64,000 nt of DNA from Candidatus Cloacimonadales bacterium (GCA_963665815.1 OY762463.1:3584001-3648000); one strand, 5' to 3'. Shown: positions 1 to 64,000, numbered from the stretch's first letter. Notes: generated by a model from the sequence alone, not told the origin. Numbers and translations are program-made.

Positions 1-654
1 TCGATCAATCATGCAATATCATTGCTTGGAATAAGGAAAACAAGAAACCTGCTTATAAGTATTGCGACAATAGGTTCTCTACCAAGAATACAGTCTGTAG
101 GCAAGTTTAATCTAAACACTTTCCTTATCCATTCACTTGGAACAGCAGTTATCTCCAGAATACTTGCCAAGGAATTGAGGATTTCTCCAACAGATCCTGA
201 GGAATACTTCATTTCCGGTTTACTTCATGATTTTGGCAAAATTGTAATGATATTCTATAAGCCTGATCAATACAAGTATGCTATTAATGCATCTGAAAGA
301 AAGAAAGTAAACCTTTACAAACAGGAAGAGATTTTCTTCGGTAAAAACCATGCTTTCATTGGTTTCGCTTTATCCAGACACTGGAAACTTTCAGGATTTA
401 TAGAGTCAGCAATTCATTATCATCACAGTGTAGACTATATTGCAGAAAAATACCTGATTGATGTTGCTATTATTCACGCTGCTAACTGTATTGCAAACCA
501 GAATGAAATTGGTGTAAGTGGTGATTATGGATCGAATGTTATAGATCCTCGCATTGCAGAAATGCTTAAACTAAATGTTGATGATCTTCCTGATATTCTT
601 GCAGATCTCGACGATGAGGTCGATAAGGCGAAAGTATTCCTTAACATTTTGTAA
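1..654 (+). CDS. HDOD (HD-related output) domain signalling protein, 5'-truncated by window edge
   Basis: Frame open from base 1 (SINHAISLLG...). Contains HDOD motifs HSLGTA, GLLHDFGKI, HAFIG..L..HWKL...AIHYHH. Confidence 0.85.
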   Translation, partial: SINHAISLLGIRKTRNLLISIATIGSLPRIQSVGKFNLNTFLIHSLGTAVISRILAKELRISPTDPEEYFISGLLHDFGKIVMIFYKPDQYKYAINASERKKVNLYKQEEIFFGKNHAFIGFALSRHWKLSGFIESAIHYHHSVDYIAEKYLIDVAIIHAANCIANQNEIGVSGDYGSNVIDPRIAEMLKLNVDDLPDILADLDDEVDKAKVFLNIL

Positions 655-677
655 ATGATGTTTATTAAGTATAAATC

Positions 678-705
678 AAGCCTGCTGAAATTCAGCAGGC
701 TTTTT
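678..705 (+). terminator. Intrinsic terminator after HDOD gene
   Basis: aagcctgctg-aaatt-cagcaggctt followed by T-run. Confidence 0.75.
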
Positions 706-770
706 ATCTTGCCCTGACAGGGAGTTGCGAATACGTTCCTGACATCGAGTAACTCAATTCCAAAATATAC

Positions 771-868
771 AAAAAACAGCCTCCCAAATGAGAGGCTGTT
801 CAACGAAATCTGTTTTACACACCATTCCAAAGGTCTAAAGACCATTTGGAAGGTATGAAACATCTGAG
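771..868 (-). repeat. 3' unit copy 1 (after gene A): bulged palindrome ~815-860 plus terminator 771-800
   Basis: Coding strand tttcataccttccaaatggtctttagacctttggaatggtgtgtaa...aacagcctctcatttgggaggctgtttttt; matches four other copies. Confidence 0.92.
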
Positions 869-3800
869 TTATTTAAGCATCAGCATTTTCTTAGTTTGAG
901 TAATTTCTGAAGTTATGAGTCTGTAAAAGTATACTCCGCTTGATACTGAGTTACCATTGTCATCTCTACCGTTCCAAGTTACTCTGTGATCATCTGCATC
1001 CAATTCTTCATTAACAAGATTTTTTTACTTTCTGACCGTTGATATTGTAGACAGCAAGTTCTACTCTTCCGGCTTTCTTAAGTGAGAATTCAATGTAGGT
1101 TATTGGATTGAATGGGTTAGGATAGTTTCCTTTAAGCTCTGTTATCAGGTTAACATCTTCAGGATCGGTTGCAGTATCGTAATTGATGTAGTAACCAGAA
1201 GAAGAAGTGCCTGAATGATATACTGCTGTAATGGTTGCCAGATATTGCTCACCATCAGTTAAACCGTTTATAACTAAAGATGTGTCTGTAGTGGTCTGGT
1301 CAATATCTGCGACCTGAACTCTGAAGTGCACTAACTCACGCTCACTTAAATTACTCTCAGAATTTTTTTCCGTATATGATGAGCCATCAACAAGAGCTTC
1401 ATCACAATTAACTTTAGTTCTGAATAAACGGTCTCCACACTGCCATACAAGCAGTCTTTCATTGTTAAGCCAGTTTATATTGGTAGGAGCAGTAAATACT
1501 TCGGTTAATTCAACAGTTAAAGCTGTGTTATCTCCTGAAATTATCTGTAATCCTTCTTGAGTAAACTGGTCATGGTCTGTTCTTGCAACTACAAGATTGT
1601 ATGTTCCCGGATACATTCCTTCAAGATCAATATCTCCGTTCTCATCTGATATAACTGAATACTCGGTATTGTCTGAAGGATCTGTCATAATTGCAACTGC
1701 TCCGGCATTATTGCCTGTATTGGAAGTTACATCAATATGAAGTCTACCGAATTCAAGAATGTTAAAGTCTACATCTATGGATTGTCCATCAACTGCGTTG
1801 ATGTTATCAATAATCTGAGTTTCATAACCATCTTTTTCTGCTGTGAGACTGAATGTAGCTGTTGGAAGATTTACAAAACAATATAATCCGGAATTATCTG
1901 AGAAAGTAGAAATTCCATTGCTCAGAGTAAGTTCTGCGTTCGGTACAGGATTATCAAATGTATCTCTTACATATCCTGTAATTATTGCACCCTGTCCCAG
2001 CAGAAAATCAACTATAGTAGTTTGGTCTTGAACAAGCTGAACTCCACCAATAGATTGAGTAGTATAGTTCCTTAACGAAGCAGTTACCGTATAAGTTTCA
2101 GGCGGTATTACCAGTAATTCATAATGACCTGCTGCATCTGTATAAACAACTGTAAAAAGTTCTTCTACAAGAACCTGGACATTATCAAGAGGGTTTCCGG
2201 ATACGTCTGTTATTGTACCGGCAATACCGGTCTGGGAAGGCTGTACATTTACACGAAGAGGTTCTGTTTCATCATTTAATGGAGCTTCATCTCCCTGAAG
2301 AATAACCTTACCATAGATTTCAGTAATACCTTCTACTGAAGGATTCCAGTCAAGGGAGAAATCTATGTTCTGTGCCTGTGTAATTGGCTGTCCGGTAACT
2401 GATGCAAGCTCAGTATTACTTGAGAAAAGTTTTACATCGTATGTGGATTGATCATTGAAACCAATGTTTCTTACAGTTACAGTATATGTAGAGGTTATAC
2501 CTACTCGAGGCATTTCATTTCCGGAAATCAATAATACTGCCAGATCATCATCAGGTGTAATCAAGTTAAGCAAGCTCACATCATCAATTGCGATATCACT
2601 TTCAGAACCGTTTCCAGTGTGACCACTGAATCTGAGATGAATAATCTGACCTGAGAAGATTGACAGATCAACTTCTTGTTCAATCCATTGATCTCCCTGA
2701 TCTCCACTTATTGAGAAGAAACCACTTATCCAGTTGTTTGTACTATGTTTATATACATCAATACTCAGAACTCCCATATCACTACCATACATATGGCTCC
2801 AGAAATACAGTACAGGATAACCATTATTTGTAAGGTCAAATGGTCTTGTTTCTATGTTTGCTGTCATATTGTTGTATCCGGAAGCCTCTGTGTAAATATA
2901 GTAACTTGAACCTGTTGTGTGATCAAATGAAGGTCCGGTATTAGGAGATGTTGTTGAACCTGATTGAATTGTCCAGCCAATATCGTCATTATTGTTCTGA
3001 GACCACCAGCGTGGAATTGATCCGTCGTCAAAATCAGCTGTATATGGATAAGCTGTAATAGTTGGATCCCCACGTACTGTAAAACTCCAAACCGGGCAGT
3101 TTGAAGCAGTTCCATTGTTATTGTAAGGAATAACCTGCCAGTAATATGTTGTTCCATAGGTCAAACCACTATAATCGTAGAACAAACTATTTGCCCTGTC
3201 TACATTATAACGAATATTTGTCGGTGGGTTATCTGTTCCAAAACTAAGATTGTAACCGGTTGCTCCTACAACTCTTTCCCAGTTCAGAGATCCTGCTTCG
3301 AACAAGTTTGTTGCCATATCAGCCGGCATTACAGGATTTGCACATTCCGGAGGGGTTGTGGTATCATAAACACTGACATCATCTATAGCAATATCTCCAT
3401 AATAACTGGATGTACCAAGAGCTGTATATCTTACAGCCATATTGTCAGACAAGTATGGGGGCAGGTCTATTTCCACATAAGTCCATACAGGACTGTACAA
3501 TAATGACGAAACACTGTTGTGCCAGGTACCATTCGAGAAAATATCGACATTGAGAGTTGACTGGGCAAAAGTTGATTCACCAGGATTTCCACTCCAATAA
3601 TAGAAGGTAAGTGTAGGATTTCCTAATCCGGACATGTCAAATTGGTTTGTTATTATTTCTGCATCATCAGGAGCACGACCAATATCACAAAATCCAAGGA
3701 AATCGCCTGTACCTGTAGTGTGATCTGAACTTGCAGCATGAGACAAGTTCGATTCAATTTCCCATTCATCGTTTGCATTAACTCCTTGAACCCATGATGC

Positions 3801-4841
3801 TGGAATTCCATTTTCAAAGTTTTCATTCCATGGGAAAGTCGATACATTAGCGGTAGGATCTTCCATTGTCATAAATATCCATGTATTACCCATTGTAGTA
3901 TAACGAGTATTCGAATTATGTGTATCCACTCTCCATTCATAATACGTATGAGGGTTAAGATTGCTGAATGAATATGAACCAGCATTTTCTACAACAGCAC
4001 CTGAAACAACCTGAGTCATATTTCCTGATTCACCAAACCATAAATCATATGTTTCGGTATCTGAACCAAATTCCCAGGTTAGTGTACCTGTCGGAGAAAC
4101 ACAATATGTTCCTGGAAGCGGGGAAGGATCAACAGCATATTCCGGATAACTAACCTGCGATGTAAACCTTATTGCCATATTATCATAGATATTCGAGTTG
4201 TCATTATAGCAATATTGAAGTCCGATCATTCCATCACTGTTCTCTATACCGATTGTAGAGTTGCGTGTAAAGATATTATTAAACGAATCATACTGAAGTA
4301 TTATATCTCCGTTTTCGAGTAAAATCACTTGAGAACTCAAAATATTAACGCTCTGATTCGGATTTAACAAGTTTGTGCTAAATGATATCAGCAACGCATT
4401 TGAGTTGTCATATACAATATTTTCATATGATGCTGTTGCATAAGGAGAGGGAATACCCGGAACATAATGTATGAAACTCCAGAACCAGGAAATCATATTA
4501 TTCGGAGCATTCAAATTGGGAATTGCATTATTTCCAAATCCATAGTTAGAATTGGTGAATGTAATAAATCCATCTGAGCTCAAATAGAGATTAGTATACG
4601 TGTTATCGTAGAAAGGAAAATTAAATCCTATTGGAAATGGACCTACAATGCCTGCATCACAATTAATTTGAACCTGATTAGCATTCACTGTATCAGGTGT
4701 GATCCAGCTATAGACAGGACCATTGGGATTGTTGCTGTTTGTCCATGAATATCCAAATGCATCAGGTCCTCCTGAAGTTTGTCCATTCAAAGTAATAAAT
4801 GAGAATAAAAGAATAGTGATTAAGACCGTGCTCAGTCTCAT
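869..4841 (-). pseudogene. Gene A: secreted modular protein (N-terminal NIDO-like domain, Fn3-like, 2 MAM-like, CARDB, 3 carboxypeptidase-regulatory-like, FlgD-Ig/CTD), frameshifted at 1020-1026
   Basis: ORF 1011-4841 has a signal peptide and RBS aaggaggt and stops at QKVKKSC*. Removing one A from the A7 run restores KVKNLVNEELDADDHRVTWNG...KKMLMLK* ending at 869, as in the paralogs. Domain names come from motif recognition, not an HMM run. Confidence 0.8.
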
Positions 4842-5147
4842 GTAGACCTCCTTATGTATTTGACGAGGTTAAAATTTTATGAGTAACAATGTACATTCTT
4901 AATATATTAATTGATTCGATATTGTCTTTTTTTTGTGAACCTTTACTTATTTTTTTTACAGGCATTACGAGGTTGTTTCTTTATGGTTGATAGTAAAGGA
5001 AACACTTATTATTCTGCTTTATATGGAATTGGAAATTATTATGAAAACAATTCAATAGTAGGGTCTATTTCAGAGGAACATTATATAGTGTAATGTGCTC
5101 AATAGTGAGTGTGTATTTGCTCTTTATAGTGAGTTAGTACAGATACG

Positions 5148-5178
5148 AAAAAAGGCTGTTACAAATTGCAACAGCCTT
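5148..5178 (-). terminator. Intrinsic terminator after ileS
   Basis: aaggctgtt...aacagcctt stem with an A-run on + (U-tail on -). Confidence 0.75.
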
Positions 5179-5199
5179 ATATAATATTCTATTTTCAGA

Positions 5200-8100
5200 T
5201 TATGCTTTTTTTATCAGCAGATGAATTTCCTTACCGTTGATATCCCATTTCTGCATATCTTCAGTAACTTCTGATTCTGAAATGGTCTCGTTTGTGAGAG
5301 TTTCAGATTTGATGTATTCACCGAATCCTTCAAATACTTTGCTTATAACTTCATCTGCGAAGTAGTGAACAACTATTCGGTCCATAATGTCAAAATTACT
5401 GTCTTTTCTGGTAAACTGAATCTTGTTTACAAGCTCTCTTGCATAACCTTCATTTATCAGTTCTTCTGTGAGTTTTGTATCAAGAGCAACAAATATATCT
5501 TTGTCCTTTTCGAAAACAAAGCCTTCTTTTTCTTGTATGGAGAAAATCAGATCAGCTTCTTCAATGTGAAGTGTCTGTCCTTCCGCTTCAATGAAGAATT
5601 TTTCATCTTTGTTGAAAGCTGCAAGAATATGAGCAGGATCAGTCTTCTGAAGCGCACTCTGAATTGCTTTCATAAATTTACCATACTTCGGACCTATTGT
5701 TTTGAAGTTTGGTTTTACAGTATAGGAAACAATAGAGTCGGATTCTGACATATATTTGATTTCCTTCACGTTGATTTCTTCCTTAACCAATTCTTCCATT
5801 GCAGAAATATATTTTTTTTGTGCTTCAGGTACGTAAAGAGCTCCGAGAGTTTGTCTGACTTTAAGCTGAGATGTATTTCTTGCTGCTCTACCAAGAGTAA
5901 CAACATCAACAACTGCTTTCATTCTCTTTTCAATATCAACATCAATCAGATCTTCTCTAACTGCAGGGAAGCTCTGAAGATGAACACTTTTCCCGTTATT
6001 AAGATTACCATAAATCTCTTCTGAGATATACGGAGCAAATGGTGCCATCATTTTTGTTGTTTCAGAAAGAACATACCATAAAGTCATATAGGCATTCTTC
6101 TTGTCTTCAGTAACAGTCATTTCCCAGTATCTTCTTCTGGATCTTCTTACATACCAATTACTGATGTCATCAAGTACAAAACTCTGGATAAGTCTTACAC
6201 TTCTTGTGAGATCGTATTTATCGTTATTTTCCTGAACAGTCTTGACAACAGTATTCAATCGAGATAATATCCATTTATCAAGTTCATTATCCGTATTAAA
6301 ATCATATTCATAATTGAGAGCATCAAAAGAATCGATATTCGCATAAGTTGCGTAGAAAGAATATACATTCTTAAGTGTGTTTATCAGTTTACTGACAATT
6401 TCCTGAACACCTTTCACGTCAAACTTAGTAGGAACCCATGGAGGACTCACAGCAAGCAGGAACCATCTGATTGCATCTGCACCGTATTTATCCATCATTT
6501 CCATTGGATTTACTGTGTTACCGATACGCTTGCTCATTTTTTTGCCTTTAGCATCAAGAATGAGGTCATTTACCAGTACATTTTTATACGGAGCTTTACC
6601 TGTAACGAAAGTTGAGATTGCCAACAGGGAATAGAACCAGCCACGTGTCTGATCAATACCTTCACAGATGAAATCAGCAGGGAAAAGTTCTTTATCGAAT
6701 CTATCTTTGTTCTCAAATGGATAATGCCATTGAGCAAACGGCATTGCACCACTGTCAAACCAGCAGTCGATAACTTCAGGAGTTCTTTCCATTTTCCCGC
6801 CGCATGAACAAGTAAGTTGCACATCATCCACATATGGTCTGTGCAGGTCGATGTCAGCAGTTACTTTTTCACCGTTTTTAAGGGTTCCATGTTCAACAAG
6901 GTCAGCTATTGATCCTATGCTTTTGCGCTCACCACAATCTTTACAAATCCAGAGATTTAAAGGAGTTCCCCAGAATCTGTCACGGCTTAATGCCCAGTCA
7001 ACATTGTTCTCAAGCCATTCACCGAATCTTTTTTCTCCGACAAAGGAAGGATACCAGTTAACACCTTTATTATTGTTTATCAACTGTTCTTTGAATTCTG
7101 TTGTTTTGATATACCAGCTTGAACGAGCAAAGTACAGAAGCGGAGAGTCACATCTCCAGCAGAACGGATAAGTGTGAAGAATCTGCTCTCTTCTATAGAG
7201 TAAACCCCTGTCTTTAAGATTTCTGATGATTGATTTATCAGCATCTTTAACAAATTCACCTTTCCAATCAGTAACCTGTTCAGTGAATTTACCGGCTCCA
7301 TCTACAGGTTGAATAACAGGTAAATTATATTTTCTACCCAGGTTATAGTCATCCTGCCCAAATGCAGGTGCTGTGTGCACAATCCCGGTACCATCACCCA
7401 TTGTTACATAATCTGCCAAACCAACAAACCATGCTTTTGTTTCAGGTTTAACAAAGCTGAATAACGGTTCGTATTCTTTATATTCCAATTCATTACCAAC
7501 ATATTCTTCGATTTCTTCGTACTCTCCGTCAATTACAGAAAGTCTTTCTTTGGCGAGGATCAAATATTCATCATTATGTTTAATCTTAACATATTTTTCG
7601 TCCGGATGCACTACGAGAGCAGCATTGGAGATTAAAGTCCAGGGTGTTGTTGTCCAGGCAAGGAAGTATGTGTTTTCCACATCTTTCATCTTGAATTTGA
7701 TGAAGACAGACGGATCTTCAGCGTCTTTATAACCTTGGGCTACTTCATGACTGGAAAGAGGAGTTCCACAACTAGGGCAGTACGGTACAATTTTGTGACC
7801 TTTATAGATCAATCCTTTTTCATGGAACTGATTGAGTATCCACCAGACAGTTTCGATGTACTCATTTTTAAGAGTAATGTAGGCATTGTCGAGATCAAGC
7901 CAGTAACCCATGGTTCTGGTCATTTCGCGCCATTCTTTCTCATATGAGAAAACGGATTCACGGCATTTTTTATTGAAAGGTTCGATTCCGTAATCTTCGA
8001 TACCTTTTTTATCTTTCAGTCCAAGTTGTTTTTCCACTTCGATTTCTACAGGAAGACCGTGAGTATCCCATCCAGCCTTACGCTTTACCTGAAATCCCTG

Positions 8101-8322
8101 CATTGTTTTATATCGGCAGATTGTGTCTTTGATCGCTCTGGACATCATGTGGTGGATTCCCGGTTTTCCATTAGCTGTAGGAGGTCCCTCAAAGAATACG
8201 AATGCTTCTTTCCCTTCTCTGTTTTCTATTGATTTCTTTTCTGTATCATTTTTTTGCCAGTATTCTCTGACTCTTTTCTCAAAATCAGCTGCTTTTTCTT
8301 TTATATCAATACTTTTATACAT
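5200..8322 (-). CDS. ileS: Isoleucyl-tRNA synthetase, type 2 (IleRS2)
   Basis: FFEGPPTANGKPGIHH, GWDTHGLPVE, WTTTPWTL, EGIDQTRGWF, KMSKR; 1040 aa with type-2 C-terminus. Confidence 0.97.
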   Translation of the reverse strand: MYKSIDIKEKAADFEKRVREYWQKNDTEKKSIENREGKEAFVFFEGPPTANGKPGIHHMMSRAIKDTICRYKTMQGFQVKRKAGWDTHGLPVEIEVEKQLGLKDKKGIEDYGIEPFNKKCRESVFSYEKEWREMTRTMGYWLDLDNAYITLKNEYIETVWWILNQFHEKGLIYKGHKIVPYCPSCGTPLSSHEVAQGYKDAEDPSVFIKFKMKDVENTYFLAWTTTPWTLISNAALVVHPDEKYVKIKHNDEYLILAKERLSVIDGEYEEIEEYVGNELEYKEYEPLFSFVKPETKAWFVGLADYVTMGDGTGIVHTAPAFGQDDYNLGRKYNLPVIQPVDGAGKFTEQVTDWKGEFVKDADKSIIRNLKDRGLLYRREQILHTYPFCWRCDSPLLYFARSSWYIKTTEFKEQLINNNKGVNWYPSFVGEKRFGEWLENNVDWALSRDRFWGTPLNLWICKDCGERKSIGSIADLVEHGTLKNGEKVTADIDLHRPYVDDVQLTCSCGGKMERTPEVIDCWFDSGAMPFAQWHYPFENKDRFDKELFPADFICEGIDQTRGWFYSLLAISTFVTGKAPYKNVLVNDLILDAKGKKMSKRIGNTVNPMEMMDKYGADAIRWFLLAVSPPWVPTKFDVKGVQEIVSKLINTLKNVYSFYATYANIDSFDALNYEYDFNTDNELDKWILSRLNTVVKTVQENNDKYDLTRSVRLIQSFVLDDISNWYVRRSRRRYWEMTVTEDKKNAYMTLWYVLSETTKMMAPFAPYISEEIYGNLNNGKSVHLQSFPAVREDLIDVDIEKRMKAVVDVVTLGRAARNTSQLKVRQTLGALYVPEAQKKYISAMEELVKEEINVKEIKYMSESDSIVSYTVKPNFKTIGPKYGKFMKAIQSALQKTDPAHILAAFNKDEKFFIEAEGQTLHIEEADLIFSIQEKEGFVFEKDKDIFVALDTKLTEELINEGYARELVNKIQFTRKDSNFDIMDRIVVHYFADEVISKVFEGFGEYIKSETLTNETISESEVTEDMQKWDINGKEIHLLIKKA

Positions 8323-8357
8323 TCAGTTCTCCTTAAATTCTATATCGACTCAAATTT

Positions 8358-8609
8358 CTATTCCTGAGTCTCTTCTTCTTCAAAGCTGTCTTTGAAATGC
8401 TCATAAAGTTCAGGAATACCTTCTACATATTCCTTCCATTTTGCGAATGATTTTTCCTTATCAACACATTTTGGACATATAATGAGGAGATTCTCCTGAT
8501 TAGTTCCAATCCACCCTCTGTCAAAACATTTTTTGCAACTTTTTTTAATTCTGGATTCGACAGCGAATTTTTTAGCTGCCTCAAGATGTTTTTCTTCCAG
8601 GATATACAT
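8358..8609 (-). CDS. Small protein with CxxC...CxxC zinc-ribbon-like motif
   Basis: CKKCFDRGWIG...ICPKC; RBS aaggag; closely spaced with ileS. Confidence 0.7.
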   Translation of the reverse strand: MYILEEKHLEAAKKFAVESRIKKSCKKCFDRGWIGTNQENLLIICPKCVDKEKSFAKWKEYVEGIPELYEHFKDSFEEEETQE

Positions 8610-8627
8610 ATTATCTCCTTTCTTCGA

Positions 8628-9053
8628 TTAATCTATATCAGTTAATCCTTTTGATTTATATACTTTTACGATAGGTTCAGCGAGTTTTTCTGTTTCATGC
8701 ATTCTGAGCTGAAACTGAAGCCTCATGACTTTTCTTATGTCAGAACCACCTTTGAATTTGAATCTCTTCGTTATTCTGCTGGCTACTTCTTTACCACTTT
8801 CAGTTACAAGAGCTATATATATGGGGACTTCATGATCATAAGAAGATGCGTTTTTCACGTAAAAACTGATATCCGCATATCTATCGGACTGTTCTTCAAT
8901 TTTTACATCGTGAAACACTAATGATTCTTTCTGATAATCATTATAACATTTCTTAATATAGAATCCTAACAGTATTGCAACCAGAAGCAGCATTTTAATA
9001 CCATTAGGAACCACTCTCCTCTCGGAAGTTTTCTGTCCGCCAAAAACAGCCAT
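8628..9053 (-). CDS. Hypothetical single-TM membrane-anchored protein
   Basis: RBS aggag, N-terminal hydrophobic segment, co-oriented and closely spaced with neighbours. Confidence 0.7.
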   Translation of the reverse strand: MAVFGGQKTSERRVVPNGIKMLLLVAILLGFYIKKCYNDYQKESLVFHDVKIEEQSDRYADISFYVKNASSYDHEVPIYIALVTESGKEVASRITKRFKFKGGSDIRKVMRLQFQLRMHETEKLAEPIVKVYKSKGLTDID

Positions 9054-9151
9054 GTTATCTCCTGAACTAATTTAACTATAATTTTCTTGTCAAATCCGGC
9101 AAAAATATTTTTAAAGAATTATGCAAATAAATTATATGTCAATGAGAAACC

Positions 9152-10360
9152 ATGATTTTATTTTATAATATTTTGTTAACTCTTTTTTTCCCTTTAGTAT
9201 ATTTTATGCTGAAGTTGAAAATAAAACCTGAAGAGCTGAACGAAAGAATGAAGTACTCAGAAGGTAAAGCCGATATCTGGATACATGCTTCTTCAGTAGG
9301 AGAAGTAAACGGAATAAGGGAATTTGTTAAACGACTTCATCAAAGATTACCGATGAAAAGAATTGTTATAACAACAATGACTATAACAGGCAAAAAAACA
9401 GCAGAAAGCATTCACCCTGAGGTGAAATGCTGTCTTTTACCTCTTGATTTTCCTTTTACAATAAAGAAAGCTCTTCAAGAAATGAACCCTGAGTTAATTC
9501 TGATTGCTGAAACAGAAATTTGGCCAAACCTGCTGAATACAGCTAAAATGAGAAACATTCCGGTCTGTCTGATCAATGCAAGACTGTCTGAAAAGTCTGT
9601 AAGATCATATAAACGATTCAGTTTGTTATTCAAACCTTTATTCAGTGCTATCAGCCTCGTTCTAACTCAATCTGAGGAGAATGCTGAACGATTCAAATCA
9701 CTGAAATTTCCTGAGGTTATTAATGGTGGAAATCTAAAATTCAGCCTTAGGTTAAATGAGATAGATGCTGTTACTAAAAGAGAAGAGCTTCACATAAATG
9801 AAAATGATTATGTAATAACCTGGGGTAGCTCAAGACCAGGCGAAGAAGAGTTAATCAACGATGTATTTCCCTTACTCAATGACAGAATATCTGACCTGAG
9901 ATTCATCATTGTTCCACGTCACCTTAACCGCCTTGATGAAGTCAGGGAAACATTATCCACTCTTGACTGCAGTCTTCTTTCTGAGGATAGAAACACAAAA
10001 ATTATTATTGTTGATAAAATGGGAGTACTGCCCGAAATGTATGCAGTGGCAGATCTTTGCATTACCGGTGGCAGCTTTGTGCCAATTGGTGGTCATAATC
10101 CGTTGGAAGCAGCATTTTATGCAAAACCTGGCATAATTGGAGAGTATTATGAGAATTGCCGATATTCTGTGGAGCAACTTAAAAAACATGATGGTATTGT
10201 AGTAAGCAGCAAAAGCACAATAATGGAAAACATACTTTTCCTTTTTGAAAATCCTGATTTCAGTAAGTCTTTAGGAGAGAATGCAAAGAATGTTCTTGAA
10301 GTAAATAAACACAGTCTGGATATTCATTTGGCGGAAGTTATCAAGTTATTGAAACAATGA
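9152..10360 (+). CDS. waaA: 3-deoxy-D-manno-octulosonic acid (Kdo) transferase
   Basis: IWIHASSVGE, LPLDFP, AETEIWPN, INARLSEKS, PRH, GGSFVPIGGHNPLEAA. Confidence 0.95.
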   Translation: MILFYNILLTLFFPLVYFMLKLKIKPEELNERMKYSEGKADIWIHASSVGEVNGIREFVKRLHQRLPMKRIVITTMTITGKKTAESIHPEVKCCLLPLDFPFTIKKALQEMNPELILIAETEIWPNLLNTAKMRNIPVCLINARLSEKSVRSYKRFSLLFKPLFSAISLVLTQSEENAERFKSLKFPEVINGGNLKFSLRLNEIDAVTKREELHINENDYVITWGSSRPGEEELINDVFPLLNDRISDLRFIIVPRHLNRLDEVRETLSTLDCSLLSEDRNTKIIIVDKMGVLPEMYAVADLCITGGSFVPIGGHNPLEAAFYAKPGIIGEYYENCRYSVEQLKKHDGIVVSSKSTIMENILFLFENPDFSKSLGENAKNVLEVNKHSLDIHLAEVIKLLKQ

Positions 10361-10363
10361 ATA

Positions 10364-10657
10364 CTACATAATATCTTCAGAGATGTCGACCATATTCCTT
10401 TTTTTGAAGTACTGTTGTTTTTCAAATACCATCATAAAGTGAACAAGAGACTTGTACCTGATCAAGTCATCATCTTCAAAAATCGTAATTGATTCACCAT
10501 TTTTCTTTGTTATGACATAGTAATTGCTTTTAACACCGGACTTAAAAAAGCTTAGAAGGAATTTTTTAACATTAAGTTTCGGTTCAGAAATTACATCAAT
10601 ATCTTTGAACTTAATAGTTTCTCCATTAGGAAGTTGGAATTTATCTATACAACTCAT
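10364..10657 (-). CDS. Hypothetical protein
   Basis: 97-aa ORF filling the waaA-rpsT gap; no recognisable motif. Confidence 0.5.
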   Translation of the reverse strand: MSCIDKFQLPNGETIKFKDIDVISEPKLNVKKFLLSFFKSGVKSNYYVITKKNGESITIFEDDDLIRYKSLVHFMMVFEKQQYFKKRNMVDISEDIM

Positions 10658-10799
10658 TTGAAACCCTGTGTATGTTTTTAGGTAAATAGGTTTAGCAAAG
10701 TAAGAATTGTCAATTCATTTATAAAATAAAAAATAAATATTGACAGTAAATGTGTCTATTTTTTTCTTTTGCATGAGATTATGAAAATCGGAGGAACGA

Positions 10800-11069
10800 A
10801 TGCCTAATCATAAGTCGTGTGCAAAAAGATTGCGACAAGATAAGAAAAGAAATGCCAGAAATCACTATGTAAAGTCTACTATTAAATCTTTATCAAAAAA
10901 GGTCAGAAGTGATATCCCTGTTGAAGAAAAAGAAAAACTCATGCATGAAATTTATTCTAAACTGGATAAAGCAGCTAAAAGGAACATTATTCATAAGAGA
11001 ACTGCTTCCAGAAGGAAATCCAGACTGGCATTATACTTTAAAAAAGTTCAAGCGGAAGCTGCACAATAA
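10800..11069 (+). CDS. rpsT: 30S ribosomal protein S20
   Basis: MPNHKSCAKRLRQ...LDKAAKRNIIHKRTASRRKSRL; RBS ggagg. Confidence 0.96.
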   Translation: MPNHKSCAKRLRQDKKRNARNHYVKSTIKSLSKKVRSDIPVEEKEKLMHEIYSKLDKAAKRNIIHKRTASRRKSRLALYFKKVQAEAAQ

Positions 11070-11073
11070 AGCT

Positions 11074-11102
11074 AAGGCAGACTTAAGTCTGCCTTTCTTT
11101 TT
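11074..11102 (+). terminator. Palindromic terminator/attenuator between rpsT and ftsY
   Basis: Perfect palindrome aaggcagacttaagtctgcctt followed by T-rich tail. Confidence 0.65.
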
Positions 11103-11111
11103 GGAGGAACC

Positions 11112-12068
11112 ATGTTAAAATTCGTAAAAAATCTTAAACAGAAACTTGCACGTACAAAAAACAATTTTATCGGCAAGATTGCCGAAACCATAAAGCTGAG
11201 AGGAAAAGTTGACGAAGAACTGATGGAAGAACTGGAAGAAATTCTTATTCAGGCGGATGTCGGTATTGATCTCAGTATAGATATCATTGACAAATTGAGA
11301 GAAGAAGTCAGATTCCACAAGATTACAGACGTAGAAGAAGTGAGAATAAAGCTGCAGAACATTATGAGTGAACAGTTCCTTTCTGATACAAAAGCCCAGG
11401 AGGAATCTGGTGATACAAGCCTTTCAATTGAAGAAATTGAGAACACATCCATCAAGCCATTTATCATGTTGTTTGTTGGGGTTAATGGAGTTGGTAAAAC
11501 AACATCTATCGGAAAACTTGCTCAAAGATTCAGAAAAGCAGGTAAATCTGTCATGCTTGTTGCCGGAGATACATTCCGCGCCGCAGCAATTGAACAACTG
11601 GATATATGGGCAAACAGAGCTGGAGTTGATATTGTCAAACAGGAGCAGGGGTCTGATCCTTCTTCTGTTGTATATGATAGTTTGATTTCTGCAAAACACA
11701 AAAATACAGACATTGTACTTATAGATACTGCCGGAAGACAGCATAACAAAGTTAATCTTATGAATGAGCTTAACAAAATCAGAAGAACTATTCAAAAGGT
11801 TGTTCCTGAAGGTCCACACGAAGTATTTCTTGTTATTGATGCGACAACAGGTCAAAATGCTGTAACACAAGCAGAAATGTTCGATAAAGCTGCAGATCTC
11901 ACAGGGCTTGTTCTTACTAAGCTGGATGGTACTGCTAAAGGTGGTATTGTGATGAGTATTCAGCACAAGTTCAGCATTCCGGTTAAACTGATTGGGGTTG
12001 GAGAACAGATTGATGATCTTAGAGATTTTAACCCGCAGGAATTTGTTGAAGCTTTCTTCAAAGAATGA
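11112..12068 (+). CDS. ftsY: Signal recognition particle receptor FtsY
   Basis: GVNGVGKTT, DTFRAAA, DTAGR, TKLDGTAKGG, GVGEQIDDL. Confidence 0.97.
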   Translation: MLKFVKNLKQKLARTKNNFIGKIAETIKLRGKVDEELMEELEEILIQADVGIDLSIDIIDKLREEVRFHKITDVEEVRIKLQNIMSEQFLSDTKAQEESGDTSLSIEEIENTSIKPFIMLFVGVNGVGKTTSIGKLAQRFRKAGKSVMLVAGDTFRAAAIEQLDIWANRAGVDIVKQEQGSDPSSVVYDSLISAKHKNTDIVLIDTAGRQHNKVNLMNELNKIRRTIQKVVPEGPHEVFLVIDATTGQNAVTQAEMFDKAADLTGLVLTKLDGTAKGGIVMSIQHKFSIPVKLIGVGEQIDDLRDFNPQEFVEAFFKE

Positions 12069-12069
12069 G

Positions 12070-14817
12070 ATGATAATCAGCAAAACAGTATCATTAAAAA
12101 AAAATATTATTCAGTATGTTCTGGAAACAACAAATCCGGAGCATACTGTTTTTGTTTTACCTACATTTAAAAATAAATCTGATGCTCTGCTAAAGTTCCA
12201 GAGCAATTGGAATTTCACGGACACATCCTTTTATTCTTTTGCAGAATTCAAATCGCTTTTCTTTGAATCGGAATATCCGGTTATATCATCCGATAAAAGG
12301 AAAATACTGTTATATTCAATACTTGATGAAAAACTGAAGACAGAGCTACGATTAAAAGACTATTTTTCGGCTATTGGATTCATGGATAATTTTTTCACAT
12401 TCTGGGAAGAAATTCTCGATGAATGCTTAGATCCTGAGAAACTAATTGATACCCTGGAAAATAACTCAGGATCACTACTATTTGAATCGCAAAGAGATTT
12501 CTATGATCTTATATTCAACTTACTCAGGAGATATGAAAAGAAGCTGGCAGATACAGGTTTTTCCGATAATATTTTTCTGATAAATGAAAAGAATATTTCG
12601 TTCCCTGTAAGTTTAAAAGGGAAAGAGAAATTTGTATTTGTTAACCAGTATTATTTTTCCAATCTAGAGGAAAAGTTACTGAAAACTCTTTCCATAAATG
12701 GTAAAAACTGTGTAAAAGTAAATCAGTTCACCAGTGAGCAGAATGAAGATAATGTTGAGGAAATATCTTTCGAGAATCCTGAGAATCTGAGAATTCAGAA
12801 TATTGAGATAATCGAAGTACCTGACAGCTATTCAATGTATCTCGAGTTTCTACAGCATTATAATAAAGATAACATTATACTTAACAACTCCACAGTTACT
12901 GATGAGATTACTTCGATTCTGAAGGAGAAATTCAGAATGGGAGAAAATACCTGCAGAGAAGCAGTGTTATACAATTTTCTCAAGAATCTTGTTAACCTTG
13001 TTGAAAATGCCAACCTTGCCGGAGACCGAAGTACACTGATCTTTTCCTTGGAATCCATGAGATCTTTCTTTTCTGCAAACAGCAAATACAAATTATTTAA
13101 AGATCCGGTAGAGAAATATCACCATACTCTTTCTGATAGACTTACTTTATTCTATCTGCAAAACTCATTTCTAAGTATCAGTTTCGATAAACTTAAGAAC
13201 ACATTCAGTAATGATGCAGAGATGATAGGAGTGCTGGAGTTTTACGAGAAAATTATTGATATGCTGCTTGCAGAAGATATTTCATTATCAAAGTTTTTCG
13301 ATTACCTGTTTACATGTGCAGACTTTGGATTAGACAGAAATGAATGGCAAAGCTTCTGGAGGTCATATTATGATCTTGAAAGTACATATAGTGCAGATTT
13401 TCCTGTTGATATTGACAGACTGTTTGAAGTAAACACATGTTTGAACCATCTCAAACTCTTTCTGGACATCTATAAAACTGACAGCTCTGCAAACAGTAAA
13501 ACAGAGTCTCTTGAATTTACTTCATTGAATAATACTCGGAATATCTTCCCAAAATCAAAAGTAATAGTTCTCCATGCTGAAGAAGGAATCATCCCGTCTA
13601 ACCCGAAGAAACAATTTCTTTTCAATGACAGTCAGCGTAAAAGTCTTGGATTGAAAACTTATGAGCATATCAGAGAAAGAGAAAAGTATTATTTTTACAG
13701 ACTTATTGCCAATGCTGAGTCAGCTGTAATTATATGTATTAATAACATTGAAAAGGATATCTCCGTCAGCAGCTTTATTGAGAATGTTAAATTCTACTTA
13801 ACGAATAATAGTAGTATAGAGTTTTCTTTCCGTAAAAGTAATATATTTTCTCAGAGATTCCATGAAACTCTGGAAATGATTTCAAGCGAATCAAAACTGT
13901 CAGAGAGAAAAAAAACCGGTTTGATAATTCCTTTTGAAAAAGCAGTATTCTTCAGGAACAATGAGATAAAAATATCTCCTACATCTTACAAAATTCTGAA
14001 TGAAAATCCAATAGATTATTATTTCAAAAGCATACTTAGATTATCCCCTTTGAAATGGAAACCTGAGAATATTATAACTCCACTTGCATTCGGTATTATC
14101 TTTCATGAAATAATGAATGCTGTTTTCTCAGATATCAGAGATGGGAAAAGATTTCAAAGCAATACTTTATTCAGAAAAGATGAACTGAATATACTGATTA
14201 ATAAGGCATTATCAGAGATTCTTTCCTTAAGTCATGAAACAGAACTGATATATAACATACCCGGGAATATGTCCCTTGATTTTTACAAAACACATGTAAT
14301 CCCTTTTATAATTGACAGTGTCAGAATATTCATAAATGCTTTGAATGAACTTGTGAAAGTATCAGCAGAGAATATACCTGCAATATTTACTGAAGGTGAA
14401 TTTGCTCCTGAAAAAGAAACCAATGGGGTTGAACTTGTTAATTGCCCGAACTACAGAGTTTTTATCCGGGGAAGAGCAGACCTTATTTTATACTCAGAGT
14501 ATTACAATTCTTACTTTATAATTGATTTTAAAAGTGCAGAACAAAAAACCAAATATGAAAAGGATTATTCGCAACAGCTTGAGATTTACAAATTTCTGTA
14601 TTTCTCAAAGAACGGACGTATAGATTTTAAAGGTGAGATATACAGAATGCTGATGTTCCTTATGGATCATTCTCAGAAAGTAAACAGCGATATGGACTCT
14701 GATTTACAGGAGAAAATTAAAAATTTCTTCGATAAACTGCTGGTTGTTGAAAATCTGATTCCACCGGAAAGCTCTTCAAAGATTGATAATGATTTTAAAG
14801 AATTGTACAGGATTTGA
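12070..14817 (+). CDS. AddB/RexB-like subunit with C-terminal PD-(D/E)XK nuclease
   Basis: ATG just after ftsY stop; EEGIIP..FLFNDSQRKSLGL, ISPTS...NPIDYYF, GIIFHE, RGRADLI, IIDFKS, QLEIY; directly upstream of AddA-like gene. Confidence 0.75.
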   Translation: MIISKTVSLKKNIIQYVLETTNPEHTVFVLPTFKNKSDALLKFQSNWNFTDTSFYSFAEFKSLFFESEYPVISSDKRKILLYSILDEKLKTELRLKDYFSAIGFMDNFFTFWEEILDECLDPEKLIDTLENNSGSLLFESQRDFYDLIFNLLRRYEKKLADTGFSDNIFLINEKNISFPVSLKGKEKFVFVNQYYFSNLEEKLLKTLSINGKNCVKVNQFTSEQNEDNVEEISFENPENLRIQNIEIIEVPDSYSMYLEFLQHYNKDNIILNNSTVTDEITSILKEKFRMGENTCREAVLYNFLKNLVNLVENANLAGDRSTLIFSLESMRSFFSANSKYKLFKDPVEKYHHTLSDRLTLFYLQNSFLSISFDKLKNTFSNDAEMIGVLEFYEKIIDMLLAEDISLSKFFDYLFTCADFGLDRNEWQSFWRSYYDLESTYSADFPVDIDRLFEVNTCLNHLKLFLDIYKTDSSANSKTESLEFTSLNNTRNIFPKSKVIVLHAEEGIIPSNPKKQFLFNDSQRKSLGLKTYEHIREREKYYFYRLIANAESAVIICINNIEKDISVSSFIENVKFYLTNNSSIEFSFRKSNIFSQRFHETLEMISSESKLSERKKTGLIIPFEKAVFFRNNEIKISPTSYKILNENPIDYYFKSILRLSPLKWKPENIITPLAFGIIFHEIMNAVFSDIRDGKRFQSNTLFRKDELNILINKALSEILSLSHETELIYNIPGNMSLDFYKTHVIPFIIDSVRIFINALNELVKVSAENIPAIFTEGEFAPEKETNGVELVNCPNYRVFIRGRADLILYSEYYNSYFIIDFKSAEQKTKYEKDYSQQLEIYKFLYFSKNGRIDFKGEIYRMLMFLMDHSQKVNSDMDSDLQEKIKNFFDKLLVVENLIPPESSSKIDNDFKELYRI

Positions 14818-14824
14818 GATTATT

Positions 14825-17800
14825 ATGAAAAACAATATTACTGCAAAAATAATTTCTGCAAGTGCGGGAACAGGAAAGACTTTCAGATTATCAATTGAGT
14901 ACATAAAAACTCTGCTAAATCAACCTGAACCAAGAAATCCTGAGTTCTATAAAGAAATCGTTGTTTTGACTTTTACTAAAAAAGCTACTGCAGAAATCGC
15001 TGAGAGAATTGTCAGCCATCTCAAAAACATATTAGAAGATCCTGAAGGCAAAGGTGCAGATATTATTGCTCAGTTTGATAAACTGAACAACACTGATCTC
15101 TCTTTACTGAAAAAAGTATACTTGAATATAGTTTCCAACAAACATAAATTCAGGATTCAGACAATTGATTCTTTCTTCGGTACTCTTTTCCAGAGTATAG
15201 TTACTCCTGCATTTCACATTGATGATTATGAAATTGTGCATGAACAGAAACCGGATATATATTCTCTTTTACTTGAAAAAATGATTAATGAAGATTGCTT
15301 TCACTATATAGTTAAAAAATATATACATAAAGGGAAAGAAATCAGTAAATATGAAGCATTCGTAAAAGGTTTGCTTGCAAACAGATGGATTATTGAAAAT
15401 ACAGATACTGATGTCTTTGGAAATACAGCAAACCTGAAGGGATTCATTAAAGAAGCTATTCAGGTTTATAGAACAGAGTTCATAAATTTTATGAAATCAA
15501 ATCTTAGTGGAAAGAAAACTGATCTCAGCAATATGTTCCTCAAAAAGTTTCCATTCAGAGATACAATTTTACAAAATGGAATTAACGAGGATAATTTCGA
15601 ACAACTTCTACCAGGATTTTTAACAGATATCGAGCTGATGAGAAATGTATCAAATCTGAGATCAAAAAATATATTATCTAAACGAAAAGTAGCACCTGAT
15701 TTTTTTGCAGAGTATGATAATATATATAATTATCTTGTTTCTGCTGTTTTATTCGATGTGTTTATTGATCAGCAAATCCTTGTACAAACTGCTCAAAAAG
15801 TTTTTGAATTATATGATGAAATAGTACGAACAATAAAATGCTTTACTCATGATGATATACTGTATTACACTTTGTCTGTAATGCAGACATCTAATTCCCT
15901 GATCAGTGCTGACAATTCTGTCACAAATCAGTTCTATGAACTTCTTTCTCATCGTATCAGTTTTCTGCTTATAGATGAGTTTCAGGATACGAATGTTAAT
16001 CAATGGAATCTGATTCGACCTGTTATAAGTGAATTGATTAGTGGAACAGGTATAAAAGACTATGCCGGATTTGTAATTGTAGGTGATGAGAAACAGGCAA
16101 TATACGGCTGGAGAGGTGGCGAAAGTAAGTTGCTTAGTGCAATTGAGACTATGTTTCCGGAAAGTGGAAGTATTGTAAAAAAGGAAAAGCTCACAACAAG
16201 TTATAGATCTTCAGCATCTGTAATTGATTATGTTAACATGCTGTTTTCTGCTGATAATGGACTTTCTGCTTATATAAACTATGCAGGAATTAACTGGGAT
16301 TATCCTCAAGTGAACTACCTTGATAGTGCTCCTGATGGATTTGTAAATGTCAAGATTGAGAGCTATGCCCAGGGGCAGAAGGATTTTCTATTTCAGAGAT
16401 TTGCAGCATATTTCCATTCTTACTGGAGGGATAACGCTTTTATCAGAGAAGGACGAACTGCAATTATTGCAAGAAAAAACAGTGATCTTTCAGAAATTGC
16501 GTCACTTTTGGGTAAATACGATATTCCGTTTCAAATAAGCAGTTCACAATCAATAATACAACATAAAGCTGTTCAGCAAATAATAAACGTGATTAAATAT
16601 CTTGCTTTCAGGAATTTCACTGATTTACTCATAGTCCTGCGCTCAGATATACTTAATCTTAATCCTGATGATTTTTATAAACTATGTGAAAGTTTCAGAG
16701 AAAAATCCATTGGTTCAAGATCGCAACTTGATTTCGTTCTTCAAATGGACTGCCTGAAAGAAACAGGAATCAATGATTGTATCCTTACTTCTGAATTCTT
16801 TCGTTCTGTTGTTGAGGAAAAAGGTCTTTCAGAAAAAGTAAATCGTGTTATAGATTTCTTTAGTCTGAACAATAAATTCCCATCTGATAATGATGCAAGA
16901 TCAATAATAAGATTCATGAACGCAATTAGAGAATATGAATTAAAGAATCCTCACTACTCACTACAGGATTTCCTTTCATATATATATGATAATGAGAATG
17001 AAAATGAATTTAAGCAAGAATCAACTGAACAGAAGTCAGGCGTAACATTATTGACAATTCATAAATCAAAAGGTCTTGAGTTTGACAGTGTATTCCTTTT
17101 AACACAATTTTCCGGTAAAAATTCACAGGGGAATAGTCTTAATTTCAATTACTGGTACAAGTATAATGAGAATTTTTCAAGAATGGATAATCAGCTTTTA
17201 TTCTTGAATCTACATGCTTCAACAATCAGAGGAACTGAAAAAACAAACAAAGAGTTCTCAATCGTAAACAGAATTGCAGACTTGAATTTTCATGAACGCA
17301 GCAAAGAGCTTATTGCTGAAATAAATTCATTATATGTTGGACTTACAAGAGCTAAGACATGTTTATTCCACTATATTTTTACACAGGCTAAAGATCGCGA
17401 AACTATTAAAACAACAAAAGCAGAAAATTACCAGTTTAAGTATTATTTAAGTGCTATTTATAAAATACTCTCAGATACAGAGCATTATAATGAAGAGGAA
17501 TTCGAGTATTCCATAGGGGAAATACCTGATTCAAAATTTGAAAGCAGTGTGTTAACTTCCGGTGATATACCCGATATTAGTGATTTTCGTGAATATTTCA
17601 ATCTTTCTCTCTTCACTGAAAGAAAAGCTGATTCAGGGGTGGATCTGGCAATTGGACATGATATAAAGGAAATTGTGAGGAGAAAAGCTGACATCTACGG
17701 TAGTCTAGTTCATGATTACCTTTCCTGCATAAAGTACAATACAGAAGACGAAATAAAATCTGCAGAATCTACTGTTTTCAAAATATATGGAAATATTTTT

Positions 17801-18115
17801 TCAAATAATCATTTTTATAATGTGTTTTCTCAAATTCAGGATTGGATAAAAGGTCATGTAGAGCTTTTTTCTGAGGACTGGGACAAAGTTTTTAATGAAC
17901 AGGCAATTTTCAGCAGCTCCGGTAAGGAATTCAGAATTGACAGGCTCATGATCAATACAAAAAAGAAAAAGATTCTTATTGTTGATTACAAAACAGGCGG
18001 CATAAGTGAGGGAAATCAGCTCAGTAATTATGGAGACATAATCTCATCATTAGAAGTTACCGGCAAAGACTATTCTTTAGATACAAAATATCTTAAATTG
18101 AACATAATATTGTAA
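14825..18115 (+). CDS. addA: AddA/RecB-like UvrD-family helicase-nuclease
   Basis: ASAGTGKT, LTFTKKA, IDEFQDT, VGDEKQAIYGWRGG, LTIHKSKGLEF, YVGLTRA and C-terminal RIDRL..IVDYKTG. Confidence 0.85.
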   Translation: MKNNITAKIISASAGTGKTFRLSIEYIKTLLNQPEPRNPEFYKEIVVLTFTKKATAEIAERIVSHLKNILEDPEGKGADIIAQFDKLNNTDLSLLKKVYLNIVSNKHKFRIQTIDSFFGTLFQSIVTPAFHIDDYEIVHEQKPDIYSLLLEKMINEDCFHYIVKKYIHKGKEISKYEAFVKGLLANRWIIENTDTDVFGNTANLKGFIKEAIQVYRTEFINFMKSNLSGKKTDLSNMFLKKFPFRDTILQNGINEDNFEQLLPGFLTDIELMRNVSNLRSKNILSKRKVAPDFFAEYDNIYNYLVSAVLFDVFIDQQILVQTAQKVFELYDEIVRTIKCFTHDDILYYTLSVMQTSNSLISADNSVTNQFYELLSHRISFLLIDEFQDTNVNQWNLIRPVISELISGTGIKDYAGFVIVGDEKQAIYGWRGGESKLLSAIETMFPESGSIVKKEKLTTSYRSSASVIDYVNMLFSADNGLSAYINYAGINWDYPQVNYLDSAPDGFVNVKIESYAQGQKDFLFQRFAAYFHSYWRDNAFIREGRTAIIARKNSDLSEIASLLGKYDIPFQISSSQSIIQHKAVQQIINVIKYLAFRNFTDLLIVLRSDILNLNPDDFYKLCESFREKSIGSRSQLDFVLQMDCLKETGINDCILTSEFFRSVVEEKGLSEKVNRVIDFFSLNNKFPSDNDARSIIRFMNAIREYELKNPHYSLQDFLSYIYDNENENEFKQESTEQKSGVTLLTIHKSKGLEFDSVFLLTQFSGKNSQGNSLNFNYWYKYNENFSRMDNQLLFLNLHASTIRGTEKTNKEFSIVNRIADLNFHERSKELIAEINSLYVGLTRAKTCLFHYIFTQAKDRETIKTTKAENYQFKYYLSAIYKILSDTEHYNEEEFEYSIGEIPDSKFESSVLTSGDIPDISDFREYFNLSLFTERKADSGVDLAIGHDIKEIVRRKADIYGSLVHDYLSCIKYNTEDEIKSAESTVFKIYGNIFSNNHFYNVFSQIQDWIKGHVELFSEDWDKVFNEQAIFSSSGKEFRIDRLMINTKKKKILIVDYKTGGISEGNQLSNYGDIISSLEVTGKDYSLDTKYLKLNIIL

Positions 18116-18284
18116 TAGTTGTCCTTCATTTGAGATGACGTGATTCTGAGTACTGTTTGAGACAATTGACCAACATGTTACATTATATCATATTACTGAA
18201 TTCTAATATAATACAACTATATAATCTTAAGTCAACAACATAAGGTATCCTTAGTACGAAATATTGTAGTTGAATATAAAAAAA

Positions 18285-18313
18285 TTGACTTTTTATTAGT
18301 TAACTACTACACT
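18285..18313 (+). promoter_or_regulatory. Putative sigma70 promoter of gene B
   Basis: TTGACT-17 nt-TACACT, placed just before the leader shared with gene A. Confidence 0.55.
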
Positions 18314-18371
18314 TATCGTGTACATTGTGCTTATTAAATGTATACACTGTCAAATACTTAAGGAGGTTTAC

Positions 18372-21300
18372 ATGAGACAGAGACTAGTTTTTTTTATTGT
18401 TCTAATATTTACTATTTTACCTATGTATGCTCAGGTAAATGTAATTTCAACATTTCCTTATGAAGAGAATTTTGATAATAACCAGATTCCTCAATTTTGG
18501 AGCGATATAACTCAAGATACAGATCGATGGATTGTTGGTATATGTGACCATTTGAGTTATACAGGTCCTCAAAATGGTGATCATACAGCTGGACCTTCAG
18601 GATATCTTTACTTTGACTCTTATTTTTCAAGTGATTACGATGTTTATACCATGAAAACACCAAGTTTTAATGTTGCAGGTTTAACATCTCCGCAATTCAC
18701 ATTCTGGTATAATATGTATGGACTTCATATGGGTGAGTTACACATAAATATTTATCAGCCGGGATCAGATATTTTATACACAGATGTTGTCCAGCCTATA
18801 TGGGGAAATCAGGGACAAGAATGGATTAGTCAATCTATTGATCTGCTGCCATATAATAGTGAACCATTTGAGATACAAATTATCGGTATTGCCGGAGACG
18901 ATCATTACTGTACTATATCAATTGATGATATCAAGGTTTTTAATAATCCGGCAGTCCCCACACCAGCTACTCTTTACACCCCATCTGATCTGGAGAACTA
19001 TGTTGATGAACAGGGATTACTTAGATGGAGGAATTCAGATGGAGCGACAGGCTACAAACTGAGTATCGGTACAGATTATCCTCCGACAAATATCCTTGAT
19101 AATGATGACAGGGGCAATAGTCTGGTATACGATTTTTTTAATTACTCCATGGGAACTACATATTATTGGCAGGTAACACCATATAATAATAATGGTGATG
19201 CTGTCGGGTGTCCTATAATGTCTTTCACAACAAGACCTGATCCGGCAACATCAAACTGCCTGTTTGCTGAAGATTTCTCTACATGGCCTCTTGATTCCAA
19301 CAGGTGGAGTACTGGGGGAACACAACAATGGGCTGAAGACCCAGGTTCCGGAGGTGCATATTGTGATTTATGGGGATGGTCTTCAGGCAATAATGCAACA
19401 TTAATTTCAGCTCCTATTACAATTTCCGGTAACTATAACTTAGAATTCAGATGGTCGCATAAGTTCAGACCGGTTGAGTTTAATGATGCTCTGAATATAT
19501 TTGTTTCAACAAACCAGTCGACCTGGTCTTTATTAGCTGGAAAAGCTCAGGAACAGCTGCATTCTAATGATGGGGCGGATAATCTGTCTCCCGGAACCTT
19601 TGTATGGGAAACTATAAGTTTAGACCAATATTCCGGACAGACTATTTATCTTAAATTTGAGGGCGTGTATGGTGCAGGTCCAAGGCTTTATATTGATGAT
19701 ATCAGTGTTTACGAAAGAGTTCCATCCTGCCCGACTGTTCCAGTTCCTGCTGATTTGGCAACAGGGGTTATTGAAGCAGGTACTCTTAGCTGGGTTAGTG
19801 CTCAGGGAGCTGCAGGTTACAAAATATCTTTAGGAACAGATAATCCTCCAACAAATATCGCAGATAGTATTGATGTAGGAACATCATTGTTTTATGATTA
19901 CACAGGATTAGCTTACAATACAACATATTACTGGAAAGTAACACCTTATGATACCGTTGGTGATGATGCAGATTGTCCGGTCTGGCAATTCCAGACAAGA
20001 ACAGGTTTTGCGGTAACAACTTTCCCTTGCACAGAGACATTTGATGATGGGCAATTGCCAAACCTGTGGGTTGATGATCCGTCAAATACCGACCCATGGT
20101 CAATTAATAATTCAACTCCATCTGTAGATACTGGTCCTCAATCAGGAGATCACACTTCAGGTTCAGGCAACTTTATCTTTACAGAGGCTTCCGGAAACTA
20201 TAATCAGACATTTAAGATGAAAACAGTCAGATATGATGTTTCAGCTCTGACTTCTCCTCAGTTTGTTTTCTGGTATCACATGTATGGCAGCACAATGGGA
20301 ACACTCAATGTAAATATTTATCATCCGGATTCCGGGAATCAATACATGGATGTAATTGTTCCTATTTCCGGGGATCAGGGAGATACATGGTTCTGCCAGA
20401 CTATAGATCTTCTTCCTTATAACTCAGAACCATTCATTCTGGAATTTGTTGCTGTTACCGGCACAGATTTCCATAGTGATATATGTATAGATGATGTCAG
20501 TGTTTATGATAACACAACCCCTCCGGGATGTGTAACTCCTGTAATTCCAGCTGATCAGGCTAACGAGGTTGTAGAGCAGGGAAGTCTTCATTGGGGAACT
20601 GTCATAGGTGCAACCGGTTACAATCTTAGTTTTGGAACAGATAACCCACCAACAAATATACTTGATAATGTAGACCGAGCTGACAGTATTTTCTACGATT
20701 TTTCAGGATTAAGTTATAGTACTACATACTATTGGCAGGTTACTCCTTACAATACTAATGGCTCAGCAGTAAACTGTCCTGTATGGAGCTTCACAGTACG
20801 TGGGGATCCAACTATTACGGCTTATCCGTATACTGCGGATTTTGATTCAGGGATGATACCTTCCTGGTGGTCTCAGGACAATAATGACGATATGGACTGG
20901 ACATTTCAATCCGGTTCAACAACATCTTCTAATACCGGACCTTCATTTGATCACACAACAGGTTCAGGTTACTATATTTACACAGAGGCTTCCGGATACA
21001 ACAATATGACAGCGAACATAGAAACAAGACCATTTGACCTTACAAATAATGGTTATCCTGTATTGTCTTTCTGGAGCCATATGTATGGTGGTGATATGGG
21101 ATCTCTGAGTATTGATGTATATAATCATAGTACAAACAACTGGACAAATGATTTCTTCTCAATAAGTGGGGATCTGGGAGATCAATGGATTGAACAAGAA
21201 GTTGATCTGACAATTTTCTCAGGACAGATCATTCATCTCAGATTCAGTGGTCACACAGGAAACGGTTTTGAAAGCGATATCGCGATTGATGATGTGAGCT

Positions 21301-23003
21301 TACTTAACTTGATTCCACCTGATGATGATCTGGCAGCATTATTGATTTCAGGAAATGAAATGCCTCGAGCAGGTATAACCTCTACATACACAGTGACAGT
21401 AAGAAACATTGGATTTAATGATCAGTCCACATACGATGTAAAACTTTTCTCAGATAATATTGAGCTTGCATCAGTTACAGGACAGCCAATTACACAGGGA
21501 CAAAACATAGATTTCTCACTTGACTGGACTCCTTCAATAGAAGGTATCACTGAAATCTATGGTAAAGTTATTCTTCAGGGAGATGAAGCTCCATTAAATG
21601 ATGAAACAGAACCTCTTCGTGTAAATGTACAGCCTTCCCAGACCGGTATTGCCGGTACAATAACAGACGTATTCGGAAACCCACTTGATAATGTCCAGGT
21701 TCTTGTAGAAGAACTTCTAACGGTTGTTTATACTGATGCAGCAGGACATTATGAATTTCTGGCAATGCCGCCTGAAACTTATACGGTAACAGCTTCGTTG
21801 ATGAACTATACTACTCAATCTATTGGTGGAGTTCAGGTTGTTCAAGACCAAACTACAATAGTTGATATTCTGCTGGGACAGGGTGCAATAATTACAGGAT
21901 ATGTAAGAGATACATTTGATAATCCTGTACCGAATGCAGAGCTTACACTCAGTGACAGCACGGTTGCTTATGCTAATGATTCCGGTTTCTTTGTATTCGT
22001 GAATCTGCCAACTGCAACATTCAGTCTGACAGCAGAGAAAGAAGGTTATGAAACTCAGACTATTGATAATATCAATGCAGTAGATGGACAATCCATAGAT
22101 GTAGACTTTAACATTCTTGAATTCGGTAGACTTCATATTGATGTAACTTCCAACACAGGCAATAATGCCGGAGCAGTTGCAATTATGACAGATACTTCAG
22201 ACAATACCGAGTACTCAGTTATATCAGATGAGAACGGAGATATTGATCTTGAAGGAATGTATCCGGGAACATACAATCTTGTAGTAGCAAGAACAGACCA
22301 TGATCAGTTTACTCAAGAAGGATTACAGATAATTTCAGGAGATAACACAGCTTTAACTGTTGAATTAACTGAAGTATTTACTGCTCCTACCAATATAAAC
22401 TGGCTTAACAATGAAAGACTGCTTGTATGGCAGTGTGGAGACAGATTATATAGAACCAGAGTAGAAGGCGATGAAGAACTTATTGATGGTTCTTCATATA
22501 CTGAAAAAGGCTCGAAGAATGATGGGAATGAGCGAGAATTAGTCAGTTTCCGAGTTCAGGTTGGTACTATCGATCAGACAACCACAGATACATCAATGGT
22601 TATTACCGGACTAACAATTGGAGAGCAATATCTGGCAACAATAACAGCGATTTACCAGACAGGTAGAGCTTCAGCCGGATATTATATCAATTTCGATACT
22701 GCAAATGATCCTGAAGATGTTAATCTTGTAACTGAACTAAAAGGTAATTATCCTAATCCATTCAATCCAACAACCCACATTGAATTCTCACTTAAGAAAG
22801 CCGGAAGAGTAGAACTTGCTGTCTACAATATCAACGGTCAGAAAGTTAGAACTCTTGTAAGTGGAGAAATGGAAGCAGATAATCATAAGGTTACCTGGAA
22901 TGGTAAAGACGACAGAGGAAACTCAGTATCAAGTGGAGTATACTTCTACAGACTGCAAACCTCTGAAGTATCACAAACTAAGAAAATGCTGATGCTTAAA
23001 TAA
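18372..23003 (+). CDS. Gene B: secreted modular protein (4 MAM-like modules, 3 Fn3-like linkers, CARDB, 3 carboxypeptidase-regulatory-like, FlgD-Ig/CTD)
   Basis: aggagg RBS before ATG 18372; signal peptide MRQRLVFFIVLIFTILPMYAQ; MAM motifs DHT..G.Y.YTEASG, FWYHMYG, DIAIDD; CTD LKGNYPNPFNP...KKMLMLK. Confidence 0.9.
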   Translation: MRQRLVFFIVLIFTILPMYAQVNVISTFPYEENFDNNQIPQFWSDITQDTDRWIVGICDHLSYTGPQNGDHTAGPSGYLYFDSYFSSDYDVYTMKTPSFNVAGLTSPQFTFWYNMYGLHMGELHINIYQPGSDILYTDVVQPIWGNQGQEWISQSIDLLPYNSEPFEIQIIGIAGDDHYCTISIDDIKVFNNPAVPTPATLYTPSDLENYVDEQGLLRWRNSDGATGYKLSIGTDYPPTNILDNDDRGNSLVYDFFNYSMGTTYYWQVTPYNNNGDAVGCPIMSFTTRPDPATSNCLFAEDFSTWPLDSNRWSTGGTQQWAEDPGSGGAYCDLWGWSSGNNATLISAPITISGNYNLEFRWSHKFRPVEFNDALNIFVSTNQSTWSLLAGKAQEQLHSNDGADNLSPGTFVWETISLDQYSGQTIYLKFEGVYGAGPRLYIDDISVYERVPSCPTVPVPADLATGVIEAGTLSWVSAQGAAGYKISLGTDNPPTNIADSIDVGTSLFYDYTGLAYNTTYYWKVTPYDTVGDDADCPVWQFQTRTGFAVTTFPCTETFDDGQLPNLWVDDPSNTDPWSINNSTPSVDTGPQSGDHTSGSGNFIFTEASGNYNQTFKMKTVRYDVSALTSPQFVFWYHMYGSTMGTLNVNIYHPDSGNQYMDVIVPISGDQGDTWFCQTIDLLPYNSEPFILEFVAVTGTDFHSDICIDDVSVYDNTTPPGCVTPVIPADQANEVVEQGSLHWGTVIGATGYNLSFGTDNPPTNILDNVDRADSIFYDFSGLSYSTTYYWQVTPYNTNGSAVNCPVWSFTVRGDPTITAYPYTADFDSGMIPSWWSQDNNDDMDWTFQSGSTTSSNTGPSFDHTTGSGYYIYTEASGYNNMTANIETRPFDLTNNGYPVLSFWSHMYGGDMGSLSIDVYNHSTNNWTNDFFSISGDLGDQWIEQEVDLTIFSGQIIHLRFSGHTGNGFESDIAIDDVSLLNLIPPDDDLAALLISGNEMPRAGITSTYTVTVRNIGFNDQSTYDVKLFSDNIELASVTGQPITQGQNIDFSLDWTPSIEGITEIYGKVILQGDEAPLNDETEPLRVNVQPSQTGIAGTITDVFGNPLDNVQVLVEELLTVVYTDAAGHYEFLAMPPETYTVTASLMNYTTQSIGGVQVVQDQTTIVDILLGQGAIITGYVRDTFDNPVPNAELTLSDSTVAYANDSGFFVFVNLPTATFSLTAEKEGYETQTIDNINAVDGQSIDVDFNILEFGRLHIDVTSNTGNNAGAVAIMTDTSDNTEYSVISDENGDIDLEGMYPGTYNLVVARTDHDQFTQEGLQIISGDNTALTVELTEVFTAPTNINWLNNERLLVWQCGDRLYRTRVEGDEELIDGSSYTEKGSKNDGNERELVSFRVQVGTIDQTTTDTSMVITGLTIGEQYLATITAIYQTGRASAGYYINFDTANDPEDVNLVTELKGNYPNPFNPTTHIEFSLKKAGRVELAVYNINGQKVRTLVSGEMEADNHKVTWNGKDDRGNSVSSGVYFYRLQTSEVSQTKKMLMLK

Positions 23004-23097
23004 CTCAGATGTTTCATACCTTCCAAATGGTCTTTAGACCTTTGGAATGGTGTGTAAGTTAGATTTCGAAACAGCCTCTCATTTGGGAGGCTGTTTT
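23004..23097 (+). repeat. 3' unit copy 2 (after gene B): palindrome 23012-23057 plus terminator 23069-23097
   Basis: tttcataccttccaaatggtctttagacctttggaatggtgtgtaa ... aaacagcctctcatttgggaggctgtttt. Confidence 0.92.
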
Positions 23098-23225
23098 CTC
23101 TTGTTTTTATCAGCCAGTATTATTGGAACAACTTATTCGATTGACAAATTTACCTGATTCTCAAGCATATAAACAATGATAAATTCACCTCTAAGTGAAC
23201 TCATAAAACTACTTTGGGACGGAAA

Positions 23226-23813
23226 ATGAAAATAGCCAATCTCGGAACAAAAGCTGATACAGAAAAATTAATAAAAAAGTTGATTCCTGATAATCAAATA
23301 AGAAAAGAGATTCTTGAATTTCTATCTGGGTTGATACATAGGTCAATACAGCAGAACAATAGTAACTGGAATGTAAATCTGGATAAAAATGGTAAATTTC
23401 TCCGATTTCATGTTGGTTCTCTTATGGCCATGGAAGTGACAAAAAAGAAAGTGTTAGTTGCATGTATAAGGACACTCTTAGAAAAAATGAATGAAGAAAA
23501 TAAACTGGATTGCTCGTACAAAGGATATCTCGGTAAAAAGGCCATTGAAAACAGAAATATAGAGAAAATACCAGGTTATTGCACAACAATACCTGACAGT
23601 ATAGGTGTAACTCTGGATTTATCTTCTAAACCTGTTCATGTGACTATTTTACAGGATCCGGCATGTGAGTTTGTAGATCAGGCCCAAAACACAATAATTG
23701 TCAGGAAGTTGAAAAGAGTACACTCTACTGGAGCAATAGAATTCTTGAATGAAGAGGTTCACTTACAATTGAGAAATCCTGATTACATAAAGGATGACAT
23801 TTCTGAAAAATAG
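23226..23813 (+). CDS. Hypothetical protein
   Basis: ~195-aa ORF with a TTGACA hexamer upstream; no family recognised. Confidence 0.65.
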   Translation: MKIANLGTKADTEKLIKKLIPDNQIRKEILEFLSGLIHRSIQQNNSNWNVNLDKNGKFLRFHVGSLMAMEVTKKKVLVACIRTLLEKMNEENKLDCSYKGYLGKKAIENRNIEKIPGYCTTIPDSIGVTLDLSSKPVHVTILQDPACEFVDQAQNTIIVRKLKRVHSTGAIEFLNEEVHLQLRNPDYIKDDISEK

Positions 23814-23882
23814 TAAATCCTCAACTATTGAAGTACATTACCAGAATAAATGCTGCGATTTTATCGAAAATAAACAGAGATT

Positions 23883-24875
23883 CTAAAACACCATTTCTGA
23901 CAGATATTCCCAAGCTTTTTTCATATCATCAGGCATTTCATGAATGAACTCCATTCTTTTACCGGTATCAGGGTGATTAAAACATAGTTTGTAAGAATGT
24001 AAAGCTTGTCTCTTCAAATGCTTTTTCAGTAGATTCTTTATCTTCTTTCTATAATAATCAGGGACTCTGCTTAAAATCTCATTATCACTACTGTAAACAC
24101 TATCACACAAAACCGGGTGATTAAGGTGTCTCATATGGACTCTGATTTGATGGGTTCTACCGGTTTCAATTTTCAATTCAAGCAAAGAAAAATAATCTAT
24201 GGATTCAAGTATTTTCCAGTGAGTAACAGCATGTTTTCCTTCAGTATCCACTGTCATTTTTGTTGGATCTTTTCTGGAACGATTAATATATGTGCTGACA
24301 GTCCCAAAGCTTTCACAGCCATCAAAATCCGGTGTTCCTACAATGATTGCCTTGTAGTATTTATCAATTTCTCTGTCTTGAAAAATCTGACTGAGGGCAG
24401 CATGCATTCTGTCTGTTTTAGCAACGACAAGCAGTCCGCTTGTATCTTTATCAAGTCTATGTATTATTCCCGGTCTGTCTGCACCGGACATAGTTGAAAG
24501 GTTCTTGAAATGGTATAGAAGAGCATTCACAAGTGTTCCGGAAAACACTCCGGGAGCAGGGTGTACAATAAGTCCTGCCGGTTTCATAATCACAGCAAAT
24601 TCTTCTTCTTCATAAACAACTTCAATGGGAATATTTTCAGGTTTTATTCTACTGTGTTTTCTTTCAAGTTCAGCATTAATACTGATAACTTCGCCTTCAG
24701 ATAGAATATAGCTCTTTTTAACTTCCCTGCTGTTAACCAGAACTTTTTTGCTGGCGATTAACAAATGAATAACACTTCTGGAAAGTCCTTCTGTCTTAAA
24801 AAAATCAGTTAAAAAAACATCCAGTCTCAGATGTCTGTCCTGATCATCATGATAGATTATATCCTTGTTAAGCAT
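23883..24875 (-). CDS. rluD: RluA-family 23S rRNA pseudouridine synthase with S4 domain (RluD-like)
   Basis: RLDVFL, KPAGLIVHP, RPGIIHRLDKDTSGL, ETGRTHQIRVH, QALHS. Confidence 0.9.
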   Translation of the reverse strand: MLNKDIIYHDDQDRHLRLDVFLTDFFKTEGLSRSVIHLLIASKKVLVNSREVKKSYILSEGEVISINAELERKHSRIKPENIPIEVVYEEEEFAVIMKPAGLIVHPAPGVFSGTLVNALLYHFKNLSTMSGADRPGIIHRLDKDTSGLLVVAKTDRMHAALSQIFQDREIDKYYKAIIVGTPDFDGCESFGTVSTYINRSRKDPTKMTVDTEGKHAVTHWKILESIDYFSLLELKIETGRTHQIRVHMRHLNHPVLCDSVYSSDNEILSRVPDYYRKKIKNLLKKHLKRQALHSYKLCFNHPDTGKRMEFIHEMPDDMKKAWEYLSEMVF

Positions 24876-25644
24876 GTTCTGTTTTTTCTACTTTCTTTTT
24901 CTCTATGCTCTGAATTGCAATAACAGCACCTATTGCTTCTCCGCTTTCATTTCTAACAATACTGCTTTTCAGATTCAAATGTCTCTTCTGAGATGGGAAG
25001 AAAAATTGTTGATCCGCCTGCTGGGAACGTGATTTGAGAACAATCATCGCATATTTCTTAATATTGTTTTCTATTTCAGGACTAAATCCATTACTAATTA
25101 GATTTATATCCTGTTCTAAACCCGGGAAATGCTCTGAGGCAACATCACTGACAAAACTGATTTCTCCATCAAGTTTGAGAATAACGATTCCACTATCAAG
25201 TATTCTCATAATAGAGTTTAATCTGCTGTAATGCTCAATAATTTTTTCCTTTTTTGCCTGATCGAAACTCAGGATAACATTGATCATTTTCTGCATTGAC
25301 ATTATAATTTTGACTATTTCAGGATCATTTCTCTTCTTATAATCATATTCATTTATATCAATCTTATAGTTTCCTCTGGAGATTTCATTAATAATATGAT
25401 CAGTATCTCTCAGACTTCTCCTAAGAAACACAGGTATAAAGAAGAAATATATAACACTTACAAAGAAGAATAAGAACATGAACACAAGTTGAAGATTGAT
25501 GACTATATTCTTAAAATCTTCAAACTCCTGTGAATCTATTTTGGTTGAATTATCTACAAGTGTAATGAGTAAGAATACAGATTGCAGAATAAACAACGAA
25601 AGAAATACCATAATAAGAATTCTAATTCTTTTTGTGATCTTCAT
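24868..25644 (-). CDS. Membrane protein with 2 TM, HAMP-like and PAS-like regions, no kinase domain
   Basis: Two hydrophobic helices; INEISRGNYKIDI..NDPEI (HAMP-like); LNSIMRILDSGIVILKLDGEISFVS and SIVRNESGEAIGAV (PAS-like). Confidence 0.65.
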   Translation of the reverse strand: MKITKRIRILIMVFLSLFILQSVFLLITLVDNSTKIDSQEFEDFKNIVINLQLVFMFLFFFVSVIYFFFIPVFLRRSLRDTDHIINEISRGNYKIDINEYDYKKRNDPEIVKIIMSMQKMINVILSFDQAKKEKIIEHYSRLNSIMRILDSGIVILKLDGEISFVSDVASEHFPGLEQDINLISNGFSPEIENNIKKYAMIVLKSRSQQADQQFFFPSQKRHLNLKSSIVRNESGEAIGAVIAIQSIEKKKVEKTEHA

Positions 25645-25658
25645 TTTTTCTCCATTTT

Positions 25659-26357
25659 CTATTTCTCTGAAAACTCTTTGATCAGCTCATCGATATTATT
25701 CTTTGCTCCAAGTAAGACGAGAATATCTCCATCATTAATAACATCATTTGCCCCGGGCAACTCATTAACTTTCTTTTCCAATACATTGTTGCCATCTTCA
25801 GTTACAGTGAGTTTATCATATTTTATAGCAACTACATGTATACCGAATTTATTAGGAAGAGCAATTTCCTGAAGGGTTTTACCAACATAATCTTTTGGAA
25901 CCGCTATTTCTGCTACTGTATGACCTGTTGAAAGCCTTACATACTGTAGAACATTGCCTGAGAGTAATGATTTGGACAGTTGGATTCCAATTTCTTCCTC
26001 AGGAAAAACTATATGGTGCACACCAATGAGTTCCAGGATTCTTGCATGAAGCTTGCTGTCTACTTTTGCATAGATTCTTGCTGCACCGAGATTTTTCAGC
26101 AAGGCACAAGTAAGTACACTTACTTCAATATTGTTTCCTATTGCCAGTATTACAGCATCCATTTCATGGACATTAATCTGTTTTAAACTTTTCTCATCAG
26201 TACTATCCAGAGGAAGTGCGATCGAAACTTTATTTTTTACTTCTTCAATTAACTTTTCATCGTTATCTATTGCTATTACTTCAGCTCCCTGTTCAAACAA
26301 ATCTGTGGCAATTGTCATTCCGAATTTTCCAAGACCTATAACAGCAAATTTCGCCAT
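25659..26357 (-). CDS. ktrA: KtrA/TrkA-family K+ uptake regulatory (RCK) subunit
   Basis: FAVIGLGKFG, AID, VFPEEEIG, RCK-C domain. Confidence 0.9.
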   Translation of the reverse strand: MAKFAVIGLGKFGMTIATDLFEQGAEVIAIDNDEKLIEEVKNKVSIALPLDSTDEKSLKQINVHEMDAVILAIGNNIEVSVLTCALLKNLGAARIYAKVDSKLHARILELIGVHHIVFPEEEIGIQLSKSLLSGNVLQYVRLSTGHTVAEIAVPKDYVGKTLQEIALPNKFGIHVVAIKYDKLTVTEDGNNVLEKKVNELPGANDVINDGDILVLLGAKNNIDELIKEFSEK

Positions 26358-26370
26358 AATTTCTCCTATG

Positions 26371-28338
26371 CTATCCGATAACTATTTTTTCTTCTGTGAA
26401 CACTAACGGTTTTTGTGTTTTTGCTTCTGAAAGAGCAAATATAAATGTCAGAGGACCAACTCTGCCGAGATACATCAATAAGACAATTATTATCTTACCT
26501 GGAGATGACAGATCAGATGTTATCCCCATTGAGAGTCCAACTGTTCCAAATGCAGATACAGCTTCAAATATGACTTCTGAGAATGTAGGATCATCATGAA
26601 TATCAGAAACTTCATCAGAGCAGTCAATACTGACAATTCGATTTAACGGTTTTACCGTATATTCAACTTCATTTTTAAGCAGCGGAACATCATTAATTCT
26701 ATTCATTAATGTACTGTCACTTACATTGGTAACAGAAATTTTGTCCAGTTTATTAAATGTATTCTCGACCGGTGGCATGAAGCTTCTACCGGTATTCACA
26801 ATTTGATTCGTGTTTTCCTCATTAAAGCCTGTTTCAGTCATCAACAGAGCATAAATCATAACAAAGAGGAAAGTGATTGAGATTGCTATTAATGCCATAA
26901 CTCTTTTGAGAACCTGATCTGAAATTCTTCTCTTGAACACAGAAACACCGTCCCCCCCCTGCATTATTGCAAGTACAGCAAGAATAATAACTGCAAATGT
27001 AGTTGTCTTGATACCGCCACCGGTTGATCCGGGAGAAGCACCAATAAACATGAGAAGAATTGTCGTAAGGACTGATGAATTTGACATATCACCATTATTG
27101 ACAGTATTAAATCCGGCTGTTCTGGTTGTTACCGACTGAAAGGATGATGCAAGCAGTTTCTCGAATATATTCATATCCTTAAGTGTATAGTTAAATTCTG
27201 ATATAAGAAAAGCAAAAATTCCGATTACAATTAGTAAAACTGTCATCAGTAGTACGATTTTTGAATGAAGACTCAACCTTGAAGGTTTGAATGTCCTCAG
27301 ACAGTTTCTCTGAATATCTTTTATCACTGTAAAACCAATACCACCGGTTATTATCAGCCCCATAACAGTAAAGTTGATGCCAGAATGTGTTTTAAATCCT
27401 TCCAGACTATCGGAATACAGACTGAAACCGGCATTACAAAAAGCAGATATTGAATGAAAAACAGCGTTATAAATTCTGTTATGAGCTCCATCTGCAGGAA
27501 AAGATAAGTAAAGGAAAACAGCTCCGAGAAATTCGAAGAAAATCGTTACAAAGAAAATACTTTTAACAATATTCATCATATCAAGCTGAGTTGATTCTCC
27601 AACAACATCCTGCATAATCCCTATACTACGGGCACTCATTTTTTGACCAAGCAGTATCGCAAAAGCTGTAGATATTGTCATTATTCCAAGCCCACCCACC
27701 TGAATGAGCAGAAGTATGACTAATTGTCCAAACTGTGAATAATAAGTTCCTGTGTCATGAACAATAAGCCCTGTTACGCATGTTGCAGATGTTGCAGTAA
27801 AAAGAGCATCCAGAAAATTAGTATCATTGTTTATCTCATAATCATTTACAGCCCATGGTAATGATAGCAGAAAAGCTCCGACTATTATTGTTATAAGGAA
27901 TGATGCCAGCACGAATACGGGAGGATTACTAGAGATCTTCTTATATAATCTTACTTGATTTGTCTCGGGGTCAGAATTCTGAAGCCTTGCAGTAATATCC
28001 CTTACAGCAACGAATATCTGTCTGCCTACAAGATACAGTTGAATAAACTTTGTATCAGGTTTGAAAATCAGTAGAAAAGCTATTATGAAGAAATCTATAA
28101 GTAATCTTCTATACGTAGTAAACATCACAGGATTACATAAAATTTTTAACAATATATATGCAATATAGATATATGTGATTGAAGGAAGATACACTTCATT
28201 GAATGATATAAAATAAGAATTATCAGCAAGATGGTATATCAAAAAGAGAGATACAACATTTATGCCGGCTATCAGATAAATTAATTTATCCGCATATCCT
28301 GTGAGCTTTTTCATTATGTATTTGATATTGAATTTCAT
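26371..28338 (-). CDS. ktrB: KtrB/TrkH-family K+ transporter membrane subunit (extended)
   Basis: ATSATCVTGL, SISAFCNAGFS, TTRTAGFN, GASPGSTGGGIKTTT, SAFGTVGLS pore motifs. Confidence 0.9.
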   Translation of the reverse strand: MKFNIKYIMKKLTGYADKLIYLIAGINVVSLFLIYHLADNSYFISFNEVYLPSITYIYIAYILLKILCNPVMFTTYRRLLIDFFIIAFLLIFKPDTKFIQLYLVGRQIFVAVRDITARLQNSDPETNQVRLYKKISSNPPVFVLASFLITIIVGAFLLSLPWAVNDYEINNDTNFLDALFTATSATCVTGLIVHDTGTYYSQFGQLVILLLIQVGGLGIMTISTAFAILLGQKMSARSIGIMQDVVGESTQLDMMNIVKSIFFVTIFFEFLGAVFLYLSFPADGAHNRIYNAVFHSISAFCNAGFSLYSDSLEGFKTHSGINFTVMGLIITGGIGFTVIKDIQRNCLRTFKPSRLSLHSKIVLLMTVLLIVIGIFAFLISEFNYTLKDMNIFEKLLASSFQSVTTRTAGFNTVNNGDMSNSSVLTTILLMFIGASPGSTGGGIKTTTFAVIILAVLAIMQGGDGVSVFKRRISDQVLKRVMALIAISITFLFVMIYALLMTETGFNEENTNQIVNTGRSFMPPVENTFNKLDKISVTNVSDSTLMNRINDVPLLKNEVEYTVKPLNRIVSIDCSDEVSDIHDDPTFSEVIFEAVSAFGTVGLSMGITSDLSSPGKIIIVLLMYLGRVGPLTFIFALSEAKTQKPLVFTEEKIVIG

Positions 28339-28354
28339 TTATTTCAGAATTCTT

Positions 28355-28993
28355 TCACTTATTTTTTCTTGGACCTTTCTCCAGTATTTTCATAACTCTC
28401 TCGTGAATTTCCTCAGGAGTCAAAGTCGCATCAATTCGTTCAACCATACCTTTCTTGTCGAATAACTCAACAACGACATCCGTTTTCTCATGGAACGTAT
28501 GAAGTCTGGACTCTATTTCGGTTGGATAATCATCTTTCCGTCTTGTTAGTTCTCCACCACAAGAATCGCAAATGTTATCTCTTTCGGGAGGATTATAAAG
28601 AAGATTATAATCTTTACCACATTGTGAGCAAAGCCTTCTTGCAAGCATCCTCTGCTCAGCTATTTCGTCATCCAGTTCCAGTAATATCACATGATCAATT
28701 TTGTAATGATTAAGCAAATATTCAGCTTGTTTAAGATTTCTGGGAAATCCGTCAAGAATAAATCCATGAGTTTCAATTTCTTCATCAATTATTCTGTAAA
28801 CAATTTCATCAGAAACAAAATTTCCTCCATCAACGAGTTCCTTGATTTCCTTTCCAAGATCAGTCATATGTTCTATATGCCATCTTAATTTAGCTCCGAT
28901 GTTAATGTGCTTAGTTCCGGCTTTTCGGGAAGCCAATTTCGCCTGGGTGCCTTTTCCGCTCCCTTGAATTCCCATGAAAACAACTCTTAACAT
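28355..28993 (-). CDS. adk: Adenylate kinase (Zn-lid type)
   Basis: GIQGSGKGTQA, FILDGFPR, lid CSQC...CDSC, RKDD. Confidence 0.92.
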   Translation of the reverse strand: MLRVVFMGIQGSGKGTQAKLASRKAGTKHINIGAKLRWHIEHMTDLGKEIKELVDGGNFVSDEIVYRIIDEEIETHGFILDGFPRNLKQAEYLLNHYKIDHVILLELDDEIAEQRMLARRLCSQCGKDYNLLYNPPERDNICDSCGGELTRRKDDYPTEIESRLHTFHEKTDVVVELFDKKGMVERIDATLTPEEIHERVMKILEKGPRKNK

Positions 28994-29260
28994 ATTTCCT
29001 CCAGTTTACTGAATATGAAACAAAAATAAAGTATACTTATAATGCATTTCTCGTCAAGTTTCTTATGTAATAACAATGAATAATTTTTCTTTTCATGTAT
29101 TTAACAAGTGCAAATTGGCAGTCTTTCTCATATAATTTTCAGATACTTTCGAAAATAAGTTTGACCCACAATCAACCATTATTTTTCTTGATTTTATTCA
29201 TGATGTCCTATGCATCTGCAAAACAGTTATTTACTAAAAATAAGAAATAGAGAGGAAAAT

Positions 29261-29803
29261 ATGGACTGGTATATTAACGCAGTTACAGCACATCCGGTAA
29301 TGATGGCTATGATTCAGTTTGCTATTCTTGGAACATTAGGTGAGTTTATCTCCAAATGGATTGTCAGTAAAAAAATATTCATACCTTTTACAATCGGATT
29401 TGTGTTATGGAAAATGGTTGTCTGGGCAATACTTGCTTTTTTTATAAAGATGGCTTTTACAGGAATGGAAGGATTTCTGGATAGTGCAGTGGATCATCAC
29501 TTGATGTTCCCGGCTGTAAAAGAAGCAGGATTTTTCAGAGCTTTCATGAAATCTGTTACAACTAATCTTTTCTTTGGATTCTTCTTGATTATAGCTCACA
29601 GATTCCTTGATAACATAGTTCTTAAAGAAAAATCTTATAAAGGAATTGATATAGGTATTAAATCACTGATCTGGTTCTGGATTCCGGCTCATACTATAAC
29701 TTTTATTCTACCTAAAGCATTCCAGATTGGTCTTGCTGCTTTATGGTCAGTAGCACTGGGAATTATTCTTGGATTTGCAATAGCAGTATCAAACAAAAAG
29801 TAA
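29261..29803 (+). CDS. Integral membrane protein (possibly Mpv17/PMP22-like)
   Basis: Multiple TM helices; WFWIPAHTITF.LP..FQI...ALWS; RBS gagg before ATG 29261. Confidence 0.6.
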   Translation: MDWYINAVTAHPVMMAMIQFAILGTLGEFISKWIVSKKIFIPFTIGFVLWKMVVWAILAFFIKMAFTGMEGFLDSAVDHHLMFPAVKEAGFFRAFMKSVTTNLFFGFFLIIAHRFLDNIVLKEKSYKGIDIGIKSLIWFWIPAHTITFILPKAFQIGLAALWSVALGIILGFAIAVSNKK

Positions 29804-29823
29804 AATTTCTGATAACAATATGC

Positions 29824-29858
29824 AAAAAACAGGATGTCTGGTCAGGACATCCTGTTTT
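29824..29858. terminator. Bidirectional terminator between convergent genes
   Basis: aaaacaggatgtc-tggtcag-gacatcctgtttt. Confidence 0.8.
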
Positions 29859-29883
29859 GTTATATACGGTTTAAGGTTAATCT

Positions 29884-32800
29884 TTAGAAATCTTCAAAAC
29901 TGTCATCATCTAAAGGTAGTATCTTGTCCGGTGAAAGTTCGTACATATTATCCGGTTTTTTGAACTGCTGCTTTGGTTTACTGAGCATTCTACGTTCAGT
30001 TTGGAGATTCCCTGATTTCTTACGACCTGAGTTCTGGTTAAGATTGAACTCCATCACCATACCTTTCAGTTCATTTGATTGGCTATTAAGTTCTTCAGCT
30101 GCACTTGCCGATTCTTCTGCATTAGCAGCATTTCTTTGGGTCATTTTATTCAATTCGGTAATCGCTGTATTAACCTGTGAAATTCCATCAGACTGTTCAT
30201 CAGATGCAGCAGAAATTTCTTTTACAATACTGTTAACTTTTTCAAAACTTTTCTTTATATCATCGAAAGAAGAAGTAACTTCACTGACTATCTTACCACC
30301 TTCTTCAGAATTTCTCAATGATTCTTCAATAAGCTCATTCGTGTTTCTGGCAGCCTCAGCAGACCTTAATGCCAAGTTTTTTACTTCCTCAGCGACAACA
30401 GCAAAGCCTTTTCCTGCCTCACCGGCATGAGCAGCTTCAACTGCAGCGTTCAATGCAAGAAGGTTTGTCTGGAATGCAATCTCATCGATTGTTTTAATGA
30501 TTTTGCCTGTTTCTTCGGCTGATTTGTTTATTGCTTCCATAGCAATATTCATTTTTTCCATTGCATCATTACCCTTACCGACATTTCCAATTGCCAGTTC
30601 GGAAAGATTTGCTCCCTGTTTTGCATTATCAGCATTATTCAATGTAAGTGAATTCATTTGCTCCAGGCTGCTGGCAACTTCTTCCAGAGATGAAGCTTGT
30701 TCCGAAGTACCTTCAGCGAGAGATTGAGATCCAGAGGCAATCTCATTTGCAGCTGATGAAATCTGATCAACTGCCAGATCAACCTGAGAAAGAGCATTTT
30801 CTAACTGATCACCGGCATTGTTGATATTCTGCTTGAAGTCATTCATCTGACCTTTGTAGTTATTCTTAACTCTTACAGTCATATTCTTTCTGGCAAATTG
30901 TTCCATTACATGCATTGCTTCTTTAATAGGATTAACGACTGCATTAATCAAATCATTAATTCCCTGAACAATTTCCTTCCAGTCATTATTAAATTTACCG
31001 GTATCACCTCTATTATCAAGTTCACCATTTTTTACAGATTCAATCAATGTCTTTAACTCATTGGATATTGCAATCAAATTATTTCGGAGACCATCTAAAT
31101 AGTCGTTTGCCATTTTTTGCTTTCCGGGTAATCTTTCCAATACAGGTTCAAAGTCCCCATCTGAATAACTTTCAACAACTTTGAGCATCTTGAGAATTGC
31201 ATCAATCATCAGCTTGACACTTTTATTAACCCCGTCAGCCATTTCTTTATAAACACCTTTGAATTTATTAAGGTCAATGAAGTACTCAATATCTCCAGCA
31301 CTCTGTTCTTTGTAAAGCAGAGCCATATCTTCTATAAACATGTTGAGGTTATCAATAAGAGTATTTACATTGTTTTTGGTTTGATTAAAGTCTCCTTTAT
31401 ATTCGTCAGTGATTTTATCCGGGATTACACCATTAGCAATTTTATCAATATACTCAGCAGTTTGACTAATTGGGGCCACAAATGCATCTGTAAGCTGATT
31501 CAAGCCCATAACTACTGCACTGTAAGCTCCCTTATGTTTTTTCGCATCTACTCTTTCCGAGAGCTGTCCGTTCATTATATTTTTAACCATTTCATGAGCA
31601 TCTTGAATCAGATTGTTCAGAGAATCCCTGACCATAAGAAGATTGTTGTTAATTGCTGTATATTGCTCGTATTTTTCTTTTGTGTACTCATTAGGAGGAG
31701 TAAGATCAGTGTTGACACTAATATCACCTTGAGCAAGTTTCTTCAGATTATCTGCAAGTTTTTTTACACTTTCGGTGTCATATAATCTTTGTTGAGCCCC
31801 TGCGGTAATATCTTGAACAACTTCAATATGACCGACATTATTGCCATTGGCATCTTTAACATAGGACGTATCTACTTGGAAGTTCATACCCATCTGTGCA
31901 AAAGTTGTTTGAGGAATACCTTTTCTTAGACCAGTAATTCCGCAGTTTTCTGTTTTGCAAATTCCTGCTCCCCAGTTACTACAGTGCTGACCTATTATAT
32001 CTTTTCGCTTAACATTCAGAAAATCTTCAACAGCCTTGTTTATGAAAGTCCAATTCATGTCCATATCGGTTACAGAAATTGGAAATGCTATTGAATCCAG
32101 AAGCTGTTCATACCAGAACATCTTGGCAACAATAATATCCAAGGTTGTATGAACACCATGTATTATTTCTCGGAATGCTCCGTTATGTCTTCCTTCACTG
32201 GCTCTGGAGTTGAAGTCTTCGTGTTTAGCGGCATCTGTGAGGAATTGAGCATCGTCAATCAATGCTTGAATAGAATCAATCGCTTGATTCAGGTTATTCT
32301 TAATCTCATTAAAGTCACCATGATAGTCTTCTTCAATTTTCGGTGGCATAGATCCTTTGGAAATTCTGTCAATATATTCTGCTACAAGTACAATAGGTCC
32401 AACAAATGTATCAATAAGGTTATTTGTACTGTCCACAATATCCTTGAAATCTTCACTGACCATTTCAGGGTCTGCTCTGGAGTCAAGCTGACCATTTACA
32501 ACATCTGTACTAATACCGTTGATTATACCAACAGTTTGCTTAATTGGTTTAACAACAAACTTTGAAACCAGATAGTTTAATATTAAAATACTTACAACTA
32601 AAGAAATTATGGAAATTGTTAAAACAAGAATAAGGAATTTTGTTCTGGCAGCGAACAATTCACTTTCTGAGATTCCTATGGCAATTATCCAGTCCCATTC
32701 CTTAAAGTAATAGAAACTTGCAAGTTTCTTATCTCCGTTGTATGTATACTTAAGGATTCCAGATTCCTGTGCCAGCATTTTGTTTAATGTTTCAGGTATT

Positions 32801-33147
32801 GGACTTTCATCACCTTTATTCAGAACCTTATGGAAAACAAACTTATTATTGGAATCAATTACAAAAATGTATCCGGTTTTTTTGAATGTGAAGCTTTTAT
32901 ACTCGTCTGTAAGTTCCTTCTGAGTATTCTCCACATAGGCGGGAATCCCCATTAATCCACTGTCTTTCAGTATATTGTATTTGAGTTTTATCTCCTTTAC
33001 TTTATCCTGAAGCGATAATTGAAGTATCTCCTTGTTTGTTTCCTCAGTAATTGAACTGATATTAAATGCAGCAATCCACACAACCACTATCATTAATGCA
33101 ACAATTAAAATCCCCCCTGCGAGCAGGATGTTCTTTTGCAGTTTCAT
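29884..33147 (-). CDS. Methyl-accepting chemotaxis protein (Cache, poly-HAMP, PAS, MA)
   Basis: [40 protein letters not shown] signalling hairpin; TM-Cache-TM N-terminus. Confidence 0.95.
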
Positions 33148-33165
33148 ATTACTCCCTTAAATGAA

Positions 33166-33672
33166 TTATTTATCCTTGTTTACCTTTTGAAGATTAATGA
33201 GTTCATCCTGTGTGAGAACATTTTGTATATCAAGCAGGGTCACAACATTTCCTTTCATTTTAGCCATTCCAAGGATATATGACGTTTCCAGTTCAACACC
33301 AAATTGCGGAGAATCCTCAATCTGACTATTTTCTATATCAAGAACTTCTAGTACAGTATCTACAATAATACCTATAAAAATATTTGATTTGTTACTGGCT
33401 TTCACTTTGATAATGATAATACTTGTCCTTTCATCATAATCAGTTGTTTCCAGAGAAAATCTTAATCTTAAGTCTATTACGGGTATTATCTTCCCTCTTA
33501 AGTTGATTACTCCCTTAACAAAATCAGGTGTTCTGGGAATTGGAGTAATCTGCGGTATTGCAATAATCTGCAATATAGCATCGACATTTATCCCGTAATG
33601 CTCATCAAGAAGTCTGAAAGTAAGATATTTACCACTTAAATTATCAACATTAGCTTGAACATTGGGTTCCAT
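33166..33672 (-). CDS. cheW: Chemotaxis coupling protein CheW
   Basis: KYLTFRL, ITPIPRTPDFVKGVINLRGKIIPVIDLR, GIIVD.V.EV. Confidence 0.95.
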   Translation of the reverse strand: MEPNVQANVDNLSGKYLTFRLLDEHYGINVDAILQIIAIPQITPIPRTPDFVKGVINLRGKIIPVIDLRLRFSLETTDYDERTSIIIIKVKASNKSNIFIGIIVDTVLEVLDIENSQIEDSPQFGVELETSYILGMAKMKGNVVTLLDIQNVLTQDELINLQKVNKDK

Positions 33673-33920
33673 TGTTCCTCCTTAACAGTAAATAGATTTT
33701 TTATTTATTTTTTAATTTTTAAAACTAAATATAAATTAATAACTTGAAAGAAAAAAAACAAGAAAATTTGTTTACAATGATGCTTATACTCATATTAATA
33801 TTTGATATTGTAATGATTTTGACAAGGAAAAAATATGCAAATAATCATTAATCTACATATACACAATGAATTTTTATGTACAGTAATTTGCATACCTGCA
33901 TAAAACTTCAAGTTAAATCG

Positions 33921-36900
33921 TTAAAAATCGTCGAAATCTTCATTTACTGTGATTTGCTCTTCAGCATCTACTTCATATATTTTCACTGGCTCAACGGATA
34001 ATATCGATTTTTCTGAAGAAGAATACCCGGATTTACGCCTGTCGGTTATTCCATTTGAACCATTCAATGTGAATTCTGCTACCATCTCCTTGAGCTCCAT
34101 AGATTGACTGCTGAGTTCTTCTGCTGCACTTGCTGATTCTTCAGCATTAGCTGCGTTTCTCTGAGTTAATCTGTTTAATTCGGAAATAGCTGTGTTTACC
34201 TGAGTTATACCTTGAGCCTGTTCATCTGATGCAGCAGAAATCTCTTTCACGATTGTGTTAACTTTTTCAAAACTATTTCTGATTTCTGTAAATGAAGCTG
34301 AAACATCAGCTACTATCTTTCCACCATTTTCAGAGTTCTTCATTGATTCTTCTATCAGCCCATTTGTGTTTCGAGCAGCTTCAGCACTTCTCATGGCGAG
34401 ATTCTTTACCTCTTCAGCAACAACTGCAAAGCCCTTGCCTGCTTCACCGGCATGAGCTGCTTCAACTGCTGCATTCAATGCTAAAAGATTTGTCTGGAAG
34501 GCTATCTCATCAATTGTTTTTATTATTTTTCCTGTTTCCTCAGCTGACTTACTTATTGCTGTCATTGCATCAAACATTCGTTTCATTGCTGAATCCCCTC
34601 TTTCAACATTGAATATTGCTTCTTCCGAGAGAGAGGCTCCATTTTTCGCATTATCCGTATTCGTCAGAGTGAGAGAGTTCATCTGTTCAAGACTGGCAGA
34701 TACTTCTTCCAAAGATGATGCTTGTTCCGATGTTCCTTCTGCAAGACTCTGAGATCCACCGGAAATTTCATCAACTGCGGATGTTATTTGAATTACTGCA
34801 TTATCTACCTGAGATAATGCTTCTTCAAGCTGAGTTCCGGCTTTGTTGATATCTTCCTTGAACTCATCAACCTGACCTTTATAATTGTTCGTCATCCGAG
34901 CTGTAAGATCTTTATTGGAGAGTTTTTTCATTACTTCCATTGCTTCGAGAATCGGATTCACAATTTCGTCAAGCAGATCATTTAATCCGGATATCATTTT
35001 ACTCCAGTCATTTGTAAACTTCTTATTATCTCCTCTATGGGTTAAATCTCCGTTTCTTACAGGTACTATAAGTCTTTCAATTTCATTTGATACTGCAAGA
35101 AGATTATCTAGCAATCTGTTTATATAATCATTTGCAACACCTTGTTTACCTGGAAGCTGTTCCAGTACAACCGAGAAATCTCCTTTCGCATAACTTTCAA
35201 CTGTATTGAGAATCTTGAATATATTGCCTACATGCATCTCAACATTTTTATTCACACCGTCTGCCATTTCCTTGTACATGCCTTCAAAATCACTTAGATC
35301 AATTAGAGCATCCATGTCTCCTGCTTTCTGCTGCTCATACATGCTTTTCATTTTATTGATAAAATTACCAAGATTCTGTATAACTCTGTTTACACTTCTT
35401 TTAATATCATTGAAATCACCCTTATACTCATGAGAAACCAGTTCAGGCAGTCTGCCATCAGCAATATCTGAGAGGTATTCTGCGGTTACTACGAAGGGTT
35501 CAACAAATGCATCAGTAAGCTGATTGAATCCCTTAACAACATCTTTATAAGCTCCGTTGTGCTTTTCAGGATTCGCTCTGTTGTCCAGTTTACCTTTCAG
35601 AACACTGGATATCATAGCTTTTGAATCTGTTATCAGTGCTTCAAGAGAAACTCTTACAGAATCAAGGTTCTGGTTAATCTTACTGAATCTTTCATGATTC
35701 TTTTCTGTGTGTTGATCAGCGGAGGCAATCTTAGTGTCTAATGCCATATCTCCCATTGCCAGCTTTTCAAGGTTTTCTGCCAATCGTTCTACTTCAGCTT
35801 TATCATATTTTAACTTGTGATTTTCTCTTGTTACATCCTGAATAACTTCGATATACCCCATAACTTTACCGCTGAGATCAAGCAGTTCATTTGTCGTAGC
35901 TTTATAATCCTTATTAGTACTGTGATTCGTAAATTCCGCCAGAGGATTTCCATTTTTTAAATGCTGTATGGAACAATCCGGTGTATTACAGATTTCAGTA
36001 TTCCAGTAGTTACATTTCTTATCTTTCATACTGCTTCTGTCTATCCCAATAACATCAGTTCCTGCTTTGTTAATAAAAGTCCAGTTCATGTCTTTATCAG
36101 TTACTGAAATCAGGAAAGGTATAGAATCAAGTATCTGCTCATACCAGTGCATTTTGTCGATAATGAGGTCAAGTGTATTGTGAAATCCTGAGATAATATC
36201 TCTATATGCTCCCTGATGTTTTGTTTCATCAGCTCTTACATCAAAGTTCTCATTTTTTGCTGTGTTTGTTAAAAATTCAGCATCTTGAATCAGTTCATCT
36301 ACTGAATCAATAGCTCTGTTTATATTGTTTTTAATCTCATTGAAATCTCCTCTGTATTCTCCAGTTATTCTTGGTGGAAGACTTCCTTTTGAGATTCTAT
36401 CTATGTACTCTGCTACAAGATTGATTGGTTCAACAAAAGAGTCTATTAAATGGTTTACACTGCTTGCCAACTGTCGGAAATCACTGCTCACATCATCTTC
36501 ATTAGCTCTTGTATCCAGTCTACCTTTCGTAATATTGTCTGCAATTACATTTATTGATTCTACAGATTTCAGAATAGGCTTTTCAACAAAAACAGTTAAT
36601 AAAAAATACAGAATTACCGCACTGATCAGCAAGCTTATAATTGCAATAAGTGATACTTGGAGAAGAAAAGATGTACTTTCCTGATATAATTCTTTCTCTG
36701 AAATTGAAATACCGATTATCCAGTCCCATGGTTCAAAGTAATAGAAAGTTGACATTCGCTTTGTGTCATCAATCGTATAGCTTGTGATGCCTTCCTTTTC
36801 CTCACTCATTAATTTTATAACTTGCGGTACAGATGATTTTGAACCGGGTTTAACACCTTTTTTGAAGATATATTTATTATCTGGTTTGATTACGAACAAG

Positions 36901-37178
36901 TAACCACTTTTTTTATAACTAAAATCTTCATAAGATTCGATCAATGCTGTTTTAACTGGATCAACATAAGATTTTATCTCATCAAGTCCTGTTTCGTGAA
37001 GCATATCATATTTTACTTGTATCTCTTTAATCTTGTCTTTCAAAGAAAGACTGAGATTTTCTTTGCTGCTTGACCTTGCAACATGATTCATATCAACAAC
37101 TGCTTTCCATGAAATTGTTAAAGTTAATGCAATTAAAAGTCCAATACCTGCAAACAAAATGTTTCGCTTTAATCTCAT
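33921..37178 (-). CDS. Methyl-accepting chemotaxis protein, paralog of 29884-33147
   Basis: Same architecture and identical signalling-hairpin peptide. Confidence 0.95.
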
Positions 37179-37500
37179 TTAGTACCTGCCTGATGTAATT
37201 AATATTGTTATTTAACGAGTCAAAAATTATCAGATTACAATAAGAACTATGAAGTACACAGTTCTCTCACACTTTGGTTGCACAACAATATTATACTGAA
37301 TTACTCTCAATATGCAAAATAATTTACATCAGTTTGTTTATGAATAAGATTCATTAAAATATGCGTTATAGCTTAAATATTCAATGCAAATTTAGAAAAT
37401 GGAAGTTAGTACGTTTGACTGCATGATCCTGCGAAATTTGTTTCCATATTATTTCCTTGACCTGCATGACACATATTTAAGATAGCAAAAAGGATGAAAA

Positions 37501-38337
37501 ATGAACGGTATAGTATTTTACAAAACAATAAAGTATAAGAGTATAAGGGATTTCTACGAGAATGTTATCGGATTGGACATCTGGATTGAGCAGAAAGAGT
37601 GTGTCATCTATCAATATGGAAACTTTCTGCTTGGCTTTTGCAATAGAAGTAGTTCTGATACACAATCAATGATTACAATGTTCTTTGATAGCCGATTTGA
37701 AGTAGACAATTTTTACAATAAACTCAAGAATATTGCACACGATAAACCTAAATACAATCCGGATTACGAGATTTACCATTTTTTTGCTGAAGACCCGGAA
37801 GGCAGAGTTCTGGAATTTCAGTATTTCGAAAACGAGATTAGACCTTACAATTCTGCAGCCGATGTTTTAACAAAACGTAGATCAGCAAGAAGCTTTACAC
37901 AGAAAGTAGTAAGTGATGATTTATTGAGATCAGTATTTGAGCTTTGTAGATACAGTCCGACATCAATGAATACGCAATCGTATTATTACGTTGTGATAAG
38001 AGACCAGAAAACCATAAAGACTCTCAGTGAAATCAGGGATAGTGCTTCCTCACCATTAGTACAGAGCCAGCTTAATATTGCAATATGCGTTGATCCTGCC
38101 AAAACCAGAAGAAAGGAGGAAGACGGAATTATTGCAGCCTATCATTTTATTCTTTCATGTGAAAATCATGGTTTGGGAACATGCTGGATAGCTGATATGA
38201 ACAGAGATAATGTGAAGGAAATGCTGAATATTCCTAAAGAACATTATATTGCAACAATTACTCCCGTAGGATACAGTAAGATCAAAAGCCGGATGCTTCC
38301 GAGAAGAAGAGAAATTTCTGAGTTTGTAGTCTGGTAG
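37501..38337 (+). CDS. VOC/glyoxalase-like domain fused to nitroreductase domain
   Basis: FYENVIGL...FFAEDPEGRVLEFQ followed by RRSARSF...SPTSMNTQ...GLGTCW...PVGY. Confidence 0.8.
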   Translation: MNGIVFYKTIKYKSIRDFYENVIGLDIWIEQKECVIYQYGNFLLGFCNRSSSDTQSMITMFFDSRFEVDNFYNKLKNIAHDKPKYNPDYEIYHFFAEDPEGRVLEFQYFENEIRPYNSAADVLTKRRSARSFTQKVVSDDLLRSVFELCRYSPTSMNTQSYYYVVIRDQKTIKTLSEIRDSASSPLVQSQLNIAICVDPAKTRRKEEDGIIAAYHFILSCENHGLGTCWIADMNRDNVKEMLNIPKEHYIATITPVGYSKIKSRMLPRRREISEFVVW

Positions 38338-38348
38338 AGAGAATAATT

Positions 38349-38945
38349 ATGGATTTTTTTACACTGAATAAAACAAAAAGAACCGAGATAAAGATTAAAA
38401 GATCAAGATTCATAGGAACAATCAAGCCTGTTTCAACAATTGATGAGGCAAAGAGTTTTTTTTCAGAAATGAATGCTGAATTCAAAACAGCAAACCACAA
38501 TTGCTGGGCTTATATTGTTGGAGATAAAGGCGAAACCTTTCATAGTTCCGATGCAGGTGAACCCGCAGGAACAGCCGGGAAACCAATATTGCAGACTATG
38601 CAGAAGCATAACCTTTCGAATGTTGCCTGTGTGGTTACAAGATTCTTCGGTGGTGTTAAGCTGGGAATAAGAGGTTTAATTGATGCTTATTCAGAATCCG
38701 TCGAAGAGACTCTGAAAATATCTGATGTTAAAAGGATCGTTAACATTCTGGAATTCAAAGTAGAATTAGGCTATGGGTTTGCAGAAACTTTTTTATACAA
38801 TGCAAATAACATGAACGCTTTGATAGTTAATCAGGATTACAGTGATGTTGTTAAGATTACTCTATCCTGTGAAGAAGATTTATCTGAAGAGTTAGCAAAT
38901 TACATAAAAGAACTCAGCAATAGAGGATCATTGAAAGTACTATAA
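38349..38945 (+). CDS. yigZ: YigZ/IMPACT family protein
   Basis: IKRSRFIG, ANHNCWAY, SDAGEPAGTAGKP, VTRFFGGVKLG.RGLIDAY. Confidence 0.9.
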   Translation: MDFFTLNKTKRTEIKIKRSRFIGTIKPVSTIDEAKSFFSEMNAEFKTANHNCWAYIVGDKGETFHSSDAGEPAGTAGKPILQTMQKHNLSNVACVVTRFFGGVKLGIRGLIDAYSESVEETLKISDVKRIVNILEFKVELGYGFAETFLYNANNMNALIVNQDYSDVVKITLSCEEDLSEELANYIKELSNRGSLKVL

Positions 38946-38972
38946 AAAAGACTGCTGAATCTTCAGCAGTCT
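38944..38972. terminator. Terminator between convergent yigZ and trxA
   Basis: agactgctga-atct-tcagcagtct with A-run on the left (U-tail on -). Confidence 0.7.
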
Positions 38973-38995
38973 GCAAAAGTGTAAAGTCAAAAGGT

Positions 38996-39307
38996 TTAGA
39001 TTATTGTTTTGATTTTGCTTTCAAGCATGTCTTTACTTAATACACCAATAGATGTATCTTTTAATTCGCCATCTTTAAAAATAAGAATTGTCGGAATACT
39101 CATTACTTTGTATTTCATTGAGACATCCTGATTCTGATCAACATTAAGTTTATAAAAATCAACATTATCCAGTTTATCCGCTAATTCTTTTACTGCAGGT
39201 TCCATCATCTTGCACGGACCACACCACGGGGCCCAGAAATCAACAACAACAACTCCTGATAATATAGCATTATCAAAATCTTGAGAGTTTAGTTCTTTTA
39301 GTGCCAT
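38996..39307 (-). CDS. trxA: Thioredoxin
   Basis: VDFWAPWCGPCK, MSIPT. Confidence 0.95.
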   Translation of the reverse strand: MALKELNSQDFDNAILSGVVVVDFWAPWCGPCKMMEPAVKELADKLDNVDFYKLNVDQNQDVSMKYKVMSIPTILIFKDGELKDTSIGVLSKDMLESKIKTII

Positions 39308-39419
39308 TCTTTTCTCCTCTTAATAACTCGCATTCAGTATTCATTTCCTAAATAAATTCATTTTTAGTAAAATATAACTGATACAAGATATAGAAACAAA
39401 AACTATTTGAAAATAAACT

Positions 39420-40391
39420 TCACTGAGCAAGAATTTCAAAAAAACTTTCTAATCTCAGTTTCGTTCTTTCATCAAGAGAAGAAGGTTGATCACCTTCAAT
39501 AATAATTAATGGCTTGTTGAGATATTTTTTAAACAATATGTTATCAATCTGCCTGTGACAAAATGCCTGAGAATAACTCAAGATAGCCTGAATATTCCTG
39601 ATTTTTGATTCGGAGTTTATTTCTTTTATTCTTTCTTCGATCCCATATGGATAAGAATATCTCAAATACTGTTCAACAATATCCTTCTCGAGAAACGGCA
39701 TGCTGAACTGTCTTTGAATTTCGTTAAAAACAACTGCATAATTCTGCTCATCAAGAAAATCGTAAAGGTCTTTAAAAATTGGAGGAACTCCAATATAGCC
39801 GAGAACTATCTCTGGTTTTCGAGAAGGTCTACACCTGACTTCATTAAGAAAGCCATCCAGATCTTTCTCGTACTTTTCGGGATCGCCTCCAAAATCTGAA
39901 GAATTGACCAGCCATAAATGATTTTCAAGTCCTGTAGCTTTGAATCCGGAATACGTAAGTCTATCCAGTTCAATAAGTTTTGTGCGAATAGAATCAAGAT
40001 ATTGTTTTGTCTCATTAACTTTTGCCTCAGAGACCGAAAATTCGCTTCTGAACCTATCTATCTCAGTTTTAAGATCATTGTAGCTTCGTCTGTGAGGGAA
40101 AGCAAAAGAAATAGTTTTCAGGCCCTGATCAATCAGAGTTTCAGTTAGAGATTTTGTATTGGAACAATCTCCCTCTGTAACTGGAATAAAAACATCAAGA
40201 TTTTCTTCCAAAGCAACAGAATATAAACCTTTTATCCATGAGCATGTATTGCGCGGAAATCCTGCATGCTCAGCCATATCAATATATTTTGTACTATCCC
40301 CTGTAATGAACAAGTTATTAAGATCAACAGGAGTATGACCGGCAGCAATTATTATTTCCACCGGAAGTGTTGTGGTGAATCCGACTCTCAT
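39420..40391 (-). CDS. 2-hydroxyacyl-CoA dehydratase family (HgdB/D-component-like) protein
   Basis: GFPRNTCSWIKG, EGDCSNT, FCHRQID, IEGD...RLESF. Confidence 0.75.
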   Translation of the reverse strand: MRVGFTTTLPVEIIIAAGHTPVDLNNLFITGDSTKYIDMAEHAGFPRNTCSWIKGLYSVALEENLDVFIPVTEGDCSNTKSLTETLIDQGLKTISFAFPHRRSYNDLKTEIDRFRSEFSVSEAKVNETKQYLDSIRTKLIELDRLTYSGFKATGLENHLWLVNSSDFGGDPEKYEKDLDGFLNEVRCRPSRKPEIVLGYIGVPPIFKDLYDFLDEQNYAVVFNEIQRQFSMPFLEKDIVEQYLRYSYPYGIEERIKEINSESKIRNIQAILSYSQAFCHRQIDNILFKKYLNKPLIIIEGDQPSSLDERTKLRLESFFEILAQ

Positions 40392-42289
40392 GATATCTCC
40401 TGATCTTCATCTGTCAGCATTAAATACTTCATTTCGAGATCTTCTATTTTTGAACTCAGTTCCTCTGATTTCTTTTTATCTTCAGCAATTTCAGTTTTAA
40501 GTTTATCCATCTTTTCGTGATTCTGATAATATTCAGGTCTTGAATAGCAGGCTTCTTTTTCTGCTATCTTAATATGCATTGAATCTTTTTCATCTTCAAG
40601 TTCTGAAATTTCTTCAAGCAGCTTTTCAATTACCTGCGGATTAACTTTTCTGGATTTACCCTGGTCAGGCTTTCTGTCTGTACTTTTCTTTTTTTTCTTT
40701 GATTCTGTCTGCTCATCAGCTATCTGTTCAATACTTTTATCTGTTTCAGATATTGAGGAGTTTCTAAAAAGCAGTTTACGTTCAGCAACATTATTAATAA
40801 AATACATATCATGAGAAACAAAAATAAGTGTTCCATCATATTCTCTTAAGGCTTTTTCAAGAGCATCAACCATAAAAACATCAAGATGATTGGTCGGTTC
40901 ATCAAGAATAAGCAGATTAGGTTTATCATAAAGAATTCTCAGTAAATACAGTCTAGCTTTTTCACCGCCACTGAGAACATCGGTTTTCTTATCCAGATCT
41001 TCACCGGTAAATCCAAAACCTGCAAGATATCCAATAACCTGACCTTTAACTGCATCCGGCATAATGCTCCATATGTAATCCATAACAGTGATACCATCAG
41101 GTACATGAATATGCATCTGATCATAATAGCCAACTTTAAGATTTGCTCCTTTATAAAGAGTTCCACAAGTCTGTCTTATCTCTCCCATAAGTAGCTTAAG
41201 AAAACTTGTTTTACCGCATCCGTTGCGGCCTATCAGAACAATTTTATCCTGATAATGCACGTTAAGATTCAAGTTTTCAATCAATTTTCTGCCATATAAT
41301 TTAAGATCAAGCTTTTCAATTCTGAAGACATCATTTCCTGATCTGGACTCTGTATCAAATCTAATTTTGATTCTTTTTGACTCAGCAGGTTTTTCTATAA
41401 TATCCATCTTATCAAGCATCTTTTGTCTGGATTTTGCCTGATTTACTTTTTGCCCTGCCATGTTCCGTCTTATAAAATCTTCAGTTTTCTCAATAACTTT
41501 TTTCTGTTGATCAAACATCTTTTTCTGTAGAGCCTTCTGCCTTTCACTTTCCTGAAGATATCCGGAGTAGTTTCCTTTGAATGCATAAATTGTTTTTCTG
41601 TCAATTTCCCATATCTGATCAACAGTTCTATCCAGAAAATGTCTGTCATGAGATATCAGAATGTAAGGTTTACCCATATTGTATAGATATCGCTCAAGCC
41701 ACAGAATCATAGAATAGTCCAGGTGATTGGTTGGTTCGTCAAGCAGAAGCAGATCAAAAGGTTCAAGAAGTATTCTGGCAAGCTGAATACGCGTTTTCTC
41801 TCCACCACTGAAATCAGATAATTTTTTATGCCATAAATCTGTATCGAATCTCAGATGGGTCAGCACCAGCTTTCTTTCAGTAGAAAAGCTGAAGCCTCCA
41901 AGCGTTTCAAACTCATGAGTAAGGTTCTCATATTTCTTTAAAAGTTCTTCACTGTGGTCATGTTCCATTTCATCGTGCAGTTTCTCAATCTCCTTGTCCA
42001 ATTTCAAAATATCACTTCTTGATTCTGTCACATATTGTAACAAAGTCTTGGAGTTATCGAACTGCGGATCCTGAGTCAGGAAAGAAATTTTCAATCCTGA
42101 GGATGAATTTATCATTCCTTCTGAAGGTTCAAGACTTCCATGCAGGATTTTCAGCAATGTTGTCTTGCCCGATCCGTTTAAGCCTATCAAGCCTGTTCTG
42201 TGATGTTTTTCCACATTCAGATTTACATTGCGAATAATGTCAAAACCACCATAACTATGTCTAAGATTCTGAATTTGCAGAATACTCAT
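40388..42289 (-). CDS. ABC-F family ATP-binding protein
   Basis: Two NBDs (GLNGSGKTT/FSGGE/LLDEPTNHLD; GRNGCGKTS/LSGGE/LDEPTNHLD), no TM, C-terminal coiled coil; RBS gagg before ATG 42289. Confidence 0.92.
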   Translation of the reverse strand: MSILQIQNLRHSYGGFDIIRNVNLNVEKHHRTGLIGLNGSGKTTLLKILHGSLEPSEGMINSSSGLKISFLTQDPQFDNSKTLLQYVTESRSDILKLDKEIEKLHDEMEHDHSEELLKKYENLTHEFETLGGFSFSTERKLVLTHLRFDTDLWHKKLSDFSGGEKTRIQLARILLEPFDLLLLDEPTNHLDYSMILWLERYLYNMGKPYILISHDRHFLDRTVDQIWEIDRKTIYAFKGNYSGYLQESERQKALQKKMFDQQKKVIEKTEDFIRRNMAGQKVNQAKSRQKMLDKMDIIEKPAESKRIKIRFDTESRSGNDVFRIEKLDLKLYGRKLIENLNLNVHYQDKIVLIGRNGCGKTSFLKLLMGEIRQTCGTLYKGANLKVGYYDQMHIHVPDGITVMDYIWSIMPDAVKGQVIGYLAGFGFTGEDLDKKTDVLSGGEKARLYLLRILYDKPNLLILDEPTNHLDVFMVDALEKALREYDGTLIFVSHDMYFINNVAERKLLFRNSSISETDKSIEQIADEQTESKKKKKSTDRKPDQGKSRKVNPQVIEKLLEEISELEDEKDSMHIKIAEKEACYSRPEYYQNHEKMDKLKTEIAEDKKKSEELSSKIEDLEMKYLMLTDEDQEIS

Positions 42290-42392
42290 AATAACCTCGT
42301 AAATATTCAAATATCAACTCAGGCAAGGAAATAAGTTACTACTCAGCTGTAAAGCTAAATGTTAATAACACCGGCATTCAGGTTTAAAACTT

Positions 42393-42536
42393 GAGAGCAC
42401 TGCATAATAGCATACTCAAGTAGTTTTGGTTAAAAACTGATATTTTTGTATTAAACAGAAAGGTTTTTCTGAGAGGCTCATTTGAGTCAGAATTTGATAA
42501 ATCAAAAATCGAGTCAAATACGCCTAATATGCAAAT
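42393..42536 (+). repeat. Repeat Y copy 1 (diverged inverted copy at 51485-51705)
   Basis: Shared blocks gcataatagcata.tcaagtagttttggt and gctcattt(t)gagtcagaatttgat...gagtcaa.tac.cc...tatgcaaat. Confidence 0.8.
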
Positions 42537-42645
42537 ACCTCAACCTGTATTGTGAAGAGAAGTATCTAAAAAATAAATTATTTTCTTGATACAAAAACAC
42601 AATTATCGAAATTTGCAGTCAAACATATAAATTAAAGGAGTTACC

Positions 42646-43647
42646 ATGGCTTTTAACTTAAGAAATCGTAATTTTTTAACACTGCTTGACTTCACACCAA
42701 AGGAAATCCGTTTTCTTCTTGAATTGTCAGCAGATTTAAAAAAAGCAAAATATAATGGTACTGAGCAACCTAGACTTGAAGGCAAAAACATTGCTCTCAT
42801 TTTTGAAAAAGCTTCAACAAGAACACGTTGTGCATTTGAAGTTGCAGCATATGATCAGGGAGCTCATGTTACATATCTTGGTCCTACCGGATCTCAGATT
42901 GGTAAGAAAGAAACTATGAAAGACACTGCAAGAGTTCTTGGTAGAATGTATGATGGTATTGAGTACCGTGGCTTTGGTCAACCAATCGTAGAAGAACTTG
43001 GTAAGTACGCTGGTGTACCGGTGTGGAATGGTTTAACTAACGAATATCATCCAACTCAAATTTTAGCAGATCTTCTCACAATTATGGAAAACATCTCCAA
43101 ACCTCTGGAAAACGTTATCTTTACATACGTTGGTGACGGAAGAAACAACATGGCAAACTCATTGATGATTGGTTGTGCTAAAATGGGAATGGATTTCAGA
43201 CTTGTTGCTCCGAAGGAAGTTCATCCTGAAGCTGGACTTGTTGAACAATGTGAAGAAATTGCTGCACAAACAGGTGCTAAAATCATGATTACAGACAATA
43301 TTGATGCCGGTGTAAAAGATACTGATGTAATATATACAGACGTATGGGTATCAATGGGTGAACCTGAAGAAGTATGGAAACAGAGAATTGAACTTCTTAT
43401 GCCTTATCAGGTAAATATGGAAATGATGAAAAAATCTGGTAAAAAAAGCACATTATTCATGCACTGCCTTCCTTCATTCCATAACACAGATACTGTTATA
43501 GGAAAAGAAATTTTCGAGAAATTCGGAATTGATGCAATGGAAGCAACAGATGAAGTTTTTGAATGTGAAAACTCTGTAGTTTTTGATGAAGCAGAAAACA
43601 GAATGCACACAATTAAAGCAGTAATGGTTGCTACTCTCGGTAAATAG
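42646..43647 (+). CDS. argF: Ornithine carbamoyltransferase
   Basis: [39 protein letters not shown]. Anabolic versus catabolic (arcB) role cannot be determined here. Confidence 0.95.
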
Positions 43648-43678
43648 TCTTTTAGACTGCAATAAAAAAGAATTTTAA

Positions 43679-43709
43679 GCCTGTCCAGATTATGGACGGG
43701 CATTTTTTT
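43679..43709 (+). terminator. Intrinsic terminator after argF
   Basis: gcctgtcca-gatta-tggacgggc followed by T7. Confidence 0.75.
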
Positions 43710-43904
43710 CAAATATGTCTATTATTGGATAGATGATTTTTCACCCTGAATAATGTTGATTCCATTAACCAATTTATAACTTTAAAGAAATACTAGTTTT
43801 TTTAAAAAACATTTGACTTATCCTTTTTTTAGTGCTTATATTTTCCTCTGCTTCAAGAAGTAAAATATTTACTATGTAAAATAAATTCTAAAAAGGAGAG
43901 TTTA

Positions 43905-46900
43905 ATGAGTAAGAAGCTAGTTTCAATAATCTTACTAACTTTTGCATTCTTTGCTTTGCATGCGCAGACTGCAGGAGGTCCGGATGCCTTCGGGTATTCA
44001 TGGCGAAACAGCAATGATCCGAGTGGTCCAACATATGGTTGGATAACTCCGGACACGGTAAATGGAAATCTTGTAACGGGACAGGCCGATGACAACATGG
44101 TCGGACCATTCCCTATAGGATTCCAATTCCCATTTTATGCTAACACCTATACTGATTTCTATTTGAGTTCAAATGGATTTATATCTTTCTCAGGTGATTC
44201 AAACAGTCTTTCTAACTATACAATTCCAACTTCCGGAACCCCAAATGCTTTTATCGCGTGGTTCTGGGATGATATGGACCCTGTAAGTTCTTCAACGCCA
44301 GCAAACAATGCAACAGTGATATACGAAAATATTACTGTTGACAATGCTAATGCTATGTTGATCTCTTTTGTTAATTATCATGAATATCCTGGTGAAAATG
44401 CTGGTTATGTAGATTGTCAAGTAATACTGAAAGCCAATGGTGAAATTATTATTCAGTATGATCATATTGATAATTCAATTGATAGAAATGGTTGTACAGT
44501 TGGTATTGAGAACAGTGTCGGTACAATTGGTCTTGAATATCTATTCAACAATGGAGCAAACTTCAGTGATCAGCTTGCAATACGATTCTACACAATCGAA
44601 CCGGGTTATCCTGAGTTTCCAAGAAATGCAAGTCCTGCAGATAATTCACAAGGTGTTGCTGTAAATGGCAACCTCACATGGGATTTCGGTGCTGATACCG
44701 ACAGCTATGACTTATGGTTCGGACCTGCCGGAAACATGACACAGGTTGTAACCGGAGCTACTGCCGGAGCTAATGCTTCATATGCATACACCGGATTAAA
44801 TACTCTTACAGATTACGAATGGCAAGTTGTTTGTCATAACACTAACACACGTTTGACAACTCCCGGATCTGTATGGGGTTTTACGACTCAATGTGGAACT
44901 GTATCAACATTCCCATTCAATGTAGACTTCGAAAATGGTGGAGCTGAACCATCATGCTGGAATCAGGATCCTGGCAACCTTGATCCATGGACTTTCGGAA
45001 CATCAACTCCATCGGTCAATACAGGTCCTCAAAGTGGTGACCATACTTCCGGCTCAGGATACTTCATGTATACTGAAGCATCAGGTAATCTGAACCAGAC
45101 TTTCACAATTGAATCACCGGTATTTGATGTTTCAGGAGCAACTTCTCCATCACTTGAATTCTGGTATCATATGTATGGACAGACAATGGGATCTCTTCAG
45201 GTCAACATACATAAGCTTACATCAAACATTTATATTAACGACGTTGTTCCTGCCATTTCAGGAGATCAAGGAGATGTATGGAATGTTCAATCGATAGACC
45301 TTACACCATATAATGATGAACCAATTGCAATTCAATTTATTGGAACAACCGGAAGTGACTACTATAGTGACATTTGTATTGATGATTTCTCAATCATTGA
45401 TCTTGTTAATCCTCCGGGATGTACAACTATAAATTTCCCTGTTAATATGGGAATAGATGTTCTTGAAGATGGTATGTTAAGCTGGAATGCTTCTGTAGCA
45501 ACTTCAGGATACAAAGTCTATCTTGGTACAGATAATCCTCCAACAAACATGATTGATGGTCTTGACGTCGGGGCCAATACAACATACACATATACAGGTC
45601 TTTCATATGCAACAAACTACTACTGGAAGATTGTACCTTACAATGCAAATGGCGATGCAACAGGTTGTCCTGTAAACAGCTTTGTGACACGTGGAGATCC
45701 TACAGTAACAACATATCCTTATACTGAAGATTTCGAAAGCGGCACAATACCTACTAACTGGTTAAATCTGACTGATGTTGACAATAATGACTGGACATTC
45801 ATTTCTAATCATAACTATGGTGCTACATTTGACCACACATCAGGTTCAGGACTTTTCGCTGCATTTGATGATGCCGGTGGAGATGACTGCTGGCTTATGT
45901 CTACAGTATTTGATATTACAGCATTAACTAATCCTAGTCTTGAGTTTTACTATTGGATTGGTATAGATACACAAGCAGCACAGGCTCAATCAGTACTTCA
46001 TATTGATATAATCTCTGGAGACAGTGTTTATTATGATGTTTCAACATTATCATATTCTTCTCACTGGACAGCTTATTCACTTGATTTAACTCCTTACAGT
46101 TCAGACAGGGTCAAAGTGTTATTCAGAGGAGAAGGAAGTTCATCAATTTACAGTGATGTGGCAATAGATGATTTTCTTATTCATGATATTAATACTGCAC
46201 CTGTTTGTAATACACTCCTTGCTCCAGCCGATCAGGCAACATTCGTAAGTATTGATGAAGTACTTTCATGGGATGGTACTCCCGGAGCATCAGGATACAA
46301 ACTTTATCTTGGAACAGATAATCCTCCAACAAATATTGACAATGGTACTGATCTTGGAAATGTATACTCATATTCATTACCATTCGTAAATTATGACACC
46401 GTATTCTACTGGTCAATTGTACCATATAATCCAATAGGAGAAGCAGCAAACTGCTCAGTAAGGTCTTTCACAACAAGAACAGATCCTACTGTAAGCACAT
46501 TCCCTTATAACGCATCATTCTCAGACCAATCCCTTCCTCTGGACTGGATTAACATGACAAATGATTCTGACGAATGGATATTATCTCCATCTCAAACATA
46601 TACATGTTCATCTGAACATACTGGAAATGGCGGAAACGCTTTAATTTTTGATGATAGTGGTACAGGTGTGGATTCAGCTGTTGTTCAGACAACTGTTTTT
46701 GATATCACCGGCATGACAAATCCTGTTGCAGCTTTTTATTACTGGATTGGTGTTCAGTCACAACAGGCTCAGTTGCAGTCTAACTTATACGTAGATGTAT
46801 TATCAAACGGTGTATGGGATTATAATGTTGTTTCCTATACATACACCGGAGCATGGGCAGTTGCATCTATTGACTTGATTCCGTATATGGGTAATGATGT

Positions 46901-49900
46901 TAAACTTCAATTACGCGGTGTTGGAACATCTAGTTTCTATAGTGACATAGCAGTCGATGACTTCATAATTTATGACGCAACTACCCCTCCTGGCTGTGCT
47001 CTTGCAATTAACCCACTTAATGGACAGGGAGAAGTTGTAGAAACCGGTTCTCTAAACTGGGCAGCAGCAATGGGAGCTACAGGTTATTATTTAAGTTTCG
47101 GTTCTGACAACCCTCCAACTGACATTGTTGATAATGTTGATCTTGGTAATGTTTTAACTTATGACTTTACAAACCTTAATAGAGAGACAACATATTACTG
47201 GTCTGTCACCCCTTACAATGGTAACGGAACAGCAACAGGCTGCCCTATATGGCACTTCCAGACAATACCGGACTCTGTTGTTACAACTTTCCCATGGGTT
47301 GTTACATTCGACAACGGTCAAATACCTATGTGGTGGGAAGATGATCCAACTAATCTTGATCCATGGTCTATAGGTTCTTCAACTTCATCAGTAGATACAG
47401 GACCGCAATCCGGTGACCATACTTCCGGTGGTGGACAGTTTATTTATACTGAAGCATCAGGAAACCTTAATCAAACATTTAAAATGAAAACTTCAGGATA
47501 CGATATTACCGGTTTAGTTGCACCTCAACTTGTATTCTACTATCACATGTATGGTCAGTCTATGGGATCACTTGCTGTGAATATCATCCAACCTGGTTCA
47601 GGAACAATTCATACTGATGTAATGACTCCTGTCACAGGTGATCAGGGTGATGTATGGAATGAAGCCGTTATAGACCTTCTTCCATACAATGCAGAACCAT
47701 TCATTGTTGAATTCGTCGGAACAACTGGAAATGACTTTTACAGTGATATCTGTATTGATGATGTCATTGTTTATGATAACACAATGCCTCCGGGATGTAT
47801 CTCTGAATCAACTCCAATTCACATGGCAATTGATGTTGTTGAATCCAGTAACCTTTCCTGGAGTAGTACTCTTGGAGCAACCGGATTCAATATCAGTCTT
47901 GGAACAGACAATCCTCCAACAAATATTCTGAGTAATGTAGATCTTGGAGATACATTAATGTATACTCTTTCAGGTCTCAGCTACTCAACAACATATTTCT
48001 GGCAAATTATACCTTACAATGACAATGGAACAGCTACAGGCTGTCCTGTATGGAGTTTCACAACTCGTGGTGATCCCACAGTAAACATATTCCCTTATGT
48101 TGCGGACTTTGACAATGGTACACTTCCACAATGGTGGTATGATGATCCAGCTAATCCTGCTCCATGGATCGTATCATCTTCAACACCAAGTGCAAATACC
48201 GGTCCTCAAGCCGGTGACCATACTTCAGGAACCGGTAACTTTGCTTATGTAGAATCAAATAACCACATAAATGAAGCTCATACACTTACTTCAACAGTAT
48301 TTGATATTACAGGATTACAGTCTCCTCAACTTGGGTTATGGTATCATATGTATGGAAATGACAATGGTTCTTTCCAGGTTCATATTTATCAACCACAATC
48401 CGGAACTTTGCATTCAGACGTAATGACACCTGTTAATGGTAATCAAGGTTCTGTATGGCAATGTGCAAACATCGACCTTACACCTTACGCTGCTGAACCA
48501 TTCGTTGTTCAAATGGTTGCTACAACCGGTCAAAATGGTCTCAGTGATATTGCAGTTGATGACTTTACTATCTATAGTAATACTGTACCTCCTTCATGTG
48601 TTACCCTTAACGCTCCTGCTGATCAGGCAGTTGAAGAGACCGAATACGGTGAACTTAATTGGAACAGTGTTCTTGGAGCAACAGGCTACAGACTGTTCTT
48701 CGGTACAGATAACCCTCCAACTGACATTGAAAACGGAACTGACATAAGCGACAGTACATATTTTGCTTTTGCCGGATTAACTTATGGTACAACATATTAC
48801 TGGCAAGTAGTACCTTACAATGGTAATGGCAACTCAACAGGATGTCCTGTATGGAGCTTTACTGTTCGTGGTGATCCTACTATCACAGCTTATCCATATT
48901 CAGTAGACTTTGATGATGGATCTCTTCCAACCTGGTGGTCACAAGACACAACTGATGATATGGACTGGACAATGAATTCAGGTACAACAAATTCGACTAA
49001 TACCGGACCTACAGGTGATCATACTTCCGGAGCCGGATATTACTTATACACAGAGGCATCCGGATATAACAATATGACAGCTAACCTCGAAACAAGACCA
49101 TTTGATTTTTCTAACAATGGATACCCTGTACTTTCATTCTGGTATCACATGTATGGACAAACAATGGGAACTCTCAGTATTGATGTTTATAGTCACACAA
49201 ACAGCAGCTGGACAAATGATTTCTTCTCAATCAGTGGAGATCAGGGTAATCAATGGTTAGAGCAACAAGTTGATCTGACAGTATTTGTTGGACAAACTGT
49301 TCACATCAGATTCAGAGGACATACCGGTGATAACTATTACAGTGACATCTGTATTGATGATGTCAGTATGCTCAATATGATTCCACCGGATGATGACCTT
49401 GCAGCATTGACTATAGTTGGTAATGCAACCCCACGAGTTGGTATTACAAGTACATATACCGTTACAGTAAGAAATATTGGTTTCAATGATCAATCTACCT
49501 ACGATGTTAAGTTAATGGAAAATGGTAATGAACTTGCAACTGTTACTGGACAGGCAATTACTCAAGGTCAGAATATTGATTTTGATATTGACTGGACTCC
49601 TACTGTAGAAGGCGTAACCGATATTTATGGTAAAGTCGTTCTTGCAGGTGACGAAGCAACACCAAATGATGAAACAGAACTATTACGGGTTGATGTTCAA
49701 CCTTCACAAACAGGTATTGCAGGTACAGTAACTGACGTACTTGGTAATCCTCTTGATAATGTTCAAATACTTGTAGAAGAACTTGCATCAGTTGTTTATA
49801 CTGATGAAACAGGACATTACGAATACCTGGCTATGCCACCTGAATCCTACACAGTAACAGCTTCACTTACAAATTACACAAGCCAGACTATTGGCGGTGT

Positions 49901-51074
49901 TCAAGTTGTTCAGGATCAGACAACCATAATTGATATTCAACTTGGTCAAGGTGCTATCATCAGCGGATTTGTAAGAGATACTTATACTAATCCGGTTCCA
50001 AATGTTGAAATGACTCTCAGTGACAGTACAGTTGTTTATACCGATGATTCAGGATTCTATATTATCCTTAATCTTCCAACAGCAACATTCAGCCTTACTG
50101 CATCAAAAGATGGTTTTGAATCAGTTACAACTGATAACATCAATGCGGTTGATGGACAAACTGTTGATGTTGACTTCAATATTCTTGAATTTGGTAGACT
50201 TCATATTGACTTCACATCAAATACAGGAAACAACGCCGGTGCTGTAGCTGTAATGACAGATACTTCTGACAATACAGAATACACTGCAACATCTGATGCT
50301 GATGGTAATATTGACATTGGTGGAATGTATCCCGGAACTTATAACCTTGTTGTTACAAAAGCAGATCACGATCCATATACACAAGATGGAATCCAGATTG
50401 TTGCAGGTGACAATACAGGCTTAAATGTTGATCTGTTTGAAGTGTTGATTGCTCCTACTAATGTAGAATGGATATCAAATGGTGGATACTTGAGATGGAC
50501 TCATGGTGGTAGACTGTACGAAACAAGAGCAGGCGATAATGATGTTCTTGCTGATGGTGAATCCTACACAGAAAGAGATTCTGATAATGAAGAAGACGAA
50601 CGTGCATTCCTTTATTTCAGAGTTGAAGTTGATATAGTAAATCAGACAACACAAGATACATTCTTTGTATTGCAGGGATTTGCTGAGAATGAAGAATTAA
50701 CAGCCAGAATTACAGCAATCTATGAAAGTGGAACAGCTGCAGCTCCTGATTATACATTTAATTATGTTGTTGCAAATGATCCTGATGATGTAAATCTTGT
50801 AACAGAACTTAAAGGTAACTATCCTAACCCATTCAATCCTACTACACACATTGAATTCTCACTTAAGAAAGCCGGAAGAGTAGAACTCGCTGTCTACAAT
50901 ATTAACGGACAGAAAGTAAGAACACTTGTAAGTGAAGAAATGGAAGCAGATAACCATAAGGTTACCTGGAATGGTAAAGATGACAGAGGAAACTCAGTAT
51001 CAAGTGGAGTATACTTCTACAGACTGCAAACCTCTGAAGTATCACAAACTAAGAAAATGCTGATGCTTAAATAG
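43905..51074 (+). CDS. Gene C: 2389-aa secreted modular protein (NIDO-like, 6 MAM-like modules, Fn3-like linkers, CARDB, carboxypeptidase-regulatory-like stalk, FlgD-Ig/CTD)
   Basis: RBS aaggag, signal peptide, GGPDAFGYSW N-domain, five (T/S)DNPPT linkers, MAM motifs, CTD as in B. Confidence 0.92.
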   Translation: MSKKLVSIILLTFAFFALHAQTAGGPDAFGYSWRNSNDPSGPTYGWITPDTVNGNLVTGQADDNMVGPFPIGFQFPFYANTYTDFYLSSNGFISFSGDSNSLSNYTIPTSGTPNAFIAWFWDDMDPVSSSTPANNATVIYENITVDNANAMLISFVNYHEYPGENAGYVDCQVILKANGEIIIQYDHIDNSIDRNGCTVGIENSVGTIGLEYLFNNGANFSDQLAIRFYTIEPGYPEFPRNASPADNSQGVAVNGNLTWDFGADTDSYDLWFGPAGNMTQVVTGATAGANASYAYTGLNTLTDYEWQVVCHNTNTRLTTPGSVWGFTTQCGTVSTFPFNVDFENGGAEPSCWNQDPGNLDPWTFGTSTPSVNTGPQSGDHTSGSGYFMYTEASGNLNQTFTIESPVFDVSGATSPSLEFWYHMYGQTMGSLQVNIHKLTSNIYINDVVPAISGDQGDVWNVQSIDLTPYNDEPIAIQFIGTTGSDYYSDICIDDFSIIDLVNPPGCTTINFPVNMGIDVLEDGMLSWNASVATSGYKVYLGTDNPPTNMIDGLDVGANTTYTYTGLSYATNYYWKIVPYNANGDATGCPVNSFVTRGDPTVTTYPYTEDFESGTIPTNWLNLTDVDNNDWTFISNHNYGATFDHTSGSGLFAAFDDAGGDDCWLMSTVFDITALTNPSLEFYYWIGIDTQAAQAQSVLHIDIISGDSVYYDVSTLSYSSHWTAYSLDLTPYSSDRVKVLFRGEGSSSIYSDVAIDDFLIHDINTAPVCNTLLAPADQATFVSIDEVLSWDGTPGASGYKLYLGTDNPPTNIDNGTDLGNVYSYSLPFVNYDTVFYWSIVPYNPIGEAANCSVRSFTTRTDPTVSTFPYNASFSDQSLPLDWINMTNDSDEWILSPSQTYTCSSEHTGNGGNALIFDDSGTGVDSAVVQTTVFDITGMTNPVAAFYYWIGVQSQQAQLQSNLYVDVLSNGVWDYNVVSYTYTGAWAVASIDLIPYMGNDVKLQLRGVGTSSFYSDIAVDDFIIYDATTPPGCALAINPLNGQGEVVETGSLNWAAAMGATGYYLSFGSDNPPTDIVDNVDLGNVLTYDFTNLNRETTYYWSVTPYNGNGTATGCPIWHFQTIPDSVVTTFPWVVTFDNGQIPMWWEDDPTNLDPWSIGSSTSSVDTGPQSGDHTSGGGQFIYTEASGNLNQTFKMKTSGYDITGLVAPQLVFYYHMYGQSMGSLAVNIIQPGSGTIHTDVMTPVTGDQGDVWNEAVIDLLPYNAEPFIVEFVGTTGNDFYSDICIDDVIVYDNTMPPGCISESTPIHMAIDVVESSNLSWSSTLGATGFNISLGTDNPPTNILSNVDLGDTLMYTLSGLSYSTTYFWQIIPYNDNGTATGCPVWSFTTRGDPTVNIFPYVADFDNGTLPQWWYDDPANPAPWIVSSSTPSANTGPQAGDHTSGTGNFAYVESNNHINEAHTLTSTVFDITGLQSPQLGLWYHMYGNDNGSFQVHIYQPQSGTLHSDVMTPVNGNQGSVWQCANIDLTPYAAEPFVVQMVATTGQNGLSDIAVDDFTIYSNTVPPSCVTLNAPADQAVEETEYGELNWNSVLGATGYRLFFGTDNPPTDIENGTDISDSTYFAFAGLTYGTTYYWQVVPYNGNGNSTGCPVWSFTVRGDPTITAYPYSVDFDDGSLPTWWSQDTTDDMDWTMNSGTTNSTNTGPTGDHTSGAGYYLYTEASGYNNMTANLETRPFDFSNNGYPVLSFWYHMYGQTMGTLSIDVYSHTNSSWTNDFFSISGDQGNQWLEQQVDLTVFVGQTVHIRFRGHTGDNYYSDICIDDVSMLNMIPPDDDLAALTIVGNATPRVGITSTYTVTVRNIGFNDQSTYDVKLMENGNELATVTGQAITQGQNIDFDIDWTPTVEGVTDIYGKVVLAGDEATPNDETELLRVDVQPSQTGIAGTVTDVLGNPLDNVQILVEELASVVYTDETGHYEYLAMPPESYTVTASLTNYTSQTIGGVQVVQDQTTIIDIQLGQGAIISGFVRDTYTNPVPNVEMTLSDSTVVYTDDSGFYIILNLPTATFSLTASKDGFESVTTDNINAVDGQTVDVDFNILEFGRLHIDFTSNTGNNAGAVAVMTDTSDNTEYTATSDADGNIDIGGMYPGTYNLVVTKADHDPYTQDGIQIVAGDNTGLNVDLFEVLIAPTNVEWISNGGYLRWTHGGRLYETRAGDNDVLADGESYTERDSDNEEDERAFLYFRVEVDIVNQTTQDTFFVLQGFAENEELTARITAIYESGTAAAPDYTFNYVVANDPDDVNLVTELKGNYPNPFNPTTHIEFSLKKAGRVELAVYNINGQKVRTLVSEEMEADNHKVTWNGKDDRGNSVSSGVYFYRLQTSEVSQTKKMLMLK

Positions 51075-51171
51075 GCTTTAGCTGTTTACACCGTCCAAAT
51101 GGTCTTTAGACCTTTGGAATGATGTGTAAATTAGATTTCGAAACAGCCTCTCATTCGGGAGGCTGTTTTTT
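51075..51171 (+). repeat. 3' unit copy 3 (after gene C): palindrome 51085-51130 plus terminator 51141-51171
   Basis: tttacaccgtccaaatggtctttagacctttggaatgatgtgtaaa ... aaacagcctctcattcgggaggctgtttttt. Confidence 0.92.
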
Positions 51172-51214
51172 ATCTACGCTTTTAGTAGATCGGTTGAGTG
51201 TGTGACGTAACGTC

Positions 51215-51329
51215 CAACTAACGTTCAGAGGCAGACTGTATACGTTTCTCCTGACAGGAGGAAAGATTTTCAAATGAAAATCAAGGAGGTTAATTACTTT
51301 TTACGATTTTTCCCAATAACTCAAGTCCC
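51215..51329 (+). repeat. Repeat X copy a (direct repeat of 51942-52052)
   Basis: caactaacg...ctcctgacaggaggaaagattttc.aatgaaaatcaaggag.ttaattac...cccaataactcaa.tccc shared. Confidence 0.88.
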
Positions 51330-51484
51330 TGCATATCTATTCTGATAGAACTGGGTATATGATGGGCGAGCAACCTGCTCCCTTTATCTTACTCTAATAA
51401 GTTCATCAAACTTATCATTCGGCATAGATCAATTAGTTTCTAATAATGGTTTATCTGCGGACAACAGTCTTGACTTAGTGAAAC

Positions 51485-51705
51485 ATTTGCATAATTGGTG
51501 TAGTTGACTCAATTTTTGAATTCATCAAATTCTGACTCAAAATGAGCTTCTCTGAAAAGCTTTTTTATTGAATCCAAAAATCACATCAATACTTTTTAAC
51601 CATCGTAGGAGTGTCCTGTTAAAAGATTCAATAAACTCATCTATATTTTTTTAATTTTTTTCATTATACCAAAACTACTTGATTATGCTATTATGCAAAG
51701 CTCTC
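51485..51705 (-). repeat. Repeat Y copy 2 (inverted relative to 42393-42536, with 69 extra bp)
   Basis: Reverse complement aligns to copy 1; the extra segment is bounded by TGGT microhomology. Confidence 0.8.
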
Positions 51706-51941
51706 TTATTGCAAGATTTTAGATGAAATTCAGGCTATATTGGAGTGCATTGACTGATTCACCAGTGCGATGAGTAAGATCACAAGAAAAACTGTAGATT
51801 GTAACACAATTTGCACTTCTCTGTTTGTATTCTTTCAGAAACATCTAATGTTTTTCAATCATTCCAAAGGTGTTCCACATGAGTCAATCGTCCGGTTGTC
51901 TCTACGTGTTTTGGCAGAGAATTTCTAAGTATGTAAAGTCT

Positions 51942-52052
51942 CAACTAACGATCAGACCGTATAAGTTCCTCCTGACAGGAGGAAAGATTTTCGAATGAAA
52001 ATCAAGGAGATTAATTACGTTTCTACGATTTTCCCCAATAACTCAATTCCCC
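51942..52052 (+). repeat. Repeat X copy b, abutting gene D terminator
   Basis: Direct repeat of 51215-51329; right part also recurs at ~63548-63594. Confidence 0.88.
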
Positions 52053-52058
52053 TAAAAC

Positions 52059-52161
52059 AAAAAAACAGCCTCCCGAATGAGAGGCTGTTTCGAAATCTAA
52101 CTTACACATCATTCCAAAGGTCTAAAAACCATTTGGAAGGTGTAAAGAAACTGATATTGAA
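52059..52161 (-). repeat. 3' unit copy 4 (after gene D): palindrome 52102-52146 plus terminator 52059-52090
   Basis: Coding strand tttacaccttccaaatggtttttagacctttggaatgatgtgtaag ... aaacagcctctcattcgggaggctgttttttt. Confidence 0.92.
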
Positions 52162-55100
52162 TTACTTCAGCATCAGCATTTTCTTAGTTTGTGTTGTTTC
52201 AGAGGTTTGCAGTCTGTAGAAGTATGTTCCACTTGAAACTGAGTTTCCTCTGTCATCTTTACCATTCCAGGTAACCTTATGGTTATCTGCTTCCATTTCT
52301 TCACTTATAAGTGTTCTTACTTTCTGTCCGTTGATATTGTAGATAGCAAGTTCTACGTTTCCGGCTTTCTTAAGTGAGAATTCAATGTGTGTAGTAGGAT
52401 TGAATGGGTTAGGATAGTTACCTTTAAGTTCTGTTACAAGATTTACATCATCAGGATCGTTTGCAACTTCTTCAAATGTGAAATCAAAATCTGGAGCTGC
52501 TGCGGTACCTGTTTCATATACTGCTGTGATTGTAGCAGTAAGTTGTTCTCCAATGTTAAATCCTGTCACTGTGAAGAATGTATCTGATGTTGTTTGATTA
52601 ATAATATCAATTTCAACTCTGAAATACATGAATGCACGTTCGTCTTCTTCATTATCAGAATCTCTTTCAACATAAGATGATCCTTCAACAAGTGCTGTTT
52701 CACCATCTGCTCTGGTTCCATAAATTCTGTCACCATGTTGCCAAACAAGAATACGATCATTGTTAAGCCATTGGATGTTTGTTGGAGCAATAAGGATTTC
52801 ATCAAGAGTAACATCAACAGGAGTATTGTCACCATTTACAATAACAATATTCTGTTGTTCGTGAATGTTACAGTCCGGAAGTGAAGCTGTAAGATTGTAT
52901 GTTCCCGGAAGAACCTCGTTGAGAAGAACAACACCGGTATCATCTGATGTTTCAGTATATGTGTTTGTTCCGTCAGTAAGTTCAACAATTGCACCGGTTG
53001 GTGAACTGAGGTTTGTTGTTATATTAACTGTGAAATGACCATATTCGTTAAGAATAATATCAAGATCAACAGTTGCATCCGCAGCTATAACTACGTTAGA
53101 TTCAGTTTGATCAATATAACCATCTTTAGTTGCATTAACAGTATATGTTCCCGGTGTAACCTGTACAAATGTGTAGTTACCTTGTGCATCTGTTGTTGTT
53201 GTAATAGCAAGTTGTTCGATTTCAACAAGAGCTCCGGCAACTTCAACATTAGCATGATCGTAAACAGTACCCATGAGGATTGCACCCTGAGTCATTGTGA
53301 AGTTTACGTCAGTAAGGTTGTCCTGAGTTACTACGACATTAGTTTGTGTATTGTTATCATAATTTGTCAAACTTGCAGTTACTGTATATGTTTCAACAGG
53401 AACATTAAGGAATTGATAGAATCCATTATTACCTGTATATTGAACAGACTGGAGTTCTTCAATCAGTACTTGAGCGTTAAACAGTGGGTTGCCGTTAATG
53501 TCACGTACATAGCCCTGAATACCTGTTTGTGATGCTTGAACGTTCACTGGAAGTGGTGCAGAAGCATCATTACCAGGACCTTCGTCACCGGCAAGAACAA
53601 CTTTACCGAAGATATTCTGATTTCCTTCCATTCCTGCTTGAGGAATCCAGGTGATAACATAATCATTAATCTGATCATGTGCAATTGTAGTACCTGCAAT
53701 AGTTCCGAGTTCGGTATCAGGAGCAAGCATAAGTTTTACATCATAAGTTGATTGTGTGTTAAGACCATTATTTCTTACGGAAATTGTATAATCTGAAGGT
53801 GATCCAACCATTGGAGTTGTGTTACCAATAACTGTAATAACTGTAAGATCATCGTCTGGTGGTGTTGTAATATTAACTCCAACATCATCAAGGTATAGGT
53901 TAGGACCGTATCCTGAAATACCATCAAACTTAAGATAGATTGTCTGACCACTATATGCATCAATATTTACGGTTTCCTGAACAAAAGTACCAGGAGCTGT
54001 ACTTTGAGCACCATCATTAGATTCAAACAGAGAATCCTGAATTGACCATACAACAGTCCAGTTTGATTGATCTGTTGATACTGACACTTCAAAAGCATCA
54101 TCCGGATATGAAGTATTGAATGTGTGTGACCATTTGAAAAGAAGGTCTGCGTTTCCTGTTAATGCGATTGGTGGTGAGTATAATTCAGCATTACCAGTGC
54201 TCCAGCTCCAGAAGTTTGCGAATATACTTCCTGAACCTGCATCTTCAGCCCATTGCTGAGTACCACCATAGCTCCAGCCACGTGGCTCAAGTGGGAATGA
54301 TGAGAAATCTTCTGTCCATGGGAAGTTAGTAACTGTTGGATCAGGTCTTGTTGTGAATGACCATACAGGGCATCCTGTAGCATCACCATTAGTGTTATAA
54401 GGTACTACAGTCCAGTAGTAAGTAGTATTGAATGCAAGTCCTGAGAAGTCGTAAGTTTGTACGTTACCAAGATCTGTTCCATTTTCAATGTTTGTAGGTG
54501 GGTTATCTGACCCAAAGAAGAGTTTATAACCGGTTGTTCCTCCAGTAGTATTCCATCTGAGTGTGCCCATTTCGATAATTTCATTAGCACCATCAGCAGG
54601 AGTATCAGCTGTTGAGCATCCAGGAGGTGTTGAAACGCTGAAAACAGTAGCATTATCAACGTAGAAGTTAGGACCATAGCCTGTGTAACCTACTACATCA
54701 ATGTATATCGTTTGTCCAAGATAACTGTCAAGATTGAATTCAGCATAAGTAAATGTACCTGGAGCAGTGTTCGCAGCTCCATCGTTTGAATCGAAGTTAG
54801 TTCCACCAAGAGTCCATTCCATGTTCCAGTTAACTCCATCAGTAGAAACTAATACTGCTGCAGAGTCTGTAGGATATGTAGTGCTGTATAAGTGAGACCA
54901 GTTGAAACCAAAGCTGTAAGAACCTGTAGCAGGGAGGGCTATTGGAGGTGTAACCATATGAGCTTCACCATCGCTCCAACCCCAGAAATTACAGTATGCG
55001 GATCCTGATCCTGAATCTTCTGCCCACAGTCTTGATCCAGCAAAGACCCAGTCTTGTAGTGGCCATACGCTGAAATCTTCAGTCCATGGGAAAGTAGATA

Positions 55101-57627
55101 TGGTTGGATCAGCTCTTACAGTGAATGATCTTACAGGACATCCTGTAGGTTCACCGTTTGTATTGTAAGGAGTTACCATCCAGTAGTAAGTTGTTCCGAA
55201 AGTTAATCCTGAGAAGTCATAAGATAAAGCTGCTCCAACATCAAGACCATCTTCTATGTTAGTAGGAGGATTATCTGTACCAAGAGAAACTTTATAGCCT
55301 GTTGCACCTTGTGATCCACTCCAAGTCAGTGTTCCAGCTTCAATAATGTCAACAGCCATATCAGCAGGAGTATTCAGTGCGTTACATGCAGGTGCTGTAA
55401 CATTATCATAAATAGCAATATCATCTATCGCTATATCACCATAAAAACTGTCTGTACCAATTGCATTGAATCTCAAGGTCAGGTCGCTTGCAGAGAAAGA
55501 TGTTAAATCAATATTAACTTCTGACCATGCAGGAGAATATCCGTATGTAGCAACGCCATTATTCCATGAACCATTTGAATATATATCAATGCTCAATGTT
55601 GATTGAGCCTGCTCAGCCTGAGCTACATCACCATTCCAGAAAAAGAATGATACTACAGGACTTGTTAGACCGGTAACATCAAACGGAGAAGTTGCAATAG
55701 CTGCGTTGTCTTGACCTGTACCGCTGTCATCAAATCCAAGGAAGTTACCTGAACCTGTTGTATTATCCATATCTGCAGCGTAATCAATTGTTGTTAAAAT
55801 ATTCCACATATCTTCAAGACTTTCATCATGTGTCCATGCAGTTGGGATACCATTTTCAAAGTCTTCATTATAAGGGAAGGTATTAATTGTAGGATTACTT
55901 CTTGTTGTGAATGTCCATTCAGGACATCCTGAAGCATCGCCTGAAGCATTCTGAGGTATCACTTTCCAGAAATACTGAGTATCATAAGCTAATCCACCGT
56001 AATCAAGTGTTAATGAATCAACTACAACATCGTTGTAAACATCGTAATTACCTGTGGATGATCCAAGAGAAACTTTGTAGCTTGTTGCAAGCTGGGCAGA
56101 GTTCCATCTTAATGTTCCAAATTCAGTTACTGTTGTGGTGTCTGTTGGAGCAACGCTGGTTGTACAACCAGGAGGGTTAGCTACATTCATAACTGAAACG
56201 TTGTCAATAAACACATCAGGACCATATCCTGAAGCTGCGTAGAAGTTAACAATTACTGTTTGTCCTGCGTATGCAGAAAGATTGTATGAGTAATTTACAA
56301 AAGTACCAGGAGTAATATTACCTGCACCGTCATTTGAGTCAAGGTCAGGACCAACTTCTGAGAAGATTTCAGTCCAGTTTACACCATCAGTAGATATAAG
56401 CACTGCAAGTGAGTCGTTTGGATATGTTGCGCTATAAAGACTTGACCAGTCGAACATAAAGCTGTAGTTGCCTTGTGCAGGCACAGCTATTGGAGGTGTA
56501 ATCATTTGAGCAATGCCGTCACTCCAACCCCAGAAATGACAATATGCACTAACGGAAGCAGAATGCTGAGCCCAGTCTCTATCACCGGCAAAAGTCCAGT
56601 CAACCGGAGGCCATACTGAGAAATCTTCTGTCCATGGGAAAGTAGAAATTGCACCGGCTTGTGTTCTGAAAGTCCATGTAGAGCCTTCAGTAGTGAATCT
56701 TGTGTTAGTGTTATGTAAAACAAGCTTCCACTCATAATCAGTTCCTGCTGTGAGACCTGAATATGAGTAAGAACCTGTTGTACCAGCAGCTGCACCTGTA
56801 ACAACTTCTGTCATGTTTCCTGCAGGTCCCAGCCACAGATCATAAGTATCTGTATCAATTCCGAAATCCCATGCAAGGTTTCCGTCTAAAGGTAATCCTT
56901 CACTACCATTTGCAGGAACAGGATTCTGAGCAAAACCGGGATATCCGGCTTCAATTGTATAGAATCTGATTGCAAGGTTGTCTGATAAGTTAGCTCCATC
57001 GTTGTAACAATATGTTAAACCGGTTGAGCCATCGGCATTTTCTATACCTACAGAACAACTATTTCTATCAATGATATCATCAATTTGCTGATACTGAATG
57101 AAGATTTCACCATTCTCGGTAAGAATAACCTGAGCAGTAACTTTACCACCACCATTATAAAGGTATTCATAATAATCGATAAATGAGATCAGGAAAGCAT
57201 TACCGCCATCAAAAGTGATGTTCTCATAATAAACTTGGGTTGCAAGAGTATCAAATCCCGGATCCATGTCATCCCAATACCATGCAATGAGGTTATTAGG
57301 GTTTGATGGATCAGGCATATCCTGATTTGATAGTGAAGATGTTCCACTGAATGATAAAATACCATCAGAAGAAACTGTAAGTGAATCATAAGAAACACCA
57401 TAAAAATTGAAGTTAAAACCAATAGGTACAGGATGTGTAGTCGTGTCATCCATACCTGTAATTAGTGTCGCATTAGCATTTGGTGTTATCCAATTGTAAG
57501 CAGGTCCGTTAACATCGTTACTGCTTATCCATGAATATCCAAAAGCATCCGGTCCACCTGAATTCTGACCGAATAAGATAGTACTGATTAACAAAGCTAT
57601 AGCGATTATAAATAGCTTTTTATTCAT
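52162..57627 (-). CDS. Gene D: secreted modular protein (NIDO-like, 4 jelly-roll/MAM-like modules, Fn3-like linkers, CARDB, stalk, FlgD-Ig/CTD)
   Basis: aaggagga RBS before ATG 57627 (MNKKLFIIAIALLISTILFGQ); GGPDAFGYSW; CTD as in B/C. Confidence 0.9.
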   Translation of the reverse strand: MNKKLFIIAIALLISTILFGQNSGGPDAFGYSWISSNDVNGPAYNWITPNANATLITGMDDTTTHPVPIGFNFNFYGVSYDSLTVSSDGILSFSGTSSLSNQDMPDPSNPNNLIAWYWDDMDPGFDTLATQVYYENITFDGGNAFLISFIDYYEYLYNGGGKVTAQVILTENGEIFIQYQQIDDIIDRNSCSVGIENADGSTGLTYCYNDGANLSDNLAIRFYTIEAGYPGFAQNPVPANGSEGLPLDGNLAWDFGIDTDTYDLWLGPAGNMTEVVTGAAAGTTGSYSYSGLTAGTDYEWKLVLHNTNTRFTTEGSTWTFRTQAGAISTFPWTEDFSVWPPVDWTFAGDRDWAQHSASVSAYCHFWGWSDGIAQMITPPIAVPAQGNYSFMFDWSSLYSATYPNDSLAVLISTDGVNWTEIFSEVGPDLDSNDGAGNITPGTFVNYSYNLSAYAGQTVIVNFYAASGYGPDVFIDNVSVMNVANPPGCTTSVAPTDTTTVTEFGTLRWNSAQLATSYKVSLGSSTGNYDVYNDVVVDSLTLDYGGLAYDTQYFWKVIPQNASGDASGCPEWTFTTRSNPTINTFPYNEDFENGIPTAWTHDESLEDMWNILTTIDYAADMDNTTGSGNFLGFDDSGTGQDNAAIATSPFDVTGLTSPVVSFFFWNGDVAQAEQAQSTLSIDIYSNGSWNNGVATYGYSPAWSEVNIDLTSFSASDLTLRFNAIGTDSFYGDIAIDDIAIYDNVTAPACNALNTPADMAVDIIEAGTLTWSGSQGATGYKVSLGTDNPPTNIEDGLDVGAALSYDFSGLTFGTTYYWMVTPYNTNGEPTGCPVRSFTVRADPTISTFPWTEDFSVWPLQDWVFAGSRLWAEDSGSGSAYCNFWGWSDGEAHMVTPPIALPATGSYSFGFNWSHLYSTTYPTDSAAVLVSTDGVNWNMEWTLGGTNFDSNDGAANTAPGTFTYAEFNLDSYLGQTIYIDVVGYTGYGPNFYVDNATVFSVSTPPGCSTADTPADGANEIIEMGTLRWNTTGGTTGYKLFFGSDNPPTNIENGTDLGNVQTYDFSGLAFNTTYYWTVVPYNTNGDATGCPVWSFTTRPDPTVTNFPWTEDFSSFPLEPRGWSYGGTQQWAEDAGSGSIFANFWSWSTGNAELYSPPIALTGNADLLFKWSHTFNTSYPDDAFEVSVSTDQSNWTVVWSIQDSLFESNDGAQSTAPGTFVQETVNIDAYSGQTIYLKFDGISGYGPNLYLDDVGVNITTPPDDDLTVITVIGNTTPMVGSPSDYTISVRNNGLNTQSTYDVKLMLAPDTELGTIAGTTIAHDQINDYVITWIPQAGMEGNQNIFGKVVLAGDEGPGNDASAPLPVNVQASQTGIQGYVRDINGNPLFNAQVLIEELQSVQYTGNNGFYQFLNVPVETYTVTASLTNYDNNTQTNVVVTQDNLTDVNFTMTQGAILMGTVYDHANVEVAGALVEIEQLAITTTTDAQGNYTFVQVTPGTYTVNATKDGYIDQTESNVVIAADATVDLDIILNEYGHFTVNITTNLSSPTGAIVELTDGTNTYTETSDDTGVVLLNEVLPGTYNLTASLPDCNIHEQQNIVIVNGDNTPVDVTLDEILIAPTNIQWLNNDRILVWQHGDRIYGTRADGETALVEGSSYVERDSDNEEDERAFMYFRVEIDIINQTTSDTFFTVTGFNIGEQLTATITAVYETGTAAAPDFDFTFEEVANDPDDVNLVTELKGNYPNPFNPTTHIEFSLKKAGNVELAIYNINGQKVRTLISEEMEADNHKVTWNGKDDRGNSVSSGTYFYRLQTSETTQTKKMLMLK

Positions 57628-57752
57628 ACTGATCCTCCTTTGTTTAGTTTGCATGCTAAGAGTAAAATTTGTTTTTTTGTAAAATGTAGTCAAATATTAA
57701 GATGGATATTTTTACTTATTGAAGTGTAAATGTATAATCAGAGCGACACTAT

Positions 57753-58631
57753 TTATTTACTCTTTTTTGAACGCATTTTAAATAATACCAAGTATAACCC
57801 CGGGATTGCAGGAAGAAATGCATTGAAGAAAAATATTGTCAATGCTGCAGTTACTGAGATCTCAGGAGAGATACTCAAATGCTTGAAGAAATATACTGCA
57901 AATACTTCTCTGAATCCAAGTCCACTATATGACACAGGAATGGTGTTTGATGCCATTATCAGGGATACAGAAAGGAATACATTCCAGAAGCTGATTTCAG
58001 CAAACTGATTAAGTATTACATAATATTGAATAAAAGTAAGGAGGACAAATATCATATGTGAGATAGTGATATTAGGTATAATTCTCAAAAAATTTATTGC
58101 CATATCGTCAATTTTCAGGAACTTAAGTCTGATAATCAAGTAAAGGATGAAAGGAGCTAAAGCACATAATACAAAAGCTGACAATTTAACTGCAAAATGT
58201 ATTTGAGGGAAAAAGTAAAATGAAGCAAATAACGCAAAAATTAAAGTCTTCCAAGTCAGAAAAAAAAGTTCAAAAAAAATCAAAATTGCAGAGCGCTTCT
58301 TGCTGTGATTTAAAAAGAATACTTTTCCAAAAGCTGCCTGAGTACCTGGTATAAGGAACCTTAAAGATAAACCGATCAAATGAGTTTTGAAGGCCTCATA
58401 CTTATTTTTTACATAAGAATTATCAACCCTGAGCAGACATTTCCAGTTGTAGTATTGAGAGTAAAGCTTAACTGAAGATGTCAAGATGAGAATTAACACG
58501 ACTGATAATTTGTATTCTGAAACAACGGTGATAAGTTCTTTGAAGTCAATTCTCCGGAAGACTAAGTACAACAGTACAACAGAAACTATTATCTTAAGAA
58601 GGAAGAATAAATTTTTTCTGTTAAACTTCAT
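57753..58631 (-). CDS. Lysylphosphatidylglycerol-synthase TM / flippase-like membrane protein (YbhN-like)
   Basis: LKIIVSVVLLYLVF..ID, FLIPG, IPVSYSGLGFRE motif; ATGA overlap with GT2 stop. Confidence 0.75.
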   Translation of the reverse strand: MKFNRKNLFFLLKIIVSVVLLYLVFRRIDFKELITVVSEYKLSVVLILILTSSVKLYSQYYNWKCLLRVDNSYVKNKYEAFKTHLIGLSLRFLIPGTQAAFGKVFFLNHSKKRSAILIFFELFFLTWKTLIFALFASFYFFPQIHFAVKLSAFVLCALAPFILYLIIRLKFLKIDDMAINFLRIIPNITISHMIFVLLTFIQYYVILNQFAEISFWNVFLSVSLIMASNTIPVSYSGLGFREVFAVYFFKHLSISPEISVTAALTIFFFNAFLPAIPGLYLVLFKMRSKKSK

Positions 58632-59698
58632 TTCCATTTCCAATTGCCTGTGTTACCCATAATTGAAAAGAATATAACAAAATATGGGAAGATGATCATA
58701 TATGGATAGTTCATGAAAGAGAAATTATGATTGTGTTTTTTACATGTTATGTAAATTAGATGATAGAATAACAGAGCAGTAAATATTATTGATGAAAGGA
58801 AAAATATTGAGGTCAGGTATTCTCCTTTCAGGATGTAAGTGAAAAGAAAAACAGGACTGAGCATATAGTAAAGAAATATACATATTGATAGAATCTGATA
58901 TGGAATATTACTCATCTTGAATTTTCCGGTATACCTCTTTACTCTGTTGAAATAGTTAGAACTTTCATGGGCTTTTACCATTGATAGGTAATTATAACTA
59001 ACTTTTCCACTGTTAGCTGCAACTTGCTTGAGGGTCAGTTTATCATCTCCTGATACATAGTTTTTTATCTTGTCGTAAACATTGTATCGGATAAGGAAAT
59101 CTCTCCTGACAGCCATGTTTCTTCCAGAACAGCTCATAGGTCTTCCTACTCCGACAGTACTGGCAAAAACTGACGTGCTGAACCAACGAAAAATCTGCAT
59201 GAAAAATCTACAGCCTACCTCTATTGATGCTCCTATTGACATGGTAATAGACGAATCCATAAAATGATTATAAGATTCTAACCAGTTATTTTCCGGAGAG
59301 CAATCAGCATCTGTAAAAACAACAATATCTTTCACTGCTTTTCCAACAGCAAATTTAAGAGCAGCTTTTTTCCCCTTATACTCAGTGCTTTTTTTTTCAA
59401 GCCGGAAGCATTTTGCATAGGGATTTTCTTTGCAGAAATTCTGCATTAAATCAAAGGTAGTATCTGTTGAAGCATCATCCACAAGTATTATCTCATAATC
59501 ATCATAAGCAAGTTTGCCTAAGCCATCAAATAGAACACGGATTCTGGATTCTTCGTTTCTTGCAACAGCAATAACGGAATATGAGTTATGTGTCATTTTC
59601 AATTCTTTCAGTCGATATACACCACTGATAAAGAAAATGATCATAAACCAGAACAGAACCGAAAATAATGTATATACTATTAATAATGATTGATCCAT
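58628..59698 (-). CDS. Membrane-bound glycosyltransferase family 2
   Basis: SVIAVARNEE, LVDDASTDTT, GKKAAL, FTDADC, SGDD. Start may be 59698 or 59740. Confidence 0.88.
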   Translation of the reverse strand: MDQSLLIVYTLFSVLFWFMIIFFISGVYRLKELKMTHNSYSVIAVARNEESRIRVLFDGLGKLAYDDYEIILVDDASTDTTFDLMQNFCKENPYAKCFRLEKKSTEYKGKKAALKFAVGKAVKDIVVFTDADCSPENNWLESYNHFMDSSITMSIGASIEVGCRFFMQIFRWFSTSVFASTVGVGRPMSCSGRNMAVRRDFLIRYNVYDKIKNYVSGDDKLTLKQVAANSGKVSYNYLSMVKAHESSNYFNRVKRYTGKFKMSNIPYQILSICIFLYYMLSPVFLFTYILKGEYLTSIFFLSSIIFTALLFYHLIYITCKKHNHNFSFMNYPYMIIFPYFVIFFSIMGNTGNWKWK

Positions 59699-59870
59699 GA
59701 TACTCTCAATGTTTGTAGATAAAAATCTGATGAGTTTCATCAGCTTTCAATTTATTCTCAAAAGTGTTTTTTTAATGAATATGTCAAGGTACAAAATGGA
59801 GTTCCGAATAATCAGCATTTTTTATTGACTTTTTTGGGCAGTACTCAATATGTTTTTTCAGGAGAAAAAT

Positions 59871-60578
59871 ATGAAAAAGACTTTTTTACTGCTGGCACTG
59901 TTTTCAGTGCTGTTATGGGGCTGCAAAAGCAGTGGATCTACAGAACCATCAGGGAACAACAATTCTTCGGATTTTTCTGATTATGACTATCAGCTGGATT
60001 TGAGTATTGTACAAGTACCTTACATGGATGGGCTGAGAAGTTATGGATATACTGATATTTTCATGAGATGTAAGGATGATACGGAGTTAACTAATTTCAC
60101 CTGTACAATAAATGGTGTTCAATGCAGTACAGAATGGGTTGTATATACAATCTCAGATAAAAAAGGATACAATATCTGGGGTGTTGAAATGTTTGCTGAC
60201 TCAATATATTCTGTCAGTATTCAATCGGATGAACTCAATAAGGAACTAACTGTCAGTCTTCCATCTGCAACAGAAGCAGTCTGGCCGGTTGATTTTGATT
60301 CTGCTGGTGATTTTACTGTCAGCTGGGCATCTGATCTTGATTGTGAAGTTCAGAGACTTTTATTAACATGCTATGAAGATTCTTATGTGAATGGGATAGA
60401 GTTTAACTATGAAATTGATACTGCAGAAAGAGGATACACAATACCTGCAAACACAATTAGTTCATCATATACTACTCAGGAGTTTGAACTGAGAAGAATA
60501 AATTTCAAAGCATCCGGAGAATTTGTTCTCACGGCAAGGATAGTTGATAAGTTTTCATATTCGTGTATAATCTGCTGA
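59871..60578 (+). CDS. Hypothetical lipoprotein
   Basis: RBS aggag; MKKTFLLLALFSVLLWG-C lipobox followed by Ser/Asn-rich linker. Confidence 0.8.
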   Translation: MKKTFLLLALFSVLLWGCKSSGSTEPSGNNNSSDFSDYDYQLDLSIVQVPYMDGLRSYGYTDIFMRCKDDTELTNFTCTINGVQCSTEWVVYTISDKKGYNIWGVEMFADSIYSVSIQSDELNKELTVSLPSATEAVWPVDFDSAGDFTVSWASDLDCEVQRLLLTCYEDSYVNGIEFNYEIDTAERGYTIPANTISSSYTTQEFELRRINFKASGEFVLTARIVDKFSYSCIIC

Positions 60579-60657
60579 TTTCACTACATGGAAGCGTGAC
60601 TTCCTTAAGAATGAAACTGTAATAAATGCTGTTAATTTGATTTTAGTATTATAAATG

Positions 60658-60685
60658 AAAAGCCTGCTGTATGACCAGCAGGCTT
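60658..60685. terminator. Terminator between convergent lipoprotein gene and leuS
   Basis: aagcctgctg-tatgac-cagcaggctt. Confidence 0.7.
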
Positions 60686-60708
60686 CAACTTTATGTGATG
60701 TTATCGTC

Positions 60709-63189
60709 CTAATTTCCTGTAACTATACTTACCAGTTTCTTAGGTACAACAATTATCTTTCTGATTTCTTTACCATCAGTATATTTTTTTACATTTTCCT
60801 GAGCCAGAGCAAGTTCTTTCAGTTCATCCTGGCTGATAGAAGCGGAAACTTCAAGTTTTCCCCGTACTTTACCCATCACCTGAACAACATATGTGATTTT
60901 ATCTTTTATAAGGTAAGCATCATTATGTCTGGCAATACCATGTGTATGAAGCATTTGAGTGTGTCCAGCCATTTCCCATAGCTCCTCACAGATATGAGGT
61001 GCAAAAGGATACATAAGCTGAGGAATAACATTAATCGCTTCTGCAAATACCATCTGATCATCAGCAGAAAGCTTTTCAGGATTCTTTATGGCAGTAATAT
61101 TGTTAAGATGTTCCATTACTGCCGCAACAGCTGTATTGAACTGCATTCTATCCTGAATATCCTCATTAACTTTCTTTATAGTATAATGAGTACTGTATCT
61201 AAGTTTCTTCATCTTATCCGAAATTTCTTCACAAGGGAATGAAACTCTATACTCTTTTAGGATATCAATATTTTTATCAAATACTCTCCAAATTCTGTTA
61301 AGGAATCTGAATGCTCCGACAACACCTTCATCACTCCATTCCACATCTTTTTCAGGTGGGGATGCAAACAGCATGAATGTACGTACAGTATCTGCACCGT
61401 AACGATCAATGTAATCTTTAGGATCTACAACATTACCTTTTGACTTTGACATTTTAGCACCATCTTTAATAACCATACCCTGAGTAAGGAGTCTTGCAAA
61501 CGGTTCGTCTGTCTTCACTAATCCGAGATCACGCATGAATTTGTGGAAGAATCTTGCATAGAGCAGGTGCATGCAGGCGTGTTCAATACCTCCGATATAC
61601 TGGTCAACCGGCAGCCAGTAGTCAGCATTACCTTTGCTGAATGCTTCATTGCTGTTAGAAGCATCGCTGTAACGTGCAAAATACCAGGAGCTGTCTACGA
61701 ATGTATCCATTGTATCAGTCTCTCTTCTTGCAGGTTTACCACATTTTGGACATTTTACATTAACCCAGTCTTCAACAGAAAGCAGTGGATTTTGTGTAGT
61801 TTTTCCAATGGCTACGTTTTCCGGAAGTTCAACAGGGAGATCTTCATCCGGTACAAGAACTACACCGCAGTCATTGCAATAAACAACAGGAATAGGATTG
61901 CCCCAGTAACGCTGGCGGGAAATACCCCAGTCTCTGAGTCTGTAGTTTATTGTATTCCTACCTTTAAGCTGGTCTTCTAACCAGAGAGAGATTTCATCCT
62001 TAGCATCACTGCTTACTTTATTATTGAATTGTCCTGAATTAACCATTATTCCGGGTTGGGTATATGCTTCAACCATATCATCAAGTTCAAGATCACCTTC
62101 AGGAGTCTGAATCACTATTTTCATGGGGATATCATATTTTGCTGCAAATTCAAAGTCACGTTGATCATGTGCAGGAACAGCCATTACAGCTCCTGTTCCA
62201 TAGTCCATTACAACATAGTTTGTTACCCAGATCTGTACTTTATCACCATTAGCAGGATTAATACAGTATCTCCCGGTGAAGAATCCTTCTTTCACGGTTT
62301 CATCGGAAGTTCTGGCAATCTTATCTTCATTCATGATTTTCTGACAGAATTTTTTGAATTCACTGTCTTCCGGTTCTTCTTGAAGCCATTCAGAAACAAA
62401 TGGATGTTCAGGAGGAACTGCCATGAAAGTTACACCGAAAATCGTATCCGGTCGTGTTGTGAATACAGGGATTATTTTATCTGCTCCTTCGAGAGTAAAG
62501 TTAATTTGTGTACCAATACTTTTACCAATCCAGTTAGTTTGCATTGTTACAACTCTCTCCGGCCAGTCTATTACATTATTGAAATCAAGAAGTTCTTCGG
62601 CGTATTCAGTGATTTTGAAAAACCACTGCTCCAGTTCTTTCTGTACAACTTCTTTACCACATCTCCAGCATGATCCGTCTTCTACCTGCTCATTGGCAAG
62701 AACAGTCTGACACTCTTCACACCAGTTCTGGAAGGACTTTTTCTTATAGGCCAGTCCTTTTTCATACATTTTCTTGAAGAACCACTGTCCCCACTTGTAG
62801 TAGTCCGGACGGCAAGTACTGACTTCGCGGTTCCAATCAAACCCGAATCCCATACTCTCAAATTGCTTTTTCATGATACTGATATTATCTTCGGTGGTAA
62901 TTTTCGGATGAGAATTATGCAGAATTGCAAAGTTCTCTGCCGGCATACCGAAAGAATCGTATCCCATAGGCTGCATGACATTGTAACCCTGCATCATTTT
63001 GTATCTTGAAACTGCATCTCCAATAGAATAATTAGAGACATGTCCCATGTGCAGAGCTCCGGATGGGTATGGGAACATGGAAAGAACGTAATACTTCTTT
63101 TTATCTTTATCTTCTGTTGGATTGAAAATATTTTCATCTTTCCATTTCTGCTGCCATTTTTTTTCTATTTTATTGAATGGATATTCCAT
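60709..63189 (-). CDS. leuS: Leucyl-tRNA synthetase
   Basis: MFPYPSGALHMGH, FTTRPDT, GTGAVMAVPAHDQRD, ISRQRYWG, KMSKS. Confidence 0.98.
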   Translation of the reverse strand: MEYPFNKIEKKWQQKWKDENIFNPTEDKDKKKYYVLSMFPYPSGALHMGHVSNYSIGDAVSRYKMMQGYNVMQPMGYDSFGMPAENFAILHNSHPKITTEDNISIMKKQFESMGFGFDWNREVSTCRPDYYKWGQWFFKKMYEKGLAYKKKSFQNWCEECQTVLANEQVEDGSCWRCGKEVVQKELEQWFFKITEYAEELLDFNNVIDWPERVVTMQTNWIGKSIGTQINFTLEGADKIIPVFTTRPDTIFGVTFMAVPPEHPFVSEWLQEEPEDSEFKKFCQKIMNEDKIARTSDETVKEGFFTGRYCINPANGDKVQIWVTNYVVMDYGTGAVMAVPAHDQRDFEFAAKYDIPMKIVIQTPEGDLELDDMVEAYTQPGIMVNSGQFNNKVSSDAKDEISLWLEDQLKGRNTINYRLRDWGISRQRYWGNPIPVVYCNDCGVVLVPDEDLPVELPENVAIGKTTQNPLLSVEDWVNVKCPKCGKPARRETDTMDTFVDSSWYFARYSDASNSNEAFSKGNADYWLPVDQYIGGIEHACMHLLYARFFHKFMRDLGLVKTDEPFARLLTQGMVIKDGAKMSKSKGNVVDPKDYIDRYGADTVRTFMLFASPPEKDVEWSDEGVVGAFRFLNRIWRVFDKNIDILKEYRVSFPCEEISDKMKKLRYSTHYTIKKVNEDIQDRMQFNTAVAAVMEHLNNITAIKNPEKLSADDQMVFAEAINVIPQLMYPFAPHICEELWEMAGHTQMLHTHGIARHNDAYLIKDKITYVVQVMGKVRGKLEVSASISQDELKELALAQENVKKYTDGKEIRKIIVVPKKLVSIVTGN

Positions 63190-63600
63190 TTATCCTCCAT
63201 ATTTTGATTTTACAATTGAAATGAGAAAATTGATACAACTCCCCTAAGGGAGTAAAAGGAAAATTGTATTGCGAATATATTTTTTATTTTGTATCATAAT
63301 GGTCAAAGAATTAGATTCCAGTATTTTGTCAATTATTTCCTATTTCAAAATCCACTCTCTCGATTTTGCATTAAGCCTTACAATAAATTTATAAATATCA
63401 AACATATAAAAAAGTAATTACATAGTGTATTAAAAAAAATAGAATATTTACGGAGGATTAGTGACCAGGAACAGGAAGCATGAAAATGGTGATAAGCTGA
63501 TGAAAGAGGAATATAGCTTTAACAAAGGTTGTGAATTGTTTAATAATGGAGATTAATTCCGTTTCTACGGTTTCTCAAAATAACTCAATTCCCCAAAAAC

Positions 63601-63698
63601 AAAAAAACAGCCTCCCGAATGAGAGGCTGTTATAGAAGTTTAATTTACACACCATTCCAAAGGTTCTGAGACCATTTGGAAGGTCTGAAACATCTGAG
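63601..63698 (-). repeat. 3' unit copy 5 (after gene E): palindrome 63644-63690 plus terminator 63601-63631
   Basis: Coding strand tttcagaccttccaaatggtctcagaacctttggaatggtgtgtaaa ... aacagcctctcattcgggaggctgttttttt. Confidence 0.92.
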
Positions 63699-64000
63699 TT
63701 ATTTAAGCATCAGCATTTTCTTAGTTTGTGATACTTCAGAGGTTTGCAGTCTGTAGAAGTATACTCCACTTGAAACTGAGTTTCCTCTGTCATCTTTACC
63801 ATTCCAGGTAACCTTATGGTTATCTGCTTCCATTTCTTCACTTACAAGTGTTCTTACTTTCTGTCCGTTAATATTGTAGACAGCAAGTTCTACATTTCCG
63901 GCTTTCTTAAGTGAGAATTCGATGTGTGTAGTTGGATTGAATGGGTTAGGATAGTTACCTTTAAGTTCTGTAACAAGATTCACATCATCAGGATCGTTTG
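63699..64000 (-). CDS. Gene E: C-terminal FlgD-Ig/CTD of a fifth family member, truncated by window edge
   Basis: NDPDDVNLVTELKGNYPNPFNP...KKMLMLK*, nearly identical to B/C/D. Confidence 0.9.
   Translation of the reverse strand, partial: NDPDDVNLVTELKGNYPNPFNPTTHIEFSLKKAGNVELAVYNINGQKVRTLVSEEMEADNHKVTWNGKDDRGNSVSSGVYFYRLQTSEVSQTKKMLMLK

Follow-up and report, generated by a model that had tools for sequence, protein, structure and literature searches.

Doubly bulged hairpins behind secreted CTD-protein genes of a Cloacimonadales bacterium: probable copies of a REP-like repeat linked to a RAYT gene

The window, a stretch of 64,000 nucleotides from a Candidatus Cloacimonadales bacterium (G000:C1:3584001-3648000, G000 being the genome that carries it), contains five genes that, according to a domain search, encode large secreted MAM/CarboxypepD_reg proteins with Por_Secre_tail/FlgD_ig C-terminal domains (CTDs). 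Four of these genes are located at 1011..4841 (minus strand), 18318..23003 (plus), 43905..51074 (plus) and 52162..57693 (minus), and the 3' end of a fifth gene, which runs past the window, is located at 63699..64000 (minus). The same order was observed at all five loci: the ancestral stop codon is followed by a hairpin made of two T-bulged halves, here called a doublet, and then by a terminator-like hairpin. With coordinates running from the first A to the last T, the doublets are found at 821..854 (minus), 23018..23051 (plus), 51090..51123 (plus), 52108..52141 (minus) and 63651..63684 (minus). All five match the core TCCAAATGGT-N6-ACCTTTGGAAT with 0 mismatches, and the copy at 51090..51123 carries two pair-breaking changes in its outer stem. 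The terminator-like hairpins are located at 771..799 (minus; intrinsic in type, with a U-run, and common to the paralog family), 23071..23097 (plus), 51143..51171 (plus), 52059..52088 (minus) and 63601..63630 (minus). In the gene at 1011..4841, a +1 shift in an A-run of the CTD separates the ancestral stop at 869 from the real stop at 1011, and the doublet consequently lies 158 nt downstream of the latter.

These observations agree with the first-pass annotation, made from the sequence of the window, with respect to the five copies with an invariant core behind CTD-protein genes, the central 6-nt spacers and the separate terminator common to all copies. The distance from the stop codon, given there as about 8-15 nt, has to be corrected, since the first ACC lies 14, 14, 15, 20 and 14 nt behind it (counted from the ancestral stop for the frameshifted gene). 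The bulged palindrome that had been described is indeed strongly structured, the segments between stop and terminator having folding z-values of −5.5 to −7.1 against shuffles, but it holds two bulged T residues, one in each half, rather than a single one. Moreover, the supposed 11+6+11 layout is not an inverted repeat, the window hairpin being a direct doublet of the unit ACC-TT-NNN-AA-T-GGT. As had been suspected, no known RNA family was recognized: a search of the 64-kb window against Rfam gave 0 matches at the gathering score. An additional element, absent from the first-pass list, was observed on the minus strand at approximately 51815..51905, where a GTAG-type REP, one doublet half and a decayed GTAG-type unit follow one another in a worn composite. 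We also considered whether GTAG-type REPs had inserted themselves at a C|T site within the doublet, but the right-hand junctions are at odds with this and the idea was rejected.

Analysis of the entire G000 genome with profile and pattern searches placed the window hairpin in a dispersed repeat family. The general form is ACC-TT-NNN-AA-T-GGT, a spacer and ACC-TT-N'N'N'-AA-T-GGT, which folds into a single hairpin whose two sides each carry a bulged T, and the window copies represent its CCA/TGG form. The core is therefore invariant in the window, but as a general rule this does not hold, the window core being one variant of a family with varying central triplets. We identified 58 loose matches in G000, 37 of which have complementary central triplets (CGC/GCG 15, GCG/CGC 11, CCA/TGG 7, CGG/CCG 3, CCG/CGG 1); three shuffled genomes gave 2 to 6 matches, with 0 complementary ones. 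A stricter filter retained about 47 doublets at 38 loci. Of these doublets, 43 lie outside open reading frames of at least 90 codons in a genome that is about 90% coding, and 31 of the 38 loci are solo; inverted doublet pairs occur at RAYT genes and in three other clusters. The segment from AATGG to CCTT measures 6-13 nt over the 47 copies, which show no replication-strand bias (22 leading versus 25 lagging), and the orientation of solo copies relative to neighbouring genes is weakly biased at most (10 same, 5 opposite, p = 0.30). In an alignment of 20 copies, hand-picked from G000 and the congeneric genome G001 and related to each other, double-sided changes at the three central pairs were seen in 7, 8 and 11 copies, and 0 of 500 shuffles reached the covariation score. 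The CC, T, AA and GG positions of these aligned copies are invariant or nearly so, the bulged T columns being invariant.

The family extends beyond G000. The doublet pattern is present in 31 of 101 close relatives and, across the phylum, in 71 of 232 genomes, with up to 91 copies per genome as compared to 0-1 for a reversed-pattern control, these kin genomes being non-independent samples. Among 91 distinct metagenome copies, collected from 80 loci of the at least 124 stretches found, 79 are complementary (shuffled mean 32, maximum 43). Doublets adjoin a RAYT gene at 4 of these 80 loci, which overlap in pairs and so represent 2 distinct RAYT genes, and a 5' GT(A/G)G tetranucleotide at the base of the stem was found in only 1 of the 91 copies when both strands were checked. 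Viral contigs gave one match. One joint, with a side of 27 bases, emerged when contigs were compared with the RAYT locus; we read it as another copy of the repeat and set it aside.

The doublet is linked to one clade of RAYT genes. In G000, a PF01797 gene (G000:C1:2133689-2134177; L001:1369-1857) has an inverted doublet pair upstream and one doublet downstream, which are of the CGC/GCG form, unlike the CCA/TGG form of the window. The gene encodes 162 amino acids with intact NHYH (HUH) and YIHENP (catalytic Tyr) motifs and scores 40.1 bits against PF01797 (cut-off 23); with 48.5 bits it remains below the cut-off of 80 for NCBIfam NF047646 (REP_Tyr_transpos). No HTH family was detected in the protein at E ≤ 0.1, no TnpB was found beside the gene, and a comparison with solved structures gave no match at E ≤ 1. 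Its closest titled relatives are labelled Cloacimonadales or Cloacimonadota, and further homologues were observed in Bacteroidota, Ignavibacteria, Marinimicrobia and Chloroflexi. Four other RAYT-like genes in G000 have different flanking repeats, one of them with a single worn doublet-like copy downstream. In a tree of 50 RAYT loci (L007-L056) from G000 and its relatives, chosen among the best matches, 10 of the 11 loci of one clade (FastTree support 0.88) lie within 300 nt of doublets, compared with 0 of the 39 loci outside this clade; the remaining member, L009, has a different, variant palindrome, and many of the 39 other loci show palindromes of their own. The relative G096 has C as the bulged base, at the RAYT gene as well as in most of the genomic copies listed. 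Of the 13 genomes with at least 10 doublets, five (G030, G066, G070, G082, G084), all incomplete or fragmented assemblies, gave no RAYT of this clade with a single-protein query.

A comparison of G000 and G001 showed differences in doublet content at corresponding sites. In both genomes the RAYT gene lies between inverted doublets, at sites that are 4 kb apart, the G001 copy of the gene being truncated at its 5' end. One G001 doublet is missing from the orthologous G000 site, and another orthologous site has three doublets in one genome versus one in the other. Several other doublets are shared in place by the two genomes, and doublet turnover is therefore slow.

We compared the doublet with described systems. 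It resembles the REP/BIME/REPIN elements and group 2 RAYT (TnpA-REP) of E. coli, as presented in sections of PMC8266576 and PMC6006769, in being a short, imperfect, dispersed extragenic palindrome with a conserved bulge that occasionally forms inverted pairs or arrays and flanks a low-copy HUH/Y1 transposase gene. It differs from the E. coli group 2 REPs by the lack of a 5' GT(A/G)G guide, by its two-bulge direct doublet, by a lower copy number of about 47 and by the motifs of its RAYT. The NHYH, F-E, YIHENP and SS motifs of the G000 RAYT resemble TnpA-Y1 subclass 2.1.2 within subclass 2.1 (Bertels group 1; TIRYT) as treated in parts of PMC6006769; in a reading by eye NHYH and SS match, and FE (versus FQ) and YIHENP (versus Y[IV]HLNP) differ. 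In contrast to subclass 2.1.2, it is a protein of only 162 amino acids that lacks the C-terminal HTH, and in contrast to subclass 2.1 in general it has a dispersed REP-like family in its flanks: REPs were not found for that subclass according to the relevant passages of PMC6006769, and group 1 RAYTs have low flanking-repeat counts in the portion of 10.1101/119735 that deals with them. Relatives flanked by TIRs are described, and untagged REP-like families noted, in parts of PMC3733652; we saw no GGGG[AT][CG]A[CG] inverted repeats of the TIRYT kind in the flanks of the G000 RAYT gene. Judged by these sequence features, the doublet would work like a REP/REPIN that dispenses with the GTAG guide, its RAYT resembling a subclass reported to be REP-less.

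Two further systems show partial similarity. The 18-nt palindrome aAACCGTTgaAACGGTTt of Caldithrix abyssi, which is present in about 38 copies and which its authors compare to REPs, is likewise untagged, intergenic and strand-asymmetric and has similar ACC...GGT arms, but it is a single unit without T bulges, and the passage of PMC5317091 describing it names no transposase link. The end hairpins of IS200/IS605 elements (IS608, ISDra2) are bulged structures that a Y1 HUH enzyme recognises in ssDNA, as may be the case for the doublet by analogy; the doublet differs in that there are no IS ends and no TnpB at the RAYT gene, and in that doublets are dispersed without the gene. The doublet motif itself was not found in print in a search of paper texts, in which no paper contained two of the four core 12-mers, and those parts of Table S1 of PMC6006769 that were consulted contain no such doublet.

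To account for the position of the window copies, we considered all G000 genes with a terminal CTD match. Of these 160 genes, 10 are followed by a doublet at a distance of up to 150 nt, and the frameshifted window gene adds one; 7 of these 11 belong to one nine-paralog family. Most of the 47 doublets in G000 are located away from CTD genes, and a CTD gene end lies within 200 nt of only 4 of the 91 distinct metagenome copies. The enrichment behind CTD genes that had been proposed as a check is thus not seen. In a tree of the last 255 coding bases, 8 G000 genes group together (0.945), as do 7 G001 genes (0.992), with one divergent orthologous pair outside these species groups; in a tree of the upstream coding regions of the nine-paralog family the species are mixed. 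Furthermore, the four window genes that are in frame have the same base at 22 of 31 four-fold degenerate sites. Such species-wise clustering of 3' ends would be a signature of gene conversion, which suggests that the five window copies derive from one old insertion that was spread by this process.

The copies behind the G001 paralogs have decayed. The core is intact at 6 of the 9 G000 paralog ends versus 0 of the 8 in G001, where four ends retain a single half and the other four carry 1-4 changes; the syntenic orthologue of the gene ending at 23003, L061, differs at one core position and has a weaker outer stem. The terminator has been retained at all 17 ends (9 in G000, 8 in G001). Selection had been argued from the conserved arms, and their conservation in relatives had been named beforehand as the point on which this argument should be judged; the arms turned out to be decayed or collapsed in all eight G001 paralogs, an outcome of the kind that had been said to refute it. 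In view of the homogenised ends and this decay, the invariance of the core in the window is most plausibly a matter of local homogenisation. Even so, each of the eight G001 ends forms some hairpin upstream of its terminator, with folding energies of −10.7 to −16.9 kcal/mol. Base pairing is preserved by 4 of 8 stem substitutions (p = 0.11 versus an expectation of 25%; counted over 9 of the 17 ends, with collapsed, indel-bearing and highly worn ones excluded). Weak selection at the RNA level on the CTD-linked hairpin, and with it a mild RNA role, is therefore possible.

We consider it highly probable that the five window hairpins are copies of a genome-wide repeat that flanks an HUH/Y1 transposase gene; in this explanation the enzyme probably recognises and spreads the repeat as folded ssDNA, and one old insertion was probably copied along with the gene ends. 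An explanation compatible with this REP origin is that a copy was co-opted as a 3' UTR hairpin that confers stability on the long mRNAs or adjusts their translation, and that selection maintains. The hairpin is on the transcribed strand, 14-20 nt past the stop, and E. coli REPs no more than 15 nt from the stop codon stall ribosomes and lower translation, according to parts of PMC12306157. Some hairpin folds at all 17 paralog ends, L065 has one fully compensatory change, and a separate CTD gene (G000:C1:3358377-3359138) has a near-identical doublet form. However, remnants of a palindrome fold without selection, neither sequence nor length is kept in G001, only about 10-11 of the 160 CTD genes have a doublet, a pair-breaking G-to-A change occurs in three window-type copies, and the orientation bias of solo copies is weak. 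On balance, we regard co-option as rather unlikely.

The first-pass annotation had offered either an RNA structure or a DNA site, and the possibility of a DNA site has gained from the present data. Its proposal that a cis-regulatory RNA or protein-binding site, unrelated to mobile DNA, co-regulates the secreted CTD family has fared worse: the five of five window genes with an invariant core in the same place are all members of one nine-gene family with homogenised ends, about 150 other CTD genes lack the doublet, and the same motif is dispersed over the genome and flanks RAYT genes. A dedicated CTD-specific element does not hold up, and this explanation, largely refuted, is very improbable. 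It has also been suggested that the hairpin has the geometry of a tyrosine-recombinase core site; this does not stand, since the spacer is not of constant length in the doublet family, the AATGG-to-CCTT segment spanning 6-13 nt in the 47 copies. In attC sites, too, a stop codon is immediately followed by a bulged hairpin, and G000 has tyrosine recombinase genes, so that recombination of secreted genes at core or attC-like cassette sites could be envisaged. Yet the halves of the doublet are direct rather than inverted repeats, no integron integrase exceeds the TIGR02249 cut-off (best 76 versus 265 bits), and the doublet flanks an HUH transposase and no recombinase; we regard this explanation as very improbable.

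According to the RAYT-linked repeat explanation, the RAYT would bind the doublet as an ssDNA hairpin, by analogy with TnpA-REP of E. coli, whose action is strand-specific and requires an ssDNA hairpin with a bulge (portions of PMC8266576). In place of the GTAG guide, the RAYT may read the CCTT/AATGG arms, which are fixed, together with the pyrimidine bulges, which are strand-specific, and so tell the strands apart. The enzyme would then nick and rejoin DNA beside the doublet, again by analogy, and units would spread slowly. One copy presumably inserted between the stop codon and the terminator of the ancestor of the nine-gene family, and duplication, together with gene conversion that took in the final ~250 coding bases and the 3' UTR, would make the copies in G000 look invariant. 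Slippage between the two direct halves could collapse doublets to a single half. A bolder version, to which we give little credence, is that a clade of short, HTH-less RAYTs reads guide-less, doubly bulged doublets and that its nicks at the doublet beside the stop codon seed gene conversion, by which the C-terminal sorting domains within this family of large secreted proteins are both homogenised and exchanged; the shuffling of surface proteins would then be driven by a transposase that has been domesticated.

With regard to the study of 3' UTRs, a note of caution follows: gene conversion of paralog ends can disguise a decaying repeat as a selected motif. As a REP system the doublet is of modest value, representing a guide-less REP tied to RAYTs that resemble subclass 2.1. 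Sister RAYT clades within one order, each with its own palindromes, are available for comparison, and the natural stem variants, with fixed arms and bulges, free central triplets and either T or C in the bulge, may serve as substrates for studying how strand and cut site are chosen without GTAG.

Approximately ten composite elements were observed in this genome (G000), the window included, in which the doublet, a REP-like T-bulged direct repeat that folds as one hairpin, is interrupted by REP units carrying the canonical GTAG guide that the doublet itself lacks. From one to several of these GTAG-type units lie where the second half of the doublet starts. The composite elements are located at 51815-51905 in the window, and at G000:C1 positions 36908, 556006, 1202858, 2137897, 2621255, 2744009, 2954865, 2955250 and 2994439. 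The doublet is also present on one viral contig (L127, from IMG/VR).

Just upstream of the doublet-linked gene for a RAYT (HUH/Y1 tyrosine transposase) in G000 lies an ATPase/TOPRIM-like gene on the minus strand (L001:1995-3311), which weakly matches PtuA of retron Ec78. At locus L038 of another genome (G018), the RAYT gene is followed downstream by a long array in which the doublet forms alternate with a spacing of about 119 bp. Sister RAYT clades of the same order have different long palindromes in their flanks, one type per clade and without an obvious GTAG foot (loci L015-L020, L039-L050, L021, L024, L034 and L053). These palindromes include, at loci L020 and L046, a doublet of which one half has a C bulge and the other has no bulge. 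G000 contains four additional RAYT-like genes (G000:C1:3509482, 1237042, 430060 and 3467129), each flanked by a repeat of its own. In two of the four, the HUH and Tyr motifs are separated by an additional segment, a feature described for subclass 2.4.

In the window gene at 1011-4841 (minus strand), a seven-A homopolymer near position 1020 contains an extra base, which shifts the frame within the C-terminal sorting domain (CTD) and truncates it. Either genuine pseudogenisation or a sequencing error at the homopolymer could account for the shift. Such a Por_Secre_tail/FlgD-like CTD terminates about 160 genes in G000, which is a non-Bacteroidota genome.
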